A stretch of DNA of 64,000 nt from Squalus acanthias (GCA_030390025.1 CM059431.1:94180001-94244000), one strand, 5' to 3'. Shown: positions 1 to 64,000, counted from the first letter of the stretch. The notes: generated by a model not told the origin, from the sequence alone. Translations and numbers: made by a program.

Positions 1-1266
1 CATCCTGCGTCAGTCCAGTGTGCCAGCAATCTTCCAGCCGCACATCAAACCCGAGGATGGCTGCTTGGAGACAAGGGCTATCTGGTCTGCACATGGCTCA
101 TGACTCCACTCCGCAATCCCACCACTCCTGCCCAGTACACATATAATGAGAGCCAATCTGCCACCAAGGACATCATCGAGAAGACTGCTGAAGCAACGGT
201 TCTGCTGCCTTGAACGTTCGGGAGGAGCCCTCCAATACTAGCCGGAGCGGGTGTCCCATTTCAGGATTGTCTGCTGCATGCTTCACAACTTGGCCATCAC
301 GAGGGTGCAGCCTTTGCTAGCAGGGATTTCGGGACCACCTTGGGAAGAGGATGAGGAGAGGAGGAGGTGGAAGAGGAAGAGAAGCAAGAGGAAGAGGAAG
401 CGGAAGAGGAGGAGGACGAGGAGGAAGGGAGCAAATCCCCCTTATACATGGGCTGTCCATGAACACTTCATCAGACTCCGATTCGAGTGAAGGAAACCCC
501 AGATCCCTATTTCTGACCACATCCCCATCATACCATCCCTCTGTCACCGAACATCACAGCATCTTCCTGGGCACAATGCTCAAATGAGAGCCACCACAAA
601 ACAAACATTACAAACAAAATTAATACATTTATAAGTATTAAATTTACATTACAACATGAACTAATCACCCTTATGCAATCTCTTAGTGCCTGTGTGCCCT
701 TTCCTCCTCTAGTGCTCCTATGCAGTGCTCCCCCAGTGGCTGCAGCATGATTGGTGTAAGGTTGCTGAGTTTCCGTGGGGGAGACTACAGATGGCATTGC
801 AGGACAACCTTGACCAGCTGTGGACCTAGAAGGTCCGGCTGTAGACTGCAACTCCTCGGTATGGGTGACAGCAGTCTGGGCTGGCTGGTTCACGGACAGC
901 GGCATGGGCAATGGCAGAGTGGCAGTGGTGGGAGAAGGAATGGTGTCATCCTGAGAGAAGACAGCAGGTCCCTGCCCCGCAGACCCACTGCCACTCCCCC
1001 GGGATGGCACTTCAGCATTCCTAATAATCTGTTGGAGGACAGATTGCTGGCCTGCTGCGACACCCTGCAAGCCCATTTAGATACTGCAAAACCCAGCCAC
1101 GATTGGAGTAATCTGACCATCAAGCATAGACAGCATTACAGCACTAGGATGTTGCGTTGCTTCCGCCTGTGCTGCAATGGAAGCCTCGACATCGCCCATC
1201 ACACGCAGCATCATGGTGGGTCCACAAGGTCTCTCCTGGAGTTATCCATCATTTCCAGGCTGGAAA
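1..1266 (+). mobile_element. Partial PIF/Harbinger transposon: 3' end of transposase (+, 1-490) converging on 3' end of Myb/SANT-like gene (-, ~660-1266)
   Basis: Reads [18 protein letters not shown] and CCMLHNL plus an acidic tail, as in HARBI1-type transposases. The minus-strand ORF 528-1076 resembles 55470-55997. Cut off by a CR1 tail. Confidence 0.85.
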
Positions 1267-3497
1267 TCATAGGATAACATAGAATATCCAGCACAGAAAC
1301 AGGCCATTCGGTCCAACCAGTCCATTCCGGTGTTTATGCTCCACTCGAGCCTCCTCCCATCTTTCCTCTTCTAACTCTATCAGCATAACCCTCTATTCCC
1401 TTTTCCCTCATATGCTTATCTAACCGTTCCTTAAATGCATCTATACTATTCAGTTCAACCAATCCCTGTGGTCGTGAGTTCCACATTCTCACCACTCTCT
1501 GGGTAAAGAAGTTTCTTCTGAATTCCCTATTTGATTTCTTGGTGACTATCTTATATTGATGGCCTCTAGTTATGCTCTTCCCCACAAGTGGAAACATTCT
1601 CTCTCTGTATCTACTCTGTCAAAACCTTTCATTATTTTAAAGACCTCTATTAGGTCACCCCTCAGCCTTCTCTTTTCAAGGGAAAAGAAACCAAGCCTGT
1701 TCATCCTTTCCTGATATGTATACCCTCGCATTTCTGGTATCATCCTTGTAAATCTTCTCTGCACCCTCTTCAGTGCCTCTATATCCTTTTTATAATATGG
1801 CGACCAGAATTGCACACAGTATTCCAAGTGTGGTCTAACCAAGGTTCGATACAAGTTTAGCATAACTTCACTACTTTTCAATTCTATCCCTCTAGAAATA
1901 AACCCTAGTGATTGGTTTACTTTTTTTATGGCCTTGTTAACCTGTGTTGCTACTTTTTGTGATTTGTGTATTTGGACTCCGAGATCCCTTTGTCCCTCTA
2001 CCCCATCTAGACTTGCACCCTCTAAGTAATATGTGACCTTCCTTTTCTTCCTACCAAAATGTAATACCTCACATTTATCTGTGTTGAAATTCATTTACCA
2101 ATTTTATATGCCCATTCTGCAAGTTTATTAATGTCTTCTTGTAATTTGTTGCAGTCCTCCTCAGTATTGACTATCTCCCGCACCCCCCTCCCCCCACAAT
2201 TTGGTGTCATCCGTAAATTTAGAAATTGTGTTTTTTATTCCAATGTCTAAATTGTTAATATAAACTGTAAACAACAGTGGTCCCAGCACGATCCTTGTGG
2301 AACACCACTTCCCACCTTCTGCCACTGTGAATAGCTACCCTTTACCCATACTTTCTGCTTTCTGTCTTAAAGCCAGCTAACTATCCATTTTGCTACTTGC
2401 CCCCTGAATCTGAATTCTCTGACCTTATTCATTAGTCTATTATGTGGTACCTTATTGAAGGCCTTTTGAAAATCTAGATAAATTACATCTACTGCTTTAC
2501 TCTTGTCTACTCTCTGTCACCTCTTCAAAAAAGTCAATGAGGTTGGTCATGCAAGACTTTTCCTTTTGAAATCCATGCTAACTATTCATTATTATATTTT
2601 TGGTTTCTAGATGTTCTTCTATTTTCTCCTTTAGTAGGGATTCCATTATTTTTCTACCACCACTGACTGGTCTATATTTCCCTGGACATGTTCTATCTCC
2701 CTTCTTAAATATAGATATTACATTAGCTATCTTCCAGTCCTCTGGCACTACACCTTCTTCTAATGAATCATTAAATATGTGTAGTAATGCCTCTTCTTTC
2801 TCTTTCCTAGATTATTTTAAAATGCATGGATGTAATCTGTCCGGACATGGGGTTTTATCCTCTTTGAGATTGATTAGTTTATTTAATATACCTCCTCTTT
2901 TTAGTTTAAATTCCGTTATCTTATTACTAATTTCATCATCTGATGCCATGTTCACATGTTCTCTCTCCCTATAAATACTGAAGCAAAATAATTATTAATA
3001 TTTCTGCCATCTCTCTATCGCAGCCTGTGGTATTATTCTGTCCATCCCTTAGTGGTACTATTCCCATCCCAACCTTCCTTTTTTTATGTATGTGCCTGTA
3101 AAATATTTTACTATTTTGTTTTATGTTCCTTGATAATTAATTTCATAGTTTTTGCCTTCCTAATTGTTTTTTTGACTTCTCTCCTAATCTCCTTGTATTC
3201 TCCCTTATCAAGCTCTCCCCTGATGTCCATGTACTTAATGTATGCCTCTTTCCTTACCCTCAATTTTTCCCTTATGATGTTATTCATCCATGGTGTCTCA
3301 TTAGTGTTTAGATTGTTCTTGTGTTTTAGCGGAATATATTGTTCCTGCACTCTGTTGAACACAGTTTTAAATGTTTCCCATTGCTGTTCTACATCAGTGT
3401 TTGCCAATATTGTTTTCCATTTTATTTTCCCATGTTCTATTCTCAGCACCTCAAAATCAGCTTTTCTCCAATCTATTACCCTGGTCTTCATCATACT
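1267..3497 (-). mobile_element. CR1 LINE, degenerate ORF2 (RT) and 3' end
   Basis: ORFs 1570-2094 ([14 protein letters not shown]) and 1334-1597 (RNFFTQRVV..WNS). Microsatellite-like 3' tail near 1267. Confidence 0.9.
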
Positions 3498-6400
3498 TAG
3501 AGTCATAGAGTCATTGGCCCGAAAATTAGACCTAATACGCGAGAGTACGCACTGTGTACTCTCGCGTATTAGGTCCCGAATTGCCGGTTTCCTGCATGCA
3601 CTGCGCATGCGCGGGAAACCGGCACTTCGTGTATTGCAAAGGGGTCGGTTCCTAAGTGAACCATGTGCGCACTACAGGTTGTTCGCACGCAGTGCACTTA
3701 GTTTTTTTCAGGTTTGAACACGCAGGTAAGTGGTGAAGATTTTACACATAAAGAAAGCAGGCGTAGGACCCCCTTTTAACAAGGTAAGTAGTTAATTAAG
3801 TGTTATTTAAAAAAATTTTCAACAGTTTTATCTTTTTTAGAGGCTTTAAAGAAAGGTAAGTTTATTTTTATAACTTTTAAAAAGATTTTAAATTTTTTCA
3901 AAAATTTAATTTTTTGTTTAAAGTGGTTAATTTATTTAACTATAGTTATTTTATTAATGTGATGGCTTTTTAAAAAAAATTAATTGAGGTTTAGCTGTTC
4001 TTTTGGGGGCTTGTAGTATTCATAGCTTTGACAGCCCTTGCTGTCAAAACTATGAATGAAAGATGGTGTGCTGCCATTGGCTCCAACTGAATCACGTGAT
4101 CCCAGAGCTCGCACGAACTAATTGCGCCTCTGGGACACGCAAGCACTGCACGGTTGCAACAGGGAGAGGCCCTGAAACTAAAGTTCGTGTGGGCCCGAAA
4201 CAAAAAGGTAGGCGCGGAGTGCGATATCGCGGGGAATCCTTACCCCCGCGGGAACCATCGATGTTTAATTTCTGGGCCAATATGGCTCAGAAGGAGGCCA
4301 TTTGGCCCATCAAGTCCATGCCGGCTCTCTGTAGAGCAATCCAGTAAGTCCCATCCCACCGCTCTATCCCCGAAGCCCTGCAAGTTTATTTCTCTCAAGT
4401 GCCTATCCAATTTCGTTTTGAAATCATTCATCATCTCCGCTTCCACCACCCTCATCAGCAGCGAGTTCCAAGTCATTACCAATCGCTGTGTAAAAAAGTT
4501 CTTCTTCACATTCCCCCCTGTATCTCTTGCCCAAAACCTTAAATCTGTGTCCCCTAGTCCTTGTACCATCTACTAATGGGAACAGCCTTTCTCTGTCTAC
4601 CTTATCCAAACCTGTCATAATCTTGTACACCTCTATCAAATGTCCCTTCAACTTCCTTTACTCCAAGGAGAACAACCTCAGCTTCTCCAATCTAACATTG
4701 TAGCTAAAATCCCTCATCCCTGGAACCATTCTGGTAAACCTCCTCTGCACCCTCTCAAGGACCTTCACATCCTTCCTAAAGTGTGGTGACCAGAACTGGA
4801 TGCAATACTCTAGTTGTGGCCTAACCAGAGCTTTATAAAGGTTCAGCATAACGTCCCTGCTTTTGTACTCAATACCTCTATTTATGAAGTCCAAGATCCC
4901 ATATGCTTTGCTAACTATTCTCTCAATATGTCCTGTCACCTTCAAAGATCTATGCACATGAACCCCCAGGTCCCTCTGTCCCTGCACACTCTTTAGAACT
5001 GTGCCATTAAGTCTATATTGCCTCTCCCTATCCCTTCTGCCAAAATGCATCACCTCACACTTCTCTGTATTAAATTCCATCTGCCACTTGTCTGCCCATT
5101 CTGCTAGCCTATCTATGTCCTGTTGTAGTCGATTGGTATCATCCTCACAGTTTGCCACACCTCCAAGTTTGGTATCATGGCAAATTTGGAAATTTTACAC
5201 TATATTCCAATATCAAAGTCATTTATATATATCAAAAAAAGCAGTGGTCCTAGCACTGGCCCTTGAAGAACACCACTGTCTACCATCCTCCAGTCTGAAA
5301 AACAGCCATTTACCACAACTCGTTGTTTTCTGTCCTTAAACCAATTTCTTATCCAAGCTGACACTGACCCTCCTTTCCCATGAGCCTCAATTTTGTTAAT
5401 CAGCCTTTTATGTGGTACTTTGTCAAACTCTTTCTTAAAATCCATATAGACAGCATCCATTGCATTCCCTTCATCAACCTTCTCTGTTACTTCATCAAAA
5501 GATTCAATTAGATTAGTCAAACACTATCTGCCTTTTACAAATCCATGCTGGCTCTCCTTAATTAACGTAAACCTTTCCAAGTGCCTGTTAATTTTTTCCC
5601 TGATTATTGTTTCTAAAACCTTACCCACCACTGATGTTAAACTGACCGGCCTGTAGTTAATAGGATTCTCCTTACACCCTTTTTTGAACAAGGGTGTCAC
5701 ATTTGCCACTTTCCAATCCTTTGGCACCTCCCCTGCATCTAGGGAATATTGGAAAATTAAGGCAAGTCCTTCTGCTATCTCCACCCCCACTTCCCTTAGC
5801 AACCTGGGATGCAAGCCATCCGGACCAGGTGACTTATCCACTCTAAGAATATCCAGCCTTTCCAGTACATCCTGCCAATCAATTTTCACCCCATCCATTA
5901 CCTCTACCATCTCTGCTTCTACGATATTTTGTCAGCATCCTCTTCCTTAGTAAACACTGATACAAAGTACTCATTAAGTATTCTAGCCTTGTCCTGCGCC
6001 TCTAAGCATATATCACCTTCTTTGTCCCTAATAGGCTCCACCCCACCTTTTACTACCCGCTTACTATTTACATGCCGGTAGAAGATTTTTGGGTTCCCTT
6101 TTATGTTACCTGCCATTCTATTCTCATATTCTCTCTTTGCCAGTCTTATTTTCCTCTTCACTTCCCCTCGCAACTTATTGTATTTGACCTGATTCTCACT
6201 TGAAGAATTCACCTGACATGCATCATACACCCTCTTTTTTTGTTTCATCATCTTCTCTATCTCCCTCGTCATCCAAGGAGCCCTGGCTTTGGTTCCCTTA
6301 CCCTTCCCTCTTGTTGGAATGTACCTAGCTTGTACCTGAAACATCTCCTCCTTAAAGATCACCCATTGTTCTGTTACACTTTTTCCTGTCAATCTTTGGT

Positions 6401-7165
6401 TCCATTTTACCCTGGCTCGATCCCCTCTCATCCCATTGAAGTTAGCCCTCTTCCAATTTAGAAGTTCTACTTTAGATTGTTCCTTGCTCTTCTCCATTAT
6501 TAATCTATCTCTTACCCAAGTGTTCTCCCACAGACACTTGGTCCACTTGGCCCACCTCATTCCCCAGCACCAGATCCAGCAATGCCGCCTTCCTAATTGG
6601 GCCGAGAACATACTGATCAAGGAAGTTCTCCTGAACACATTTCAGAAATTCTCCCTCTCCTTTCCATTTAATCTAACATTATCCTAATCGATATTTGGGT
6701 AACTAAAGTTCCCCAATATCACCACTCTATAGTTCTTGCACATCTCTGTGATTTCAATGAAGATTTGCTTCTCTATCTCTCTCTCACTATTTGGAGGCCT
6801 ATAGAATATCCCCAATAGCGTGATCATACCCTTTTTGCTTCTCAACTCTAACCAAATGGATTCTGTCCTTGCCCTCTCAAGGACATCCTCTCTTTCCAAC
6901 ACTACAATGTCTTCCTTAATCAGCACTGCCACCCCATCTCCCTTTTTTCCTTCCCTATCTTTTCTGAACACCTTGTATCAGTAAATATTAAGTGCCCAGT
7001 CCTCACCATTTTTAAGCCATGGATCTGTTATTGCCACTACATCATATTCCCACACGGCTAATTGCGCTTGTAGCTCACCAACTTTATTCACCACACTTTG
7101 TGCGTTTACATACATGCATTCCAAACCTGTCTTTGTATTCCTCGTAGTCCTTCTTAGTCTGCACC
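3498..7165 (-). mobile_element. CR1 LINE ORF2 (endonuclease + RT), degenerate, interrupted by MITE A
   Basis: ORFs 6684-6971 (APE: YRPPNS), 5524-5910 (KSPGPDG, NYRPVSLTS), 5200-5520, 4658-5158, 4240-4569. Confidence 0.9.
3516..4278 (+). mobile_element. Non-autonomous TIR element (MITE family A, Harbinger-like), inserted in a CR1 3' tail
   Basis: Termini GGCCCGAAAATT / AATTTCTGGGCC with flanks ATT/AAT. Close copies at 58843-59595 and 63609-64000. Confidence 0.85.
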
Positions 7166-8340
7166 TATAGAATCATAGAAATTTACAGCACAGAAGGAGG
7201 CCATTTTGGCCCATTGTGTCCGCACCGGCCGACAAAGAGCTCTTCAGCCTAATCCCACTTTCCTGCTCTTGGTCCGTAGCCCTGTAGCACTTCAAATGCA
7301 CATCCAAGCACTTTTTAAATGTGGTGAGGGTTTCTGCCTCTACCACCCTTTCAGGCAGTGAGTTCCAGACTCCAACCACCCTCTGGGTGAAGAAATGTCC
7401 CATCAAATCCCCTCTAAACCTCCTACCAATTACTTTAAATCTGTGCCCCTGGTTGTTGTCCCCTCTGCTGAGGGAAATAGGTCCGTCCTGTCCACTCTAT
7501 TTAGGCCCCTCATAAATTTATACACCTCAATAAGGTCTCCCCTCAGCCTCCTCTGTTCCAAAGGAGGCAAACCCAGCCTATCCAATAATTCCTCGTAGCT
7601 AAAATTCTCCAGTCCAGGCAACATCCTCGTAAATCTCCTCTGTACCCTCTCTAGTGCAATCACATCTTTCCTGTAATGTGGTGACCAGAACTGCTCTTGT
7701 ATTCTATGCCTCGGCTAATAAAGGCTAGCATTCCGTATGCCTTCTTAACCACCTTATCTACTTGGCCTGCTACCTTCAGGGATCTGTGGACATGCACTCC
7801 AAGGTCCCTTTGTTCCTCTATACTACTCAGAGTCCTACCATTTAATGTGTATTCCCTTGCCTTGTTAGCCCTCCCCAAATGCATTACCTCACACTTCTCC
7901 GGATTGAATTCCATTTGCCACTGTTCTGCCCACCTGACCAGTTCATTGATATCTTCCTGCAGTCTATAGCTTTCTTCTTCATTATCAACCACATGGCCAA
8001 TTTTTGTATCATCTGCAAACTTCTTAATCATACCCCCTACATTCAAGTCCAAATCGTTGATATATACCACAAAAAGCAAGGGACCTAGTACTGAGCCCTG
8101 TGGAACCCCGCTGGAAACAGCCTTCCAGTCACAAAAACATTCATCAACCATTACCCTTTGCTTCCTGCCTCTGAGCCATTTTGAATCCAACTTGCCACTT
8201 TGCCCTGGATCCGATGGGCTTTTACTTTCGTGACCAGTCTGCCATGTGGGACCTTATCAAAAGCCTTGCTAAAATCCATATACACTACATCAAATGCACT
8301 ACCCTCATCGACCTTCCCTTAACAAATCCATACTGACTGT
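7166..8340 (-). mobile_element. CR1 LINE, 5'-truncated RT/3' end
   Basis: ORF 7660-8190 contains GVPQGSVLGP..FADD. Tail ATAGAATCATAGAA at ~7166. Confidence 0.9.
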
Positions 8341-9150
8341 CATAAGAACATAGGAACATAAGAAATAGGAGCAGGAATAGGCCACTTGGCCCCTCGAGCC
8401 TGCTCCGCCATTCAATAAGATCATGGCTGATCTTGGGCTCAAAGCCACTTCCCTGCCCGCTACCCATAACTCTTCACTTCCTTATCTTGCAAAAATCTGT
8501 CTATCTCCACCTTAAATGTATTTAATGACCCAGCCTCCACGGCTCTCTGGGGCAGAGAATTCCACAGATTTATGATCCTCTGAGAGAAGAAATTCCTCCT
8601 CATCTCAGTTCTAAAAGGGCGACCCTCTATTCTGAAACTATGCCCCCGAGTTCTAGATTTCCCCACGAGGGGAAACATCCTCTCTGCATCTACCTTGTCG
8701 AGCCCCCTCAGTATCTTATATGTTTCAATAAGATCACCTCTCATTCTTCTAAATTCCAATGAGGATAGGCCCAACCTGCTCAACTTTTCTCCATAAGTCA
8801 ACCCCCTCATCTCAGGAATCAACCGAGTGAATCGTCTCTGAACTGCCTCCAATGCAAGTATATCCTTCCTTAAATAAGGAGACCAAAACTGTACGCAGTA
8901 CTCAAGGTGTGGTCTCACCAATAGCCTGTACAGTTGTAGCAGGACTTCCCTGCTTTTATACTCCAACCCCCTTGCAATAAACATAAGAACATAAGAACAT
9001 AAGAAATAGGAGCAGGAGTAGGCCAATTGGCCCCTCGAGCCTGCTCCGCCATTCAATAAGATCATGGCTGATCTGATCCTAACCGCCAATCTACTATCAC
9101 AGAACCATCTCCTGAACCTAACAGAATTGGACACACGAAATAGGAGCAGG
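8341..9150 (-). mobile_element. Nested CR1 3'-end fragments with (CATAAGAA)n tails
   Basis: Tails at 8341 and 8981. ORF 8460-9155 holds the RT C-terminal motifs. Confidence 0.85.
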
Positions 9151-11700
9151 ATCATGCTACACGGCCCCTGGGCCCGCTACGCCACCCACAGGGCCATGAC
9201 CAATCCGAACCTAGACTCATGTCCAAATTCCTGCCCGCTCCCCGTAACCCTTAATTCCCTTTACTTCTAGGAAACTGTCTATTTCTGTTTTAAATTTATG
9301 TAATGATGTAGCTTCTACAGCTTTTTGGGGCAGCATATTCCATGGACCTACCACCCTCTGAGTGAAGTAGTTCCTTCTCATCTCAGTTTTGAAAGAGCAG
9401 CCCCTTATTCTAAGACTATGCCCCCTAGTTCTAGTTTCACCCATCATCGGGAACATCCTCCCCGCATCCACCCGATCCAACCCTTCACAATCTTATATGT
9501 TTCAATAAGATCGCCTCTCATTCTTCTGAACTCCAATGAGTAGAGTCCCAATCTACCCAACCTCTCCTCATATGTCCATCCTCTCATCCCCGGGATTAAC
9601 CGAGTGAACCTTCTTTGTACTGACTCGAGAGCAAGTATGTCTTTTCTTAAGTATGGACACCAAAACTGTATGCAGTATTCCAGGTGCGGTCTCACCAATA
9701 CCTTGTACAACTGAAGCAATACCTCCCTATTTTTATATTCTATCCTCTTAGCAATGAAAGCCAACATTCCATTGGACTTCTTAATCACTTGCTGCACCTG
9801 CATACTAACCTTTTGAGTTTCGTGCACCAGGACCCCCAGATCCCTTTGTACTTCAGTACTTTCCAGTTTCTTGCCATTTAGATAATAACTTGCTCTACTA
9901 TTTTTCCTGCCAAAGTGCATAACCTCACACTTTCCAGTATTGTATTCCATCTGCCAAATCTCTGCCCACTTACTTAGCCTGTCTATGTCCCCTTGCAGAT
10001 TTTTTATGTCCTCCTCACTCACTACTTTCCCTCCCATCTTAGTATCATCTGCAAACTTTGATATGTTACACTCGGTCCCCTCCTCCAAATCGTTAATATA
10101 GATTGTAAAGAGTTGGGGACCCAGCACTGACCCCTGCGGAAAGGCCTCATTAGAGGAACCTGCTAAGATATCATCCCTCCTTACAGCAGTAATTGACTCC
10201 TTGATTACTATTGCGACACCCCCTCTTTTACTCCCCCCTCTGTCTCGCCTAAAGATTCTATACCCTGGAATATTGAGCTGCCAGTCCTGCCCCTCCCTCA
10301 ACCATGTCTCTGTGATAGCAACAATATCATACTCCCATGTGTTCATCAACACCTTCAATTCATCTACCTTACTCGCAAGACTCCTTGCATTAAAATAAAT
10401 GCCATCCAGCCTTGCCATACTCCCTTGTGCCGTTACATATTTGCTCTGCCTTTCAGGCTGACTTGTTTTTTCCTCTATAGTTGGCTGTGCATCACCCCCT
10501 ACTATAGCTCCACTCCGTATCCCATCCCCCTGCCAAGTTAGTTTAAACCCCCCACCAACAGTACTAGCAAATCTCCCCGCAAGGATGTTGGTCCCTTTCC
10601 AGTTCAGGTGCAACCCGTCCGACTTGTACAGGTCCCACCTTCCCCAGAAGCAGACCCAGTGATCCAGGAAACTAAAGCCCTCCCTCCTGCACCAACTCTT
10701 TAGCCACGCATTCATCTGCTCTATCCTCCTATTCCTATACTCACTAGCACGTGGCACCGGGAGTAATCCAGAGATTAGAACCTTTGAGGTCCTGCTTTTT
10801 AATCTGCTACCTAGCTCCCTAAATTCTTGTTGCAGGACCTCATCCCTCTTTCTACCCATGTCGTTGGTACCAATGTGAACCATGACCTCTGACTGTTCGC
10901 CCTCCCCCTTCAGAATGCCCTGCAACCGTTCAGTGACATCCTTGACCCTGGCACCAGGGAGGCAACATAACATCCTGGAGTCACGTCTGTGGCCACAGAA
11001 ACGTCTATCTGTTCCCCTTACGATAGAATCCCCTATCACTATTGCTCTCCCACTCTTTTTCCTCCCCTCCTGTGCAGCTGAGCCACTCGTAGTGCCACGG
11101 ACTTGGCTCTTGCTGCATTCCCCTGAGAAACCATCTCCCCCATCAGTATCCAAATTGGAAAATCTGTCGGAGAGGGAGATGGACCCAGGGGACTTCTGCA
11201 CTACCTTCCTAGTTCTTTTACTCTGTCTGGCGGTCACCCATTCCCTGTCTGCCTGTGCACTCTTTACCTGCGGTGTGACCACCTTGTTAAACGTGCTATC
11301 CACGAAGATCTCAGCTTCACGGATGCTCCACAGTGACTCCAGCCGCAGCTCCAGCTCTGAAACGCGGATTTCGAGTAGCTGCAGCTGGAGACACTTCCTG
11401 CACATGTGTTCGCCCTGGACACCTAAAGTGTCCCTGACTTCCAACATAGCGCAGGAGGAGCACTCCACGCTGCCGAGCTGCCCTGCCATGTCCTACCCTT
11501 AATTTACTCCCTTTAAATTAAAGAATATTAAATACACTAGGGACCTTACTTCCCTTTAAACACTACTTACTCTAAACTAGAGACCTTACTTTTACTTTAA
11601 TGACTGGAATGTAGAAATACTGTAGAAATACTCACCGCTGGTTCACTGTCCCCTCTTGTGTAGCTTTTTAGCTCCTGCTCTCCTGGAAGCTGACAAAGAT
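9150..11700 (-). mobile_element. CR1 LINE with ORF1 (Cys motif/coiled coil + SGNH esterase-like) and internally deleted ORF2; 681-aa fused ORF 9444-11489
   Basis: CSSC..CRKC, VIGDSIVRG, HIGTND, DGLHL (ORF1); FNARSL..ITETW (endonuclease N-terminus); then an abrupt in-frame jump to PQGSVLGP..FADD (RT) at ~10141. Confidence 0.9.
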
Positions 11701-12100
11701 GGAAAAAGAAAGGAACACCTCCCTCATTATTCATTAAGAACCATACCCATGTCTTCTGCCTCCACACACAGATTACCTTTATGGTCTCTAATAGGCCCTA
11801 CTCTTTCTTTAGTTATCCTCTTGCTCTTAATGTATTTATAAAACATCTTTGGGTTTTCCTTGATTTTACTTGCCAACATTTTTTCATGCCCTCTCTTTGC
11901 TTCCCTAATTTCCTTTTTAATTGCACCCCTGCACTTTCTATACTCCTCCAGAGTTTCTGCAGTATTCAGCCCACGGTATCTGTCATACGCCTCCCTTTGT
12001 TTCTTTATCCTACCCTGTTTGTCCCTTGAAATCCAGGGGGCTCTAGATTTGTTATTCCCACCCTTTTTCTTCAAGGGAACATATTTCCTCTGAACCCTTA

Positions 12101-15100
12101 GGGCTCGATTTTGCCAGGCCCGAGGAGGCAGGATTGGAGGCGTGTGAGGTGTTAAAATCGCAGAAAATGACAGGCGGCTCCGATCCTGCCTCCATCCCGC
12201 CTCCGAGCAATTTTCCCAGAATCGGGGTTTCAGACCCCATTTCCATCCCGCCTCCAAGATACGGGATAGGCCCTTAAGGCCCTTAACAACCATTTAATTG
12301 CCTCTATTATCCCATTTTGAGAGGCCTTTCTGATTTTGACACTTTTCCCCCGTCCCGCACGTCTCCTCTGGAACACGCCAGTTAATCCTGGCGGCCTCAC
12401 AAGTGGATTTCTTCCTAACAGCTGCACCTCCACCATTAAAAAGGAGTTTTCACCAATGATCATTTGCAGGTGGCAGTACTTTGTTGTCTCAGGTCTGGGG
12501 TAACTTGTAGCAGGCATACTCATTATTGTGGAAGTTTGGAGCCTGACACCCATCTCCAGTGTGATCTCCTGGGAATCCCCTCTCCCCACCTTGACTGAGC
12601 GCTTCCTCAACTGAGGCATATACCAGAAGCATGGGAACCATTGATTTCCTTTCCTCCTGGACATCAGATTCGGATGAAGACCAGCCGCGGCAGCAGCAGA
12701 ACCATGAACAACAGCGGCACCAACAGCAGGAGCAACAACAGGAGCGCCAAGCTGCTGCTCACACACCTGAAGCTGCACAGGCCAGAATGCGCCAGTGCCC
12801 AATCACATTGCTGCCCGGGATGCAAGGGACGCACTCATCTTGGCCAGATTTGCTTAGCCTGCCCAATCAAACACTTTTGCCTCGCACCTTCTTACCAGAG
12901 CATCGACAATGGACAAGAACCTGCGGATTCCTATAGTATATTCCTATCATACTGACAATTGCAAGTCACTCTAAGCCCTCAATGTGGAAGTCCCATTTGT
13001 GAAATGACACAGGCCACAACTTCAACAGTTTGCCATCAGAATTTTTTATCACAACAAGCAACTGATGGCATTTCAAAAATAAACACAACATCACACCCAA
13101 GTGACTACCCTCGTGACTACTTGTGCATTATCTTCCTCCTACGTGGTGCTTCCCCTGTGGCTTCAGCAGATGTGGAGGACGCTTGCTCACTTTCTTGCTG
13201 CTCCTGTCTCGACACCTTTGGCGGCCGTCCTCTGGGGTTGCGAACCTGTGAGAGCTCGGCAACAGTCTGCTGCTCCTGCGGCTGTGCAGGGGATGAGACG
13301 CCCATCTCAGTTGAGTGAGGATTCTGGTGGGGCTCTGACCGAGGGCTTTGCAGTGGCATGGTCGTGTGAGCACTTGGAGAGGAGCCCCCACTTCCTTGTT
13401 CTCTGCCACCAACATCCCTCTCATGGGTCAGCCCCATTTCAGAGCTAGCAAGTGGCTTGACAGCACCTTGCTGCACTTCAGGGGGGCCATGCGGAGCCAT
13501 TTCTGCACTGGCAGTCCTACTCCAGAGGACTTCCATGAAGGTCTGGTTTCTATGCTCAATAGCTGACCATCGCTCCACAAGAGATGCCAGTCTATTCTGA
13601 ACAATTACCATGTTTTCAACACTCTGGCGACTTAGCTCCTCCATGGCCATAGCCATCCTCTCCTCTACTGTCGCCATCCTTTCCACGGAGGTAGCCATCC
13701 TTTCCATGGAGGTTGCCATCCTTTCCGCGGTGATGTGTTCATTCGCCAATGCCTCCACAAAGGCTCTGCTCATGTTAGCGTTGGACTCCTCCATCTGCTC
13801 CACACTCGCAGTGACCCTGGAGACAATACCTGCCAGAGACTCCTGCACCTGTTCCTGGAGTTCCAGCACTGCTCTCCTTCTGGATGGACCCGGAGGCACA
13901 GGGTCAACATGCAGCTGAGCAGAGCTGGCAGAGTCCTGCGCCCTCCGATGAGGACTCTCCACTGCTGGACCTGTCTCCACCATCTGCTGATGCTCACTTG
14001 TGAGCTGTGATACACCAGGTGCCAACACTACTCTATCTAGCGAAGGTCCCACTGAGGTGTGAGTGTCTGCGCTGGTGCCGGGTGCGCTGAATTCTACTGA
14101 CGCTGCGCCCTCAGAGGTTGCAGCTTCCTCTGAGGAGTCTTGAAGCTCAGGCTGTTCCTCCTGGATAGTGGGGACGGGGGCTGTCGATGGTCCTTTGGGG
14201 GAGTAAAGGAAAGAGTTAGAGATGTGAGGTAAAGGTTGCATGAACATTGAATATTGCAGATGATCATATGTCAATCTGTTAGAGCATCAGAATCATTTTC
14301 AGTCACTCATGCAATGTCAATGAGAGAGATGCCAAACTATTCTGTCACCAGCTTGCTGTGATGCGCCCATCTGTCCGTCCCCCACTTGCGAATCTTTCTC
14401 GACACCGGCGATTTCCAGGGCCGCCTCCTCCGAGGTGGTGAGCTGGGCTACTGAAGGTGGCCCTCCTCCTGTCCTTGCTCTTTCCCTCTTATTGTGGGCT
14501 CTCTTTTCCTGCAATGAGGGACACAAGTGGAGTTTGAGTGAGAATGAAAGAGTGAGTGTAGAGAATCCATAGCAAAGATGCTTAGAAGGAGACAAAGGGC
14601 CCTCCCTGTGTGTTGTAAGTTGTTGTCATTGCATCACAGTGATAGGGAGTGTGAGAGCTGCTGGTCGAATAGTTAAGTGAATGTGACCATAGAGAGAGAG
14701 GGAATGGGTAAGGTTGCAGGGATGTAAGTGTCAAGTGGGATGTGGAGGAAGAGGTTGGCAAAGCAGCGTGCTGGTGAGGAGAGGAGATGGGGATTTGATT
14801 GAGGGTGATGGGAAAGTCATACTCACTTTTCCTGTGCGGAGAAGGTCATGAAACTTCTTCCTGTACTGCAGCCAGATTCTGCGGCGCATAGAGATTGAGT
14901 TGACCTCCTGGGCCACTTGCATCCACACAGCTTTAGTCTGCTGGGGAGGCTTTTTTCTCCCTGAGGAAGGGAAGAGCACCTCCTTATTTGATCTTGCTCC
15001 CTCCATCAGAGCTTGGAGGGAGGCCTCATCGAACCTAGGAGCACACTTTGGCCTACTGCTGGACATAGTTGCTGAATGAAGATATCACAACAATGGGCAT

Positions 15101-15346
15101 AAAGTTTAAAGTCTCCAGAAGAAGCAAGGCTGCTTGCAGGCCTTAAATCCAGCAACATTGATGACGTCATCGGAGGCGACTTTCTGTATGAAAAGACTCA
15201 TTGGGCCAGGGGTTTCCACACGCTGGAAATCAAGTGCCCAATTCGGGCAAAATCGCACTTTTTTCCCACTTCACATCGGAGTCGGGGCCCTGACACGAAA
15301 ACCACCTGACACGCCCCAGCCCGCCCCCAATGGCAAAATCGAGCCC
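12101..15346 (+). mobile_element. Harbinger element H1: transposase internally deleted, Myb/SANT-like gene retained
   Basis: Perfect 16-bp TIR GGGCTCGATTTTGCCA and TTA TSD on both sides. Only the transposase N-terminus (MGTIDFLSSW.., 12631) remains. Confidence 0.92.
13117..15066 (-). CDS. Harbinger Myb/SANT-like DNA-binding protein, 3 exons (15066-14827, 14508-14349, 14192-13117), apparently intact, ~491 aa
   Basis: Exon 1 contains APRF..L..LF..W..VA..R.W.Q.RKKF.DL. GT/AG boundaries in phases 0 and 1 join in frame (240+160+1076 nt). Same structure in H3. Confidence 0.8.
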
Positions 15347-15592
15347 TTAGGATCTCCTCCTTGAATGCCTCCACTGCTCTGACACTGATTTATCTTCAAG
15401 TAGCTGTATCCAGTCCACTTTGGCTAAATCCCATCTCAGCTTAGCAAAATTGGCTTTTCCCAATTTGAGAACTTTTATTCCTGATCTATCTTTGTCCTTT
15501 TCCATAACTACCCTAAATCTAACTGAATTATGATCACTAGCACCAAAATGCTCTCCCACTTCCACCTACCCAGCTTCATTTCTTAAAATTAA

Positions 15593-18026
15593 GGGGGCGA
15601 TTTTCCCAGCCCCGAGGAGGTGGGTTTGGAGGCGGGACAGTTGGCAAAAGCACAAAAAGTGAGGGCAGGTTCGGAGCCCGCCTCCAACCCGCCTCTGTGC
15701 AATTTTGCCGGAGGCGGGTTTGATGGGTGCGATTCGGTCCCGCCTCCATCAGTCAGGAAAGGTAGTTAAGACCCTTAAGTAGTCATTAAGGGCCTCTATA
15801 ATCCTATTTTGACAGGCCTTTGTTATTTTGCCACATTTTGTGTGTGTTGCACAACCCTCCTAAACCAGGCCAGCTAATCCTGGCGGGTTGACAAGTGGGT
15901 GTCCTCCTCACAGCTGCAGCTTCAGCATTAAAACGGAGCTTTCATCAGGGAGCAGTTGCAGGTGGCAGAATTTTTGTTCCACAGGTCTTTCAGCACTTTT
16001 AGCAGGCCTACCGAAGTTGGAAGTGCTGCAGCTTCTATCTCTCAACTGTGGGACCTCCTTGGAAGACCCCCTCCCCGCTTGGACTGAGCGCTTCCCCAAT
16101 GGAGGTATCTGCCAGCAGCATGGGAACCATTTATTTCCTTTCATCATGGACCTCAGATTCGGATGAGGAGCAGCCACGGCAGCAACAGAGCTAGGCAGCT
16201 CAGCAGCAACAGCAGCAGGAGCGCCAACCTCCTGCTCAGCCACCTGATGCTGCACAGGGCAGAAGGCGCCAGCGCATGGAAGCACGTCGCCGCAGGAGAT
16301 ACCCCCCTCTCAGGGTTTACAGACAGAGGATGCGTTACCTCAACATGACTGAGCAGCAGTGGCAAAGAATTTCACGAGAGGTTGTCGGAGACATCTGCGC
16401 ACTGCTGTACCAACACCTGGAGCCCAGAGGAGCGGGTGGACACCCCTTAACAGTGGCTGTCAAAGTCACCACTGCACTCAACTTTTTTGCCTCAGGCTCC
16501 TTCCAGGGATCATCAACAGACATCAGTGGCATCTCCCAGTTGGCCGCACACAGTTGCATCATGCAGTTTACCGATGCCCTTTTCGCAAAGGCGCACAATT
16601 ACATCCACTTCTCAAGGGATCAAGCAAGTGTAACCATGCGTTCAGTTGGCTTTGCAAATATGGCTGGCTTGCCAAGGGTGCAGGGCATCATAGACTGCAC
16701 ACATGTGGCCCTTCGGGCACCCCATCAAATCCCAGCTATCTTTGTCAACCGAAAGGGCTTCCACTCCCTCAACGTACAGCTGGTTTGTAACCACAAGAAG
16801 GAGATTTTGCATGTTTGCACCAAGTTCTGTGGTAGTTGCCATGACTTGTTCATCCTGCAGAACTCTAGTGTTCATCCGCTCTTCAATCCGCCAAACCAAC
16901 TTAACGGATGGCTCCTTGGTGACAAGGGCTACCCCCTGAAGAAGTGGCTAATGACGACGATCAGGAGGCCAGCTAACGAGGCTGAGGAGCGCTACACGCC
17001 AGCCACATTTCGACCAGGTCCATCATCGAGCAAACCATTGGCTTGCTGAGGATGTGATTCCAATGCCTTGACAAATCAGGTGGAGCCCTGCAGTATTCAG
17101 CAGCCAGGGTCTCCAGAATGGTTGTGGTCTGCTGTGCACTACACAACATGGCACAGCGTCATGGCTTGCAGCTTCCTGATGAGCAAGTGGTTCAGTTCAT
17201 AGCCTCCTTAGATGAGGAGGGGGAGGAGGAGGAGGACCGAGCGACAGCAGCAGCACGCGAGCACTTGGCTGCCCGTGATGCAAGGGATGCACTCATCCTG
17301 GCCAGATTTGCATAGGTTGCCCATTGTGGCACATGTGCTTGGCTTCTTCTTAACACATGATAGACAATGGACATGACTCTCTAGCCTCCTTTCACTCTGA
17401 CCACCAACCTGACCACGCAAGTGTCACGGAGCCCTCAATGTGGAGCTGCCTAAGCCAAAATAACAGATGCCATCATGCCAACAGTTTGCCATCACCTCAT
17501 TTCAATACATTCAAACAGGGATGGCATTTCATCAATAACCAGAAACAATCACCCAATCTGTACACAGAACTGGAGGTTATTTCCCTTGCCAGCTGGACCC
17601 ACACAGCCTTGGTTTCTTTGGGAGGCCTCTTCCTCCCAGATGAGGGGAAGAGCACCTCCCTGCTAGCTCTCGCCCCCTCAACCAGCATACCCAGTGCCTC
17701 ATCCGCAAACCTCGGGGAGGCCCTTGCTTTGGAGCTGGCCATTCTTCAAGGAGATAAAAGTTTGGAGGTGGTGCACCATTGACCAAAAACCAGTGAAATG
17801 AGCCAAGGCAGCAAGCAGCCCTTAAATGAAATTGGATAAGTGACGTCAGCAGAGGCGAGTTTCAGTCCCAAAAGATTAATTGGCCCAGGGGAACCCACAC
17901 CTCTGAAAGTAACTGGCCAATTAGGGGAAAATCGCAAATTTTTCCCACCTGACAGTGGAGGCGGGTTTGGAACCCACCCAAACCGAAACCCGCCTCCAAC
18001 CCGCCTCCAATGGGAAAATCACACCC
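15593..18026 (+). mobile_element. Harbinger element H2: transposase retained but disabled, Myb gene mostly deleted
   Basis: TIR GGGGGCGATTTTCCCA / TGGGAAAATCACACCC (14/16) with TAA TSD. Only Myb exon-1 remnant 17570-17742 remains. Confidence 0.9.
16120..17315 (+). pseudogene. Harbinger DDE transposase (HARBI1-like), disabled
   Basis: Motifs IDCTHV, GSCHD, LGDKGYP, CCALHN. Early in-frame TAG, frameshift near 16995 and a TGA near 17056. Confidence 0.88.
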
Positions 18027-18179
18027 TAAGTCTAGAACCGCCCCCTCCCTTGTTGGGCTTGTTACATACTGGCTAAAAAAGTTCTCCTGAATGCATTTTA
18101 GGAATTCCGCACCCTCTATACCTTTCACACTAATTTTATCCCAGTTTATATTAGGATAGTTGAAATAATATTAGGGTAG

Positions 18180-19811
18180 TTGAAATCTATCTTATGTCCT
18201 TCTCAATTATTATCTTAAAGCGTATTATATTGGTCACTATTGCCTAGATGTTCCCCTACTTTTACTTCTCTTATCTGTGCTGGTTCATTCCCCATTACTA
18301 GCTCCAATAGCAAATCCTCCCTTGTTGGGCTTTTTACATATTGGGTTAGAATGGAGTCCTGTACACATTGTAGGACCTCCATTCCCTTATCCCTTTTGCC
18401 TACCTCTTCTGTCCAATTAATATCAGGGTAGTTGAAATCCCCATGATTATTATTCTATGATTTTACTCATTTCCCTAATTTGTTTGCATATTTCTTCCAC
18501 CACCTCCCTTCTACTATTAGGTGGTCTGTAGACTACACCTATTAGTGTGATTGATCCGTTATTATCTTTTATCTCTATCCACATGGATTCTATTTCTGTC
18601 TTGCTGATAGCTGTATCACCTTTTTCTACTGCCATTATGTTATCCCTAATAAGTACAGCTATTTCACCTCCCCTTTTACCCTCTCTATCTTTTCTAATTA
18701 TGTTATACCCTGCAATGTTTAATTCCCAGTCCTGATTTTTCTGTAGCCATTTCTCAGTAATCCCTACTATGTCTGGTTCCTCGCAACACATGATTGCCTC
18801 CAGTTCCCCTGTTTTATTACGGACACTGTGTGCATTGCTCTACAGACAGTTTAACTAATTTTTAATAGCAGTTCCTCTTACTTTATTTTTAACCAGCTTT
18901 TTACACTCCTGTTCAATAACTCTATTTATTCCCTGGCCATCAATGTCCTCCCTTACTTTATTCTTTCCTATGCTCTCCTTTCCTGTTTTGTTTATATTTA
19001 GGCTGGTTTCATTTCTTGTAGATTCCTCCCCCATTTTACTAGGTTAAAGCCTTTGCCACATCCCTATTTACCCTTTCCGCTCAGACACGGGTCCCATCCT
19101 GGTTCAGGTGGAGCCCGTCCCATCGGTACAGCGCCTTCCTGTTCCAGTACTGGTGCCAGTGTCCCATGAAAAGTAACCCCTCTTTCCCACACCAGTCCTT
19201 TAGCCACATGTTAATCCGACTGATCTGACTGCTTCTATGCCCATTTGCATGTGACTCAGGCAATAATCCAGAGATTATTACCCCCGAGGTCCTGCTTTTT
19301 AATTTAGATCTTAACTCCTGATACTCCCTCAGCAGGACCTCCTTCCTATTCCTACCTATGTTGTCTGTTCTGACATGGACCAGGACAACTGTATTTACCC
19401 CACTCCCTTTCCAAATTCCTCTCCAGCTGCCACAAGATATCCCTTACCCAGGCAACAGACCCTTCGGGATTCTCGTTCTTGGCTGCAGTGGACGCTATCT
19501 ATCCCCCTAATTATAGAATCCCCTATCACTACCACATTTCTATTCTGCTCTTCCCCCCCACTTGGACAGCCTTCTGAGCCACGGTGCCTTGGTCTGCATT
19601 GTGGCTATCCTCTCCACAGCCTTTCTCCAATCCTCACAGGTAGCGAGTACATCATACCTGTTAGACAGGACCAGTGGCTGTGGGACCTCCTTCTCAACCT
19701 CTCCTAAGTCCCCGCTACCCGGCTCCCTAACAGTCACACCCTCCTTTTCCTGAACCTGTGCTTTCCTCTGAGGTGTGACTGTATTCTGGATAAAACTATT
19801 CAGAAATTCCT
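18180..19811 (-). mobile_element. CR1 fragment: ORF1 (esterase-like) and endonuclease
   Basis: ORFs 19081-19263 (DGLHLN) and 18450-18791 (GITEKW, YRPPNS). Confidence 0.85.
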
Positions 19812-21254
19812 CCCCCATGGGCTCCAAGCTCTGCGCAAAGCCCCATCCAATGTTGGAGCCTGACTCCTCCATGCTCCTTGACACTGACACGAGGCTCTCT
19901 GGCAGGCTTGCCATTGCACCTAGGATTTTGGTGTGCATGTCCATCACCCTTCTTCTGAAGGCTGCCCTATCAGGGTCATCATCTGAGTCATGTGCAGCAG
20001 AACTCATGCGTGAACTCACCCTCTGAGGAGCTGGCCCCCGAGCTAACCTTTCCTCCTGGCCTTGCTGCAGCCTACTCGTACCCGGTGCCTCACCATGTGC
20101 AGATCGCGCATCTAATCTACCCTCTACATTCTGCGCAGTGCCAGTTTCTGAGCTAGTGTCTGCGAGTGTCAGATGCAGTGATGGTGTGTCTTCTTCTTCA
20201 TCTCCACTCTCCTCCATGACTTGTTGGATGAGGGGGAAGCAGGATGTGAGAAGAAGGACTAGGAATGACCAGACCGTTATTGTCTCCAATGGCTTCAACT
20301 TCACCCGTTTCCCCTCCAATGATGCCAAGCACCATCTCCTCCGGTTGGCTCAAGGCCTGTAAAGCGGTTTTGCTGCCTCTCATCTGCCGCTGCTCCCGGC
20401 AGTTGTGAGCCACCTTGGCCTGCAAGAAAAGGGAAGTATGTCAATGATTGGGCCATAGTTGAATTTTGTCTGCCATGTGTCTGCCATAGTTGAATAGCTG
20501 TCAGTGTGTGCACGGTGTGAGATGTGTGTGTGAGTGTTGCAGCAGTGGTAAGGTTGTGAGGGTGAAGTGAAGCCATGATTGTGAGGTATGAGTGGTGATA
20601 GGTAGAGATTGTTGGTAGGTGAGTAATGGGGGTGTGGTGCATTGAGCTGTGTGTGAAGCTTGTGGTGCAGATGGTGGGATATGGCATTTGCTGAAACCTT
20701 CACTCACCTTGACCTGCCATGTAAGGTCATTAAACTTCCTTCGGCACTGTATACAGGTCCGCGGTACGACACTTTTGGCCGTGACGTGGGCAGCTATCTC
20801 TTGCCAGAGCCTTCTGCAAGTGAGCTTTGATGGCTTTCTGCCACCCTGCGGGAACAGGACACCCCGCCTTCTCTCTACTGCCACGAGCAATGCCTCGAAA
20901 GCTGCATTTGAGAACCTTCTGGTTTGTTCTCTATGTTCCTGATGTTGTTGCTGAGCCATGTCTTCAAACTCCAATGACAATGAAGTGCTGCTGCATCAAG
21001 GCACCTCCCCATTAAATAGTGGAGAGGGAATAGGCCAAACATTACTGGCCATTACACTTCACCCGATATTGGCCCACCTGTTGAGCGATAAGCCAACCTG
21101 CAGCGCATTTAGTGCTGAAACCAGCACTCAATTCATGTAAATGAGCAGGCAGCATGAATTTTGCATGCTGCCTGTACCACTTTGAATGGGCGCAGGCAAA
21201 TAGCGCTGGCCCACGACACCGCCCGTTTTTGGGCTATATCCAATTTCTAGGCCC
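19812..21254 (-). mobile_element. Harbinger right-end fragment H4 carrying the 5' part of a Myb/SANT-like gene
   Basis: ORF 20501-20980 has RFS..LW..QCRRKFNDL followed by a GTGAGT donor at 20707. Terminus AATTTCTAGGCCC. Confidence 0.8.
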
Positions 21255-21414
21255 ATATCATTAGAAGTGAGCAGTTCACAGTTGAAAACCCCCCATTTCC
21301 CCTGAAGATTAATCCATGCCCTGTTTTCCCATGTGAAATTACAACAGTTTAAATTGCTGCTCAAGCCACTTAGAGGCTGCTCCACTATTCATTAGGCAGC
21401 AGCTACATTCTGTG

Positions 21415-21440
21415 TCACACAGGAAAGGGAAACCACACGT
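21415..21440 (+). promoter_or_regulatory. Candidate promoter P1: ETS core (CAGGAAA) next to a RUNX site (AACCACA, 21431-21437)
   Basis: Motifs lie ~80-100 bp upstream of the leader ATG at 21519 in a repeat-poor stretch. Function is inferred. Confidence 0.4.
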
Positions 21441-21518
21441 TTCAGGCATTGCCAAGTTTTTTATCACTGTTGTAAAAGTATTTGCCTTAGCACTTGATGT
21501 GCTCTTTCCTCCTGTAAG

Positions 21519-21588
21519 ATGAAGTCATGTCATTCCAGTAAATCATTCTTCCACGCTGAAATAGTTCTGATTCTGGTCATTGCTTCAG
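21519..21588 (+). CDS. Candidate signal-peptide exon L1 of the IgSF gene (MKSCHSSKSFFHAEIVLILVIAS+G, phase 1)
   Basis: ATG in AAGATG context, hydrophobic core IVLILVIA, donor CAG|GTAAAG. Phase matches both V exons. Confidence 0.55.
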
Positions 21589-22247
21589 GTAAAGTTCTTA
21601 AACTGCATTTATTATTGTATTTATAAAATGAAACTGTCCTGTTATTTAGAATGAATTCAGTTTCACACAAATCATTTTGGATGTAAGCCAATCCCCAGAC
21701 GTAAGTCATTTTATTATCAGTGACACAATGATTTGAATCCAATTAATTCTTTTATAATGGGGAATATAAGCATAAATTTCCATTTTGGGAAACTTTTTTG
21801 CATCTGCAGCCCATCATTTTCCATCCACTAAAATGAATGGGTGAAAAATGATAGACTTGTGGTGTGCAGTTTCCTGATATGAGCTCCAGACCCAACAGGG
21901 GTAGGAAATGTATTTCTTTACTGGATTACTTCAATAAGCTGCTGTATTTTCAGAACCTTTTTGTATCTATGTGCGATTATAAATGATTACATAAATTTAT
22001 GCTGGTACCTATCAGCTAAATGCTCACAGACCCACTTTATCTGCATTAGTTTTGATGAATCGGTTCACAAGTTTTGAGTGAAATTCCTTTGTTTGCTATT
22101 TTGATAAATCATTAATGCATATTATTTGTGAACCCACGATCTTGGAAAGTATTTTCAGGCACCCGAATGTGCAACTACCCCATTCAAATCTGATAACTGC
22201 CTGTTCATATCAACTTGCGGCTTAACAGACCCGGAGAAAGAAATAAT

Positions 22248-22943
22248 GGCCCAGATTTTGTTGAAAAAGTAACGTTTTCTGAACGACGCACACTGTTATT
22301 AATGTACAAATCGGCCAGCAACTTGTGGCAAGGATGAGGTACCCCATGAATTGCGAATCGCCATGCTGGCCGATTTGTGCCACTCTGCCATTAGATTCAT
22401 GAAAACGGAATCTCACACTTAACCTCCGTGTGATTTTCATGAAGTTGTTGCATTTGCACTTTAATTGTCCATTAATTACCCTTTTAACAATGTGATAATT
22501 GTGAATGACTGCCAATCAACTTCTCTTGCCCAGAAAGTGTGGAGACTCATTCGTTCAGGTTGTGAATTGTTTTAGGAGATTTAAAAAATATCAAAAAATG
22601 TCTTACTTTTTGTTTATGTCTCTTTTCTCTCTCCTCTCTTAATCCAATATTTCTTTCTCTCTATTTCTATTTCTGTACTTGATTTGGCATTGAATTCACT
22701 CACTCCAATTCACCTTCCTTCTCAATTCTTTCTCTGTTTTTTTCTTAATCCTTAAATCACATTGGTTAAGGAGATACACTGTTTGTCCCATTGTTCACCG
22801 AGGTCCCAGATGCCCTGTTGCCCTCACTGCACCGTTATCAGATCGCACATCCAGTAACTTTGTGGACAAAAGTTTTTAAAACCTAAGCGTGCACAAACAA
22901 GTCTAACTAACAGAGCATGGCTCACTCCATCAAATTCTGGGCT
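22248..22943. mobile_element. Old non-autonomous TIR element (Harbinger-like MITE)
   Basis: Termini GGCCCAGATTTTG / CAAATTCTGGGCT with flanks AAT/ACT. Confidence 0.55.
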
Positions 22944-23175
22944 ACTGTATCAATGCAATGCAGAAATCCAAAGAGAAATGTTGCTAATCTTGTGGAGAAA
23001 AGAATGATGAATGGTCTAGACTAGCTGTGGTTCATGATTATCTCTGGCTCAGTGTAAAGCTCATAGTAGTCTCCATTAATCTTGTCTTGGTTGTTTGGAG
23101 TGGATGCTCAATATTATTTAGTTATTTCTTGATAATGTGCTTGTTGTAAAAGACTCATGCAGAATCATAGCAAAA

Positions 23176-23600
23176 TAAAGAAAGAACTTGTACTTGTAGA
23201 GCACCTTTCACGACCTCCGGACTTCCCAAAGTGCTTCTCAACTAATTAAGTACCTTTGAAGTGTAGTCACTGTGGTAATGTAGGGAAATGTGGTAGTCAA
23301 TTTGTGCACAGCAGGATCCCACAAACAGTAATAAGATAAATGACCAGCTAATCTGCTCTAATGATGTTGGTTTAGGGATAAATATTGGCCAGCTCAAGAA
23401 AAGAACTCCCTCCTCTTCTTCAAATAGTGTCACGGGATATTTTACATCGATCTGCGAGGGCAGAATGTCCTGGTTTAACATCTCATCCTAAAGACGCCAC
23501 CTCTAATAATACAGCACTCCCTCAGTAGTGCACTGAAGTGTCGGCCTGGAGTGGAACTTTAACCCACAACCTCCTGACCCAGAGTCATGTACGAGTGCTT
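23176..23600 (-). mobile_element. Deu-domain tRNA-derived SINE (SacSINE1-like)
   Basis: Reverse-complement homology to 46148-46470. tRNA-like head at ~23545-23600 and (TCTT)n tail. The family name is from recognition, not a search. Confidence 0.7.
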
Positions 23601-23879
23601 GTATTAGATTCCCCTGTATGTTCTATATCTAGTACAGAGTTAATACAATGAAGCTCAAATACAAATACTTAATACACATTTCTATTTGTAGTATTTTTAG
23701 ACAGATGTTTAGCATGTTTATTTTGCTTAGATCAAATCTGTGAAAAGAATAGAACAAACAGCGGATTCTAATACAAGCACTTGTACACGAGCTTTGCTAA
23801 TCAACATTTCTACCCTGTCTTCTGGAGTGTCACAGACAGCGTGCATTAACAGAAGTGATGTTACCCACAAGATAAGCTT

Positions 23880-24350
23880 GGAACCATAGAAGTTTACAGC
23901 ACAGAAGAACACCATACGGCCCATCGTGTCTGTGCCGGCTCTTGCCTAGCACAATCCAAAACCAATCTCACTGCTCTACTATCTCCCCATAGTCCTCTAT
24001 CTTCATCTGCTTAAAATGTTAATCCACTTTTGCTTTAAATATTGCAATAGTCTTTGCCTCAACCGTTGCCTGTGGCTCTCTCTACCGAAATAAATTTCTC
24101 CTAACCTCTCTCTTTAATCTCTTAGTGACAATTTTAAATTGATCAGCCCTCATTTGATTCCCTAATCAGAATCAATGGCCTTTCCCTATTTACCCTATCG
24201 AAAGCATTCATAATTTTATAAACCTCGATTACATCTCTAACCTTCTCTGCAGTGAAAATAGTCCCAGTATCTCAAATCTTTCCTCATAATTATAGTTTTT
24301 CATCCCGGTATGATTCTAGTCAATCCATGCTTTTTTGCTTTAACAACCTT
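23880..24350 (-). mobile_element. Degenerate CR1 3' fragment
   Basis: CATAGAAGTTTACAGCACAGAAG tail, similar to 7173. Confidence 0.7.
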
Positions 24351-25994
24351 TCAATAATTTCCAGTAATGTCTTTGTGTTCAGTTCCAAGCATAAGTCTTC
24401 CACTTCCCTACAAGAATGAAGGCAAAATAGAATAAATGTTTCCATTCACCAACAGCTCTTCAGTGTTGGAAGGCTGGGATCAACTCTCAAATTCATAGTC
24501 TAGAATCAGGAAAGATTTGTGGTGTAGGGAGACCTAAAGGGACAAAGAAGGGGACAAAAGAATGCAATAATTTATAAAAATACCTGCTAGTTATGACAAA
24601 GTAGATGGTGCCAAATGAATACAACAAATGGCTAATATATAATGGGGTAGAATTTCCATGGTGGTTCACCTACCTCTTGTGGTAACTTTGGCAGAAGATT
24701 GGCAGAAACAGCGGAGAAAGGGCTGGAGATCGAGAGAAACCGAATGGGGGAATATTTTAAAGATATGTTTGTTAGAGATGGGCTTCTTATTTATAACTTA
24801 ATCCTCAAATCAATAAGGTTTTTATACATTGAATATCAGGTATCCCAGATTTATTAAGTATACAGTACGTGTAGTAGCACTTAAACATACACTTAAAAGT
24901 TAATACTTACACCCAGACCTAATGATGGTTGGTTGGGAATTCAAACATGTTACATTTCTGAATTCAGTATCTTTAGGCCTTTCCGAATATAAATGCTTAT
25001 TACGAACAGTCAGTTTTTATACATTTCTCTTACTCCCTCCATGTGACAATCCACAGTTCTGCATTACATAATTATATAAAAGTCAAAATACAATTCCTTA
25101 TAAGGAGAATTTAATTGTCTTAACCCTTATCAATAACTTTACTTTTCCTTACTTAACAAGCTAATTTTTCCATAGACTCCCTTATTTAGTTATCTTATCG
25201 ATAGTTTCACTTGCTACATATAATTGCTATTCAACCAGATGTAACTTTAATTAAATGTCTGTCTTTGATTATGTATTATTTCATACTAATCCCCTGCCTT
25301 TACAGAAACACCAATTTTAAAAAATGACGTTAAGTCAGAAATTTTCCTTTGCAGAACTAACTGTTTTTCCTGCACTTGTTTATCAGCTGATTATAGTTCT
25401 CTGAAATATATGAATCAGTAAGCACTATCATGTCATTTAATTAGGTTTACTGAAGTGACTAAGCTGATCATTGCATTAAAATCAGTCCTCACTCAATAAC
25501 CCAGTGTACTTTAAATTGACTTAAACTTCTCTGGTTAACAGGCAAAGGCTAAAAGTTACTGTTACTACAATATAAAGAGAAACCAATAGCAGTATAACAT
25601 TAGCAAACTTAAGGACAGTCAGATTAACTCTTTCCTTACATATTGACCTGAAGTTTATTTTGAGCACTAACCCAGAGTGGAGTTACAGACAAATTTCTTA
25701 TCCCACTGGCTGTGTTTGACTCTAAGGGGATAATTTTAACCCCAAAGAAAAGGTGGGTTTGGGGCAGGAGTGTAAGATGCATCACCCTGCAAAGTAAAAT
25801 GAGGGAGAGGTGACGTGCAATGCCGATTTAACGTCACCACGGAGAAATTGGAGCTTTGTGCTGAGTTCAGCGCTGGGCCCTAAGCTTGCCATATAAACTC
25901 AGCATGCAAGCAGGCTCACAGAGCCACTGTCAGGACCTCATAAAAGGACACATGCATCTTTCAGGTAAGTTTGCATTTAAGCTTTTGGACTGGG

Positions 25995-26973
25995 TGTAAG
26001 GTGTTTGGTTTCCTCGTCCTTACAAGGGTTCTTTGACTCTGGGTTTTACAGGAACAAAATGGTAGACGACACAAAGGTTTAGGTTCAACCCAAAACTGTT
26101 AGTTTATTAAAACCAGCAAAACACAGACAAATACCTGTTGAGATTTGGCTGAAACTTACAATCACCCATCCGGCCGGTCGTTACCGTTGTGGATTGTAGG
26201 CTTGGATCGGAGATGACCTGTCCCCATCCTCCTTTATCTGACTGCAGCTGCCTACACAATGCAAACCCCTTGTAGAGTCAACTGATTCTTACAATCACCC
26301 GTCCAAATGGTCGTAGCCGACGTTGATTGCAGGCTCGGAGCTGGAGATGACCGTCTTCCCTTCCTTCTTACACCTGGCAGTTGCTGTAGTCAGAGCTAGC
26401 TTCCGAGAGAGAGATTCCGAGAGAGAGCTTCCCAGAGAGGGAGAGAGAGAGAGAGCTGTGGTGTGGTTCCTTCTTGTAGTTCTTTTAGTCACCTGCCCCC
26501 ATGCTGGGCCTCCCCCAACCAGTTTCGGTTGTCAGTTTGCTAAACAGTCCGACATTCATACCTCGTCAACCTGTAATCCAATCACCGGAGGTGTACAGAG
26601 TTGTGAGATCGAAGATAACTCCTTATCTCCTCTCCCGCTTTCTGTAACGCATATTCAATGTGATTTCTATTACAGTTGATGGGCGGTTGGCTGATTGTCT
26701 GCTCGGGACTCGTGTATCTTCCATTCATGTCAGGAAGTCAATCGTGACCCCCATTGTTTCAGTTAAACTCAGAGCATTGTCCAGATGTTAATTTTTCCCA
26801 TCGAAACCAATCATGATTCAAGGCCTCACAGTTCAATGTCAATGTCCTTTTCAGAGTTAATCATGAGTCAAAGCTTTCATTGTCCAGTATCAATGTGTTC
26901 TCCAAAAACTGCAGACTTTGATGACTGGCACCTTTTCTGTGCCTTGAAGTTTAACCATTTCATGCCCTTACCA
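25995..26973 (-). mobile_element. Solo LTR (979 bp)
   Basis: Termini TGTAAGG...CCTTACCA, exact 5-bp TSD CTGGG (25990-25994, 26974-26978), AATAAA on the minus strand at ~26103. Confidence 0.85.
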
Positions 26974-27152
26974 CTGGGCCAAACAGGCTTTCAGCATTTT
27001 ACTATTGTACTGGTTTTTTTTGAAATCGACATTGTTTTTTTTTATTTTACTGAAGTCGTGGCTTGCTGCAATAGATGTTAAAAGTTTTTTAAGTGTGTAT
27101 GGATTACTGCTGGATGCTTGCAAGGCCTCGGATGGTAAAGGAAGGACTCTGA

Positions 27153-27280
27153 GAAGACAGAAAAAGCTGCAAATACTCAGCAGGTCAGGCAACATCCATG
27201 GAGAGTGCAACAGAGATCACGTCTCAGGTCAAGATGCTACCTGACCTGCTGCGTATTTCCAGCATTTTATGCTGTCTTTT
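27153..27280. repeat. Palindromic Penelope-like terminal-repeat derivative
   Basis: Inverted arms AATACTCAGCAGGTCAGGCAACATC / GATGCTACCTGACCTGCTGCGTATT. A related half lies at ~39160-39270. The Penelope assignment is from recognition only. Confidence 0.5.
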
Positions 27281-28977
27281 CAGATTTACAGCATCCATGC
27301 CCAGAGGGAAGAGGAAGATGCAGAAGAGGACGAAACAGAAGAGGAGGAAGCAGGAGAGGGGGAAACAGAAGAGGAGAAAGCTGAAGAGGAGGAAGCAGAA
27401 GGAAGAATGCAACCCAGACAGCCTCATTCTGGCTGGGATATCCGGGATGGAATTATCTACCTGCGGTCCCAGTGACCACAACCCCAATTCTCCTTTCAAC
27501 ACCTTACCTTCCCTCTGTTACTGACTATCACTGTGTCCTCTTGGCCACAATGCTGAAATAAAAGCCAACACAAAACAAAATTTCCAATCCAACATTATAC
27601 ATCTATCTTTATACATCTTAATACATCTTAATATGACATCAAGAAATGAACTCATCAACCTTATGCATTCTGTTAGTGACTGTCTTGTGTGTGCCTTTGC
27701 CTATCCTCGTGATGTCACGCAGTGCTACCCCAGTGCTGCAGCATGGCTGGTGGAAGTCTGCTGACTTTCAGTGGGGTTCACTGCAAATGGCCTTGCAGGA
27801 CGACCTTGAGGAGCTGGTGGTTGGGAGTGTCAAATCAAGTGATGGTGTTTCTTCTTCTTCATCTTCTTCTTCACTCTCCTCTCCCTCGACTTGGCCAACC
27901 ACTGGCTGGGCAGGCTGTATTTCTTGGGTGTGTGAAATGAGGAAACCACAAGGGTAGAGTTGTGGTGAGGGGAGTGCGGGAAAGGAACAGGTGCATGCCA
28001 GAAGTTGGATAACCTATGAGGATATCAGCATCTTGTATCCTTTCTGCCCCGCTGCTGGCCAAGGGCTCAGCCATGCCTCTGCCAAGAATGGCCAGCAACG
28101 GGGTGAGGTGAAGCTAGGAATGGGAAGTGTACAGATTGTTGGTAGGTGAGTGATTGGGGGGTGGGGGCAGTCATGCATTGAGCAGTGTATGAGGCTAATG
28201 CTGCAGTTGGTAGGAGACGGCTTTTGAAGATGCATTCACTGACCTTGACCAGTGGTCTGAGGTCATGAATCTTCTTTGGGCACTGGAGCCAGGTGGTGCT
28301 GGCAGTGACGGCCTCAGTGATCTGGGCCCACGTTTTTCTTTCTGAAGGGCCTCCTGGCCCCTGTGGGTAGAGGACCTCTCTTGCAGTGTTGACCCCCTGC
28401 ACAAAGCTGGAGTGCTACGTGCAAGACCCTGGTTTGCTGAGCCATTTGTGTTAGTGCTGAAGCACTTTTCCCATTTTTTGAGGTTTCGAAGGGAATTCAG
28501 CTCTAAGTGTCGAAGACTCCCATTTGGGACTTCTTTTTAATGTTACTTTTTTAAAAGGCAGTAAGGGCTAAAAGCTGCATTTTTTTACTTCATTTTAATT
28601 TTTATTAGTTCTGATTTAAATTTCCCACAATGCCTAGCGAATTCCATAGCTTCGCTTCCAGAGGCTGTTAGAATCTTCGACTCCCATGCCTGCACTAATG
28701 CCACCAGGAGGGCGTTACATGGTAAGTTAGCGCTGGGCTACAAATCTTTAGCCCCCAGTGCAAATTTTTCCCTGCTTCCATTTTCAACGGCCGTTAACCC
28801 GAGTTTCTGGTGACAGCGGCAACTCTCGTGGTGGCCACGAATTTTTCCCCCTTTGTGTTTAAACCCAAAGCCTCTCCTCTATAATGGACTATTCAGCCTC
28901 TCTTCCCTGATGCACTTTTCAATCTCTGCTCCTTGGTAACCTCAACCTTTCCTCTCTGATGCACTGTTCAAGTGTTC

Positions 28978-30253
28978 TCTGCTGTGCTGCTCAGTCTCTC
29001 CTCTCTCTGATGTGTTGCTCAGTCTCTCCTCTCTCTGATGTGTTGCTCAGTCTCTCCTCTCTCTGATGTGTTGCTCAGTCTCTCCTCTCTCTGATGTGTT
29101 GCTCAGTCTCTCCTCTCTCTGATGTGCTGCTCAGTCTCTCCTCTCTGATGTGTTGCTCAGTCTCTCCTCTCTCCGATGTGTTGCTCAGTCTCTCCTCTCT
29201 CTGATGTGCTGCTCAGTCTCTCCTCTCTGATGTGTTGCTCAGTCTCTCCTCTCTCCGATGTGTTGCTCAGTCTCTCCTCTCTCTGATGTGTTGCTCAGTC
29301 TCTCCTCTCTCTGATGTGTTGCTCAGTCTCTCCTCTCTCTGATGTGTTGCTCAGTCTCTCCTCTCTCCGATGTGTTGCTCAGTCTCTCCTCTCTCTGATG
29401 TGTTGCTCAGTCTCTCCTCTCTCTGATGTGTTGCTCAGTCTCTCCTCTCTCTGCTGTGTTGCTCAGTCTCTCCTCTCTCTGATGTGTTGCTCAGTCTCTC
29501 CTCTCTCTGATGTGTTGCTCAGTCTCTCCTCTCTCCGATGTGTTGCTCAGTCTCTCCTCTCTCTGATGTGTTGCTCAGTCTCTCCTCTCTCCGATGTGTT
29601 GCTCAGTCTCTCCTCTCTCTGATGTGTTGCTCAGTCTCTCCTCTCTCTGATGTGTTGCTCAGTCTCTCCTCTCTCTGATGTGTTGCTCAGTCTCTCCTCT
29701 CTGATGTGTTGCTCAGTCTCTCCTCTCTCTGATGTGTTGCTCAGTCTCTCCTCTCTCCGATGTGTTGCTCAGTCTCTCCTCTCTCTGATGTGTTGCTCAG
29801 TCTCTCCTCTCTCTGATGTGTTGCTCAGTCTCTCCTCTCTCTGATGTGTTGCTCAGTCTCTCCTCTCTGATGTGTTGCTCAGTCTCTCCTCTCTCTGATG
29901 TGTTGCTCAGTCTCTCCTCTCTGATGTGTTGCTCAGTCTCTCCTCTCTCTGATGTGTTGCTCAGTCTCTCCTCTCTCTGATGTGTTGCTCAGTCTCTTCT
30001 CTCTGATGAGTTGCTCAGTCTCTCCTCTCTCTGATGTGTTGCTCAGTCTCTCCTCTCTCTGATGTGTTGCTCAGTCTCTTCTCTCTGATGAGTTGCTCAG
30101 TCTCTCCTCTCTCTGATGTGTTGCTCAGTCTCTCCTCTCTCTGATGTGTTGCTCAGTCTCTCCTCTCTCTGATGTGTTGCTCAGTCTCTCCTCTCTCTGA
30201 TGAGCTGCTCAGTCTCTCCTCTCCGATGAGCTGCTCAGTCTCTTCTCTCTGAT
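28978..30253. repeat. Minisatellite, 28-bp unit GATGTGTTGCTCAGTCTCTCCTCTCTCT, ~45 copies
   Basis: Direct tandem periodicity with 26-bp deletion variants and CCGA/ATGAG variants. Confidence 0.97.
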
Positions 30254-30639
30254 GCAATGTGCAATTGATTTAAAAAATGTTAATGCAATAAAAAAATTGA
30301 TCTTTGGTGTCTATTTTGTTTTATTCATTGCTCTCAGCTCTAAAACTAGCACTGTGAGCGGAGCCTTGCTCTGCACTCAGAACCCATACAATCTGGAAAA
30401 TCGTCAAAAGCTGCTGCATTGAAGGTCTGCAAAGACTGCCTGGCCTTTGCTGTGAGAGGACCTGGAGGCAAAATGAGCAGCAGCTCTCAGATATTTTTGC
30501 ACTTCCACTTCTTCTTCTTCCACCACCACCACCACCACCACCAACACGTAACAGTAACCTGCAGCCGATAGTCAGCTATCCAAATGTGCTCCTGCCAGGT
30601 TTCACATTCGTGGTTCAGAACAGGCGTGCTTCACGTAGA

Positions 30640-30885
30640 AAAAGGGTTAAAATCACAAAGGCCTTTCAAAATGGCATTATAGAGGCAATTTAGTGCTTGT
30701 TAAGGGCCTTAACAGCCTATTCCGGCTCTTAGAGGCGGGACGGAGTCAGGACCAGCAGACACGATTTAATGAAAATTGCATGGAGGCGGGATGGAGACGG
30801 GCTTGTGCCTGCCCGCCAGTTTTCGCAATTTTAACCCCCCACATGCCTCCAAACCCACCTCCACGGGTCAATGAAAATTCTGCCC
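30640..30885 (-). mobile_element. Harbinger left-end fragment related to H1/H2
   Basis: Reverse-complement similarity to 12101-12345. Terminus AAAATTCTGCCC. Confidence 0.7.
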
Positions 30886-31287
30886 TATGTGTGTGAAAAA
30901 GTTAGACTGAAAGTACAATGAGACACAGGCTTCTCATTGGGGAATGTCAAGCATTCCATAACTGCAGGAGAGCAAAAAAAGTACAAAGAAGTGCAGTTTG
31001 CAACAGTGGTGAACTTAGAAATGACTGAAGGAAACGTGTAAGCTGAAGCGTGAGATTTATTTTCTACGGAAACCCAAGGGGAAGTTCTGAAAAATTTTCA
31101 TTTTGAATTTTCATTTGGAGCCTATTCTGACATTTTGGAGCCTCTGTAATTCTGCTTTTTAACCAAAAATAGTTTCTCCCAGAAGGATTACAGACATTAG
31201 CAATATGAAACTAAAAGTAGTTGTAGGGACAGGAATTCAACTTTACCGGGTTCAGTAAATCTGATCCCAGATATATAGGGACAGAGG

Positions 31288-32367
31288 CGCATAGGAACAG
31301 GAGTAGGCCATTCAGCCCCTTGAACCTGTTCCTCCATTCAATGAGTTCATGGCTGATCTGTATCTTAACTCCATCTACCCGCCTTGGTTCTGTAACCCTG
31401 AATACCCCTGCCTAACAAAAAATGATCAATCTCAGTTTTGAAATTTTCAATTGACCTAGCCTCCACAGCTTTTTGAGGGAGAGAGTTACAGATCTCCACC
31501 ACCCTTTTTGTGAACAGGTGCTTCCTGACATGGTGAGCAGTTAAAATGTGGCTCCATTTTAACTCCACAAGTTTTGGCAGCGGTTTAGGCTCCCACTGGA
31601 GTCCAGCGTGAGCCTCATTAATAAATGCAAACTGGGGTACCATGACGGACATGGGACCCGATAGTATTTTAACCCACAGGCAAGTGAGGTGCCCCGTTGG
31701 GATGCCAGTGAGCCCCTCTGAGATAAACAAACTTTCCTTAGTGGGATCAAAAGGAACAAAGTGCTCCTCCAGGCCCCATAAGGAAAGTCTGAGCCTCTGC
31801 TGCACCAGGCTCCATCCACACTCATCCGCAAGGATCAGTGCTTGGGCCTCAGCTATTTACAATCTATATTAATAACTTAGATGAAGGGACTGAGTGTAAC
31901 GTATCCAAGTTTGCTGATGATACAAAGTTAGGTGGGAAAGTAAGCTGTGAGGAGGACGCAAAGAGGCTGCAGAGAGATATAGACAGGTTGGCTGAGTGGG
32001 CAAGAACATGGCAAATGGAATACAATGTGGGAAGTGTGAAGTTATCCACTTTGGTAGGAAAAACAAAAAAAGCAGAATATATTTTGAATGGTGACATAAT
32101 GGGAAATGTTTGCACTCAGAGGGACCTGGGTGTCCTTGTACATGAATCACAGAAAGTTAACATGCAGGTATAGCAAGCAAATAGGAAAGCAAATGAGTCA
32201 GAGAGTCATAGAGTCATAATGGCACAGAAGGAGACCATTCAGCCCATCGAGTCCGGGCCGGCTCTCTGTAGAGCAATCCAGTCAGTCCCATTCACCCGCT
32301 CTATCCCCGTAGCCCTGCAAGTTTATTTCCCTCAAGTGCCCATCCAGTCTCCCCTTGAAAACATTGA
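31288..32367. mobile_element. Cluster of CR1 fragments (31288-31530 -, 31825-32195 +, 32196-32367 -)
   Basis: FADDTKLGG in ORF 31838-32173, plus CR1 3' tails. Confidence 0.8.
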
Positions 32368-32906
32368 GGCCACGAATTTAATAGCACTCAGGGGGTGGGT
32401 TTGGAGGCGGGTCTGTTGCAAAAATCGGAAAAATTGGGTGCGGGCTGCAACCCCGCCTCCATCCCACCTCCACGTAACTTTGGCACGTGTCGGGTCAGCC
32501 GCTCCCGAACTGACCCGACACCAAACGGCGGGAGAGGCAGTTAAGGCCGTTAACAGGTCGTTAACTGCCTCAATAATCCTCTTTTAAAGGCCTGATCTGA
32601 TTTTGGAAGTTTTTCACCATGCTGCCCGCCTTCATAAAAGCACGCCAGGTGAATCGAGCTGGGTTGAGCGAGGACCTGAATTGTTGCCAGCTGCTCGAGC
32701 AGCTTAAAATCGGTCCTGCAATCTCTCATTCTTTCACATGTCACAACTTAGTGCTTTGAGGTTTGGGAGACATTTTGCAGCTCAACTAATCTTGTGAGTG
32801 TTGAGTCTGAAATCCATCTGCTGTGTGACCTCCTTGGAATACCCTTTGGCCACTTTGTCTGAGCGCACACAACCTCCATTCCTCGACTGAGATATATACC
32901 AGCAGT

Positions 32907-34161
32907 ATGGGAACCATTTATATCCTCTCATCCTGGTCGTCAGATTTGGAGGAAGAGCAGCCGCGGCAGCAGCGCAACCAAGCACAGCAGCAGCACCAAC
33001 AACAGGAGCGCCAACCTTCTCCTCAGCCACCTGATGCTGCACAGGGCAGAGGGCGTCAGCGCAGGGCTGCACCTCGCCGCAGGAGAAACCCCCAACACCG
33101 GCTTTACAGGCAGAGGATCAGCTTCCTCAACATGAGTGAGCAGTAGTGCCAAAGGAGTCTGAGACTTTCGCAAGAGGTAGTCACTGACATCTGCACAATG
33201 CTGCACCAACACCTGGAGCCCAGAGGAGCGGGTGGACACCCCTTCCCAGTGGCTGTCAAAGTCACCACCACACTCAACTTCTTTGCTTCGGGCTCCTTCC
33301 AAGGATCATCTGCAGACATCAGCGGCATCTCCCAGTCGGCCGCACACGTCTGTATCACGCAGGCTACCGATGCCCTCTTTGCAAAGGTGCACAATTACAT
33401 CCACTTCTCTATGGATGAAGCAAGTGTAACTTCGCGTGTGGTTGGCTTTGCTAAGAAGGCAGGCTTCCCAAGGGTGCAGGGTGTCGTAGACTGCACACAT
33501 GTGGCCATTAGGGCACCCCATCACAATTCAGCTGTATTTGTCAACCGCAAGGGCTTCCACTCCCTTAACATCCAGCTGGTGTGTAACCACAGGAAGATCA
33601 TCATGCATGTTTGTGCAAAGTACCCTGGCAGTTGCCATGACTCCTTCATCCTGCGGCAGTCTGCTGTGCCTCAGCTCTTCAATCCGCCAACCCAACTTTC
33701 CGGATGGCTACTTGGCGACAAGGGCTATCCCCTGAAAAAGTGGCTCATGGCACCGATGAGGAGGCCATCAAACAAGGCTGAGGAGCGCTACAATGTGAGC
33801 CACATTTCCACCAGAAGCATCATAGAGCAAAACATCGGCTTTCTCAAAATGCGCTTCTGATGCCTCAACAGATCTGGTGGAGCCCTGCAGTATGCACCAG
33901 CCACAGTGTCCAGAGTCATCGTCGTCTGCTATGCCCTGCACAACATCGCACAGCAGCGTGGCTTAGCGCTCCCTGAGGAACAAGTGGCTCAGTGCAGAGC
34001 ATCCTCGGAAGAAGAAGGAGGAGGATGAGGAGGACGAAGAGAACGAGGAGGAGGAGGAGGTGGCATGCCTTGCGGGGCCGGATGTGACCAATCCAGCAGC
34101 ACTCGAGCACATTGCTGGTTGTCACGCAAGGGATGCACTCATCCAAGCCAGATTCCCTTAA
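32907..34161 (+). pseudogene. Harbinger transposase of H3
   Basis: VDCTHV, PGSCHDS, LGDKGYP. In-frame stops at 33144-33146 and 33858-33860. Confidence 0.9.
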
Positions 34162-34445
34162 GCTAACGCTTCAACCACAGGTGGCTGGCATATGGCAATG
34201 AATGTGTGGATGACCTTCTTCAAACGCCATACATCATCTCTCCAATAAACGGTGCTTTCCTATCACTTTCAGCATCATCATTACAAATACAAGTCACCCT
34301 GAGCCCTCAATGTGCAACTTCCATTTCCAGAAGACATAGGCTAGAACTTCAACTGTTTGCCATCACTTTTGTTTAATAAAATCACAAAAGGTTGACAATG
34401 GCAAATATACAACAGAACAAAACACCCAAGTGACTACCTTTATGA

Positions 34446-36346
34446 CTATTTGTGTGTTAGCTTCCTCTTACGCGAGCTTCTACATGGTGCTTCCCCTGTG
34501 GCTTCAGCAGATGTAGAGGCACCTTGCTCACTTTGATGCTGCGCCTGCTTAGATGCCTTTGGCGGGCGTCCTCTGGATTTGGGTGCCTGGGAGAGTTCCT
34601 CCACAGTCTGCTCTTCCTGCGGCTGTGCAGGGGCTGAGACGGCCATCTCAGTTGGGTGAGGACTCTGGGGCTCTGACTGAGGGCTCCGCAGTGGCATGGT
34701 CGTGTGAGCACTTGGAGAGGAGCCCACACTTCCTGTTGTCTGCCACCAACATCCCTCTCATGGGTCACCCGCACTTCAGTGCTAGCAAGTGGCTGGAGAG
34801 CACTTTGCTGCACATCAGTGGGGCCATGAAGACCCGTCTCTGCTCTGACAATCCTCATAAGAGGGACATCCATGTACCTCTGGTGTCTCTCCTTAATAAA
34901 TGCCCATCTATCCTCCATAGCAGACCATCTATTTAGAAGAGTCACCATGTTCTCGTGTGTCTGGCGACTTATGTCCTCCAAGAAGGTTGCCACCCTCTCC
35001 ATGGCGGCATGTTCATGCACCATTGCCTCCACAAAGGCAGTGCTCATGTTGGAGATGGACTCCTCCATATCCTCCACACCCGCAGTTACCCTGGAGGCAA
35101 ACCCAGTCAGAGCCTCCTGCACTTGTTCCTGGAGTTCCAGAGCCGCTCTCTTTCTGCATGGCCCCAGAGGCACAGCGTCTACATGCAGCTGAGCAGAGCT
35201 AGGAGGGTCCTGCAACCTCCGACGAGGACTCTCCACTGCTGTCGCTGTCTCCACCATCTGCTGATGCTCACTTGTGAGCTGTGATACACCAGGTGACAAC
35301 GCTATTCTATGTCGCGAAGGCCCGGCCGAGGTGTGAGTGTCTGCACTGGTGCTGGGTGCGCTGAGTCCTGGTGACGCTGCTCCCTCAGAGGCTGCAGGTT
35401 CCTCTGAGGAGTCATCCGGCTCTTCCTCCTGGGACAGTGGGGAGGGGGGCTCTCGATGGTCCTGTGGGAGAGTAAAGGCATCAGTTAGACATCTGATTTT
35501 TAGATAGCAGACACATCCTATTGTGCAGATGATACAAAGTGAATCCCTACGAACATCATATGCCAATCATGAAATCTAAATGTGAGGGATGAAACTCTAT
35601 TCTGTCACCAGCTTCATCTAGTGTGCCCGTCTCTCCGTCCCCCACTTCCAGCCTCTCGCCGCCTCCCACGATCTCATGCGCAGCTTCCTCAGCACTTGTC
35701 AATGTCGCCAACGTTGGAGCCCCTCTTCCTGTCTTTGCTCTCTCGCTCTTATTGTGGGCTATCTTTTCCTGCAAGGAGGGACACAAGTGGAGTTTCAGCG
35801 AGATTGATGGAGTGACTGAAGAATTCATAACAGAAGCTTAGAGGGAGACCAAGATGGAGTGAGGTGCCAAGAGGAAGGTGCCTCCCTGTGCGTTGTTAGT
35901 TGATGTCATTGCATAACAGTGAGAGCGAGTGTGAGGGGTGCATAATAGGATGGTGAAGTGATTCAATACAGAGAGAGAGATGGACAGGTAATGGTGCAAG
36001 GGAAGTAAGGGTAAGGTGTGATGTGGAGGAGCAGGCTTACAAAGCAGAGTGCTGGTGATGAGAAGAGAAGGGAAGCAGATTGAAGATAAGTGTGATGTGA
36101 AACTCACTTTTGCTGATGCAGAAGATCATTAAACCGTTTCCAGCACTGGATCCAGGTGCGTGAACAAACGGACCTTGCGCTGACCTCCTCAGCAATGTGC
36201 AGCCAGGCTGCCTTTGTTTGCTGAGGAGGCTTCCTCCGGCCATCGGGAGGGAACAGAATCTCCCTGTGCCCCCTTACTCCCTCCACAAGAGCTTGGAGGG
36301 AGTGCTGATTGAAACGTGGAGCAGCCTTCGGTTTTGCAGCACTCAT
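34446..36346 (-). pseudogene. Myb/SANT-like gene of H3, 3 exons, frameshifted
   Basis: Collinear with the H1 gene. Exon 1 is 239 nt versus 240, and there is a frameshift near 34727. Confidence 0.85.
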
Positions 36347-36617
36347 TGTGGCCTTGGCACATTCAGAGACCAGCAGAAACGAGAAATGAAAGGCTGAGGC
36401 TGCATGAGCCCCTTAAAAACAACTGCAGCAATGACGTCATCAGAGGCGACTAACAGACCCGATCCCAGTCATTGGACCAGCCAGTGCACACCACGGCACT
36501 TAATAGGTCAATTAAATTAAAATGTCAATTCGGGAGCGGCTGAAACCGGCAGCGGGCCCAGAACCGACCCACCAGGCAACCCGACTCCAACCCGCCACCT
36601 CCATTAGATTCGCGGCC

Positions 36618-37590
36618 TGAGTGTCTCCGCTTCCACCACTTCCGTCGGCAGCGAATTCCAGGTCATCACCACTCGCTGCGTAAAAAAGTTTTTCCTCACA
36701 TCCCCCCTGTATCTCTTGCCCAAAACCTTAAATCTGTGTCCCCTCGTCCTTGTACCCTCAACTAGTGGGAACAGCCTTCCCCCGTCTAGCCTATCCAAAC
36801 CCGTCATAACCTTGTACACCTCTATCAAATCGCCCCTCAACCTCCTTTGCTCTAATGAAAACAAATCCAGCTTCTCCAACCTGTCCTTGTAGCTAAGATC
36901 CCCCATCCCTGGAACCATTCTGGTAAATCTCCTCTGCACCCTCTCAAGGGTATGTTACTTTTTGTTACAAAGAGATTAGAGTATAAGAGAAGTCTTACTA
37001 CAATTATACAGGGAATTGGTGAGGCCACACCTGGAGTACTGTGTACAGTTCTGGTCTCCTTACCTAAGGAAAGACATACTTGCCTTAGAGGGAGTGCAGC
37101 AAAGGGTCACTAGACTGGTTCATGGGATGAGGGGATTGCCCTATGAGGAGAGATTGAGTAGACTAGGTCTATATTCCTTAGAGTTTAGAAGAATGAGAGG
37201 TGATCTAATTGAAACATATAAAATTCTTAAGGGGCTTGACAGGTTAATGCTGGGAAAGTGTTTCCCCTGGCTGGGGAATCTAGAACATGAGGTCACAGTC
37301 ACAGAATAAGGGGTCGGCCATTTAGGACTGAGATGAGGAGAAATTTCTTCACTCAGAGGGTGGTGAATCTTTGGAATTCTCTACCCCAGAGAGCTGTGGA
37401 TGCTCAGTCATTGAGTATATTCAAGACAGAGATCGATAGATTTTTGGGAACGAAGGGAATTAAGGGATATGGGGATAGTGCGGGAAGGGGGAGTTGAGGT
37501 AGAAGATCAGCCATGATCTTGATGAATGGCGGAGCAGGCTCAAAGGGCCAAATGGCCTACTCCAGCTCTTATTTCTTATGTTCTTATGTT
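36618..37590. mobile_element. CR1 3' fragments (36618-36950 -, 36950-37590 +)
   Basis: ORFs 36604-36939 and 37016-37309 carry RT C-terminal motifs. (TTCTTATG)n tail. Confidence 0.85.
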
Positions 37591-38164
37591 CACTTCCTCC
37601 CCAGCCATGAGCCGCTCACAACAACTCCTCTCCCACCTCCCCCCTCGATTTACCTAGCGACCTGCTGCCTTCTCTTCATACGAGCAGGCACTGAACTGGG
37701 CCGTCCAATCTTATGGGTCGGAATTTTCTGTACCTGGACGACACTGTCGCGGGTCGCGACTCCATTCTTCATTCCATCCCGCGGCTGAGAATTACTTTCC
37801 GTTAATGGGGCCTATTAAGGCCATCCTGCGCGTTACCCGGCCCTGTTAAATGGTGCGGGTAATGGGAATCACATTGGAGGATCACTAGTTTAAAAGGACA
37901 TAACAAAGAAAATGGCAATTTTAAAATAATATCACAGAAGTATTTTGCTTGTCTCAAGATAGGTAGGTAATACCCTTTACTCTTAGAAATCCACTGAATG
38001 CGAGGGCATCCTTCTTTATTTCCAAGTGATCTAACTTCTTGGAATATGCTTCTTGCTGAGGCATTGACAGTGTCAAAGAGCCTCCAGGAGCAATGATTTT
38101 CCTGGTGTATGAATTAGCCACTCTGTCAATTATTAGGTTGAATTGAAGATAGTAGCCTTACACT

Positions 38165-38302
38165 GCATTCTGGGAGTTGTAGTGCCCCTGTGCGACATGC
38201 ACAGTAACACTGGTGTATTCTTGGAACTGCAGTATTCTACGTGGTTGAGCTTCTTCAGTCGTGTAGGCCCTAGGTACACAATGCAAGGTCTGGGAATGCA
38301 GC
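38165..38302 (-). promoter_or_regulatory. Candidate promoter P2: ZNF143/Staf (SBS) motif cluster
   Basis: GCATTCTGGGAGTTGTAGT (38165-38183) is the reverse complement of ACTACAACTCCCAGAATGC. Degenerate copies at 38215-38233 and ~38286-38302. Confidence 0.55.
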
Positions 38303-38540
38303 AGATCTTAAGTGCACAATAGATCTAGGAAAGTGAGCGTCAGTTCAAGCTATTTTTGATAACTGGATTAATCTATAGTTCTGCGGCTGGATTCAAACCC
38401 GTAACTTTTGTAAGATAGAAAGGCCACTACAGATGTCTTCTTTTCCCACAACCACCAAGAATGAGGATCATCATTCTATCCGTGTAAATGGGCATAATGT
38501 AGGTCATCTGACTCGGAGGAATCCAGGATGCAATCTGGGA

Positions 38541-38589
38541 ATGAATTCTAGGAAATGCGTACTGTACCTTTGTGTTATTAGTGTTCTTG
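38541..38589 (+). CDS. Candidate signal-peptide exon L2 of the IgSF gene (MNSRKCVLYLCVISVL+G, phase 1)
   Basis: 49 coding nt with a basic n-region and hydrophobic core, donor G|GTATGA. An in-frame upstream ATG lies at 38433. Confidence 0.5.
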
Positions 38590-39289
38590 GTATGAGTTTG
38601 TCCACACCTGGAAAGCAGCTTCTGGTTCCAAGCCAGGTCGTGCAAAACTGAAAAAATAATTGTTGGAAGAAAAAGCTATTTCTCCAAATATTCAAAAATT
38701 ACTTTGGTAGTATTTGTTCCTGGGCATTAATAAAATTTTGAAGACGGGAATCTCCAGCAGAGAGCAGTTTCAGTCCTGATACTTTTTGTCTACAAGGGCC
38801 AATGTCAAGGGGGAAGGCACTTCCACTTTCCATGGCATTTCTACACATGCTCTTTTATTATTTATATTTTTAATACACAGACACCACTCTCTCTCCCTTT
38901 CCCTTTTTTGCAGTTAATCATAGGAGCCAAATGGGTGTCATTAAAACAACACATATCTGGTTTCATTGAGGCCAGGACAACATACGGACAGAAAATCCTG
39001 CATGGTCCGCAGACCTCAATGTGTGCTCCCAGTAAGAGACGCTCCCCATCAGCAGGGAAAATGCAGCGTTACCATTCTGATCTCCATCTGTTGCCCTCCC
39101 TGCTCCTCTTTGTTTTGCTCAGTCCTGTAAAAGGGGTCTCCTCCTGACCATGGAAATTTTGAAGAAAGGCCTCACCTGAAATGTTAACCTGCTATTTCTA
39201 TTTTAAACAGTTGTGTATTTCCAGCATTTTCTATTTTTTAAATTTCAGATTCTAGCATTTACAATTTTTCTTTTCATTTTAAATTTTAA

Positions 39290-39999
39290 GACTAGGTTGG
39301 TCCAGTCACAAATAACCTGATATTTACAGGGAAAAAGGCCGAAGACCTGGAACGCGGAGGTTCTGCTGATCTTAATGGCCTCATTTGCATCTAGTAGCTC
39401 CGTCGCCCGCACGGCAGAGAACAGTAGCGTCAGGAGGCTGTAGTGGAGACCCTTGGCAATGGTCCCCGGCAATTGTGGGGGGTGGGGCGCGGTGAAGGAA
39501 GCTCCGGTCAGCAATCATTTTGGGGGGTTGGGAAGGATCGGCAATAGGGAGAGGGAAGGTTGGTAATGGGGAGGGGGTGGATCGGCAATAGGGAGGGGGT
39601 AGAATCGGCAATCAGGAGCGGGGGAGGTCGGCAATCGGGAGGGATGGGGCCTGTGATCAGGAGGGCTAGGGGGATGGAGGCTGGAGATCGTGGCTGAAGG
39701 CTTCCTTGAGGAGCCTGGAGGGAGAACTGCTCCTCTTGGCCCACAAGGAGTGTTGAAAGAGCCATTTACCTTGGGGAACCCGTGCAGCACGCAAAGTTTC
39801 AAATCAGGCTTCCAATTGCACTGTAGCAGCCCAATTTAAATATGCTAATAAGCGTGTCTATGACGGGACACTCGGACGCCCCGATATCTGCTGCCGGAAT
39901 AATAGCGGTGGGCGCAAACGTGCCGTGTTAGGATCGGGTTACGCGGATTTCATTTTTTAACCCTCCAACCCTCTCCTGCCCGCACACAAAATCTAGGCT
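39290..39999. mobile_element. Non-autonomous Harbinger-like element with G-rich internal repeats
   Basis: Repeated GGATCGGCAATAGGGA units and terminus AAAATCTAGGC. Shares a block with 52890-52960. Confidence 0.5.
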
Positions 40000-42900
40000 G
40001 ACACGCCAATGTAATATTGAGGGAGTACTGCACTGTCGGTGGCGTACGGATATGCAGATCAGGGAGGTGAACACATGGCTGAAGGAGTGGTAAGGGAAAG
40101 AGGAGTTCCTTTTCTGGGACACTGGCACCAGTATTGGGACAGGAAGGAACTGGACCATTTTGACGGGCTCCACCTGAACCGGGCTGAGACCAGGGTCCTA
40201 GCGGAAAGGATAAATAGGGCATTCACAGGGACTTTAAACCAGTAAATGAGGGGATGGCTCAGGTGGAAAAGGTAGTATAAAAAATAGTTCTAAAACAAAC
40301 GAAAGGGAAGAGAGCAGAGTAATAGTCAGAAATTGTGCTTTAGGCACTACAGGTAAAGGGAAAACTAAAAGATGTAAAGTAATTAAACCAGGAGAGAGAA
40401 ATAAGAATTGTGTGAGTAAAACATTAGAGCAGGACAGGTTAGGGTGTGTGGCCCAGATGAGTGTTATTTATACGAACACACGTATAAGTATAAGAAACAA
40501 ATTGAATGAACTGCAGGTGCAAATTCAACTTGGAGGGTATGACATGGTAGCCATTACTGAGACATGGCTGTAAGACAGTCAGGACTGGGAACTAAATATG
40601 CCAGGTTATAAGGTCTACAGGAAGGATAGGGAAAATGGCAGAGGGGGAGGAGTAGCCTTAGTGATTAATGAAATCACTTCAATGATAAGAGAGGATATAA
40701 CGAGAGGTAGTGGAAACTTTATGGTTAGAATTAAGAAATAGAAAAGGATTTAAGACTATAGTAGGAGTTATGTATAAGACCCCCTGGTAGCAGCTGTGAA
40801 GTGGTAGAATGCATAATTGCAGAGATTGGACAAGCAAAGGCAGAATGGTTTTAATGGGGGATTTTAACTTTCATATAGATTGGTATAAGCAGACTAGCTC
40901 ATGTCAGAAAGCTAGTGAATGTCTTAAGTGTTAATAGATGTTAACGGATACGATGTGATTGGGATTACAGAGACGTGGCTCCAGAACAATCAAGGCTGGG
41001 AACTGAACATCCAGGGGTATTCAACATTCAGAAAGGATAGAATAAAAGGAAAAGGGGGTGGGGTAGCATTGCTGGTTAAAGAGGAGATTAATGCAATAGC
41101 TAGGAAGGACATCAGCTTGGAGGATGTGGAATCAATATGGGTTGAGCTGCAGAACACCAAAGGGCAGAAAACGTTAGTGGGAGTTGTGTACAGACCTCCA
41201 AACAGCAGTAGTGAGGTGGGGGAGGGTATGAAACAGGAAATCAGAGGTGCGTGCAAAAAAGGCACGGCAGTTATCATGGGTGACTTTAATATGCATATAG
41301 ATTGGGCTACTCAAACTGGAAGCAATACGGTGGAGGAGGATTTCCTGGAGTGTTTAAGGGATGGTTTCCTAAACCAATATGTTGAGGAACCAACTCGAGG
41401 GGAGGCCATCCTGGACTGGGTGTTGTGTAATGAGGAAGGACTAATTAGCAATCTTGTGGTACGAGGCCGCCTGGGGAAGAGTGACCATAGTATGGTGGAG
41501 TTCTACATTAGGATGGAGAAGGAAACAGTTAAGTCAGAGACCATGGTCCAGAACTTAAATAAGGGCAACTTTGAGGGTATGAAGCGTGAATTGGCGAGGT
41601 TAAATTGGCAAGCGATATTTAAGGGGCTATCAGTGGAAGGGCAATGGCAGACATTTAGAGATCGCATGGATGAACTACAACAATTGTACATCCCTGTCTG
41701 GCGTAAAAATAAAAAAGGGAAGGTGGCTCAACCATGGCTAACAAGGGAAATCAGGGATAGTATTAAAACCAAGGAAGTTGCATACAAATTGGCCAGAAGT
41801 AGCAGCAAACCCGGGGACTGGGAGAACTTCAAAACTCAGCAGAGGAGGACGAAGGGTTTGATTAGGGCAGGGAAAATAAAATATGAAAGGAAGCTTGCAG
41901 AGAACATTAAAATGGACTGCAAAAGCTTCTATAAATATGTAAAAAGAGAGGTTAGTAAAAACAAACGTAGGTTCCCTGCAGTCGGAAACAGGGGAAGTCA
42001 TAATGGGGAACAAGGAAATGGCAGATCAATTGAACAAGTACTTTGGTTCGGTGTTTACTGTGGAGGACACACACAACCTGCCGGAAATAAAAGGGGTCAG
42101 AGGATCTGGTAAGAGGGAGGAGCTGAGGGAAATCCTTATTAGTCAGGAAAAGGTATTGGGGAAATTGATGGGACTGCAGGCTGAAAAATCCCCGGGGCCT
42201 GATGGTCTGCATCCCAGAGTACTTAAGGAGGTGGCCTTGGAAATAGTGGATGCATTGACGATCATTTTCCAACATTCCTTAGACTCTGGATCAGCTCCGA
42301 TGGAGTGGAGCTTGGCCAATGTAACCCCTCTTTTTAAAAAAGGAGGGAGGGAGAAAGCAGGGAATTATAGACCGGTCAGCCTGACATCGGTCGTGGGTAA
42401 AATGATGGAAGCAATTATTAAAGATGTCATAACAGACCATTTGGAAAGTGGCGATATGATAGGTCCAAGTCAGCATGGATTTGTGAAAGGGAAATCATGC
42501 TTGACAAATCTTCTGGAATTTTTTGAGGATGTTTCCAATAGGGTGGACAGGGGGGAACCAGTAGATGTGGTGTATTTGGACTTTCAGAAGGCCTTCGACA
42601 AGGTCCCACACAAGAGATTGGTGAGCAAAGTTAAAGCACATGGGATTGGGGGTAATGTGTTGACGTGGATTGAGAACTGGTTGGCACACAGGAAACAAAG
42701 AGTAGGAGTAAATGGGTACTTTTCAGAATGGCAGGCAGTGACCAGCGGGGTACCGCAGGGTTCGGTGCTGGGACCCCAGCTGTTTACATTATATATTAAT
42801 GATTTGGACGAAGGGATTAAATGTAATATCTCCAAATTTGCGGATGACACTAAATTGGGAGGCAGTGTGAACAATGAGGAGGATGCTCGGAGGCTACAGA

Positions 42901-45900
42901 GTGACTTGGACAGGTTGGGTGAATGGGCAAATGTATGGCAGATGAAGTACAATGTGGATAAATGTGAGGTTATCCACTTTGGTGGTAAAAATAGAGAGGC
43001 GGACTATTACCTGAATGGTGGCAGATTAGGGAAAGGGGAGGTGCAACGAGACCTGGGCGTCATGGTACATCAGTCACTGAAGTTGGGAATGCAAGTGCAG
43101 CAGGCAGTCAAGAAAGCATACGGAATGATGGCCTTCATAGCAAGGGGATTTGAGTACAGGAGTAGGGAGGTGATGCTGCAGTTGTACAGGGCCTTGGTGA
43201 GGCCACACCTGGAGTATTGTGCGCAGTTTTGGTCTCCTAACTTAAGGAAGGACATTCTTGCTATTGAGGGAGTGCAGCGAAGGTTCACTAGATTGATTCC
43301 TGGGATGGCCGAACTGACATATCAAGAAAGATTGGGTCAACTGAACTTGTATCCTCTGGAGTTCAGAAGAATGAGGGGGGATCTTATAGAGACATTTAAA
43401 ATCCTGACTGGTTTAGACAAATTAGATGCGGGCAGAATGTTCCCAATGTTAGGGAAAACTAGAACCAGGGGTCACAGTCTAAGGATTAAGGGGAAGCCAT
43501 TTAAGACTGAGTTGAGGAGAAACTTCTTCACCCAGAGAGTGGTGAATCTATGGAATTCTCTTCCACAGAAGGTTGTTGAGGCCAGTTCGCTAAATATATT
43601 CAAAAGTGAGTTAGATATAACACAACTAGGGGGATCAAGGGGTATGGCGAGAAAGCAGGAATGGGGTACTGAGGTAGCATGTTCAGCCATGAACGCATTG
43701 AATGGCGGTGCAGGCTCGAAGGACCGAATGGTCTACTCCTGTACCTATTTTCTATGCTTCTATGTTAAGTGTATTCAGGATAGTTTTCTGCAACAATATA
43801 TCCAAGAACCAACAAGGGGGCAGGTCATATTAGATTTAGTAATGAGAAATGAGCCAGATTTCGTTAATAGCCTAACGGTCCATGAACATTTATCTAATAG
43901 CGATCCTAATATGATTGAGTTCAATGTAGTGTTTGAATGGGGAAACGCAAAACAGCTACTAAGATTCTAGATGCGATGCGACAGAGTCTGTCCACAGTAA
44001 ACTGGACAAATTTGCTAATGGGTAAAATGACAGTAGATCAGTGGGAGGTTTTCAAAAAAGAATTTAATGTGATACAGAACCAGTTTTTACCCCTAAGGGG
44101 TAAGAGGTCTACTTGCCAAAAAAAAACAGCCATGGACGACTAAAAAGGTAAGGGACAACATAAAACTAAAAGAAAAAGCATTGAAAAATGCAAAAACTAG
44201 CACAGATCCAGGCAATTGGGAGAGATACAAAGAACAACAAAAGGAGACAAAACAGATAGTAAGAGCTACAAAAAGGGAGTATGAAAAGAAACTTGCAAGG
44301 GCTATCAAAATCAACACAACATTTTTTTACAATTATATTAGGAAAAGAGGATGGTCAGGAGCAATGTCGGCCCCTTAAAAACTGATAATGGTGATATTGC
44401 AATAGAAAATAAGGAAATGGCGGACATGTTGAATAATAACTTTACATCAGTATTTACAGTAGAGGAAGAGGATAGCATGCCAGACATCCCAAGAAAACTA
44501 ATATTAAATCAGAGATGCAGATTCACCAAAATTAAAACATTAGCAAAATAACAGTAATGAAGAAAATAATGGCACTAACAAGTGACACATCCCCAGGACC
44601 AGATGGTTTCCATCCCAGGATTTCAAAAGAAGTGAGAACATTGCAGGTTCCCTAACTATAATCTTCCAAATTTTTTCGATTCAGGAACTGTTCCTTTAGA
44701 TTGCAAAATTGTGCATGTCACTCCAATATTTAAGAAAGGTGAGATAGGGAAACCAGGGAATTATGGACCAGTTAGCCTAACATCTGTTATCGGGAAATTA
44801 CTAGAGTCTATAATTAAGGATAGAGTGACTGAACATCTTGAACATTTTCAGCTGATCAGAGAGAGCCACCATGGATTAGAAAAGGGTAGGTCATGCCTGA
44901 CGAACCTGTTGAATTGTTTGAAGAGGTGACTAAAGTAGTGGACAGGGGAATGTCTATGAATGTTATTTATATGGACTTCCAGAAGGCATTTGATAAAGTC
45001 TCTTGTAAAAGACTGTTAGCTAAAGTTGAAGCTCATGGAATTGAAGGCAAATTATTGACCTGGTTAGGAGATTGGCTGAACGGCAGGAGACAGAGAGTAG
45101 GGATAATGGGCAGGTACTCAAATTGGCAGGATGTGACTAGTGGAGTCCCACAAGGATCTGTGTTGGGACCTCAGCTATATACCGTATTCATTAATGACGG
45201 AGATGATGGGATAGAAAGCCACGTATCCAAGTTTGCCAATGACAAAAAGATAGGCGGCATTATAAGTGGTGTAGAAGCAGAAAATGAAAAAGAAATATTA
45301 ATAGATTAAACAAATAGGCAAAACTGTGGCAAATGGATTTCAATGTAGACAAATATGAGGTCATCCACTTTGGACCTAAGAACAGGGTACTTTCTAAAAT
45401 GTGAAAAGCTAGAAACAGTGGATATCCAAAGAGACTTGGGGGATTCAGGTACATAGACCATTAAAATGTCATGAACAGGTACAGAAAATAATCAAAAAGG
45501 CTAATGGAATGCTGGCCTTTATATCTAGAGGACTAGAATACAAGGGGGTAAGAGTTATGCTACAGCTATACAAAACCCTGGTTAGACCACACCTGGAGTA
45601 TTGTGAGCAGTTCTGGGCACCACACCTTAAGAAGGATATATTGGCCTTGGAGGGAGTACAGCGTAGATTTACCAGATTGATACCTGGACTCCAAAAGTTA
45701 AATTATGAGGAGAGATTACACAAACTAGGGTTCTATTCCCTGGTATTTAGAAGTTAAGAGGTGATTTGATCGAAGTTTTCAAGATATTAAGGGGAACAGA
45801 TAGGGTAGATAGAGAGGAACTATTTCTGCTGGTTGGGGAGTCTAGGTCGAGGGGGCGTAAGCTAAAATTTAGAGCCAGCCCTTTCAGGAATTAAGTTAGG

Positions 45901-46147
45901 AAACACTTCTCCGCGCAAAGGGTGGTGGAAGTTTGGAACACTCTTCCGCAAATGGCAATTGATGCTAGGTCAATTGTTAATTTTATACCTGAGATTTTTT
46001 TTATACCTGAGATAGATTTTTGTTAAGGTATTAAGGGATATGGGGCAAAGGCGGGGACATGGAGTTAGGTCACAGATCAGCCATGATCTCATTGAATAGC
46101 AGAACAGGCTCAAGGGGATAAATGGCCTACTCCTGTCCTATGTCCTA
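40000..46147 (+). mobile_element. Old CR1 (ORF1 end, ORF2, 3' end) interrupted by a young CR1
   Basis: DGLHLN at 40039-40245, endonuclease to 40931, resuming at 43765 through RT motifs to the (CCTATGT)n tail. Confidence 0.88.
40932..43764 (+). mobile_element. Young 5'-truncated CR1 with near-intact ORF2
   Basis: ORFs 40928-42112 and 42003-43970 are separated by one frameshift. 8-bp TSD TTAAGTGT (40924-40931, 43765-43772). Confidence 0.93.
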
Positions 46148-46470
46148 TGTGCTGTCTTTTGGATGAGATGTTAAATCGAGGTCCCGTCTGCCCTCTCAGG
46201 TGGATGTAAAAGATCCTATGGCACTATTCAAAGAAGAGGAGAGGTGTTCTCTCTGTGTCCTGGACAATATTTATCCCTCAACCAACATCAATAAAAAACA
46301 GATTATCTGGTCATTATCTGATTGTCGTTTGTGAGTCCTTACTTTGCGCAAATTGACTGTCACATTTCCTACATTACAACAGTGACTATACTTCATTGGT
46401 TGTAAAGTGCTTTGGGATGTCCTGAGTTCATGAAAAGCATTATATAAATACAAGTCTTTCTTTCTACTTT
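46148..46470 (+). mobile_element. Deu-domain SINE, 5'-truncated (duplicate at ~50027-50342)
   Basis: Homologous to 23176-23600. Confidence 0.7.
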
Positions 46471-46661
46471 CTATTGCCAAAGGATACCTACCTGCTAACT
46501 GGCAGGCATCTCAGTGCACGCAGGAGGTCAAAGGGCATCATCATTCCAGAGCCTGAGTTAACATCCCCCCAAAACTATAAAATCAACAGTGGGTTGAGGG
46601 GTGAAAAATCTGGCTACATGTGTTGTACAAGATTCAAATATGAATCAAATTGTGAAATAAT

Positions 46662-47818
46662 GGGCAAGATTTTAACTTTGAGGCTGGTAGGGAGCCGAGG
46701 GTGGAAGTCCGGGATTGCGGTCGGGAAACCCGGGAGAATTTAACGGCAGGGCCTCATTACCATTTTTTTTCTCTGTTTCCCACCTGCAGCCAGCCAGATT
46801 GAGAGGCTGAGTAGCTGTTGGGCGGGGAGGCCTGCAGCACCAGGTTGCAGCTGGGGAGCAGAGAGGTGGGAGGGAGGGATCGGAGGCTGGGGGTTTGGGG
46901 TTGGGGGCTGGGGATCGGAAGGTGGGGTCAGAGGGGGTCGGAAGGCCAGGATCGGGGGTGGGGAGGGTGGGGTGGGAGATTGGAGCAGGGGTTGGAAGGC
47001 CGAGATTGGGGGTGGTTGGGAAGGCCGGGTCAACAGGCCAGGATTGGGGGGGTGGGAGTGTCGGAGGGTGGGGTCGTAAGGCCGGGATCGGAGGGGATCG
47101 GAGCTCGTGGATCGGGTCCGAAGGCCGGGATCGGAGGGGGTCAGAGAGCCGGAGGTGGGGTCGGAATGCCGGGATCGGAGGGGGTCGGAGAGCCGGAGGT
47201 GGGGTCAGAATGCCGGGATCGGAGGGGGTCGTAAAGCTGGAGGTGGGGTCGGAATGCCGGGATCGGAGGGGGTCGTAGATCGTATGAGGGAGTCAGGGGC
47301 TGGGGCCGGGGATCAGGGGCCTCATGGTGGGGTGGGGGCGGGGGGTTGGAGGCCTAGTAGGGGGTGATGGGAGGCCTCGAGGGCAGGGGGGGGGAGATCA
47401 GAGGCCTCGTGGGGGAGGTCGGGGTGAGATCAGAAGGGACGGGGTGGGGTGCGGTCCAAATGCGGGGGATTGGCAAGACAGCAACACTGGATTCAGCAGC
47501 TAAGTGGAAAGGCACTTACCTCCTGAATCCAGCAGTCCTCACCTTCCTTCAACTGCCGGGTTCCCTGAGGTTAGGGAAATCCGCCCGCCCACAGTTAACT
47601 TTAAAATGGTACTTCAAAAAGAGGCACGCAGCCTCATTGTAATATTTAAAGTGCCAGCCCGCCTCCTGGGAGCAGGTTGGCTTCCCGCCCCGTCCTGCCT
47701 ATGTTCAAACCGGAAGTGGGCGGGTATGGAGGTGGGCTGGGGTCGGGATTCAGATTTCTAATACTGTAACCTCCCACCCAACCGAAACTGCCCGTTTTTT
47801 GGAGTTAAAATTCCCCCC
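46662..47818. mobile_element. MITE family B with internal 44-bp G-rich minisatellite
   Basis: Termini GGGCAAGATTTTAACT / AGTTAAAATTCCCCCC, AAT TSD. Confidence 0.8.
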
Positions 47819-47948
47819 AATGATTGTATTTTTAAATGTACAACATAATTTACATTTGTATATCTTCTGCTCAGTTTCTGTTATGAAATGTAAATCTATT
47901 TTTTGGATAATATTGAAATCATTTTTGGTTGAACAGTTTTCTTTACAG

Positions 47949-48278
47949 ATGCTGATGATCGAGAATCTGTTGCAGCTTCAGTCGGAGGAACAATAACACT
48001 TCGATGTAGAAACTCCTCTCTGGGAAATCTGACTCAAGTTACCTGGACCAAAGCAAGCAACAATAAATTTGAAACTGTTATTACTTACTTACCTACTCTC
48101 AATAAGACATACACATCCAATGACAGCCAGAGACTGGTGCTGTTACAGACTCCCCAAGAGCCCTACAGTCTGCAGATACAGAAGCTGCAGATTTCTGATT
48201 CAGGGAATTACACCTGCACAGTGAATGGACTTAATTTACAGCAACACACCAAATGGCACCTTCTTATTTCCAAACCAG
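47949..48278 (+). CDS. Ig V-set domain exon V1 of an IgSF receptor (CD226/TIGIT/CD200R-like; orthology uncertain)
   Basis: Acceptor TTTTCTTTACAG, donor CAG|GTAGG, 330 nt, phase 1-1, open frame. Contains GGTITLRC, LTQVTW, SLQI..LQISDSGNYTC; the two Cys are 70 residues apart; 5 N-glycan sequons. Confidence 0.9.
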
Positions 48279-48618
48279 GTAGGAACTTCCTGCTTTCACT
48301 CTTCTCATCTCTCTGTGTCAAAAGAAAAACATGAACAAACTTTACAAATCAGTTTCAGTGTTTTGTAGATATTAAGTTTGAAATTTCTAATGTAATTAGC
48401 TGCAATGGTAACAGAGAACTATTAAAACTATAATAAACTGTTACATTATGGCTCCGATATTTACTGGAGCAGCATTTCCAAGCCAGGGGATGGGAGGGGG
48501 GAGGAGTTCTGGCCGGGAAACCGGGCAGACTGGGTTTCCCCAAACGTTGTGGAGATTGCGTGCGTGCGTGTTTTTATTAAAACAGGATCCCCACCTGGAA
48601 GCCACCCTGATTTATAGT

Positions 48619-49327
48619 CCAGCTATGTGTTTGGGAGATAGGCCTGCCATCGTTGAATAACTGTGATTATAGGCCAGGCGTGAGATGTGGATGAGAGTTT
48701 GACTAGGTGCTTGGTGGGTGGGTGAGTGGTGGGGGTGTGGTGATTTGTGCACTTTGTACAGACTGAGGTTTAGATGCTGGTATGTAGGACCACCCGAGTG
48801 AGGTCATTGAATTCCTTCCGGCACTGTGTCAGGCTGCATACAACCACACTACTGGCTGAGACCTCCTGGGCCACTTCCCTCCACATTGCCCTGAAGATCT
48901 GGGGCAGTGTCCGGGAACAGCACTGCCCTCCTTCGCTCCACTCCCGCGACCAATGCCTCCAATGCCTCGTCTGTGAAACGACGAGCTCTCTCCCTGGGAG
49001 TGGGATCAGCCATTACGATCAGGGGATTGAGTTGGTTGCAGGTTGCCTTCAGAGCCAGCAATGCTGATAATGAGGACCTCCCCTTTAATAGCTGGAAGGG
49101 GCCAGTGTGAAGGATCATTCCCGATTGTATTGCATCTGAAATTCATTATCGATCTGCTGGTAGTGCCCCTGTAGTGCCCTACTGAGGTCATTAGTGCTTG
49201 ATTTAGCGCTCCAGTTCTTTCCAGGAGCGCTAACAGCCAATTTAGGGGAGGCTCAGAATCATTAGCGCCTGGTGCTAATTTTTCAGGATTTTATAAATTA
49301 GCCGAATATATACCGAATTTTTCCCCC
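48619..49327 (-). mobile_element. Harbinger right end with Myb exon-1 remnant (partner of the element starting at 53668)
   Basis: RARRFTDEALEALV in ORF 48849-49118. Terminus ACCGAATTTTTCCCCC. Confidence 0.8.
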
Positions 49328-49757
49328 ATACTTCTATGAGATTCCCACTCAATTATCTCCTTTCAAGACTAAAGAAGCCCAGTTTCTCCAGTCTTTCTCT
49401 GTACACCAAATCTTTGATGACTGGGATCAGCCTTGTAGCTCTTTGCACTACATCCATGCCCTGATTACTAGTCTTACATGTTGGTGAACTGAACACAATG
49501 CTCAATGTGCAACCTGACTAGAGCACTGTGCAGATTTTGACATATAAAGGCTGATTCCATGATTGGATGATTCTAGTATGGAATAGCACTCACTGGGAGT
49601 ACGAGTTGGGAAATCGTAGGCCTGCAGTGCCTCATTTTCCATTAATTTTCTGCCCAGTGCACTCAGCAAGCACCAATCTGCTCTGGGAAAACTCAACCAT
49701 GGAATAAACCCTTTAGTGTGATGGGGCTAGTGGGGCGGGGTGGGGGGGGGAGAGACA

Positions 49758-49935
49758 GTGGATGGTGTCGAGCTTCTTGAGTGTTGTTGGAGCTGCACTC
49801 ATCGAGGCAAGTGGAGAGTATTCCATCACACTCCTTACTTGTGCCTTGTAGATGGTGGAAGGGCTTTGGAGAGTCAGGAGGTGAGACACTCGCCGCAGAA
49901 TACCTAGCCTCTGACCTGCTTTTGTTGCCACAGTA
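49758..49935 (-). mobile_element. Fragment of a second CR1/L2-group LINE family (related RT piece at 56623-56930)
   Basis: KAGQRLGILRR..YKAQVRSVMEY here; NYRPISLLSIISKVME in ORF 56523-56837. Confidence 0.7.
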
Positions 49936-50531
49936 ACATGGAGTTAGGTCACAGATCAGCCATGATCTCATTGAATAGCAGAACAGGCTCAAGGGGATAA
50001 ATGGCCTACTCCTGTCCTATGTCCTATGTGCCGTCTTTTGGATGAGATGTTAAACCGAGGTCCCATCTGCCCTCTCAGGTGGATCCCATGGCACTATTCA
50101 AAGAAGAGGAGAGGTGTTCTCTCTGTGTCCTGGACAATATTTATCCCTCAACCAACATCAATAAAAAACAGATTATCTGGTTATTATCTCATTGTCGTTT
50201 GTGAGTCCTTACTTTGCGAAAATTGACTGTCGCATTTCCTACATTACAATAGTGACTATACTTCATTGGCTGTAAAGTGCTTTGGGATGTCCTGAGTTCA
50301 TGAAAAGCATTGTATAAATACAAGTCTTTCTTTCTTTTTTCTATTGCCAAAGGATACCTACCTGCTAACTGGCAGGCATCTCAGTGCACGCAGGAGGTCA
50401 AAGGGCATCATCATTCCAGAGCCTGAGTTAACATCCCCCCAAAACTATAAAATCAACAGTGGGTTGAGGGGGAAAAAATCTGGCTACATGTGTTGTACAA
50501 GATTCAAATATGAATCAAATTGTGAAATAAT

Positions 50532-51747
50532 GGGCAAGATTTTAACTTTGAGGCTGGTAGGGAGCTGAGGGTGGAAGTCCTGGATTGCGGTCGGGAAACC
50601 TGGGAGAACGGGTTTCCCTCAGGCCCTGCCAAATTTAACGGTAGGTCCTCATTAACATTTTTTTCCAATGTTTCCCGCCTGCAGCCAGCCAGATTGAGAG
50701 GCTGAGTAGCTGTTGGGCGGGGAGGCCTGCAGCACCAGGTTGCAGCTGAGGAGCAGAGAGGAGGGAGGGAGGGATCGGAGGCTGGGGGTTTGGGGTTGGG
50801 GGCTGGGGACCGAAGGAGGGGGTCAGAGGGGGTCGGAAAGCCAGGATCGGGGGTGGGGTGGGAGATTGGGGCAGGGGTTGGAAGGCCGAGATTGCGGGGG
50901 GTTGGGAAGACCGGGGTCAGAGGAGGCTGGGATAGGGGGGGTGGGTGTGGTCAGCAGGCCAGGATCGGGGGGGTGGGAGTGTCGGGGGGGCGGGGTGGGA
51001 AGGCCGGGATCGGAGGGGGTCGGAGCTCGTGGACGGGGTCCGAAGGCCGGGATCGGAGGGGGTCGGAGAACCGGAGGTGGGGTTGGAATGCCGGGATCGG
51101 AGGGGGTCGGAGAGCCGGAGGTGGGGTCGGAATGCCGGGATCGGAGGGGGTCGGAGAGCCGGAGGTGATGTCGGAATGCCGAGATCGGAGGGGGTCGGAG
51201 AGCCGGAGGTGGGGTCAGAATGCTGGAATCGGAGGGGGTCATAGATCGGGTGAGGGAGTCAGGGGCTGGGGCCGGGGATCAGGGGCCTCATGGTGGGGTG
51301 ATGGGAGGCCTCGAGGGCGGGGGGGGAGATCAGAGGCCTCGTGGGGGAGGTCGGGGTGAGATCAGAAGGGCCGGGGGGAGGGGTCCAAACGTGGGGGATT
51401 AGCAAGACAGCAACACTGGATTCAGCAGCTAAGTGGAAAGGCACTTACCTCCTGAATCCAGCAGTCCTCACCTTCCTTCAACTGCCGGGTTCCCTGAGGT
51501 CAGGGAAATCCGCCCGCCCACAGTTAACTTTAAAATGGTACTTCAAAAAGAGGCACGCAGCCTCATTGTAATATTTAAAGTGCCAGCCCGCCTCCTGGGA
51601 GCAGGTTGGCTGCCTGCCCCGTCCTGCCTATGTTCAAACCGGAAGTGGGCGGGTTTGGAGGTGGGCTGGGGTCGGGATTCAGATTTCTAACACTGTAACC
51701 TCCCACCCAACCGAAACTGCCCGTTTTTTGGGGTTAAAATTCCCCCC
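50532..51747. mobile_element. MITE family B, duplicated copy
   Basis: Same termini and AAT TSD as 46662-47818, with a longer minisatellite. Confidence 0.8.
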
Positions 51748-51865
51748 AATGATTGTATTTTTAAATGTACAACATAATTTACATTTGTATATCTTCTGCT
51801 CAGATTCTGTTCTGAAATGTAAATCTATTTTTTGGATAATATTGAAATCATTTTTGGTTGAACAG

Positions 51866-52198
51866 TTGATGCTGATGATCGAGAATCTGTTGCAGCTTCA
51901 GTCGGAGGAACAATAACACTTCGATGTAGAAACTCCTCTCTGGCAAATCTGACTCAAGTTACCTGGACCAAAGCAAGCAACAATAAATCTGAAACTGTTT
52001 TTACTTACTTACTTACTCTCAATAAGACATACACATCCAATGACAGCCAGAGACTGGTGCTGTTACAGACTCCCCAAGAACCCTACAGTCTGCAGATACA
52101 GAAGCTGCAGATTTCTGATTCAGGGAATTACACCTGCGCAGTGAATGGACTTAATTTACAGCAACACACCAAATGGCACCTTCTTATTTCCAAACCAG
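51866..52198 (+). CDS. Duplicated Ig V-set exon V2; original acceptor deleted, cryptic in-frame AG at 51864-51865
   Basis: 6 substitutions versus V1, open frame, donor intact. May be a pseudo-exon. Confidence 0.6.
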
Positions 52199-52369
52199 GT
52201 AGGAACTTCCTGCTTTCACTTTTCTCATCTCTCTGTGTCAAAAGAAAAACATGAACAAACTTTACAAATCAGTTTCAATGTTTTGTAGATATTAAGTTTG
52301 AAATTTCGAATGTAATTAGCTGCAATGGTAACAGAGAACTATTAAAACTATAATAAACTGTTACATTAT

Positions 52370-53285
52370 GGCTCCGATATTTACTGGAGCAGCATTTCCA
52401 AGCCGGGGGATGGGAGGGGGGAGGAGTTCTGGCCGGGAAACCAGGCAGACTGGGTTTCCCCAAACGTTGTGGAGATTGCGTGCGTGCCACCCTGATTTAT
52501 AGTTTTGGTTCCCTGTCGAGCAGGTAAGTTTGTGCAGTTGGGGTAGAGATCGCGAGGGGGGGAATACAGAGTGGCTTGTCGGGTCGGGGTTGATCGCTGG
52601 GAGTCAGAGACAGATCGGGGACAGAGATGAGGGGTCGGTGATTTTGGGGTGGTCCTATCGTGGGTTGGGGGTCGGTGATCGAGGGTGGGGGTCCCGATCG
52701 TGGGGGGGGGGCGGGCAGTGATATCATGGGGGTGGTTCCAATCGCGGGCGGGAGGTCCGATAGCGGGGAGGGGTCCCGATCGCGGGGGGCGCGGTGGCAG
52801 TGATATCATGGGGGTGGTTCCGATCGCGGGCGGGAGGCCCGATAGCGGGGAGGGGTTCTGATCGCGGGGAGGGAAGTAGGTTAGTTTGGGGGGCTGGGAG
52901 GGAGCACTCCTGCTTTTCCTGGCCCACAAGCGGTGCTGGAAAGGCTCTTACCTCTTCCACGCAGCAGTCCTCACCTCCCTTTAGCTGCCGGGTTTTCCGA
53001 GGCCCGTGAAACTCGGTCGGCCAGGGTTAAACCTAAAATGGAGATAAAATCTGAGGCACGCAGCTCATTAAAATATTCAAATGAGCAACCTGCTTCCCGG
53101 GAACGTGTTGGTTGCCCGCGTGCCCACCCCCACCCCCACCCCCACCCCCCCCTCAACCTGTCACACCTCCGTTAAAACCAGAAGTGGGCAGGTTCCAGGC
53201 AGGTTTGGTTCAGGTTTGAGATTTAAAACATTTTTATAACCTACCCGACCCAAAACTCACCCATTTTTGGGGGTTAAAATTCCCC
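52370..53285. mobile_element. Non-autonomous Harbinger-like element with G-rich direct repeats (left part duplicated at 48450-48618)
   Basis: Right end GGGGTTAAAATTCCCC resembles family B. Duplicated GCAGTGATATCATGGGGGTGGTTCC block. Confidence 0.6.
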
Positions 53286-53667
53286 ACTATAAACCTGAGA
53301 TATAGATACATTCCAGAAGGAATCTGAATATTTACCCAAAAGCTGTCAATAAATTACACCTATGAGGCCTAATAAATGTTTCACTCTGTGTCATTAGTTA
53401 TACTGATGGCTCATTTTACAAGATCACAAGATAGATAGATTTCCCCCACCACATCATCTAACTGACTCTTGAACAAGTTTCAGATTTTTGCCTCCACTAC
53501 CCGACATGGAAGTGCTGCTCACTCTTGGTATGAAGATCTTCCTTTCATCTCCACTAAGCTTTCTATTCCCCAGTTTTAGCCTATTCCCCCTTGCTCTAGT
53601 ATCCCACCATAACTTGAAGTAGTGCTTTGGATTAACCTTTCATCTATGCCATTTAATACCATACTAT

Positions 53668-56622
53668 GGGGGAGAAATTCGGTCCCTTAGTGCCTCCCGT
53701 TAGCACCTCCAGGGGGCGCTAGCGGGGCGCTACTGGCTTTGCGACCGGGCGCGGCGATCGTACCGACGCCTGCAAAATTTACGTGGAGGTTTGTGGCGGC
53801 GCCTGGAGGTCGTGATGTCATCCGACTGCGCAGCGCCCCGGCTCAGAAATTCACTCGCCCCCTGCCTGAGCGCCTGCTGTTAGCAACAAGTAGAGGAGGC
53901 GGTATGCAGTCGGATGAGCGCTGGAGGAGCGCTGTATAAAGGCTTCAACATCCGATTTACTTTTAGTCGGCAAAGAATGCTGCCTTATCAGTTTGACATT
54001 GGCAAACAAGAGTTTTGAGCGATTTCAGCATTTTTCACTTCAAGGAGTCTTCTGCCTCAGAAAAATTATTTAGTTTCAGTTAGGTGAGATTTTAAAGTGC
54101 AACATTTCCATCATTTAATGGGGGCAGTACTGGCACTGGACCTCGCCCTCCACCGTCAACTTCGGAGGCAGCGGAGGCAGAGAGAAAGAATGCAAAATGT
54201 GGCCAGAGAGAGGAGGGCCAACAGGGCTCTCAACAGGAGGTCTTACCCTCTGAGGGTATTCTGGCAGCATTTCTCCGACATGAATTTCACTGAGGAACAG
54301 TGTCTTAGAGAGCTCCGCTTCACCAAGGACGTGGTCACAGAGCTCTGCCACCTCCTGCAGCTAGACCTTTAGCCTCACATCATGAGCACCAGGGCTCTCT
54401 CAGTGGCAGTCAAGGTCACCTTCGCCCTCAATTTCTACGCCAGCAGATCCTTCCAATGTGCAACAGGGGACATATCTAACATATCGCAGTTTGCCGTCCA
54501 TTGCTGTATCCACGAGGTCACAGAGGCTCTCTACAGAAGGAGAAGGGATTACATTTCCTTCCCCATCACCAGAGAGAAGCAGCGCAAGCGTGCATATGGC
54601 TTTGCCAGGATAGCGGGCTTCCCCATGGTGCAGGGCGCCATTAACTGCACCCACGTCACTTTGCGGGCACTGCATAACAATCCTGAGATGTTCCGTAACC
54701 ACAAAGGTTACCACTCACTTAATGTGCAGTTGGTGTGCGACCACACACAGCGAATCCTCAATGTGAATGCCCGCTATCCTGGCAGTAGCCACGATGCCTT
54801 CATCCTGTGCCAGCTCTGTTCCAGCCACCACATCAAGCTCGCGGCTGGCTGCTGGGAGATAAGGGCTATCCGCTCTCCACCTGGCTCATGACTCCGCTCC
54901 GCAACCCCAACACTCGTGCCCAGCACCCATATAATGAGAGCTATGCTGCCACCAGGAACATCATTGAGCAGACCATCGGAGTGCTCAAGCAACGATTCCG
55001 CTGCCTTGACCACTCGGGAGGAGCCCTCCAGTACTCGGCTGAGCGGGTGTCCCCTTTCATCGTCATCTGCTGCATGCTGCACAACTTGACCATCATGAAG
55101 GCGCAGCCATTGCCACTAGGCATAGCCGCACCACCTCAGGAGGCTGAAGTGGGAGACAAGGAGGACGAGGACGAGGAGGAGGAGGAGGCGGAGGAGGAGG
55201 AGGAAGAATAGGAGCACGAACAGCAGCAATGGAGGAGCCAGCCACTCCATCGGCCTTGTGGAAGGGCGGTCCGTGACCGCATCATCAGATTTTGGTTCCA
55301 ATGAATTCGAGGCAACTTCCCAGTTGCTCAGCACGTCCCCATCATTCCATCAATTTCTCATTCCATACCACACCCCAAAGGTGAAATGAGACACAGCACC
55401 ATTTCTGCAACATTCCAATAATAAATTTATCTACAATCAGTAACCACATATATACAACAACAATATTGACTAATCACCCTTGTGCAAACCCTTACTTCCC
55501 CTCTTTACAGTGCCTTTTCCTAATCTGTTGCTCCTACATAGTGTCTCCCCAGTGGCTGCAGCAGGGCTGGTGGAAGGCTGCTGAGTGTCGATGCCAGACA
55601 TTACAGATGGCCTTGCAGGACGCCCTCGACCAGCTCTGGGTCTGGAAGGCCCGGCTGTAGAGTGTGCCACCTCAGGCTGGGCGGCAGCAGTCTGGGTTGG
55701 CTGGATGACAGGCAGCGACAAGGGCAATGTTGGAGTGGCAGTGGTGGGATCAGCAATGCTGTCATCCTGAGAGAGGACAACAGGTTCCTGCTCCACTGAT
55801 CCACTGCCACTCCCCCAGGGCAGCACCTCAGCATACATACCAATCTGCTGGAGCAAAGATTGCTGGCCTGCTGCGACACTGTGAGATCCCCGGTGGACTG
55901 TGGTGGACCCAGTGATGATGGCAGCAGTCAGAGCTTTCATGGCATCAAGCTGAGACTGCATGAGAGATGAGAGGAGTCTGAGATTCGATGCCAACAACCA
56001 TTGACTGCATTACAGCACTAAGATGTTGCGTCATTTCTGCCTGTGCTGCAATGGAAGCTGCCACATTGCCCATGACACGCGTCCTGAGGTCTGGATCCGC
56101 ACGGTCTCTCTGGGAGTCCACCATCCTCTGTACAGTGGAAATGATGGGCTCCATGGTGTGCGCAGAGCTCTGTGCAATGTTGGAGGTGAACTCCTCCATG
56201 CTCCTTACATAGAAACATAGAAAAATAGAAGCAGGAGTAGGCCATTCGGCCCTTCGAGCATGCTTTGCCATTCAATATGATCATGGCTGATCCTCTATCT
56301 CAATACCATATTTCCGCTCTCTCCCCATACCCCTTGATGCCTTTTGTGTCTAGAAATCTATCTATTTCCTTCTTAAATATATTCAGTGACTTGGCCTCCA
56401 CAACCTTCTGTGGTAGAGAATTCCACAGGTTCACCACCCTCTGAGTGAAGAAATTTCTCCTCATCTCAGTCCTAAATGTCCTACCCCGTATCCTGAGACT
56501 GTGACCCCTCGTTCTAGACCCCTCAGCCAGGGGAAACATCCTCCCTGCATCCAGTCTGTCGAGCCCTGTCAGAATTACAATTGCCGTCAGGCTCTCGGGC
56601 ACCCTTGCCATTGCACCTATCA
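53668..56622 (+). mobile_element. Harbinger element H6, left part: disabled transposase (~54118-55304) and Myb 3' exon; CR1 fragment inserted at 56210-56574
   Basis: TIR GGGGGAGAAATTCGGT; motifs INCTHV, PGSSHD, LGDKGYP, CCMLHN. The Myb frame ESLTAIV|RSMEE rejoins across the CR1 insert (TTACA duplication). Confidence 0.88.
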
Positions 56623-57189
56623 GTCACTTTCACCTCACCTCTGGAATTCAGCTCCTTTGTCCATGTTTGGACCAAGGCTGTAATGAGGTCGGGAGCCGAG
56701 TGGTCCTGGCGGAACCAAAACTGGGCATCAGTGAGCAGGCTATTGGTGATTAAGTGCCGCTTGATAGCACTGTCGACGACACCTTCCATCACTTTGCTGA
56801 TGATTGAGAGTAGACTGATGGGGCGGTAATTGGCCACATTGGATTTGTCCTGCTTTTTGTGGACAGGACATACCTGGGCAGTTTACCACATTGTTGGATA
56901 GATGCCAGTGTTGTAGCTGTACTGGAACACTAAGCCAACAAGGATGGGTGTGGGGGATTAACAAGATTTAGTGTGGGCCAGGATATGGGCAGCTGTATTT
57001 TGGATGTTGAATTTTATGGAGTTTGGATGAAGGAGGGCAGGCAAGGAGAGCAATGAATAATAAAGTCTGGGGGTGACAAAAGCACAGAACAAGGTTTTAG
57101 TAACGGAGAGATTGAGATTGGGCAAAGGCAGGCAATATTGTGGAAATAGAAGTAGTGGCTTTGGTGATAAAGAGAATGCAGAGTTTGGG

Positions 57190-58315
57190 GGTATTGGGGG
57201 TAATATATTAGCATGGATTGAGAATTAGTTAATGGACAGAAAACAGAGAGTAGGAATAAATGGGTAATTTTCAGGTTGACAGGCTGTTACTAGTGGGTTA
57301 CCACAAGGATCAGTGCTTGAGCCTTAGCTATTTCCAATTTATATCAATGACTTATACGAAGGGACTGAGTGTAATGTATCCAAGTTTGCTGACAATACAA
57401 AGCTAGTTGGGAAAGTAAGTTGTGAGGAGGACGCAAAGAGGCTGCAAAGGGCTATAGACAAGCTAAGTGAGTGGGCAAGGACATGGCAGATGGAATATAA
57501 TGTGGAGAAATGTGAAGTTATCCACATTGGTAGGAAAAATAAAAAAACAGAATATTTTTTAAATGGTGAGAGATTGGGAAATGTTGGTATGCAGAGGGAC
57601 CTGGTATCCTTGTACACGAATCACAGAAAATTAACACGCAGGTACAGCAAGCGATTGAGAAAGTAAATAGAATGTTAGTCTTTATTACAAAAGGTTTGGA
57701 GTTTCAGAGTAAAGAAGTCTTGCTACAATTATATAGCACCTAGGTGATATTGCACCTGGAGTATTGTGTACAGTTTTGGTCTCCTTACCTAAGGAAGGAT
57801 ATACTTGCCTTAGAGGGAGTGCAACAAAGATTCACCAGACTGGTTCCTGGGATGAGTGGATTGTCCTATGAGGAGAGATTTAGTAGACTAGGCCTATATT
57901 TCCTGGAGTTTAGAAGAATGAGAGGTGATCTCATTGAAATATATAAAATTCTTAGAGGGCTTGCTAGAGTAGATGCTCGGAGGATGGTTCCCCTGGCTGG
58001 GGAGTCGAGAACTAGGGGGTCACAGTCTCAAAATAAGGAGTCAGCTATTTAGGAATGAGATGAGGAGAAATGTTTTCACACAAAGGGTTGTGAATCTTTG
58101 GAATTATCTACCTCAGAGACCTGTGGATGCGCAGACGTTCAGCATATTCAAGACAGAGATCGATAGATTTTTGGATACTGAGGGGATCAAGGGTTATGGG
58201 GATAATGCGGGAAGGTGGGGTTGAGGTAGAAGATCAGCCGTGATCTTATTGAATGGCGAAGCAGGCATGAAGGGTTGTATAGCCTACTCCTGCTCTTATT
58301 TCTTATGTTCTTAAT
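57190..58315 (+). mobile_element. Degenerate CR1 RT/3' end
   Basis: ORFs 57744-58052 and 57973-58224, with tail. Confidence 0.88.
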
Positions 58316-58842
58316 GTATCTTGAATGCAGGCTGAGGCATCCATCCTCTTCAATGCTTTCATTAATTGAAAATGAAAGGGATAGTCTTGCAGTGTCTGTT
58401 CCAGGCATTCTGAAAGAATTCTTTTCACAGGTAACGTTTTGTTGTAAACCCACTCGAGTGCACACTACACATGATCTTGATGAATGGGAGTTGGCAGTAG
58501 ATGCCCCAAATGTGGATTAAAACTGGTCATGAGGGGATGTCAAAGACAGCAATTCAAAAATACATGAGACATCAGTCCCAATTGTTCATTCGATTGTTAG
58601 GCCCTGAATTTAAATTGGATACAATTCTAGAGATCGGAAAAGTGGGCCATTTCACTTCAATGGCAATACTGACCTAATTCAGGTTGAACATACATCCTTG
58701 AAATTTCAAGGGCCTGGGATGGAAAATGTCATTATCTGGTTAGGCAGGGGTAGATGCTGGGTCAGTGCCCCTTTTTCAGACATTCAGAAACTGAGATTGA
58801 AGAAGAGTTGGGCTCATATGTCCATCCATCTCTAGACGTATT

Positions 58843-59595
58843 GGCCCAGAAATTCGGCCGAATACGGGAGAGTACGCACTGTGTACTCACCCGTATTCGG
58901 TCCCGAAGTGCTGGTTTCCTGCATGCACTGCGCATGCGCGGGAAACCGGCACTTCCGATATTGCGAAGGGGGCGGTTCCTAAGTGAACCGCGTGCGCACT
59001 ACAGGCTGTGCGCACGCAGCACACTTAGGTTTTTTTTCAGGTTGGAACGCGAGGGTACGTATGGAAGATTTTACACATGAAAAAAGGAGGCGTAAGACCC
59101 CCTTTTAACAAGGTAAGTAGTTAATTAAGTATTATTTTACATTTTTTTCAACAGGTTTATCTTTTTTAGAGACTTTAAAGAAAGGTAAGTTTATTTTTAT
59201 AACTTTTAAAAAGAATTTAAATTTTTTCAAAAATTTAAATTTTTGTTTAAAGTGGTTAATTTATTTAACTATAGTTATTTTATTAATGTGATTTTTTTTT
59301 TAATTTATTTGAGGTTTAGCTGTTCTTTTGGGGGCAATTTGTATTCATAGTTTTGACAGCTCTTCCTGTCAAATCTATGAATGAAAGATGGTGTGCTGCC
59401 ATTGGCTCTCCATGGACCACCTGATCCCAGAGATCGCATCGAACTAACTGCGCCTCTGGGACACGCACACACTGCGCGCCGGCACCAGGGAGAGGCCCAG
59501 GACCAGAAGTTCATGTGGGCCCGAAACATAAAGGCAGGTAAGATCGCGCCGGATCCTTACCCCCGCGGCAACCATCGAAGTCTAATTTCTGGGCC
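58843..59595 (+). mobile_element. MITE family A
   Basis: TIR GGCCCAGAAATT / AATTTCTGGGCC, exact ATT TSD. Confidence 0.9.
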
Positions 59596-60018
59596 ATTAT
59601 AATGCAATGCCAATGAAGGTAATACAAGAAAGGAGTTTCACTCTGCTTTGCTTCAAAATCAGTTCAGGCCTTAACACTCCAAGTTTCGTGTCATGCAGTT
59701 TCAACTTGACACTAATGCTAAACTTACAGGGTGTGAGTGTACCATAAGTCATCAGGATGTCATTCCCTTCTTCAGTCATGTAATGCACATTCAACATCCA
59801 CACTGACATTGAACTGCTTACTTCTAAAGGGTCGTGAACTTGTAGAGTGGTTTGTCTCTTAATTAGTCCTCAGTACAAATACCAATAACAAGTTTGAACA
59901 ATAGTTTGTCCTCACATCTTAGTGACTTGTGCCACTCCTGAGGTTTTCTTGATATCCACCTGTTGAGAGCTCAATCCCACAATTGTCAGTTCTCTAAAGA
60001 CAAACTAGTGACGATATC

Positions 60019-60658
60019 GGGAGCAAAATTCGGTTGCTTTGCGCCTCCCGTTAGGGCGCTAATGGGACACAAAGCAACTAGCGCCCGAGTGCGGCACCGC
60101 TAACGCCTCCCGCAAAATTCAGCGAGAGGTTAGCGGCAGCGGCAACCAGTAGCGCCCCGCAGTGCTGCGCCCCGGCTACTAACTTCGGTAGCGCCCCCTG
60201 ACTTACCGCCAGACGCTATGTCCGACAGGGTCAGGGGGGCAGATGTGCGGCCGGGGCCGCGATAATTAAAGCAGAGGTGCCGGGCGGCCATTTTGTTTGC
60301 TGGCCGCCTGCCAGCACTTGCCCCCTCTGCAGCCCCCCGCCTCTTCAGCCCCCCCACTCTGCAGCCCCCACCTCCTCTTTTGCCAGCACCCCGATCCCTG
60401 GTGGCCCAGCTGGGCCCCGGGTCGCGCTGCGCTAGGCCCCTCCCCTTTAACAGGGGGAGGAAGGCCTACAGTACCGCGGCACGTAGTACCGTGATGTTCC
60501 CTGGTAGTGCCAAAAGGGGGAGGGGGAGCGCTTCCAGTAGTGCCCTGCCTCTCTCTTGGGGCGCTACCAGTGAATTTCGGGCGCAGGGGCACTAATTTTT
60601 TCGGGCCACTAAAAGGCAAAGTTGCCGCCCCAAAGGAGACGTGGCCAAATTTTTGGCC
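60019..60658. mobile_element. GC-rich MITE family C (left end resembles H6)
   Basis: Repeated TAGCGC/GCGCTA motifs. Homologous to 61429-62086. Confidence 0.7.
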
Positions 60659-61428
60659 TGATATCTTTTATAAGATATCATGCTCTGGGGAGATTTAATA
60701 ATTCAGTGCCTGAGTCAGGAAGGTAAGAACTATTCCAGGACTCTGTTGATGCCACCTTGATGAATAAACCAGTAACTGGAGGTAGAAATCCTCTGACTTA
60801 GCTCCCAAAACCATGTAAGCCAATGCTCGAATGGATACACTTGCTCTTGCTGGACAAGCAGAGAGAAGCTTACCAGTGCCCTTTACTGATAAACCACACA
60901 GTTTATTATGGTTACTTTGCAGCAACACAATTGAGGATCCCCAAGCCTTAGCTCTTGGCAAGTCTAAATAAGTGGTACGTGCTGCTATGAGAGAAAGTTT
61001 ATGCTCTTGACGTTGGACAAACAGACACTTCACTTTGACTTTGAAACTCGAGCCTGATGTTGTGTTTCCATGTATCAGATATCCAGCTGATCAAAAAAAT
61101 GCTTCTTTATGTAGCTGTGTGAGGAGCTCTCCACTAGCACATCAGATTCTTAATCAGAGGGCATCCATTCAGGCACTGTTTGAGAAAGATTTCTCAGAAA
61201 GTAACTTTAAGTACTTTTCTGAATTGCATTGCCAATTGGGTCACTAGCTAGTGGTGTATTGAAGTTTGGTTTGGCTCAACTTGACTCCCAATTTTTGACT
61301 AAATTATCAGAAAAGGTGTAACAAAATTCTTGAGAATTAACAAAAAAGATCTCACAACTCAAACTTGTGTATGCGCAGAGTCCACACTTGCCCCATACAC
61401 TTTTAATGGGTTCCTTTTTAAAAATTAA

Positions 61429-62086
61429 GGTGGAAAAATTGGGTTTGTTTGCGCCTCTCGTTAGCGCTCCCTGGGGATGCTAACAGGGTGCAAATCCCCT
61501 GGCGCCCGGGTGCGGCGCCGCTAACGCCTCCCACTAAATTCAGCGGGAGGTTAGCGGTGGCGGTAGATGGGAGCGCCCTGCAGCGCTGCACAGCCGGCGA
61601 TGATGTCATCACCATGCGCAGCGCCCTGCTCGTGCCCAGGCCGCAAACTTCCTTTGCAGCAGCGGCGGCGCAAGTTAAAGGGGCAGGTGTCGGGCAGCCA
61701 TTTTTATATTGGCCGACTGCCAACACCTGCCCCCTTTCACTTTTTTCTTCGGGGTGCTGGCCGTGATCGCTCAGCGAGGGTGTTCTCACAGCACCCCGCT
61801 CCCTGGTGGTCCGGCAGGGCCCTGGTGTGCGCAGCGCTAGGCCCCTCACCTTTAATCAGGGGAGGAGGCCTGCAATGACGCGGTGCTACATGCCGTCACG
61901 CGTAGCGCCGCTGCACGTAGCACCGTGAAATTCAGTAGTAGCGCCCCAAGCAGGAGGTGGAATGCTTTCCAGTAGCCCCCACCTCCTGCTTGGAGAGCTA
62001 CTACTGAATTTACGGCGGAGAGGCGCTAACTTTTTCGAGGCGCTATATTAGCGTCCCAAAAGGCGCACCACCCAATTTTTCCCCCC
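61429..62086. mobile_element. GC-rich MITE family C
   Basis: Termini GGTGGAAAAATTGGGT / ACCCAATTTTTCCCCCC. Confidence 0.75.
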
Positions 62087-63608
62087 AAGTATCTTTACCA
62101 CATCAGTAGGTTCGATTGATTCCTTCCCCTCCCTCATTTCCCATCCCCCATCCCAAATATTTGTATGAGTTTGGATCTGGAGTGCAGCTTGATCCTTGCA
62201 AATTATCTTCGAGCACAAATTCAGAAAACTGTGCTCAATAATCCCCTTCATCAAATAGGAGGCTGAGTAATGCAGTGTGTTAGCACATTTCCTTTTACCT
62301 GTGGATGTTGGGTATGAATCCAGCCAAGATGGATGGGATGAACATCTCTCTGAGAGAGAAACTCACAGTAAATGTTCCCGCTAATCATTTCTGGGCTGCG
62401 CGGCCCATTCAAATTACCGCGCATGTGCGGTTCTTGCCATTGGAACGCCGTTGAGCGGCCTGCAGCAGATCACAGCGAGGCCACTAAATGGGAACATTGC
62501 TCACAGTACTGTGACATTTACAGCAGTCAACTGCTCATTGTTTTAACCTGGTACAAAGGATCATTCTGTAAACAATTCTCGCAATAGTTCTATATATTTA
62601 TTTACATTGTAAATTAGTATTGGCAACTGGATACAATAACATTTTGTGGTAAAAGTCATTCATCCGTTAACACAAGAAAATCTTTACCCTGTTTAATGCA
62701 TTCTATTCTTCAGCATCAACATCCCTCATTATGATGATTAAAGATAGCCATATAATTGGGCAGTTGTGATAGGACTTTAACGTGTGACAACAGTGAAAGG
62801 GGCAGAAACTGCTGAAGACAGGATTAAGAGGATTAGGAAATGTTAGTAGGTCTATAGCCCATGTTAAATGGTTCCTTATTTTCTCACAGGACTCAAGGAG
62901 TAAGTCCTCTCTTGAGTGAATTGATAACCCAAGGATATCCTGTTTGCTCATCCATCCATGCGGTACCTTGCTAATCCATCTCTAGACTGATATAGAATCT
63001 TACAGCAGAGAAGGAGGCTATTCGGCCCATCGTGTCTGAACCTGTTCTTTGAAAGAGCTATCAACTTAGTCCTACTCCCCTGCCCTTTCCTCATAGCTCT
63101 ACAAATTTCTCCCTTTCAAGTATTTATTCAAATCCCTTTTGAAAGTGCATTCCAGATCATAACTAAATGGTTGCCTGCTATTCGCTTGTTTTATGGTCCC
63201 TGCTATGGGCTAACCATAACCTTCATTAATTCTGCCATGATAAGCCCTCTATGAGAATTTCAGACTCCCACATATCTGCAGTTTAATGGCTACTATTACC
63301 CATCACCATCCGGTCTTAATTTCTGCAGCATTAAATTGAGATAGAGCATATAAATGTTTCTATTTGCCATTGCATAGTTCCTCAAACACATAAATTTAAT
63401 AGAAAAATGTTGGATGGTTAATCAGAAAGGTTATTATTCTTTTCGGCTGCTAAAGAGGTGTGTTAAACCTATCTGAATCACATTAAACAGGGGAAACATA
63501 GTGAGTAATGATAGTAAGCTTTTATCAGTTCAATAACATTGCTTTGTAGAGCCAACATTCTCTTTAGCAGATAGCACAGGGACACGTAACATCTCTAGCA
63601 CACACAAT

Positions 63609-64000
63609 GGCCCAGAAATTCAGCCGAATACGGGAGAGTACGCACTGTGTACTCACCCGTATTCGGTCCCGAAGTGCTGGTTTCCTGCATGCACTGCGCA
63701 TGCGTGGGAAACCGGCACTTCCGATATTGCGAAGGGGGCGGTTCCTAAGTGAACCGCGTGTGCACTACAGGCTGTGCGCACGCAGCACACTGAGGTTTTT
63801 TTTCAGGTTTGAACGCGAGGGTAAGTATGGAAGATTTTACACATGAAAAAAGGAGGCGTAAGACCCCCTTTTAAAAAGGTAAGTAATTAATCAAGTATTA
63901 TTTTTAATTTTTTTCAACAGGTTTATCTTTTTTCGAGACTTTAAAGAAAGGTAAGTTTATTTTTATAACTTTTAAAAAGAATTTAATTTTTTTCAAAAAT
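63609..64000 (+). mobile_element. MITE family A, runs off the window end
   Basis: Near-identical to 58843 onward. Confidence 0.9.

Follow-up and report, generated by a model that had tools for sequence, protein, structure and literature searches.

The window, i.e., the whole stretch of 64,000 nucleotides from Squalus acanthias that we analysed (CM059431.1:94180001-94244000), contains the 5′ half of an uncharacterised shark cell-surface receptor gene, with one genuine leader exon (L1) and a V exon that is copied in tandem (V1 and V2); the coordinates are collected in Table 1. The sequence was re-read, and the four exons proposed in the first-pass annotation (two leaders, L1 and L2, and two V exons) have the coordinates and phases claimed there. 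Its general description of the gene, a poorly characterised immunoglobulin superfamily receptor with a leader plus phase-1 V layout, is borne out. V1 matches the Pfam V-set profile (PF07686) with 55 bits (E 1.1e-14) and V2 with 56 bits (E 5.2e-15), where the cut-off is 26; given these scores and the exon signals, L1, V1 and V2 are real, far above chance. The introns had been described as filled with transposable elements: among 14 intron and flank ORFs examined, three match RVT_1 or DDE_Tnp_4. Several stretches of the window have a very high contig depth. The protein collections searched contain no Squalus acanthias protein for this gene and, thus, no annotated model to compare.

Table 1. Features of the receptor gene, in window positions (a slash marks an exon–intron boundary).
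Feature	Position	Strand	Description
Probable 5′ UTR of exon 1	21395..21518	+	conserved stretch before the start codon
L1, genuine leader exon	21519..21588	+	ATG at 21519; 70 nt; last letters and donor ...TTCAG/GTAAAG; phase 1; signal-peptide-like
L2, candidate second leader	38541..38589	+	ATG; 49 nt; donor ...CTTG/GTATGA; phase 1; unsupported
Duplicated segment, first copy	46057..48567	+	2.5 kb; holds V1 and a 44-nt minisatellite
V1, V-set exon	47937..48278	+	from the proximal acceptor AG/47949-48278/GT, 330 nt; second AG acceptor 12 nt upstream (distal, exon start 47937); phase 1-1
Unduplicated spacer between the segment copies	48568..49935		1.37 kb
Duplicated segment, second copy	49936..52487	+	holds V2
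V2, V-set exon	51866..52198	+	AG/51866-52198/GT, 333 nt; phase 1-1
TM exon of copy A	77051-77161 (window-equivalent)	+	encodes the stalk and the transmembrane helix; begins in phase 1 and ends in phase 2; 13 kb past the window end

V1 and V2 differ at six of 330 nt (98% identity), a likeness that the first-pass annotation does not mention, and five of the six differences are non-synonymous. A 9-nt deletion in V2 took out the proximal acceptor, while the frame, the Cys-Trp-Cys residues and the donor are kept; the acceptor that V2 retains (...TTTTTGGTTGAACAG/) is the distal one, where two contigs begin on V1 (see below). The two copies of the duplicated segment align with BLASTN over 2577 columns at 92% identity including gaps, which are mostly in the minisatellite; their ungapped blocks are 97–98% identical, and the single V exon of a second copy of the gene (copy B, described below) matches both of them. 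As judged by sequence comparison, V1 and V2 go back to a single exon that was recently duplicated in tandem, and are not two different domains. The two-domain layout read earlier from the two V exons is, hence, not sustained, V1 and V2 being near-identical copies in a duplicated segment and the chondrichthyan relatives having one V. A two-V product is possible by analogy, with precedents among the bony-fish relatives.

A protein search of the full library returned three matches below 1e-30. The shark relatives are an uncharacterized protein of Heptranchias perlo (isoform X1, P0159, 218 aa; isoform X2, XP_067841581.1, P0003), the products of LOC144682500 of Cetorhinus maximus (XP_078401018.1, P0153, 217 aa; XP_078401019.1, P0005, 213 aa) and a Heterodontus francisci model (XP_067890534.1, P0004), each with an L1-type leader, one V domain, a TM segment and a tail that ends in ...DY.ERINS.Y.TSRP...; the chimaera Callorhinchus milii contributes A0A4W3IWP7 (P0007) and A0A4W3J617 (P0154). 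One V domain is present in all four chondrichthyan representatives and in three further cluster members. These models have in common with the present gene the leader MKS.H..K..., V domains 60–67% identical to V1 (61–67% in the shark orthologues, 53% in P0154 in alignment A1), an alternative acceptor choice of four residues and a TM exon with ...ICCRR.FYK. They differ in that the full-length shark models combine a single V with a cytoplasmic tail, whereas in the window copy there are two V exons and the tail exons are lacking. Their names (e.g., “opioid-binding protein/cell adhesion molecule-like”) are automatic, and the proteins are unstudied.

More remote relatives carry tandem V domains in one predicted protein and are known as gene predictions: P0028 (Silurus), P0072, P0031, P0044 (Astatotilapia), P0041 (Hyperolius) and P0015 (Polypterus). 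Their V domains are 26–43% identical to V1, while the V–V identity within a protein is 59–100% in six of the seven multi-V relatives (the six that the pattern parsed), which implies repeated, lineage-specific V-exon duplication with both copies kept in the models. By sequence similarity, the unnamed family to which the gene belongs occurs in sharks and chimaeras, with the remoter members in ray-finned fishes and a frog.

In TBLASTN comparisons, L1 agrees with the N-terminal 23 residues of Heptranchias P0003 at 19 positions (E 7e-7) and with Cetorhinus P0005 at 13 of 23, and in these proteins the leader is directly joined to the V domain. The L1 sequence is identical across all three genome copies, and its best 9-residue Kyte–Doolittle mean, a measure of hydropathy only, is 3.39 (2.79 for L2). 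By homology, L1 is a true leader. The stretch 21395-21587 aligns with residues 59–122 of Heterodontus P0004, a model with a mis-extended N-terminus; because a stop codon lies within the alignment, conservation is at the DNA level and not coding.

Two contigs bear on the splicing of V1; they come from runs taken as RNA by an automatic guess. The first (X1, record 7) lies on 47934-48195 without a single difference over 262 nt, V1-specific bases included, and has 122 further letters upstream that do not match there; the second (X2, record 15) covers 47934-48274 and carries 92 unmatched letters of this kind. Both leave off matching the genome at exactly 47934 and both end inside V1. That position corresponds to the distal AG acceptor plus the three letters CAG, which also end L1 but not L2. 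The two isoforms of Cetorhinus, X1 and X2, differ by the same four-residue choice as is offered by the two acceptors of V1. From the orthologues and from the point where the contigs cease to match the genome, we infer that L1 is joined to the V exon.

The proposal of two alternative leaders fares differently, as L1 alone is present in relatives. No TBLASTN match to L2 was found among the six relatives compared, and L2 has no DNA similarity to L1. A scan for an ATG followed by 13–32 codons with a hydrophobic core and a phase-1 G/GTR donor, criteria that were fixed after L1 and L2 had been seen, returned four leader-like ORFs on the plus strand of the window and none on the minus strand, one of them (L2) inside the 26-kb intron between L1 and V1; thirty block shuffles gave 1.2 ± 1.0 per 64-kb strand, so that L2 is at chance level. 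The 401 nt around L2 are present in the three gene copies only (98–100% identity), and L2 is therefore not a repeat; divergence among these copies is so low that the conservation of L2 is uninformative on function. Most likely, L2 is a chance ORF in unique intron DNA.

Residues C20, W33, Y88 and C90 of the V domain are invariant in the 16-sequence alignment A1. The AF2 model of V1 (pLDDT 87.3) has nine strands (A, B, C, C′, C″, D, E, F and G), and a Foldseek search with it put the nectin-1 V domain on top (TM-score 0.83), with CD226, CD96 and TIGIT also among the matches. The best match in sequence to a solved structure is mouse CD226 D1 (E 3.4e-7 when one sequence is the query and 3.9e-19 when the family profile is), the NLTQVEWTK of which aligns with NLTQVTWTK of the V domain; the CD226-like C strand (LTQVTW) noticed in the first-pass annotation is, thus, confirmed. 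The C-strand motif of the PVR/nectin-like family is (V/I)(S/T)Q, and LTQVTW has a Leu where the motif has Val or Ile. In sequence and modelled fold, the V domain comes nearest to CD226 D1 and to the nectin V domains.

According to PMC10486284, the PVR/nectin-like family is marked by a key, T(Y/F)P in the FG loop, and a lock, AX6G in the C′-C″ region. The key as defined there is absent from all four V copies, in line with the first-pass annotation, and from the four chondrichthyan orthologues tested; TFP occurs in four of the five further nectin-family-like V exons in this genome. The lock, again in the form given there (A.{6}G), was found in none of the four V copies and none of the four orthologue V domains: the sole occurrence among the orthologues is within the cytoplasmic tail of P0153 and, amongst the five other nectin-family-like exons, only the nectin-3-like one has it.

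That nectin-3-like V exon (E 6.6e-42) is located at 93.34 Mb of the same contig (C7), 0.84 Mb upstream, and a CD226-like V exon with TFP (E 1.8e-9) at 93.87 Mb, 0.31 Mb upstream; a PVR/JAML-like V exon occurs at 94.74 Mb of C7, and a clear TIGIT-like one (E 6.5e-12) elsewhere, in contig C5. In human, NECTIN3 and CD96 lie next to each other at 3q13.

The assembly contains three copies of the gene, 94–99% identical. The search of the own genome located copy A, the one in the window, in C7 (L1 at 94201519, V1 at 94227879, V2 at 94231862 and TM at 94257038) and copy B in the same contig, some 150 kb downstream (L1′ at 94355621, V′ at 94378470, TM′ at 94393781 and the last exon at 94417421). The third is in the unplaced contig C3244, 98.4% identical to copy A over 9.9 kb, and could be an alternative haplotype instead of a separate locus. 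Collinearity of copies A and B extends over window positions 183 to ~78669 (94–98%), their homology ending ~1.5 kb past the TM exon; they differ in a satellite, 12 kb in one copy and 3 kb in the other, and in the number of V exons (two in A, one in B), with offsets that vary along the alignment. Only three V exons occur in the 254 kb examined.

The TM and ITIM exons had been expected past base 64000. The TM exon, of the ...ICCRR.FYKT type, is indeed there; in C7:94257047-94257160, it is 55% identical to residues 136–173 of P0159. No ITIM exon past that base belongs to copy A: both tail exons (NQEE.SVQNG... and ...DY.ERINS.Y.TSRP) are behind copy B, and none was found for copy A in the 64–150 kb past its V exons. 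The last tail exon is single-copy in the whole assembly; the 52-nt tail exon is present in copy B only within the 254 kb examined, and absent from the 50 kb of C3244 examined. Upon reading of its sequence, the copy B tail has no canonical ITIM. The TM exon specifies ...SVAIRALFGIVIM... in copy A, ...SVLIRALFGIVIM... in C3244 and ...SVAILAPLGIAII... in copy B, with an Arg in the first two and a Leu in copy B; copies A and C3244 have the same derived TM sequence, while the orthologues are like copy B at these positions. In the 2.3 kb that follow the copy A TM exon, neither AATAAA nor ATTAAA occurs, and a simple short-tailed transcript is therefore without support.

The differences among the four V copies (5–10 changes per pair) are mostly non-synonymous, with pN/pS from ~0.9 to 2.8 where synonymous change exists. 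Purifying selection since the duplications is, consequently, without support, and decay of the copy is conceivable. Of the nine variable V residues, six (positions 41, 45, 49, 91, 95 and 96) are on the GFCC′C″ face.

The best explanation, to which we give a probability of roughly 0.75, is a gene in which L1 is spliced to V, V2 is a recent duplicate and L2 a chance frame, and whose product is a small membrane receptor of type I with an ectodomain of the V-set kind. The exon arrangement, the homology and the duplications are established, as is copy A's lack of tail exons. L1, as exon 1 with the signal peptide, would splice in phase 1 onto a V exon; the recent local duplication of 2.5 kb provided the second one, and the exon for the stalk and the transmembrane helix follows, past the window. 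Copy A is one of three recent copies of the 5′ part of the gene, of which B alone has tail exons behind it. The protein is predicted to be on the cell surface and would bind a partner by the GFCC′C″ face of its V domain, like nectins and CD226, albeit without the AX6G/T(F/Y)P lock-and-key. The choice of V exons and the 3′ end of the transcript are likewise inferred: copy A probably encodes one or two V domains on an Arg-containing membrane anchor, with hardly any tail or none, or else it is a partial duplicate that is expressed but decaying.

A gene with L1 and L2 as alternative leaders and two V exons, spliced into one- and two-domain isoforms, is improbable. The phases of all exons fit such a gene; L2 has a plausible n-region, hydrophobic core and G/GTATGA donor in an ORF that is intact in three copies, V2 retains a sound donor as well as the acceptor used at V1, and tandem near-identical V proteins do exist among the remoter relatives. 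Against this, the chondrichthyan models all begin with an L1-type leader and are all single-V, one L2-like ORF in such an intron is the chance expectation, the three letters before the acceptor in the two contigs fit L1 (CAG) and not L2 (TTG), and V1 and V2 are copies at 98% identity. More improbable still is an assembly artefact, with uncollapsed haplotypes behind V1/V2 or behind the three gene copies. The identities of 94–99% and the copy on an unplaced contig would be in keeping with it, but V1 and V2 are 3.9 kb apart on one contig, with the spacer, the 9-nt deletion and six substitutions to tell them apart, A and B share a contig while differing in satellite length, V number and offsets, and an outside contig, though maybe from the same animal, has the exact V1 alleles.

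Two further readings concern the fate of copy A. It may be an expressed but non-functional, drifting partial duplicate, for which promoter, leader, V and TM were copied and the tail exons were not; we regard this as unlikely, though the least so of the alternatives. The end of A/B homology soon after the TM exon, the missing tail exons and the lack of a nearby poly(A) signal agree with it, as does the predominance of non-synonymous changes in the V copies, where change is about as common as in introns. L1, V1, V2 and TM keep open frames and splice sites, which speaks against decay, but at ~2% divergence open frames are expected even without selection. A contig with V1-specific bases that leaves the genome match at the acceptor also argues against decay, and so does the TM exon: with 12 of 111 nt different between A and B (10 non-synonymous) as compared to 24 in 642 flanking nt (Fisher p = 0.003, a post hoc test on small counts), it diverges far beyond its flanks, and the derived form is common to A and C3244. 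The same figures, with the membrane arginine confined to A and C3244, the orthologues resembling B, the tail exons behind B only and an in-frame TAA after the TM exon of copy A if its donor is unused, would suit paired receptors, A/C3244 being tailless partners of an adaptor and B bearing a tyrosine tail. We consider this pairing doubtful, and less probable than decay: copy A has no poly(A) signal close to its TM exon, a canonical ITIM is missing from the tail of B, and the Arg, near the outer end of the helix, may be juxtamembrane, given that orthologues have K/R a few residues further out.

Amongst known systems, the PVR/nectin receptors (CD226 D1, CD96, TIGIT and the nectin V domains) are alike in the V-set fold and in the C strand, NLTQV.W.K. 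They differ by their lock and key, which are missing from the V domain of the present gene; CD226, moreover, has two different Ig domains, unlike the present gene. Paired activating and inhibitory receptors of the immunoglobulin superfamily comprise KIR, SIRP, PILR, CD300 and the fish NITR. By analogy with these, and speculatively, the locus might be a young paired-receptor system of cartilaginous fish near nectin-3- and CD226-like genes, with A as a two-V, adaptor-coupled counter-receptor and B as the tail-bearing member. If this were true, A and C3244 would have kept a V domain that is near-identical yet fast-changing, while gaining a membrane arginine and losing the tail, and the placing of six of nine variable residues on the GFCC′C″ face would fit change driven by a ligand or a pathogen decoy. 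The present gene differs from KIR, SIRP, PILR, CD300 and NITR in that the tail of B is without a canonical ITIM; the likeness lies in near-identical ectodomains, and in an apparently tailless type with a basic membrane residue alongside a type with a tyrosine tail.

The L1 leader exon and the V exons of the window are parts of a real gene whose family is conserved in sharks and chimaeras, is unstudied and is annotated as "uncharacterized". Since the exon ends and phases were re-derived from the sequence and both V exons pass the Pfam V-set model (E 1e-14 for V1 and 5e-15 for V2), the coordinates and phases assigned in the first-pass annotation to the proposed leader exons (L1 and L2) and to the two V-set exons (V1 and V2) are right; all are listed in the table below. 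In the window, an Ig-core pattern search picked out just two V-like frames, and in the surrounding 254 kb three.

Features of the window (C7:94180001-94244000, within the 3.7-Gb assembly) and related exons and loci in the same genome; positions beyond 64000 continue the window numbering
Feature	Position	Strand	Remarks
L1, leader exon	21519-21588	+	ATG at 21519, then donor GTAAAG; phase 1
L2, proposed leader exon	38541-38589	+	ATG at 38541, then donor GTATGA; phase 1
RVT_1 ORF	44890-45306	+	E 4e-11
V1 exon	47949-48278	+	between AG and GT; phase 1-1; second AG 12 nt upstream gives exon start 47937
V2 exon	51866-52198	+	between AG and GT; phase 1-1
DDE_Tnp_4 ORF, Harbinger type	54373-54888	+	E 4e-10
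Weak RVT_1 ORF	57328-57663	+	E 2e-5, below cut-off
TM exon, copy A	77051-77161		phase 1 to 2; reads AGINQMSYLSVAIRALFGIVIMSVTGVICCRRCFYKT
Tail exons, copy B	220484-220535 and about 237424-237505
Nectin-3-like V (L042)	C7:93339733-93340062		0.84 Mb upstream; E 6.6e-42
CD226-like V with TFP (L007)	C7:93872779-93873189		0.31 Mb upstream; E 1.8e-9
PVR/JAML-like V (L043)	C7:94736181-94736510		0.49 Mb downstream
TIGIT-like V, two near-identical (L009, L010)	C5, about 128.46 and 128.65 Mb		...CIFHTFPNGKLEGKIYLDV; human TIGIT best solved relative, E 6.5e-12
Nectin-1-like V, two (L006, L008)	contig C339		...CSVTTFPVGVQEKRISL; mouse nectin-1 D1 best solved relative, E 1e-18

A search of V1 against 1.84 billion representative proteins yielded 3 matches below 1e-30 and 62 below 1e-10. 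The window is vertebrate DNA; its nearest protein relatives come without exception from sharks and one chimaera, and the four best short matches (Heptranchias, Heterodontus, Cetorhinus and Callorhinchus) have one matched V stretch each. Public annotation already contains these orthologues, labelled as uncharacterised proteins. In the full-length shark models, P0159 of Heptranchias (218 aa) and P0153 of Cetorhinus (217 aa), a leader and one V domain are followed by a transmembrane (TM) segment and some 45 residues of tail. The C-terminus of another Heptranchias model, isoform X2 (P0003), matches another reading frame of the two tail exons of copy B (described below); the model thus leaves out the TM exon, and its product would be soluble, with a frame-shifted end.

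The first-pass annotation had proposed two alternative leaders, and the two fared differently. The first 23 residues of the relatives match L1 at 19 of 23 positions in Heptranchias (E 7e-7) and at 13 of 23 in Cetorhinus, and in the shark models the leader passes straight into the V domain; judged by these alignments, L1 is a real leader exon. L2 is matched in none of the six relatives compared, and L1 and L2 share nothing at the DNA level beyond chance matches of 8-17 nt. Shuffled sequences contain 1.2 +/- 1.0 ORFs of the L2 type per window strand, by criteria chosen after L2 had been seen, so that about one per strand is expected by chance; the intron contains one, L2 itself. The DNA around L2 is non-repeat and present only in the three copies of the gene described below, at 98-100% identity, a conservation that is uninformative at such low divergence. 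As a leader, L2 is not supported by these comparisons. In the L1-L2 interval, a 28-nt minisatellite of 46 copies (95% matches; 28976-30254) is the source of long but artificial ORFs on the + strand.

Hints of transcription come from four sequencing runs whose RNA nature is a guess, none being recorded as RNA, and whose contigs were aligned to 38200-58199. A 384-nt contig of run X1 matches 47934-48195 with 0 differences, its first 122 letters not aligning there, and a 433-nt contig of run X2 matches 47934-48274 with 10 differences, leaving 92 letters that do not align there. In both contigs the genome match reaches three letters beyond the distal exon start of V1 (47937), and those three letters are CAG, identical to the last three of L1 (...TTCAG); L2 ends in ...CTTG. 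Splicing of L1 to the distal V1 acceptor would give such a break point, which is no proof of it. The X1 contig has the four V1-only bases within its range (48069, 48080, 48093 and 48160), so that V1 of the window copy is present in that run. Both contigs terminate within V1, short of the V1-V2 and V-TM joints, and among the joints listed for the aligned runs none lies at the V1 donor, the V2 donor or L2. Across the four runs, the bin over L2 (38200-38866) is almost bare of cover, which is evidence for neither side. The difference between the two isoforms of Cetorhinus is four residues, located precisely at the two-acceptor site of V1.

V1 and V2 differ at only 6 of 330 bases, five of the changes being non-synonymous, and they lie in a duplicated segment (46057-48567 versus 49936-52487) with an unduplicated spacer of 1.37 kb; they are copies of one exon. 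The first-pass annotation, largely right in its observation, had missed that the V exons arose by recent duplication and that the gene copy around them is partial. The duplicated unit includes a GC-rich 44-nt minisatellite, with 5.6 copies at 47035-47279 and 6.8 copies at 50944-51240, in each case some 0.7 kb upstream of the V exon.

Whether copy A, the gene copy in the window, gives products with one or two V domains has to be weighed from several sides. The V1 and V2 donors are identical and the phases of the two exons agree. V2 has suffered a deletion of 9 nt that includes the proximal acceptor of V1. Its reading frame, donor and distal acceptor are intact, and the acceptor retained is the one at which the two run contigs begin on V1. 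The chondrichthyan relatives have a single V. Among more distant relatives, from bony fishes and a frog, a model often contains the V domain twice in tandem; the two are 59-100% identical in the six proteins, of seven, that the pattern parsed (within-protein pairwise alignment; P0088, which the pattern did not parse, is omitted from the count), so that V-exon doubling with both copies kept is recurrent in the wider family. For a putative two-V product from copy A transcripts, the odds are roughly even.

The TM exon, for which the first-pass annotation had suggested looking past base 64000, was found 13 kb beyond the window. Compared with the window's own genome, P0159 gave exon-sized matches on C7 to this exon and to a second set about 150 kb downstream, named copy B (L1', V', TM' and a last exon), while a third set occurs on the unplaced contig C3244. 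Collinearity of copies A and B extends over window positions 183 to about 78669, with 94-98% identity; copy B has one V. Nearly all of the window thus forms one arm of a segmental duplication some 65-79 kb long, whose other arm begins about 150 kb downstream on the same contig and differs by several indels. The two tail exons, one of 52 nt and the last ending in ...EHDYFERINSVYDTSRPNSQ, occur only behind copy B, so that copy A duplicates the gene in part, at its 5′ end. In the whole assembly there is a single copy of the last exon; a search of 254 kb met the 52-nt exon once, and a search of 50 kb of C3244 not at all. If its donor is unused, the TM exon of copy A is immediately followed by an in-frame TAA, and the 2.3 kb after it contain no poly(A) signal. 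The intron before this exon is filled by a tandem array of about 12 kb with self-match steps of 27 or 54 nt (64803-76869 in window numbering; L014-L015); its counterparts measure about 3 kb (copy B) and about 5 kb (C3244 copy).

The TM exons of copies A and B differ at 12 of 111 nt (10 non-synonymous), and the flanks at 24 of 642 (Fisher p = 0.003, post hoc). An arginine in the TM exon is common to copy A and the C3244 copy, with a leucine in copy B, and the A-type TM exon, extended to 40 aa, had no match in the protein search. The V copies vary at nine residues (9, 26, 41, 45, 49, 66, 91, 95 and 96), six of which map to strands C' and F and loops C'C'' and FG in an AF2 model (pLDDT 87.3). Where synonymous change exists, pN/pS among the V copies is about 0.9 to 2.8, a ratio that with 5-10 changes per pair cannot tell drift from selection.

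Pfam assigned no family to 11 of 14 ORFs from introns and flanks. Contig depth runs into the thousands at 42.2-46.9, 49.5-50.9 and 56.2-58.2 kb, indicating high-copy repeats there.

The first-pass annotation was right as to the kind of gene, an IgSF receptor, and as to its CD226-type resemblance: besides the Pfam V-set assignment, CD226 D1 is the closest solved relative by sequence (E 3.4e-7 with V1 and 3.9e-19 with a 16-sequence family profile), followed by pIgR, IgLON, CD96 and nectin-1. The best fold match is the nectin-1 V domain (TM-score 0.83), with CD166, Nav beta4, JAML, CD226, CAR, CD96 and TIGIT also among the matches. An ESM Atlas look-up of P0159 returned generic small V-set clusters only and was discarded for naming, CD47-like, CD7, CD226 and TIGIT all standing at 0.96-0.98. 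For the MDIR receptors of skate, considered as another candidate family, the literature listing gave a single passing mention. Within 1 Mb, the gene is flanked by the nectin-3-like, CD226-like and PVR/JAML-like V loci, which together form a cluster of nectin-family-like genes. In human, NECTIN3 and CD96 adjoin each other.

CD96, CD226 and TIGIT are treated as one conservation group in PMC13262535, whose passages on these genes give nothing specific to sharks. An AX6G lock together with a T(Y/F)P key defines the PVR family (PMC10486284). All four V copies and the V domains of the four orthologues lack both lock and key. Clear family members exist elsewhere in the genome, the TIGIT-like V on C5 having HTFPNG. 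The gene is therefore best described as a divergent, unnamed offshoot within a nectin-receptor gene neighbourhood, and is orthologous to none of CD226, CD96 and TIGIT. It lies beside nectin-3-like and CD226-like genes, but the lock-and-key residues of partner recognition are lost.

The locus offers a clean, datable case of the growth of an IgSF receptor by within-gene exon duplication, partial gene duplication and divergence of the membrane segment. Of most interest is a putative paired receptor, in which arginine-bearing, tail-less copies would stand beside a tail-bearing one. Should the charged-anchor copies be non-functional, the locus would be an ordinary immune-type gene, duplicated recently and with one copy in decay; should they be functional, it would represent an early-vertebrate case of the paired activating/tail-bearing receptor theme.
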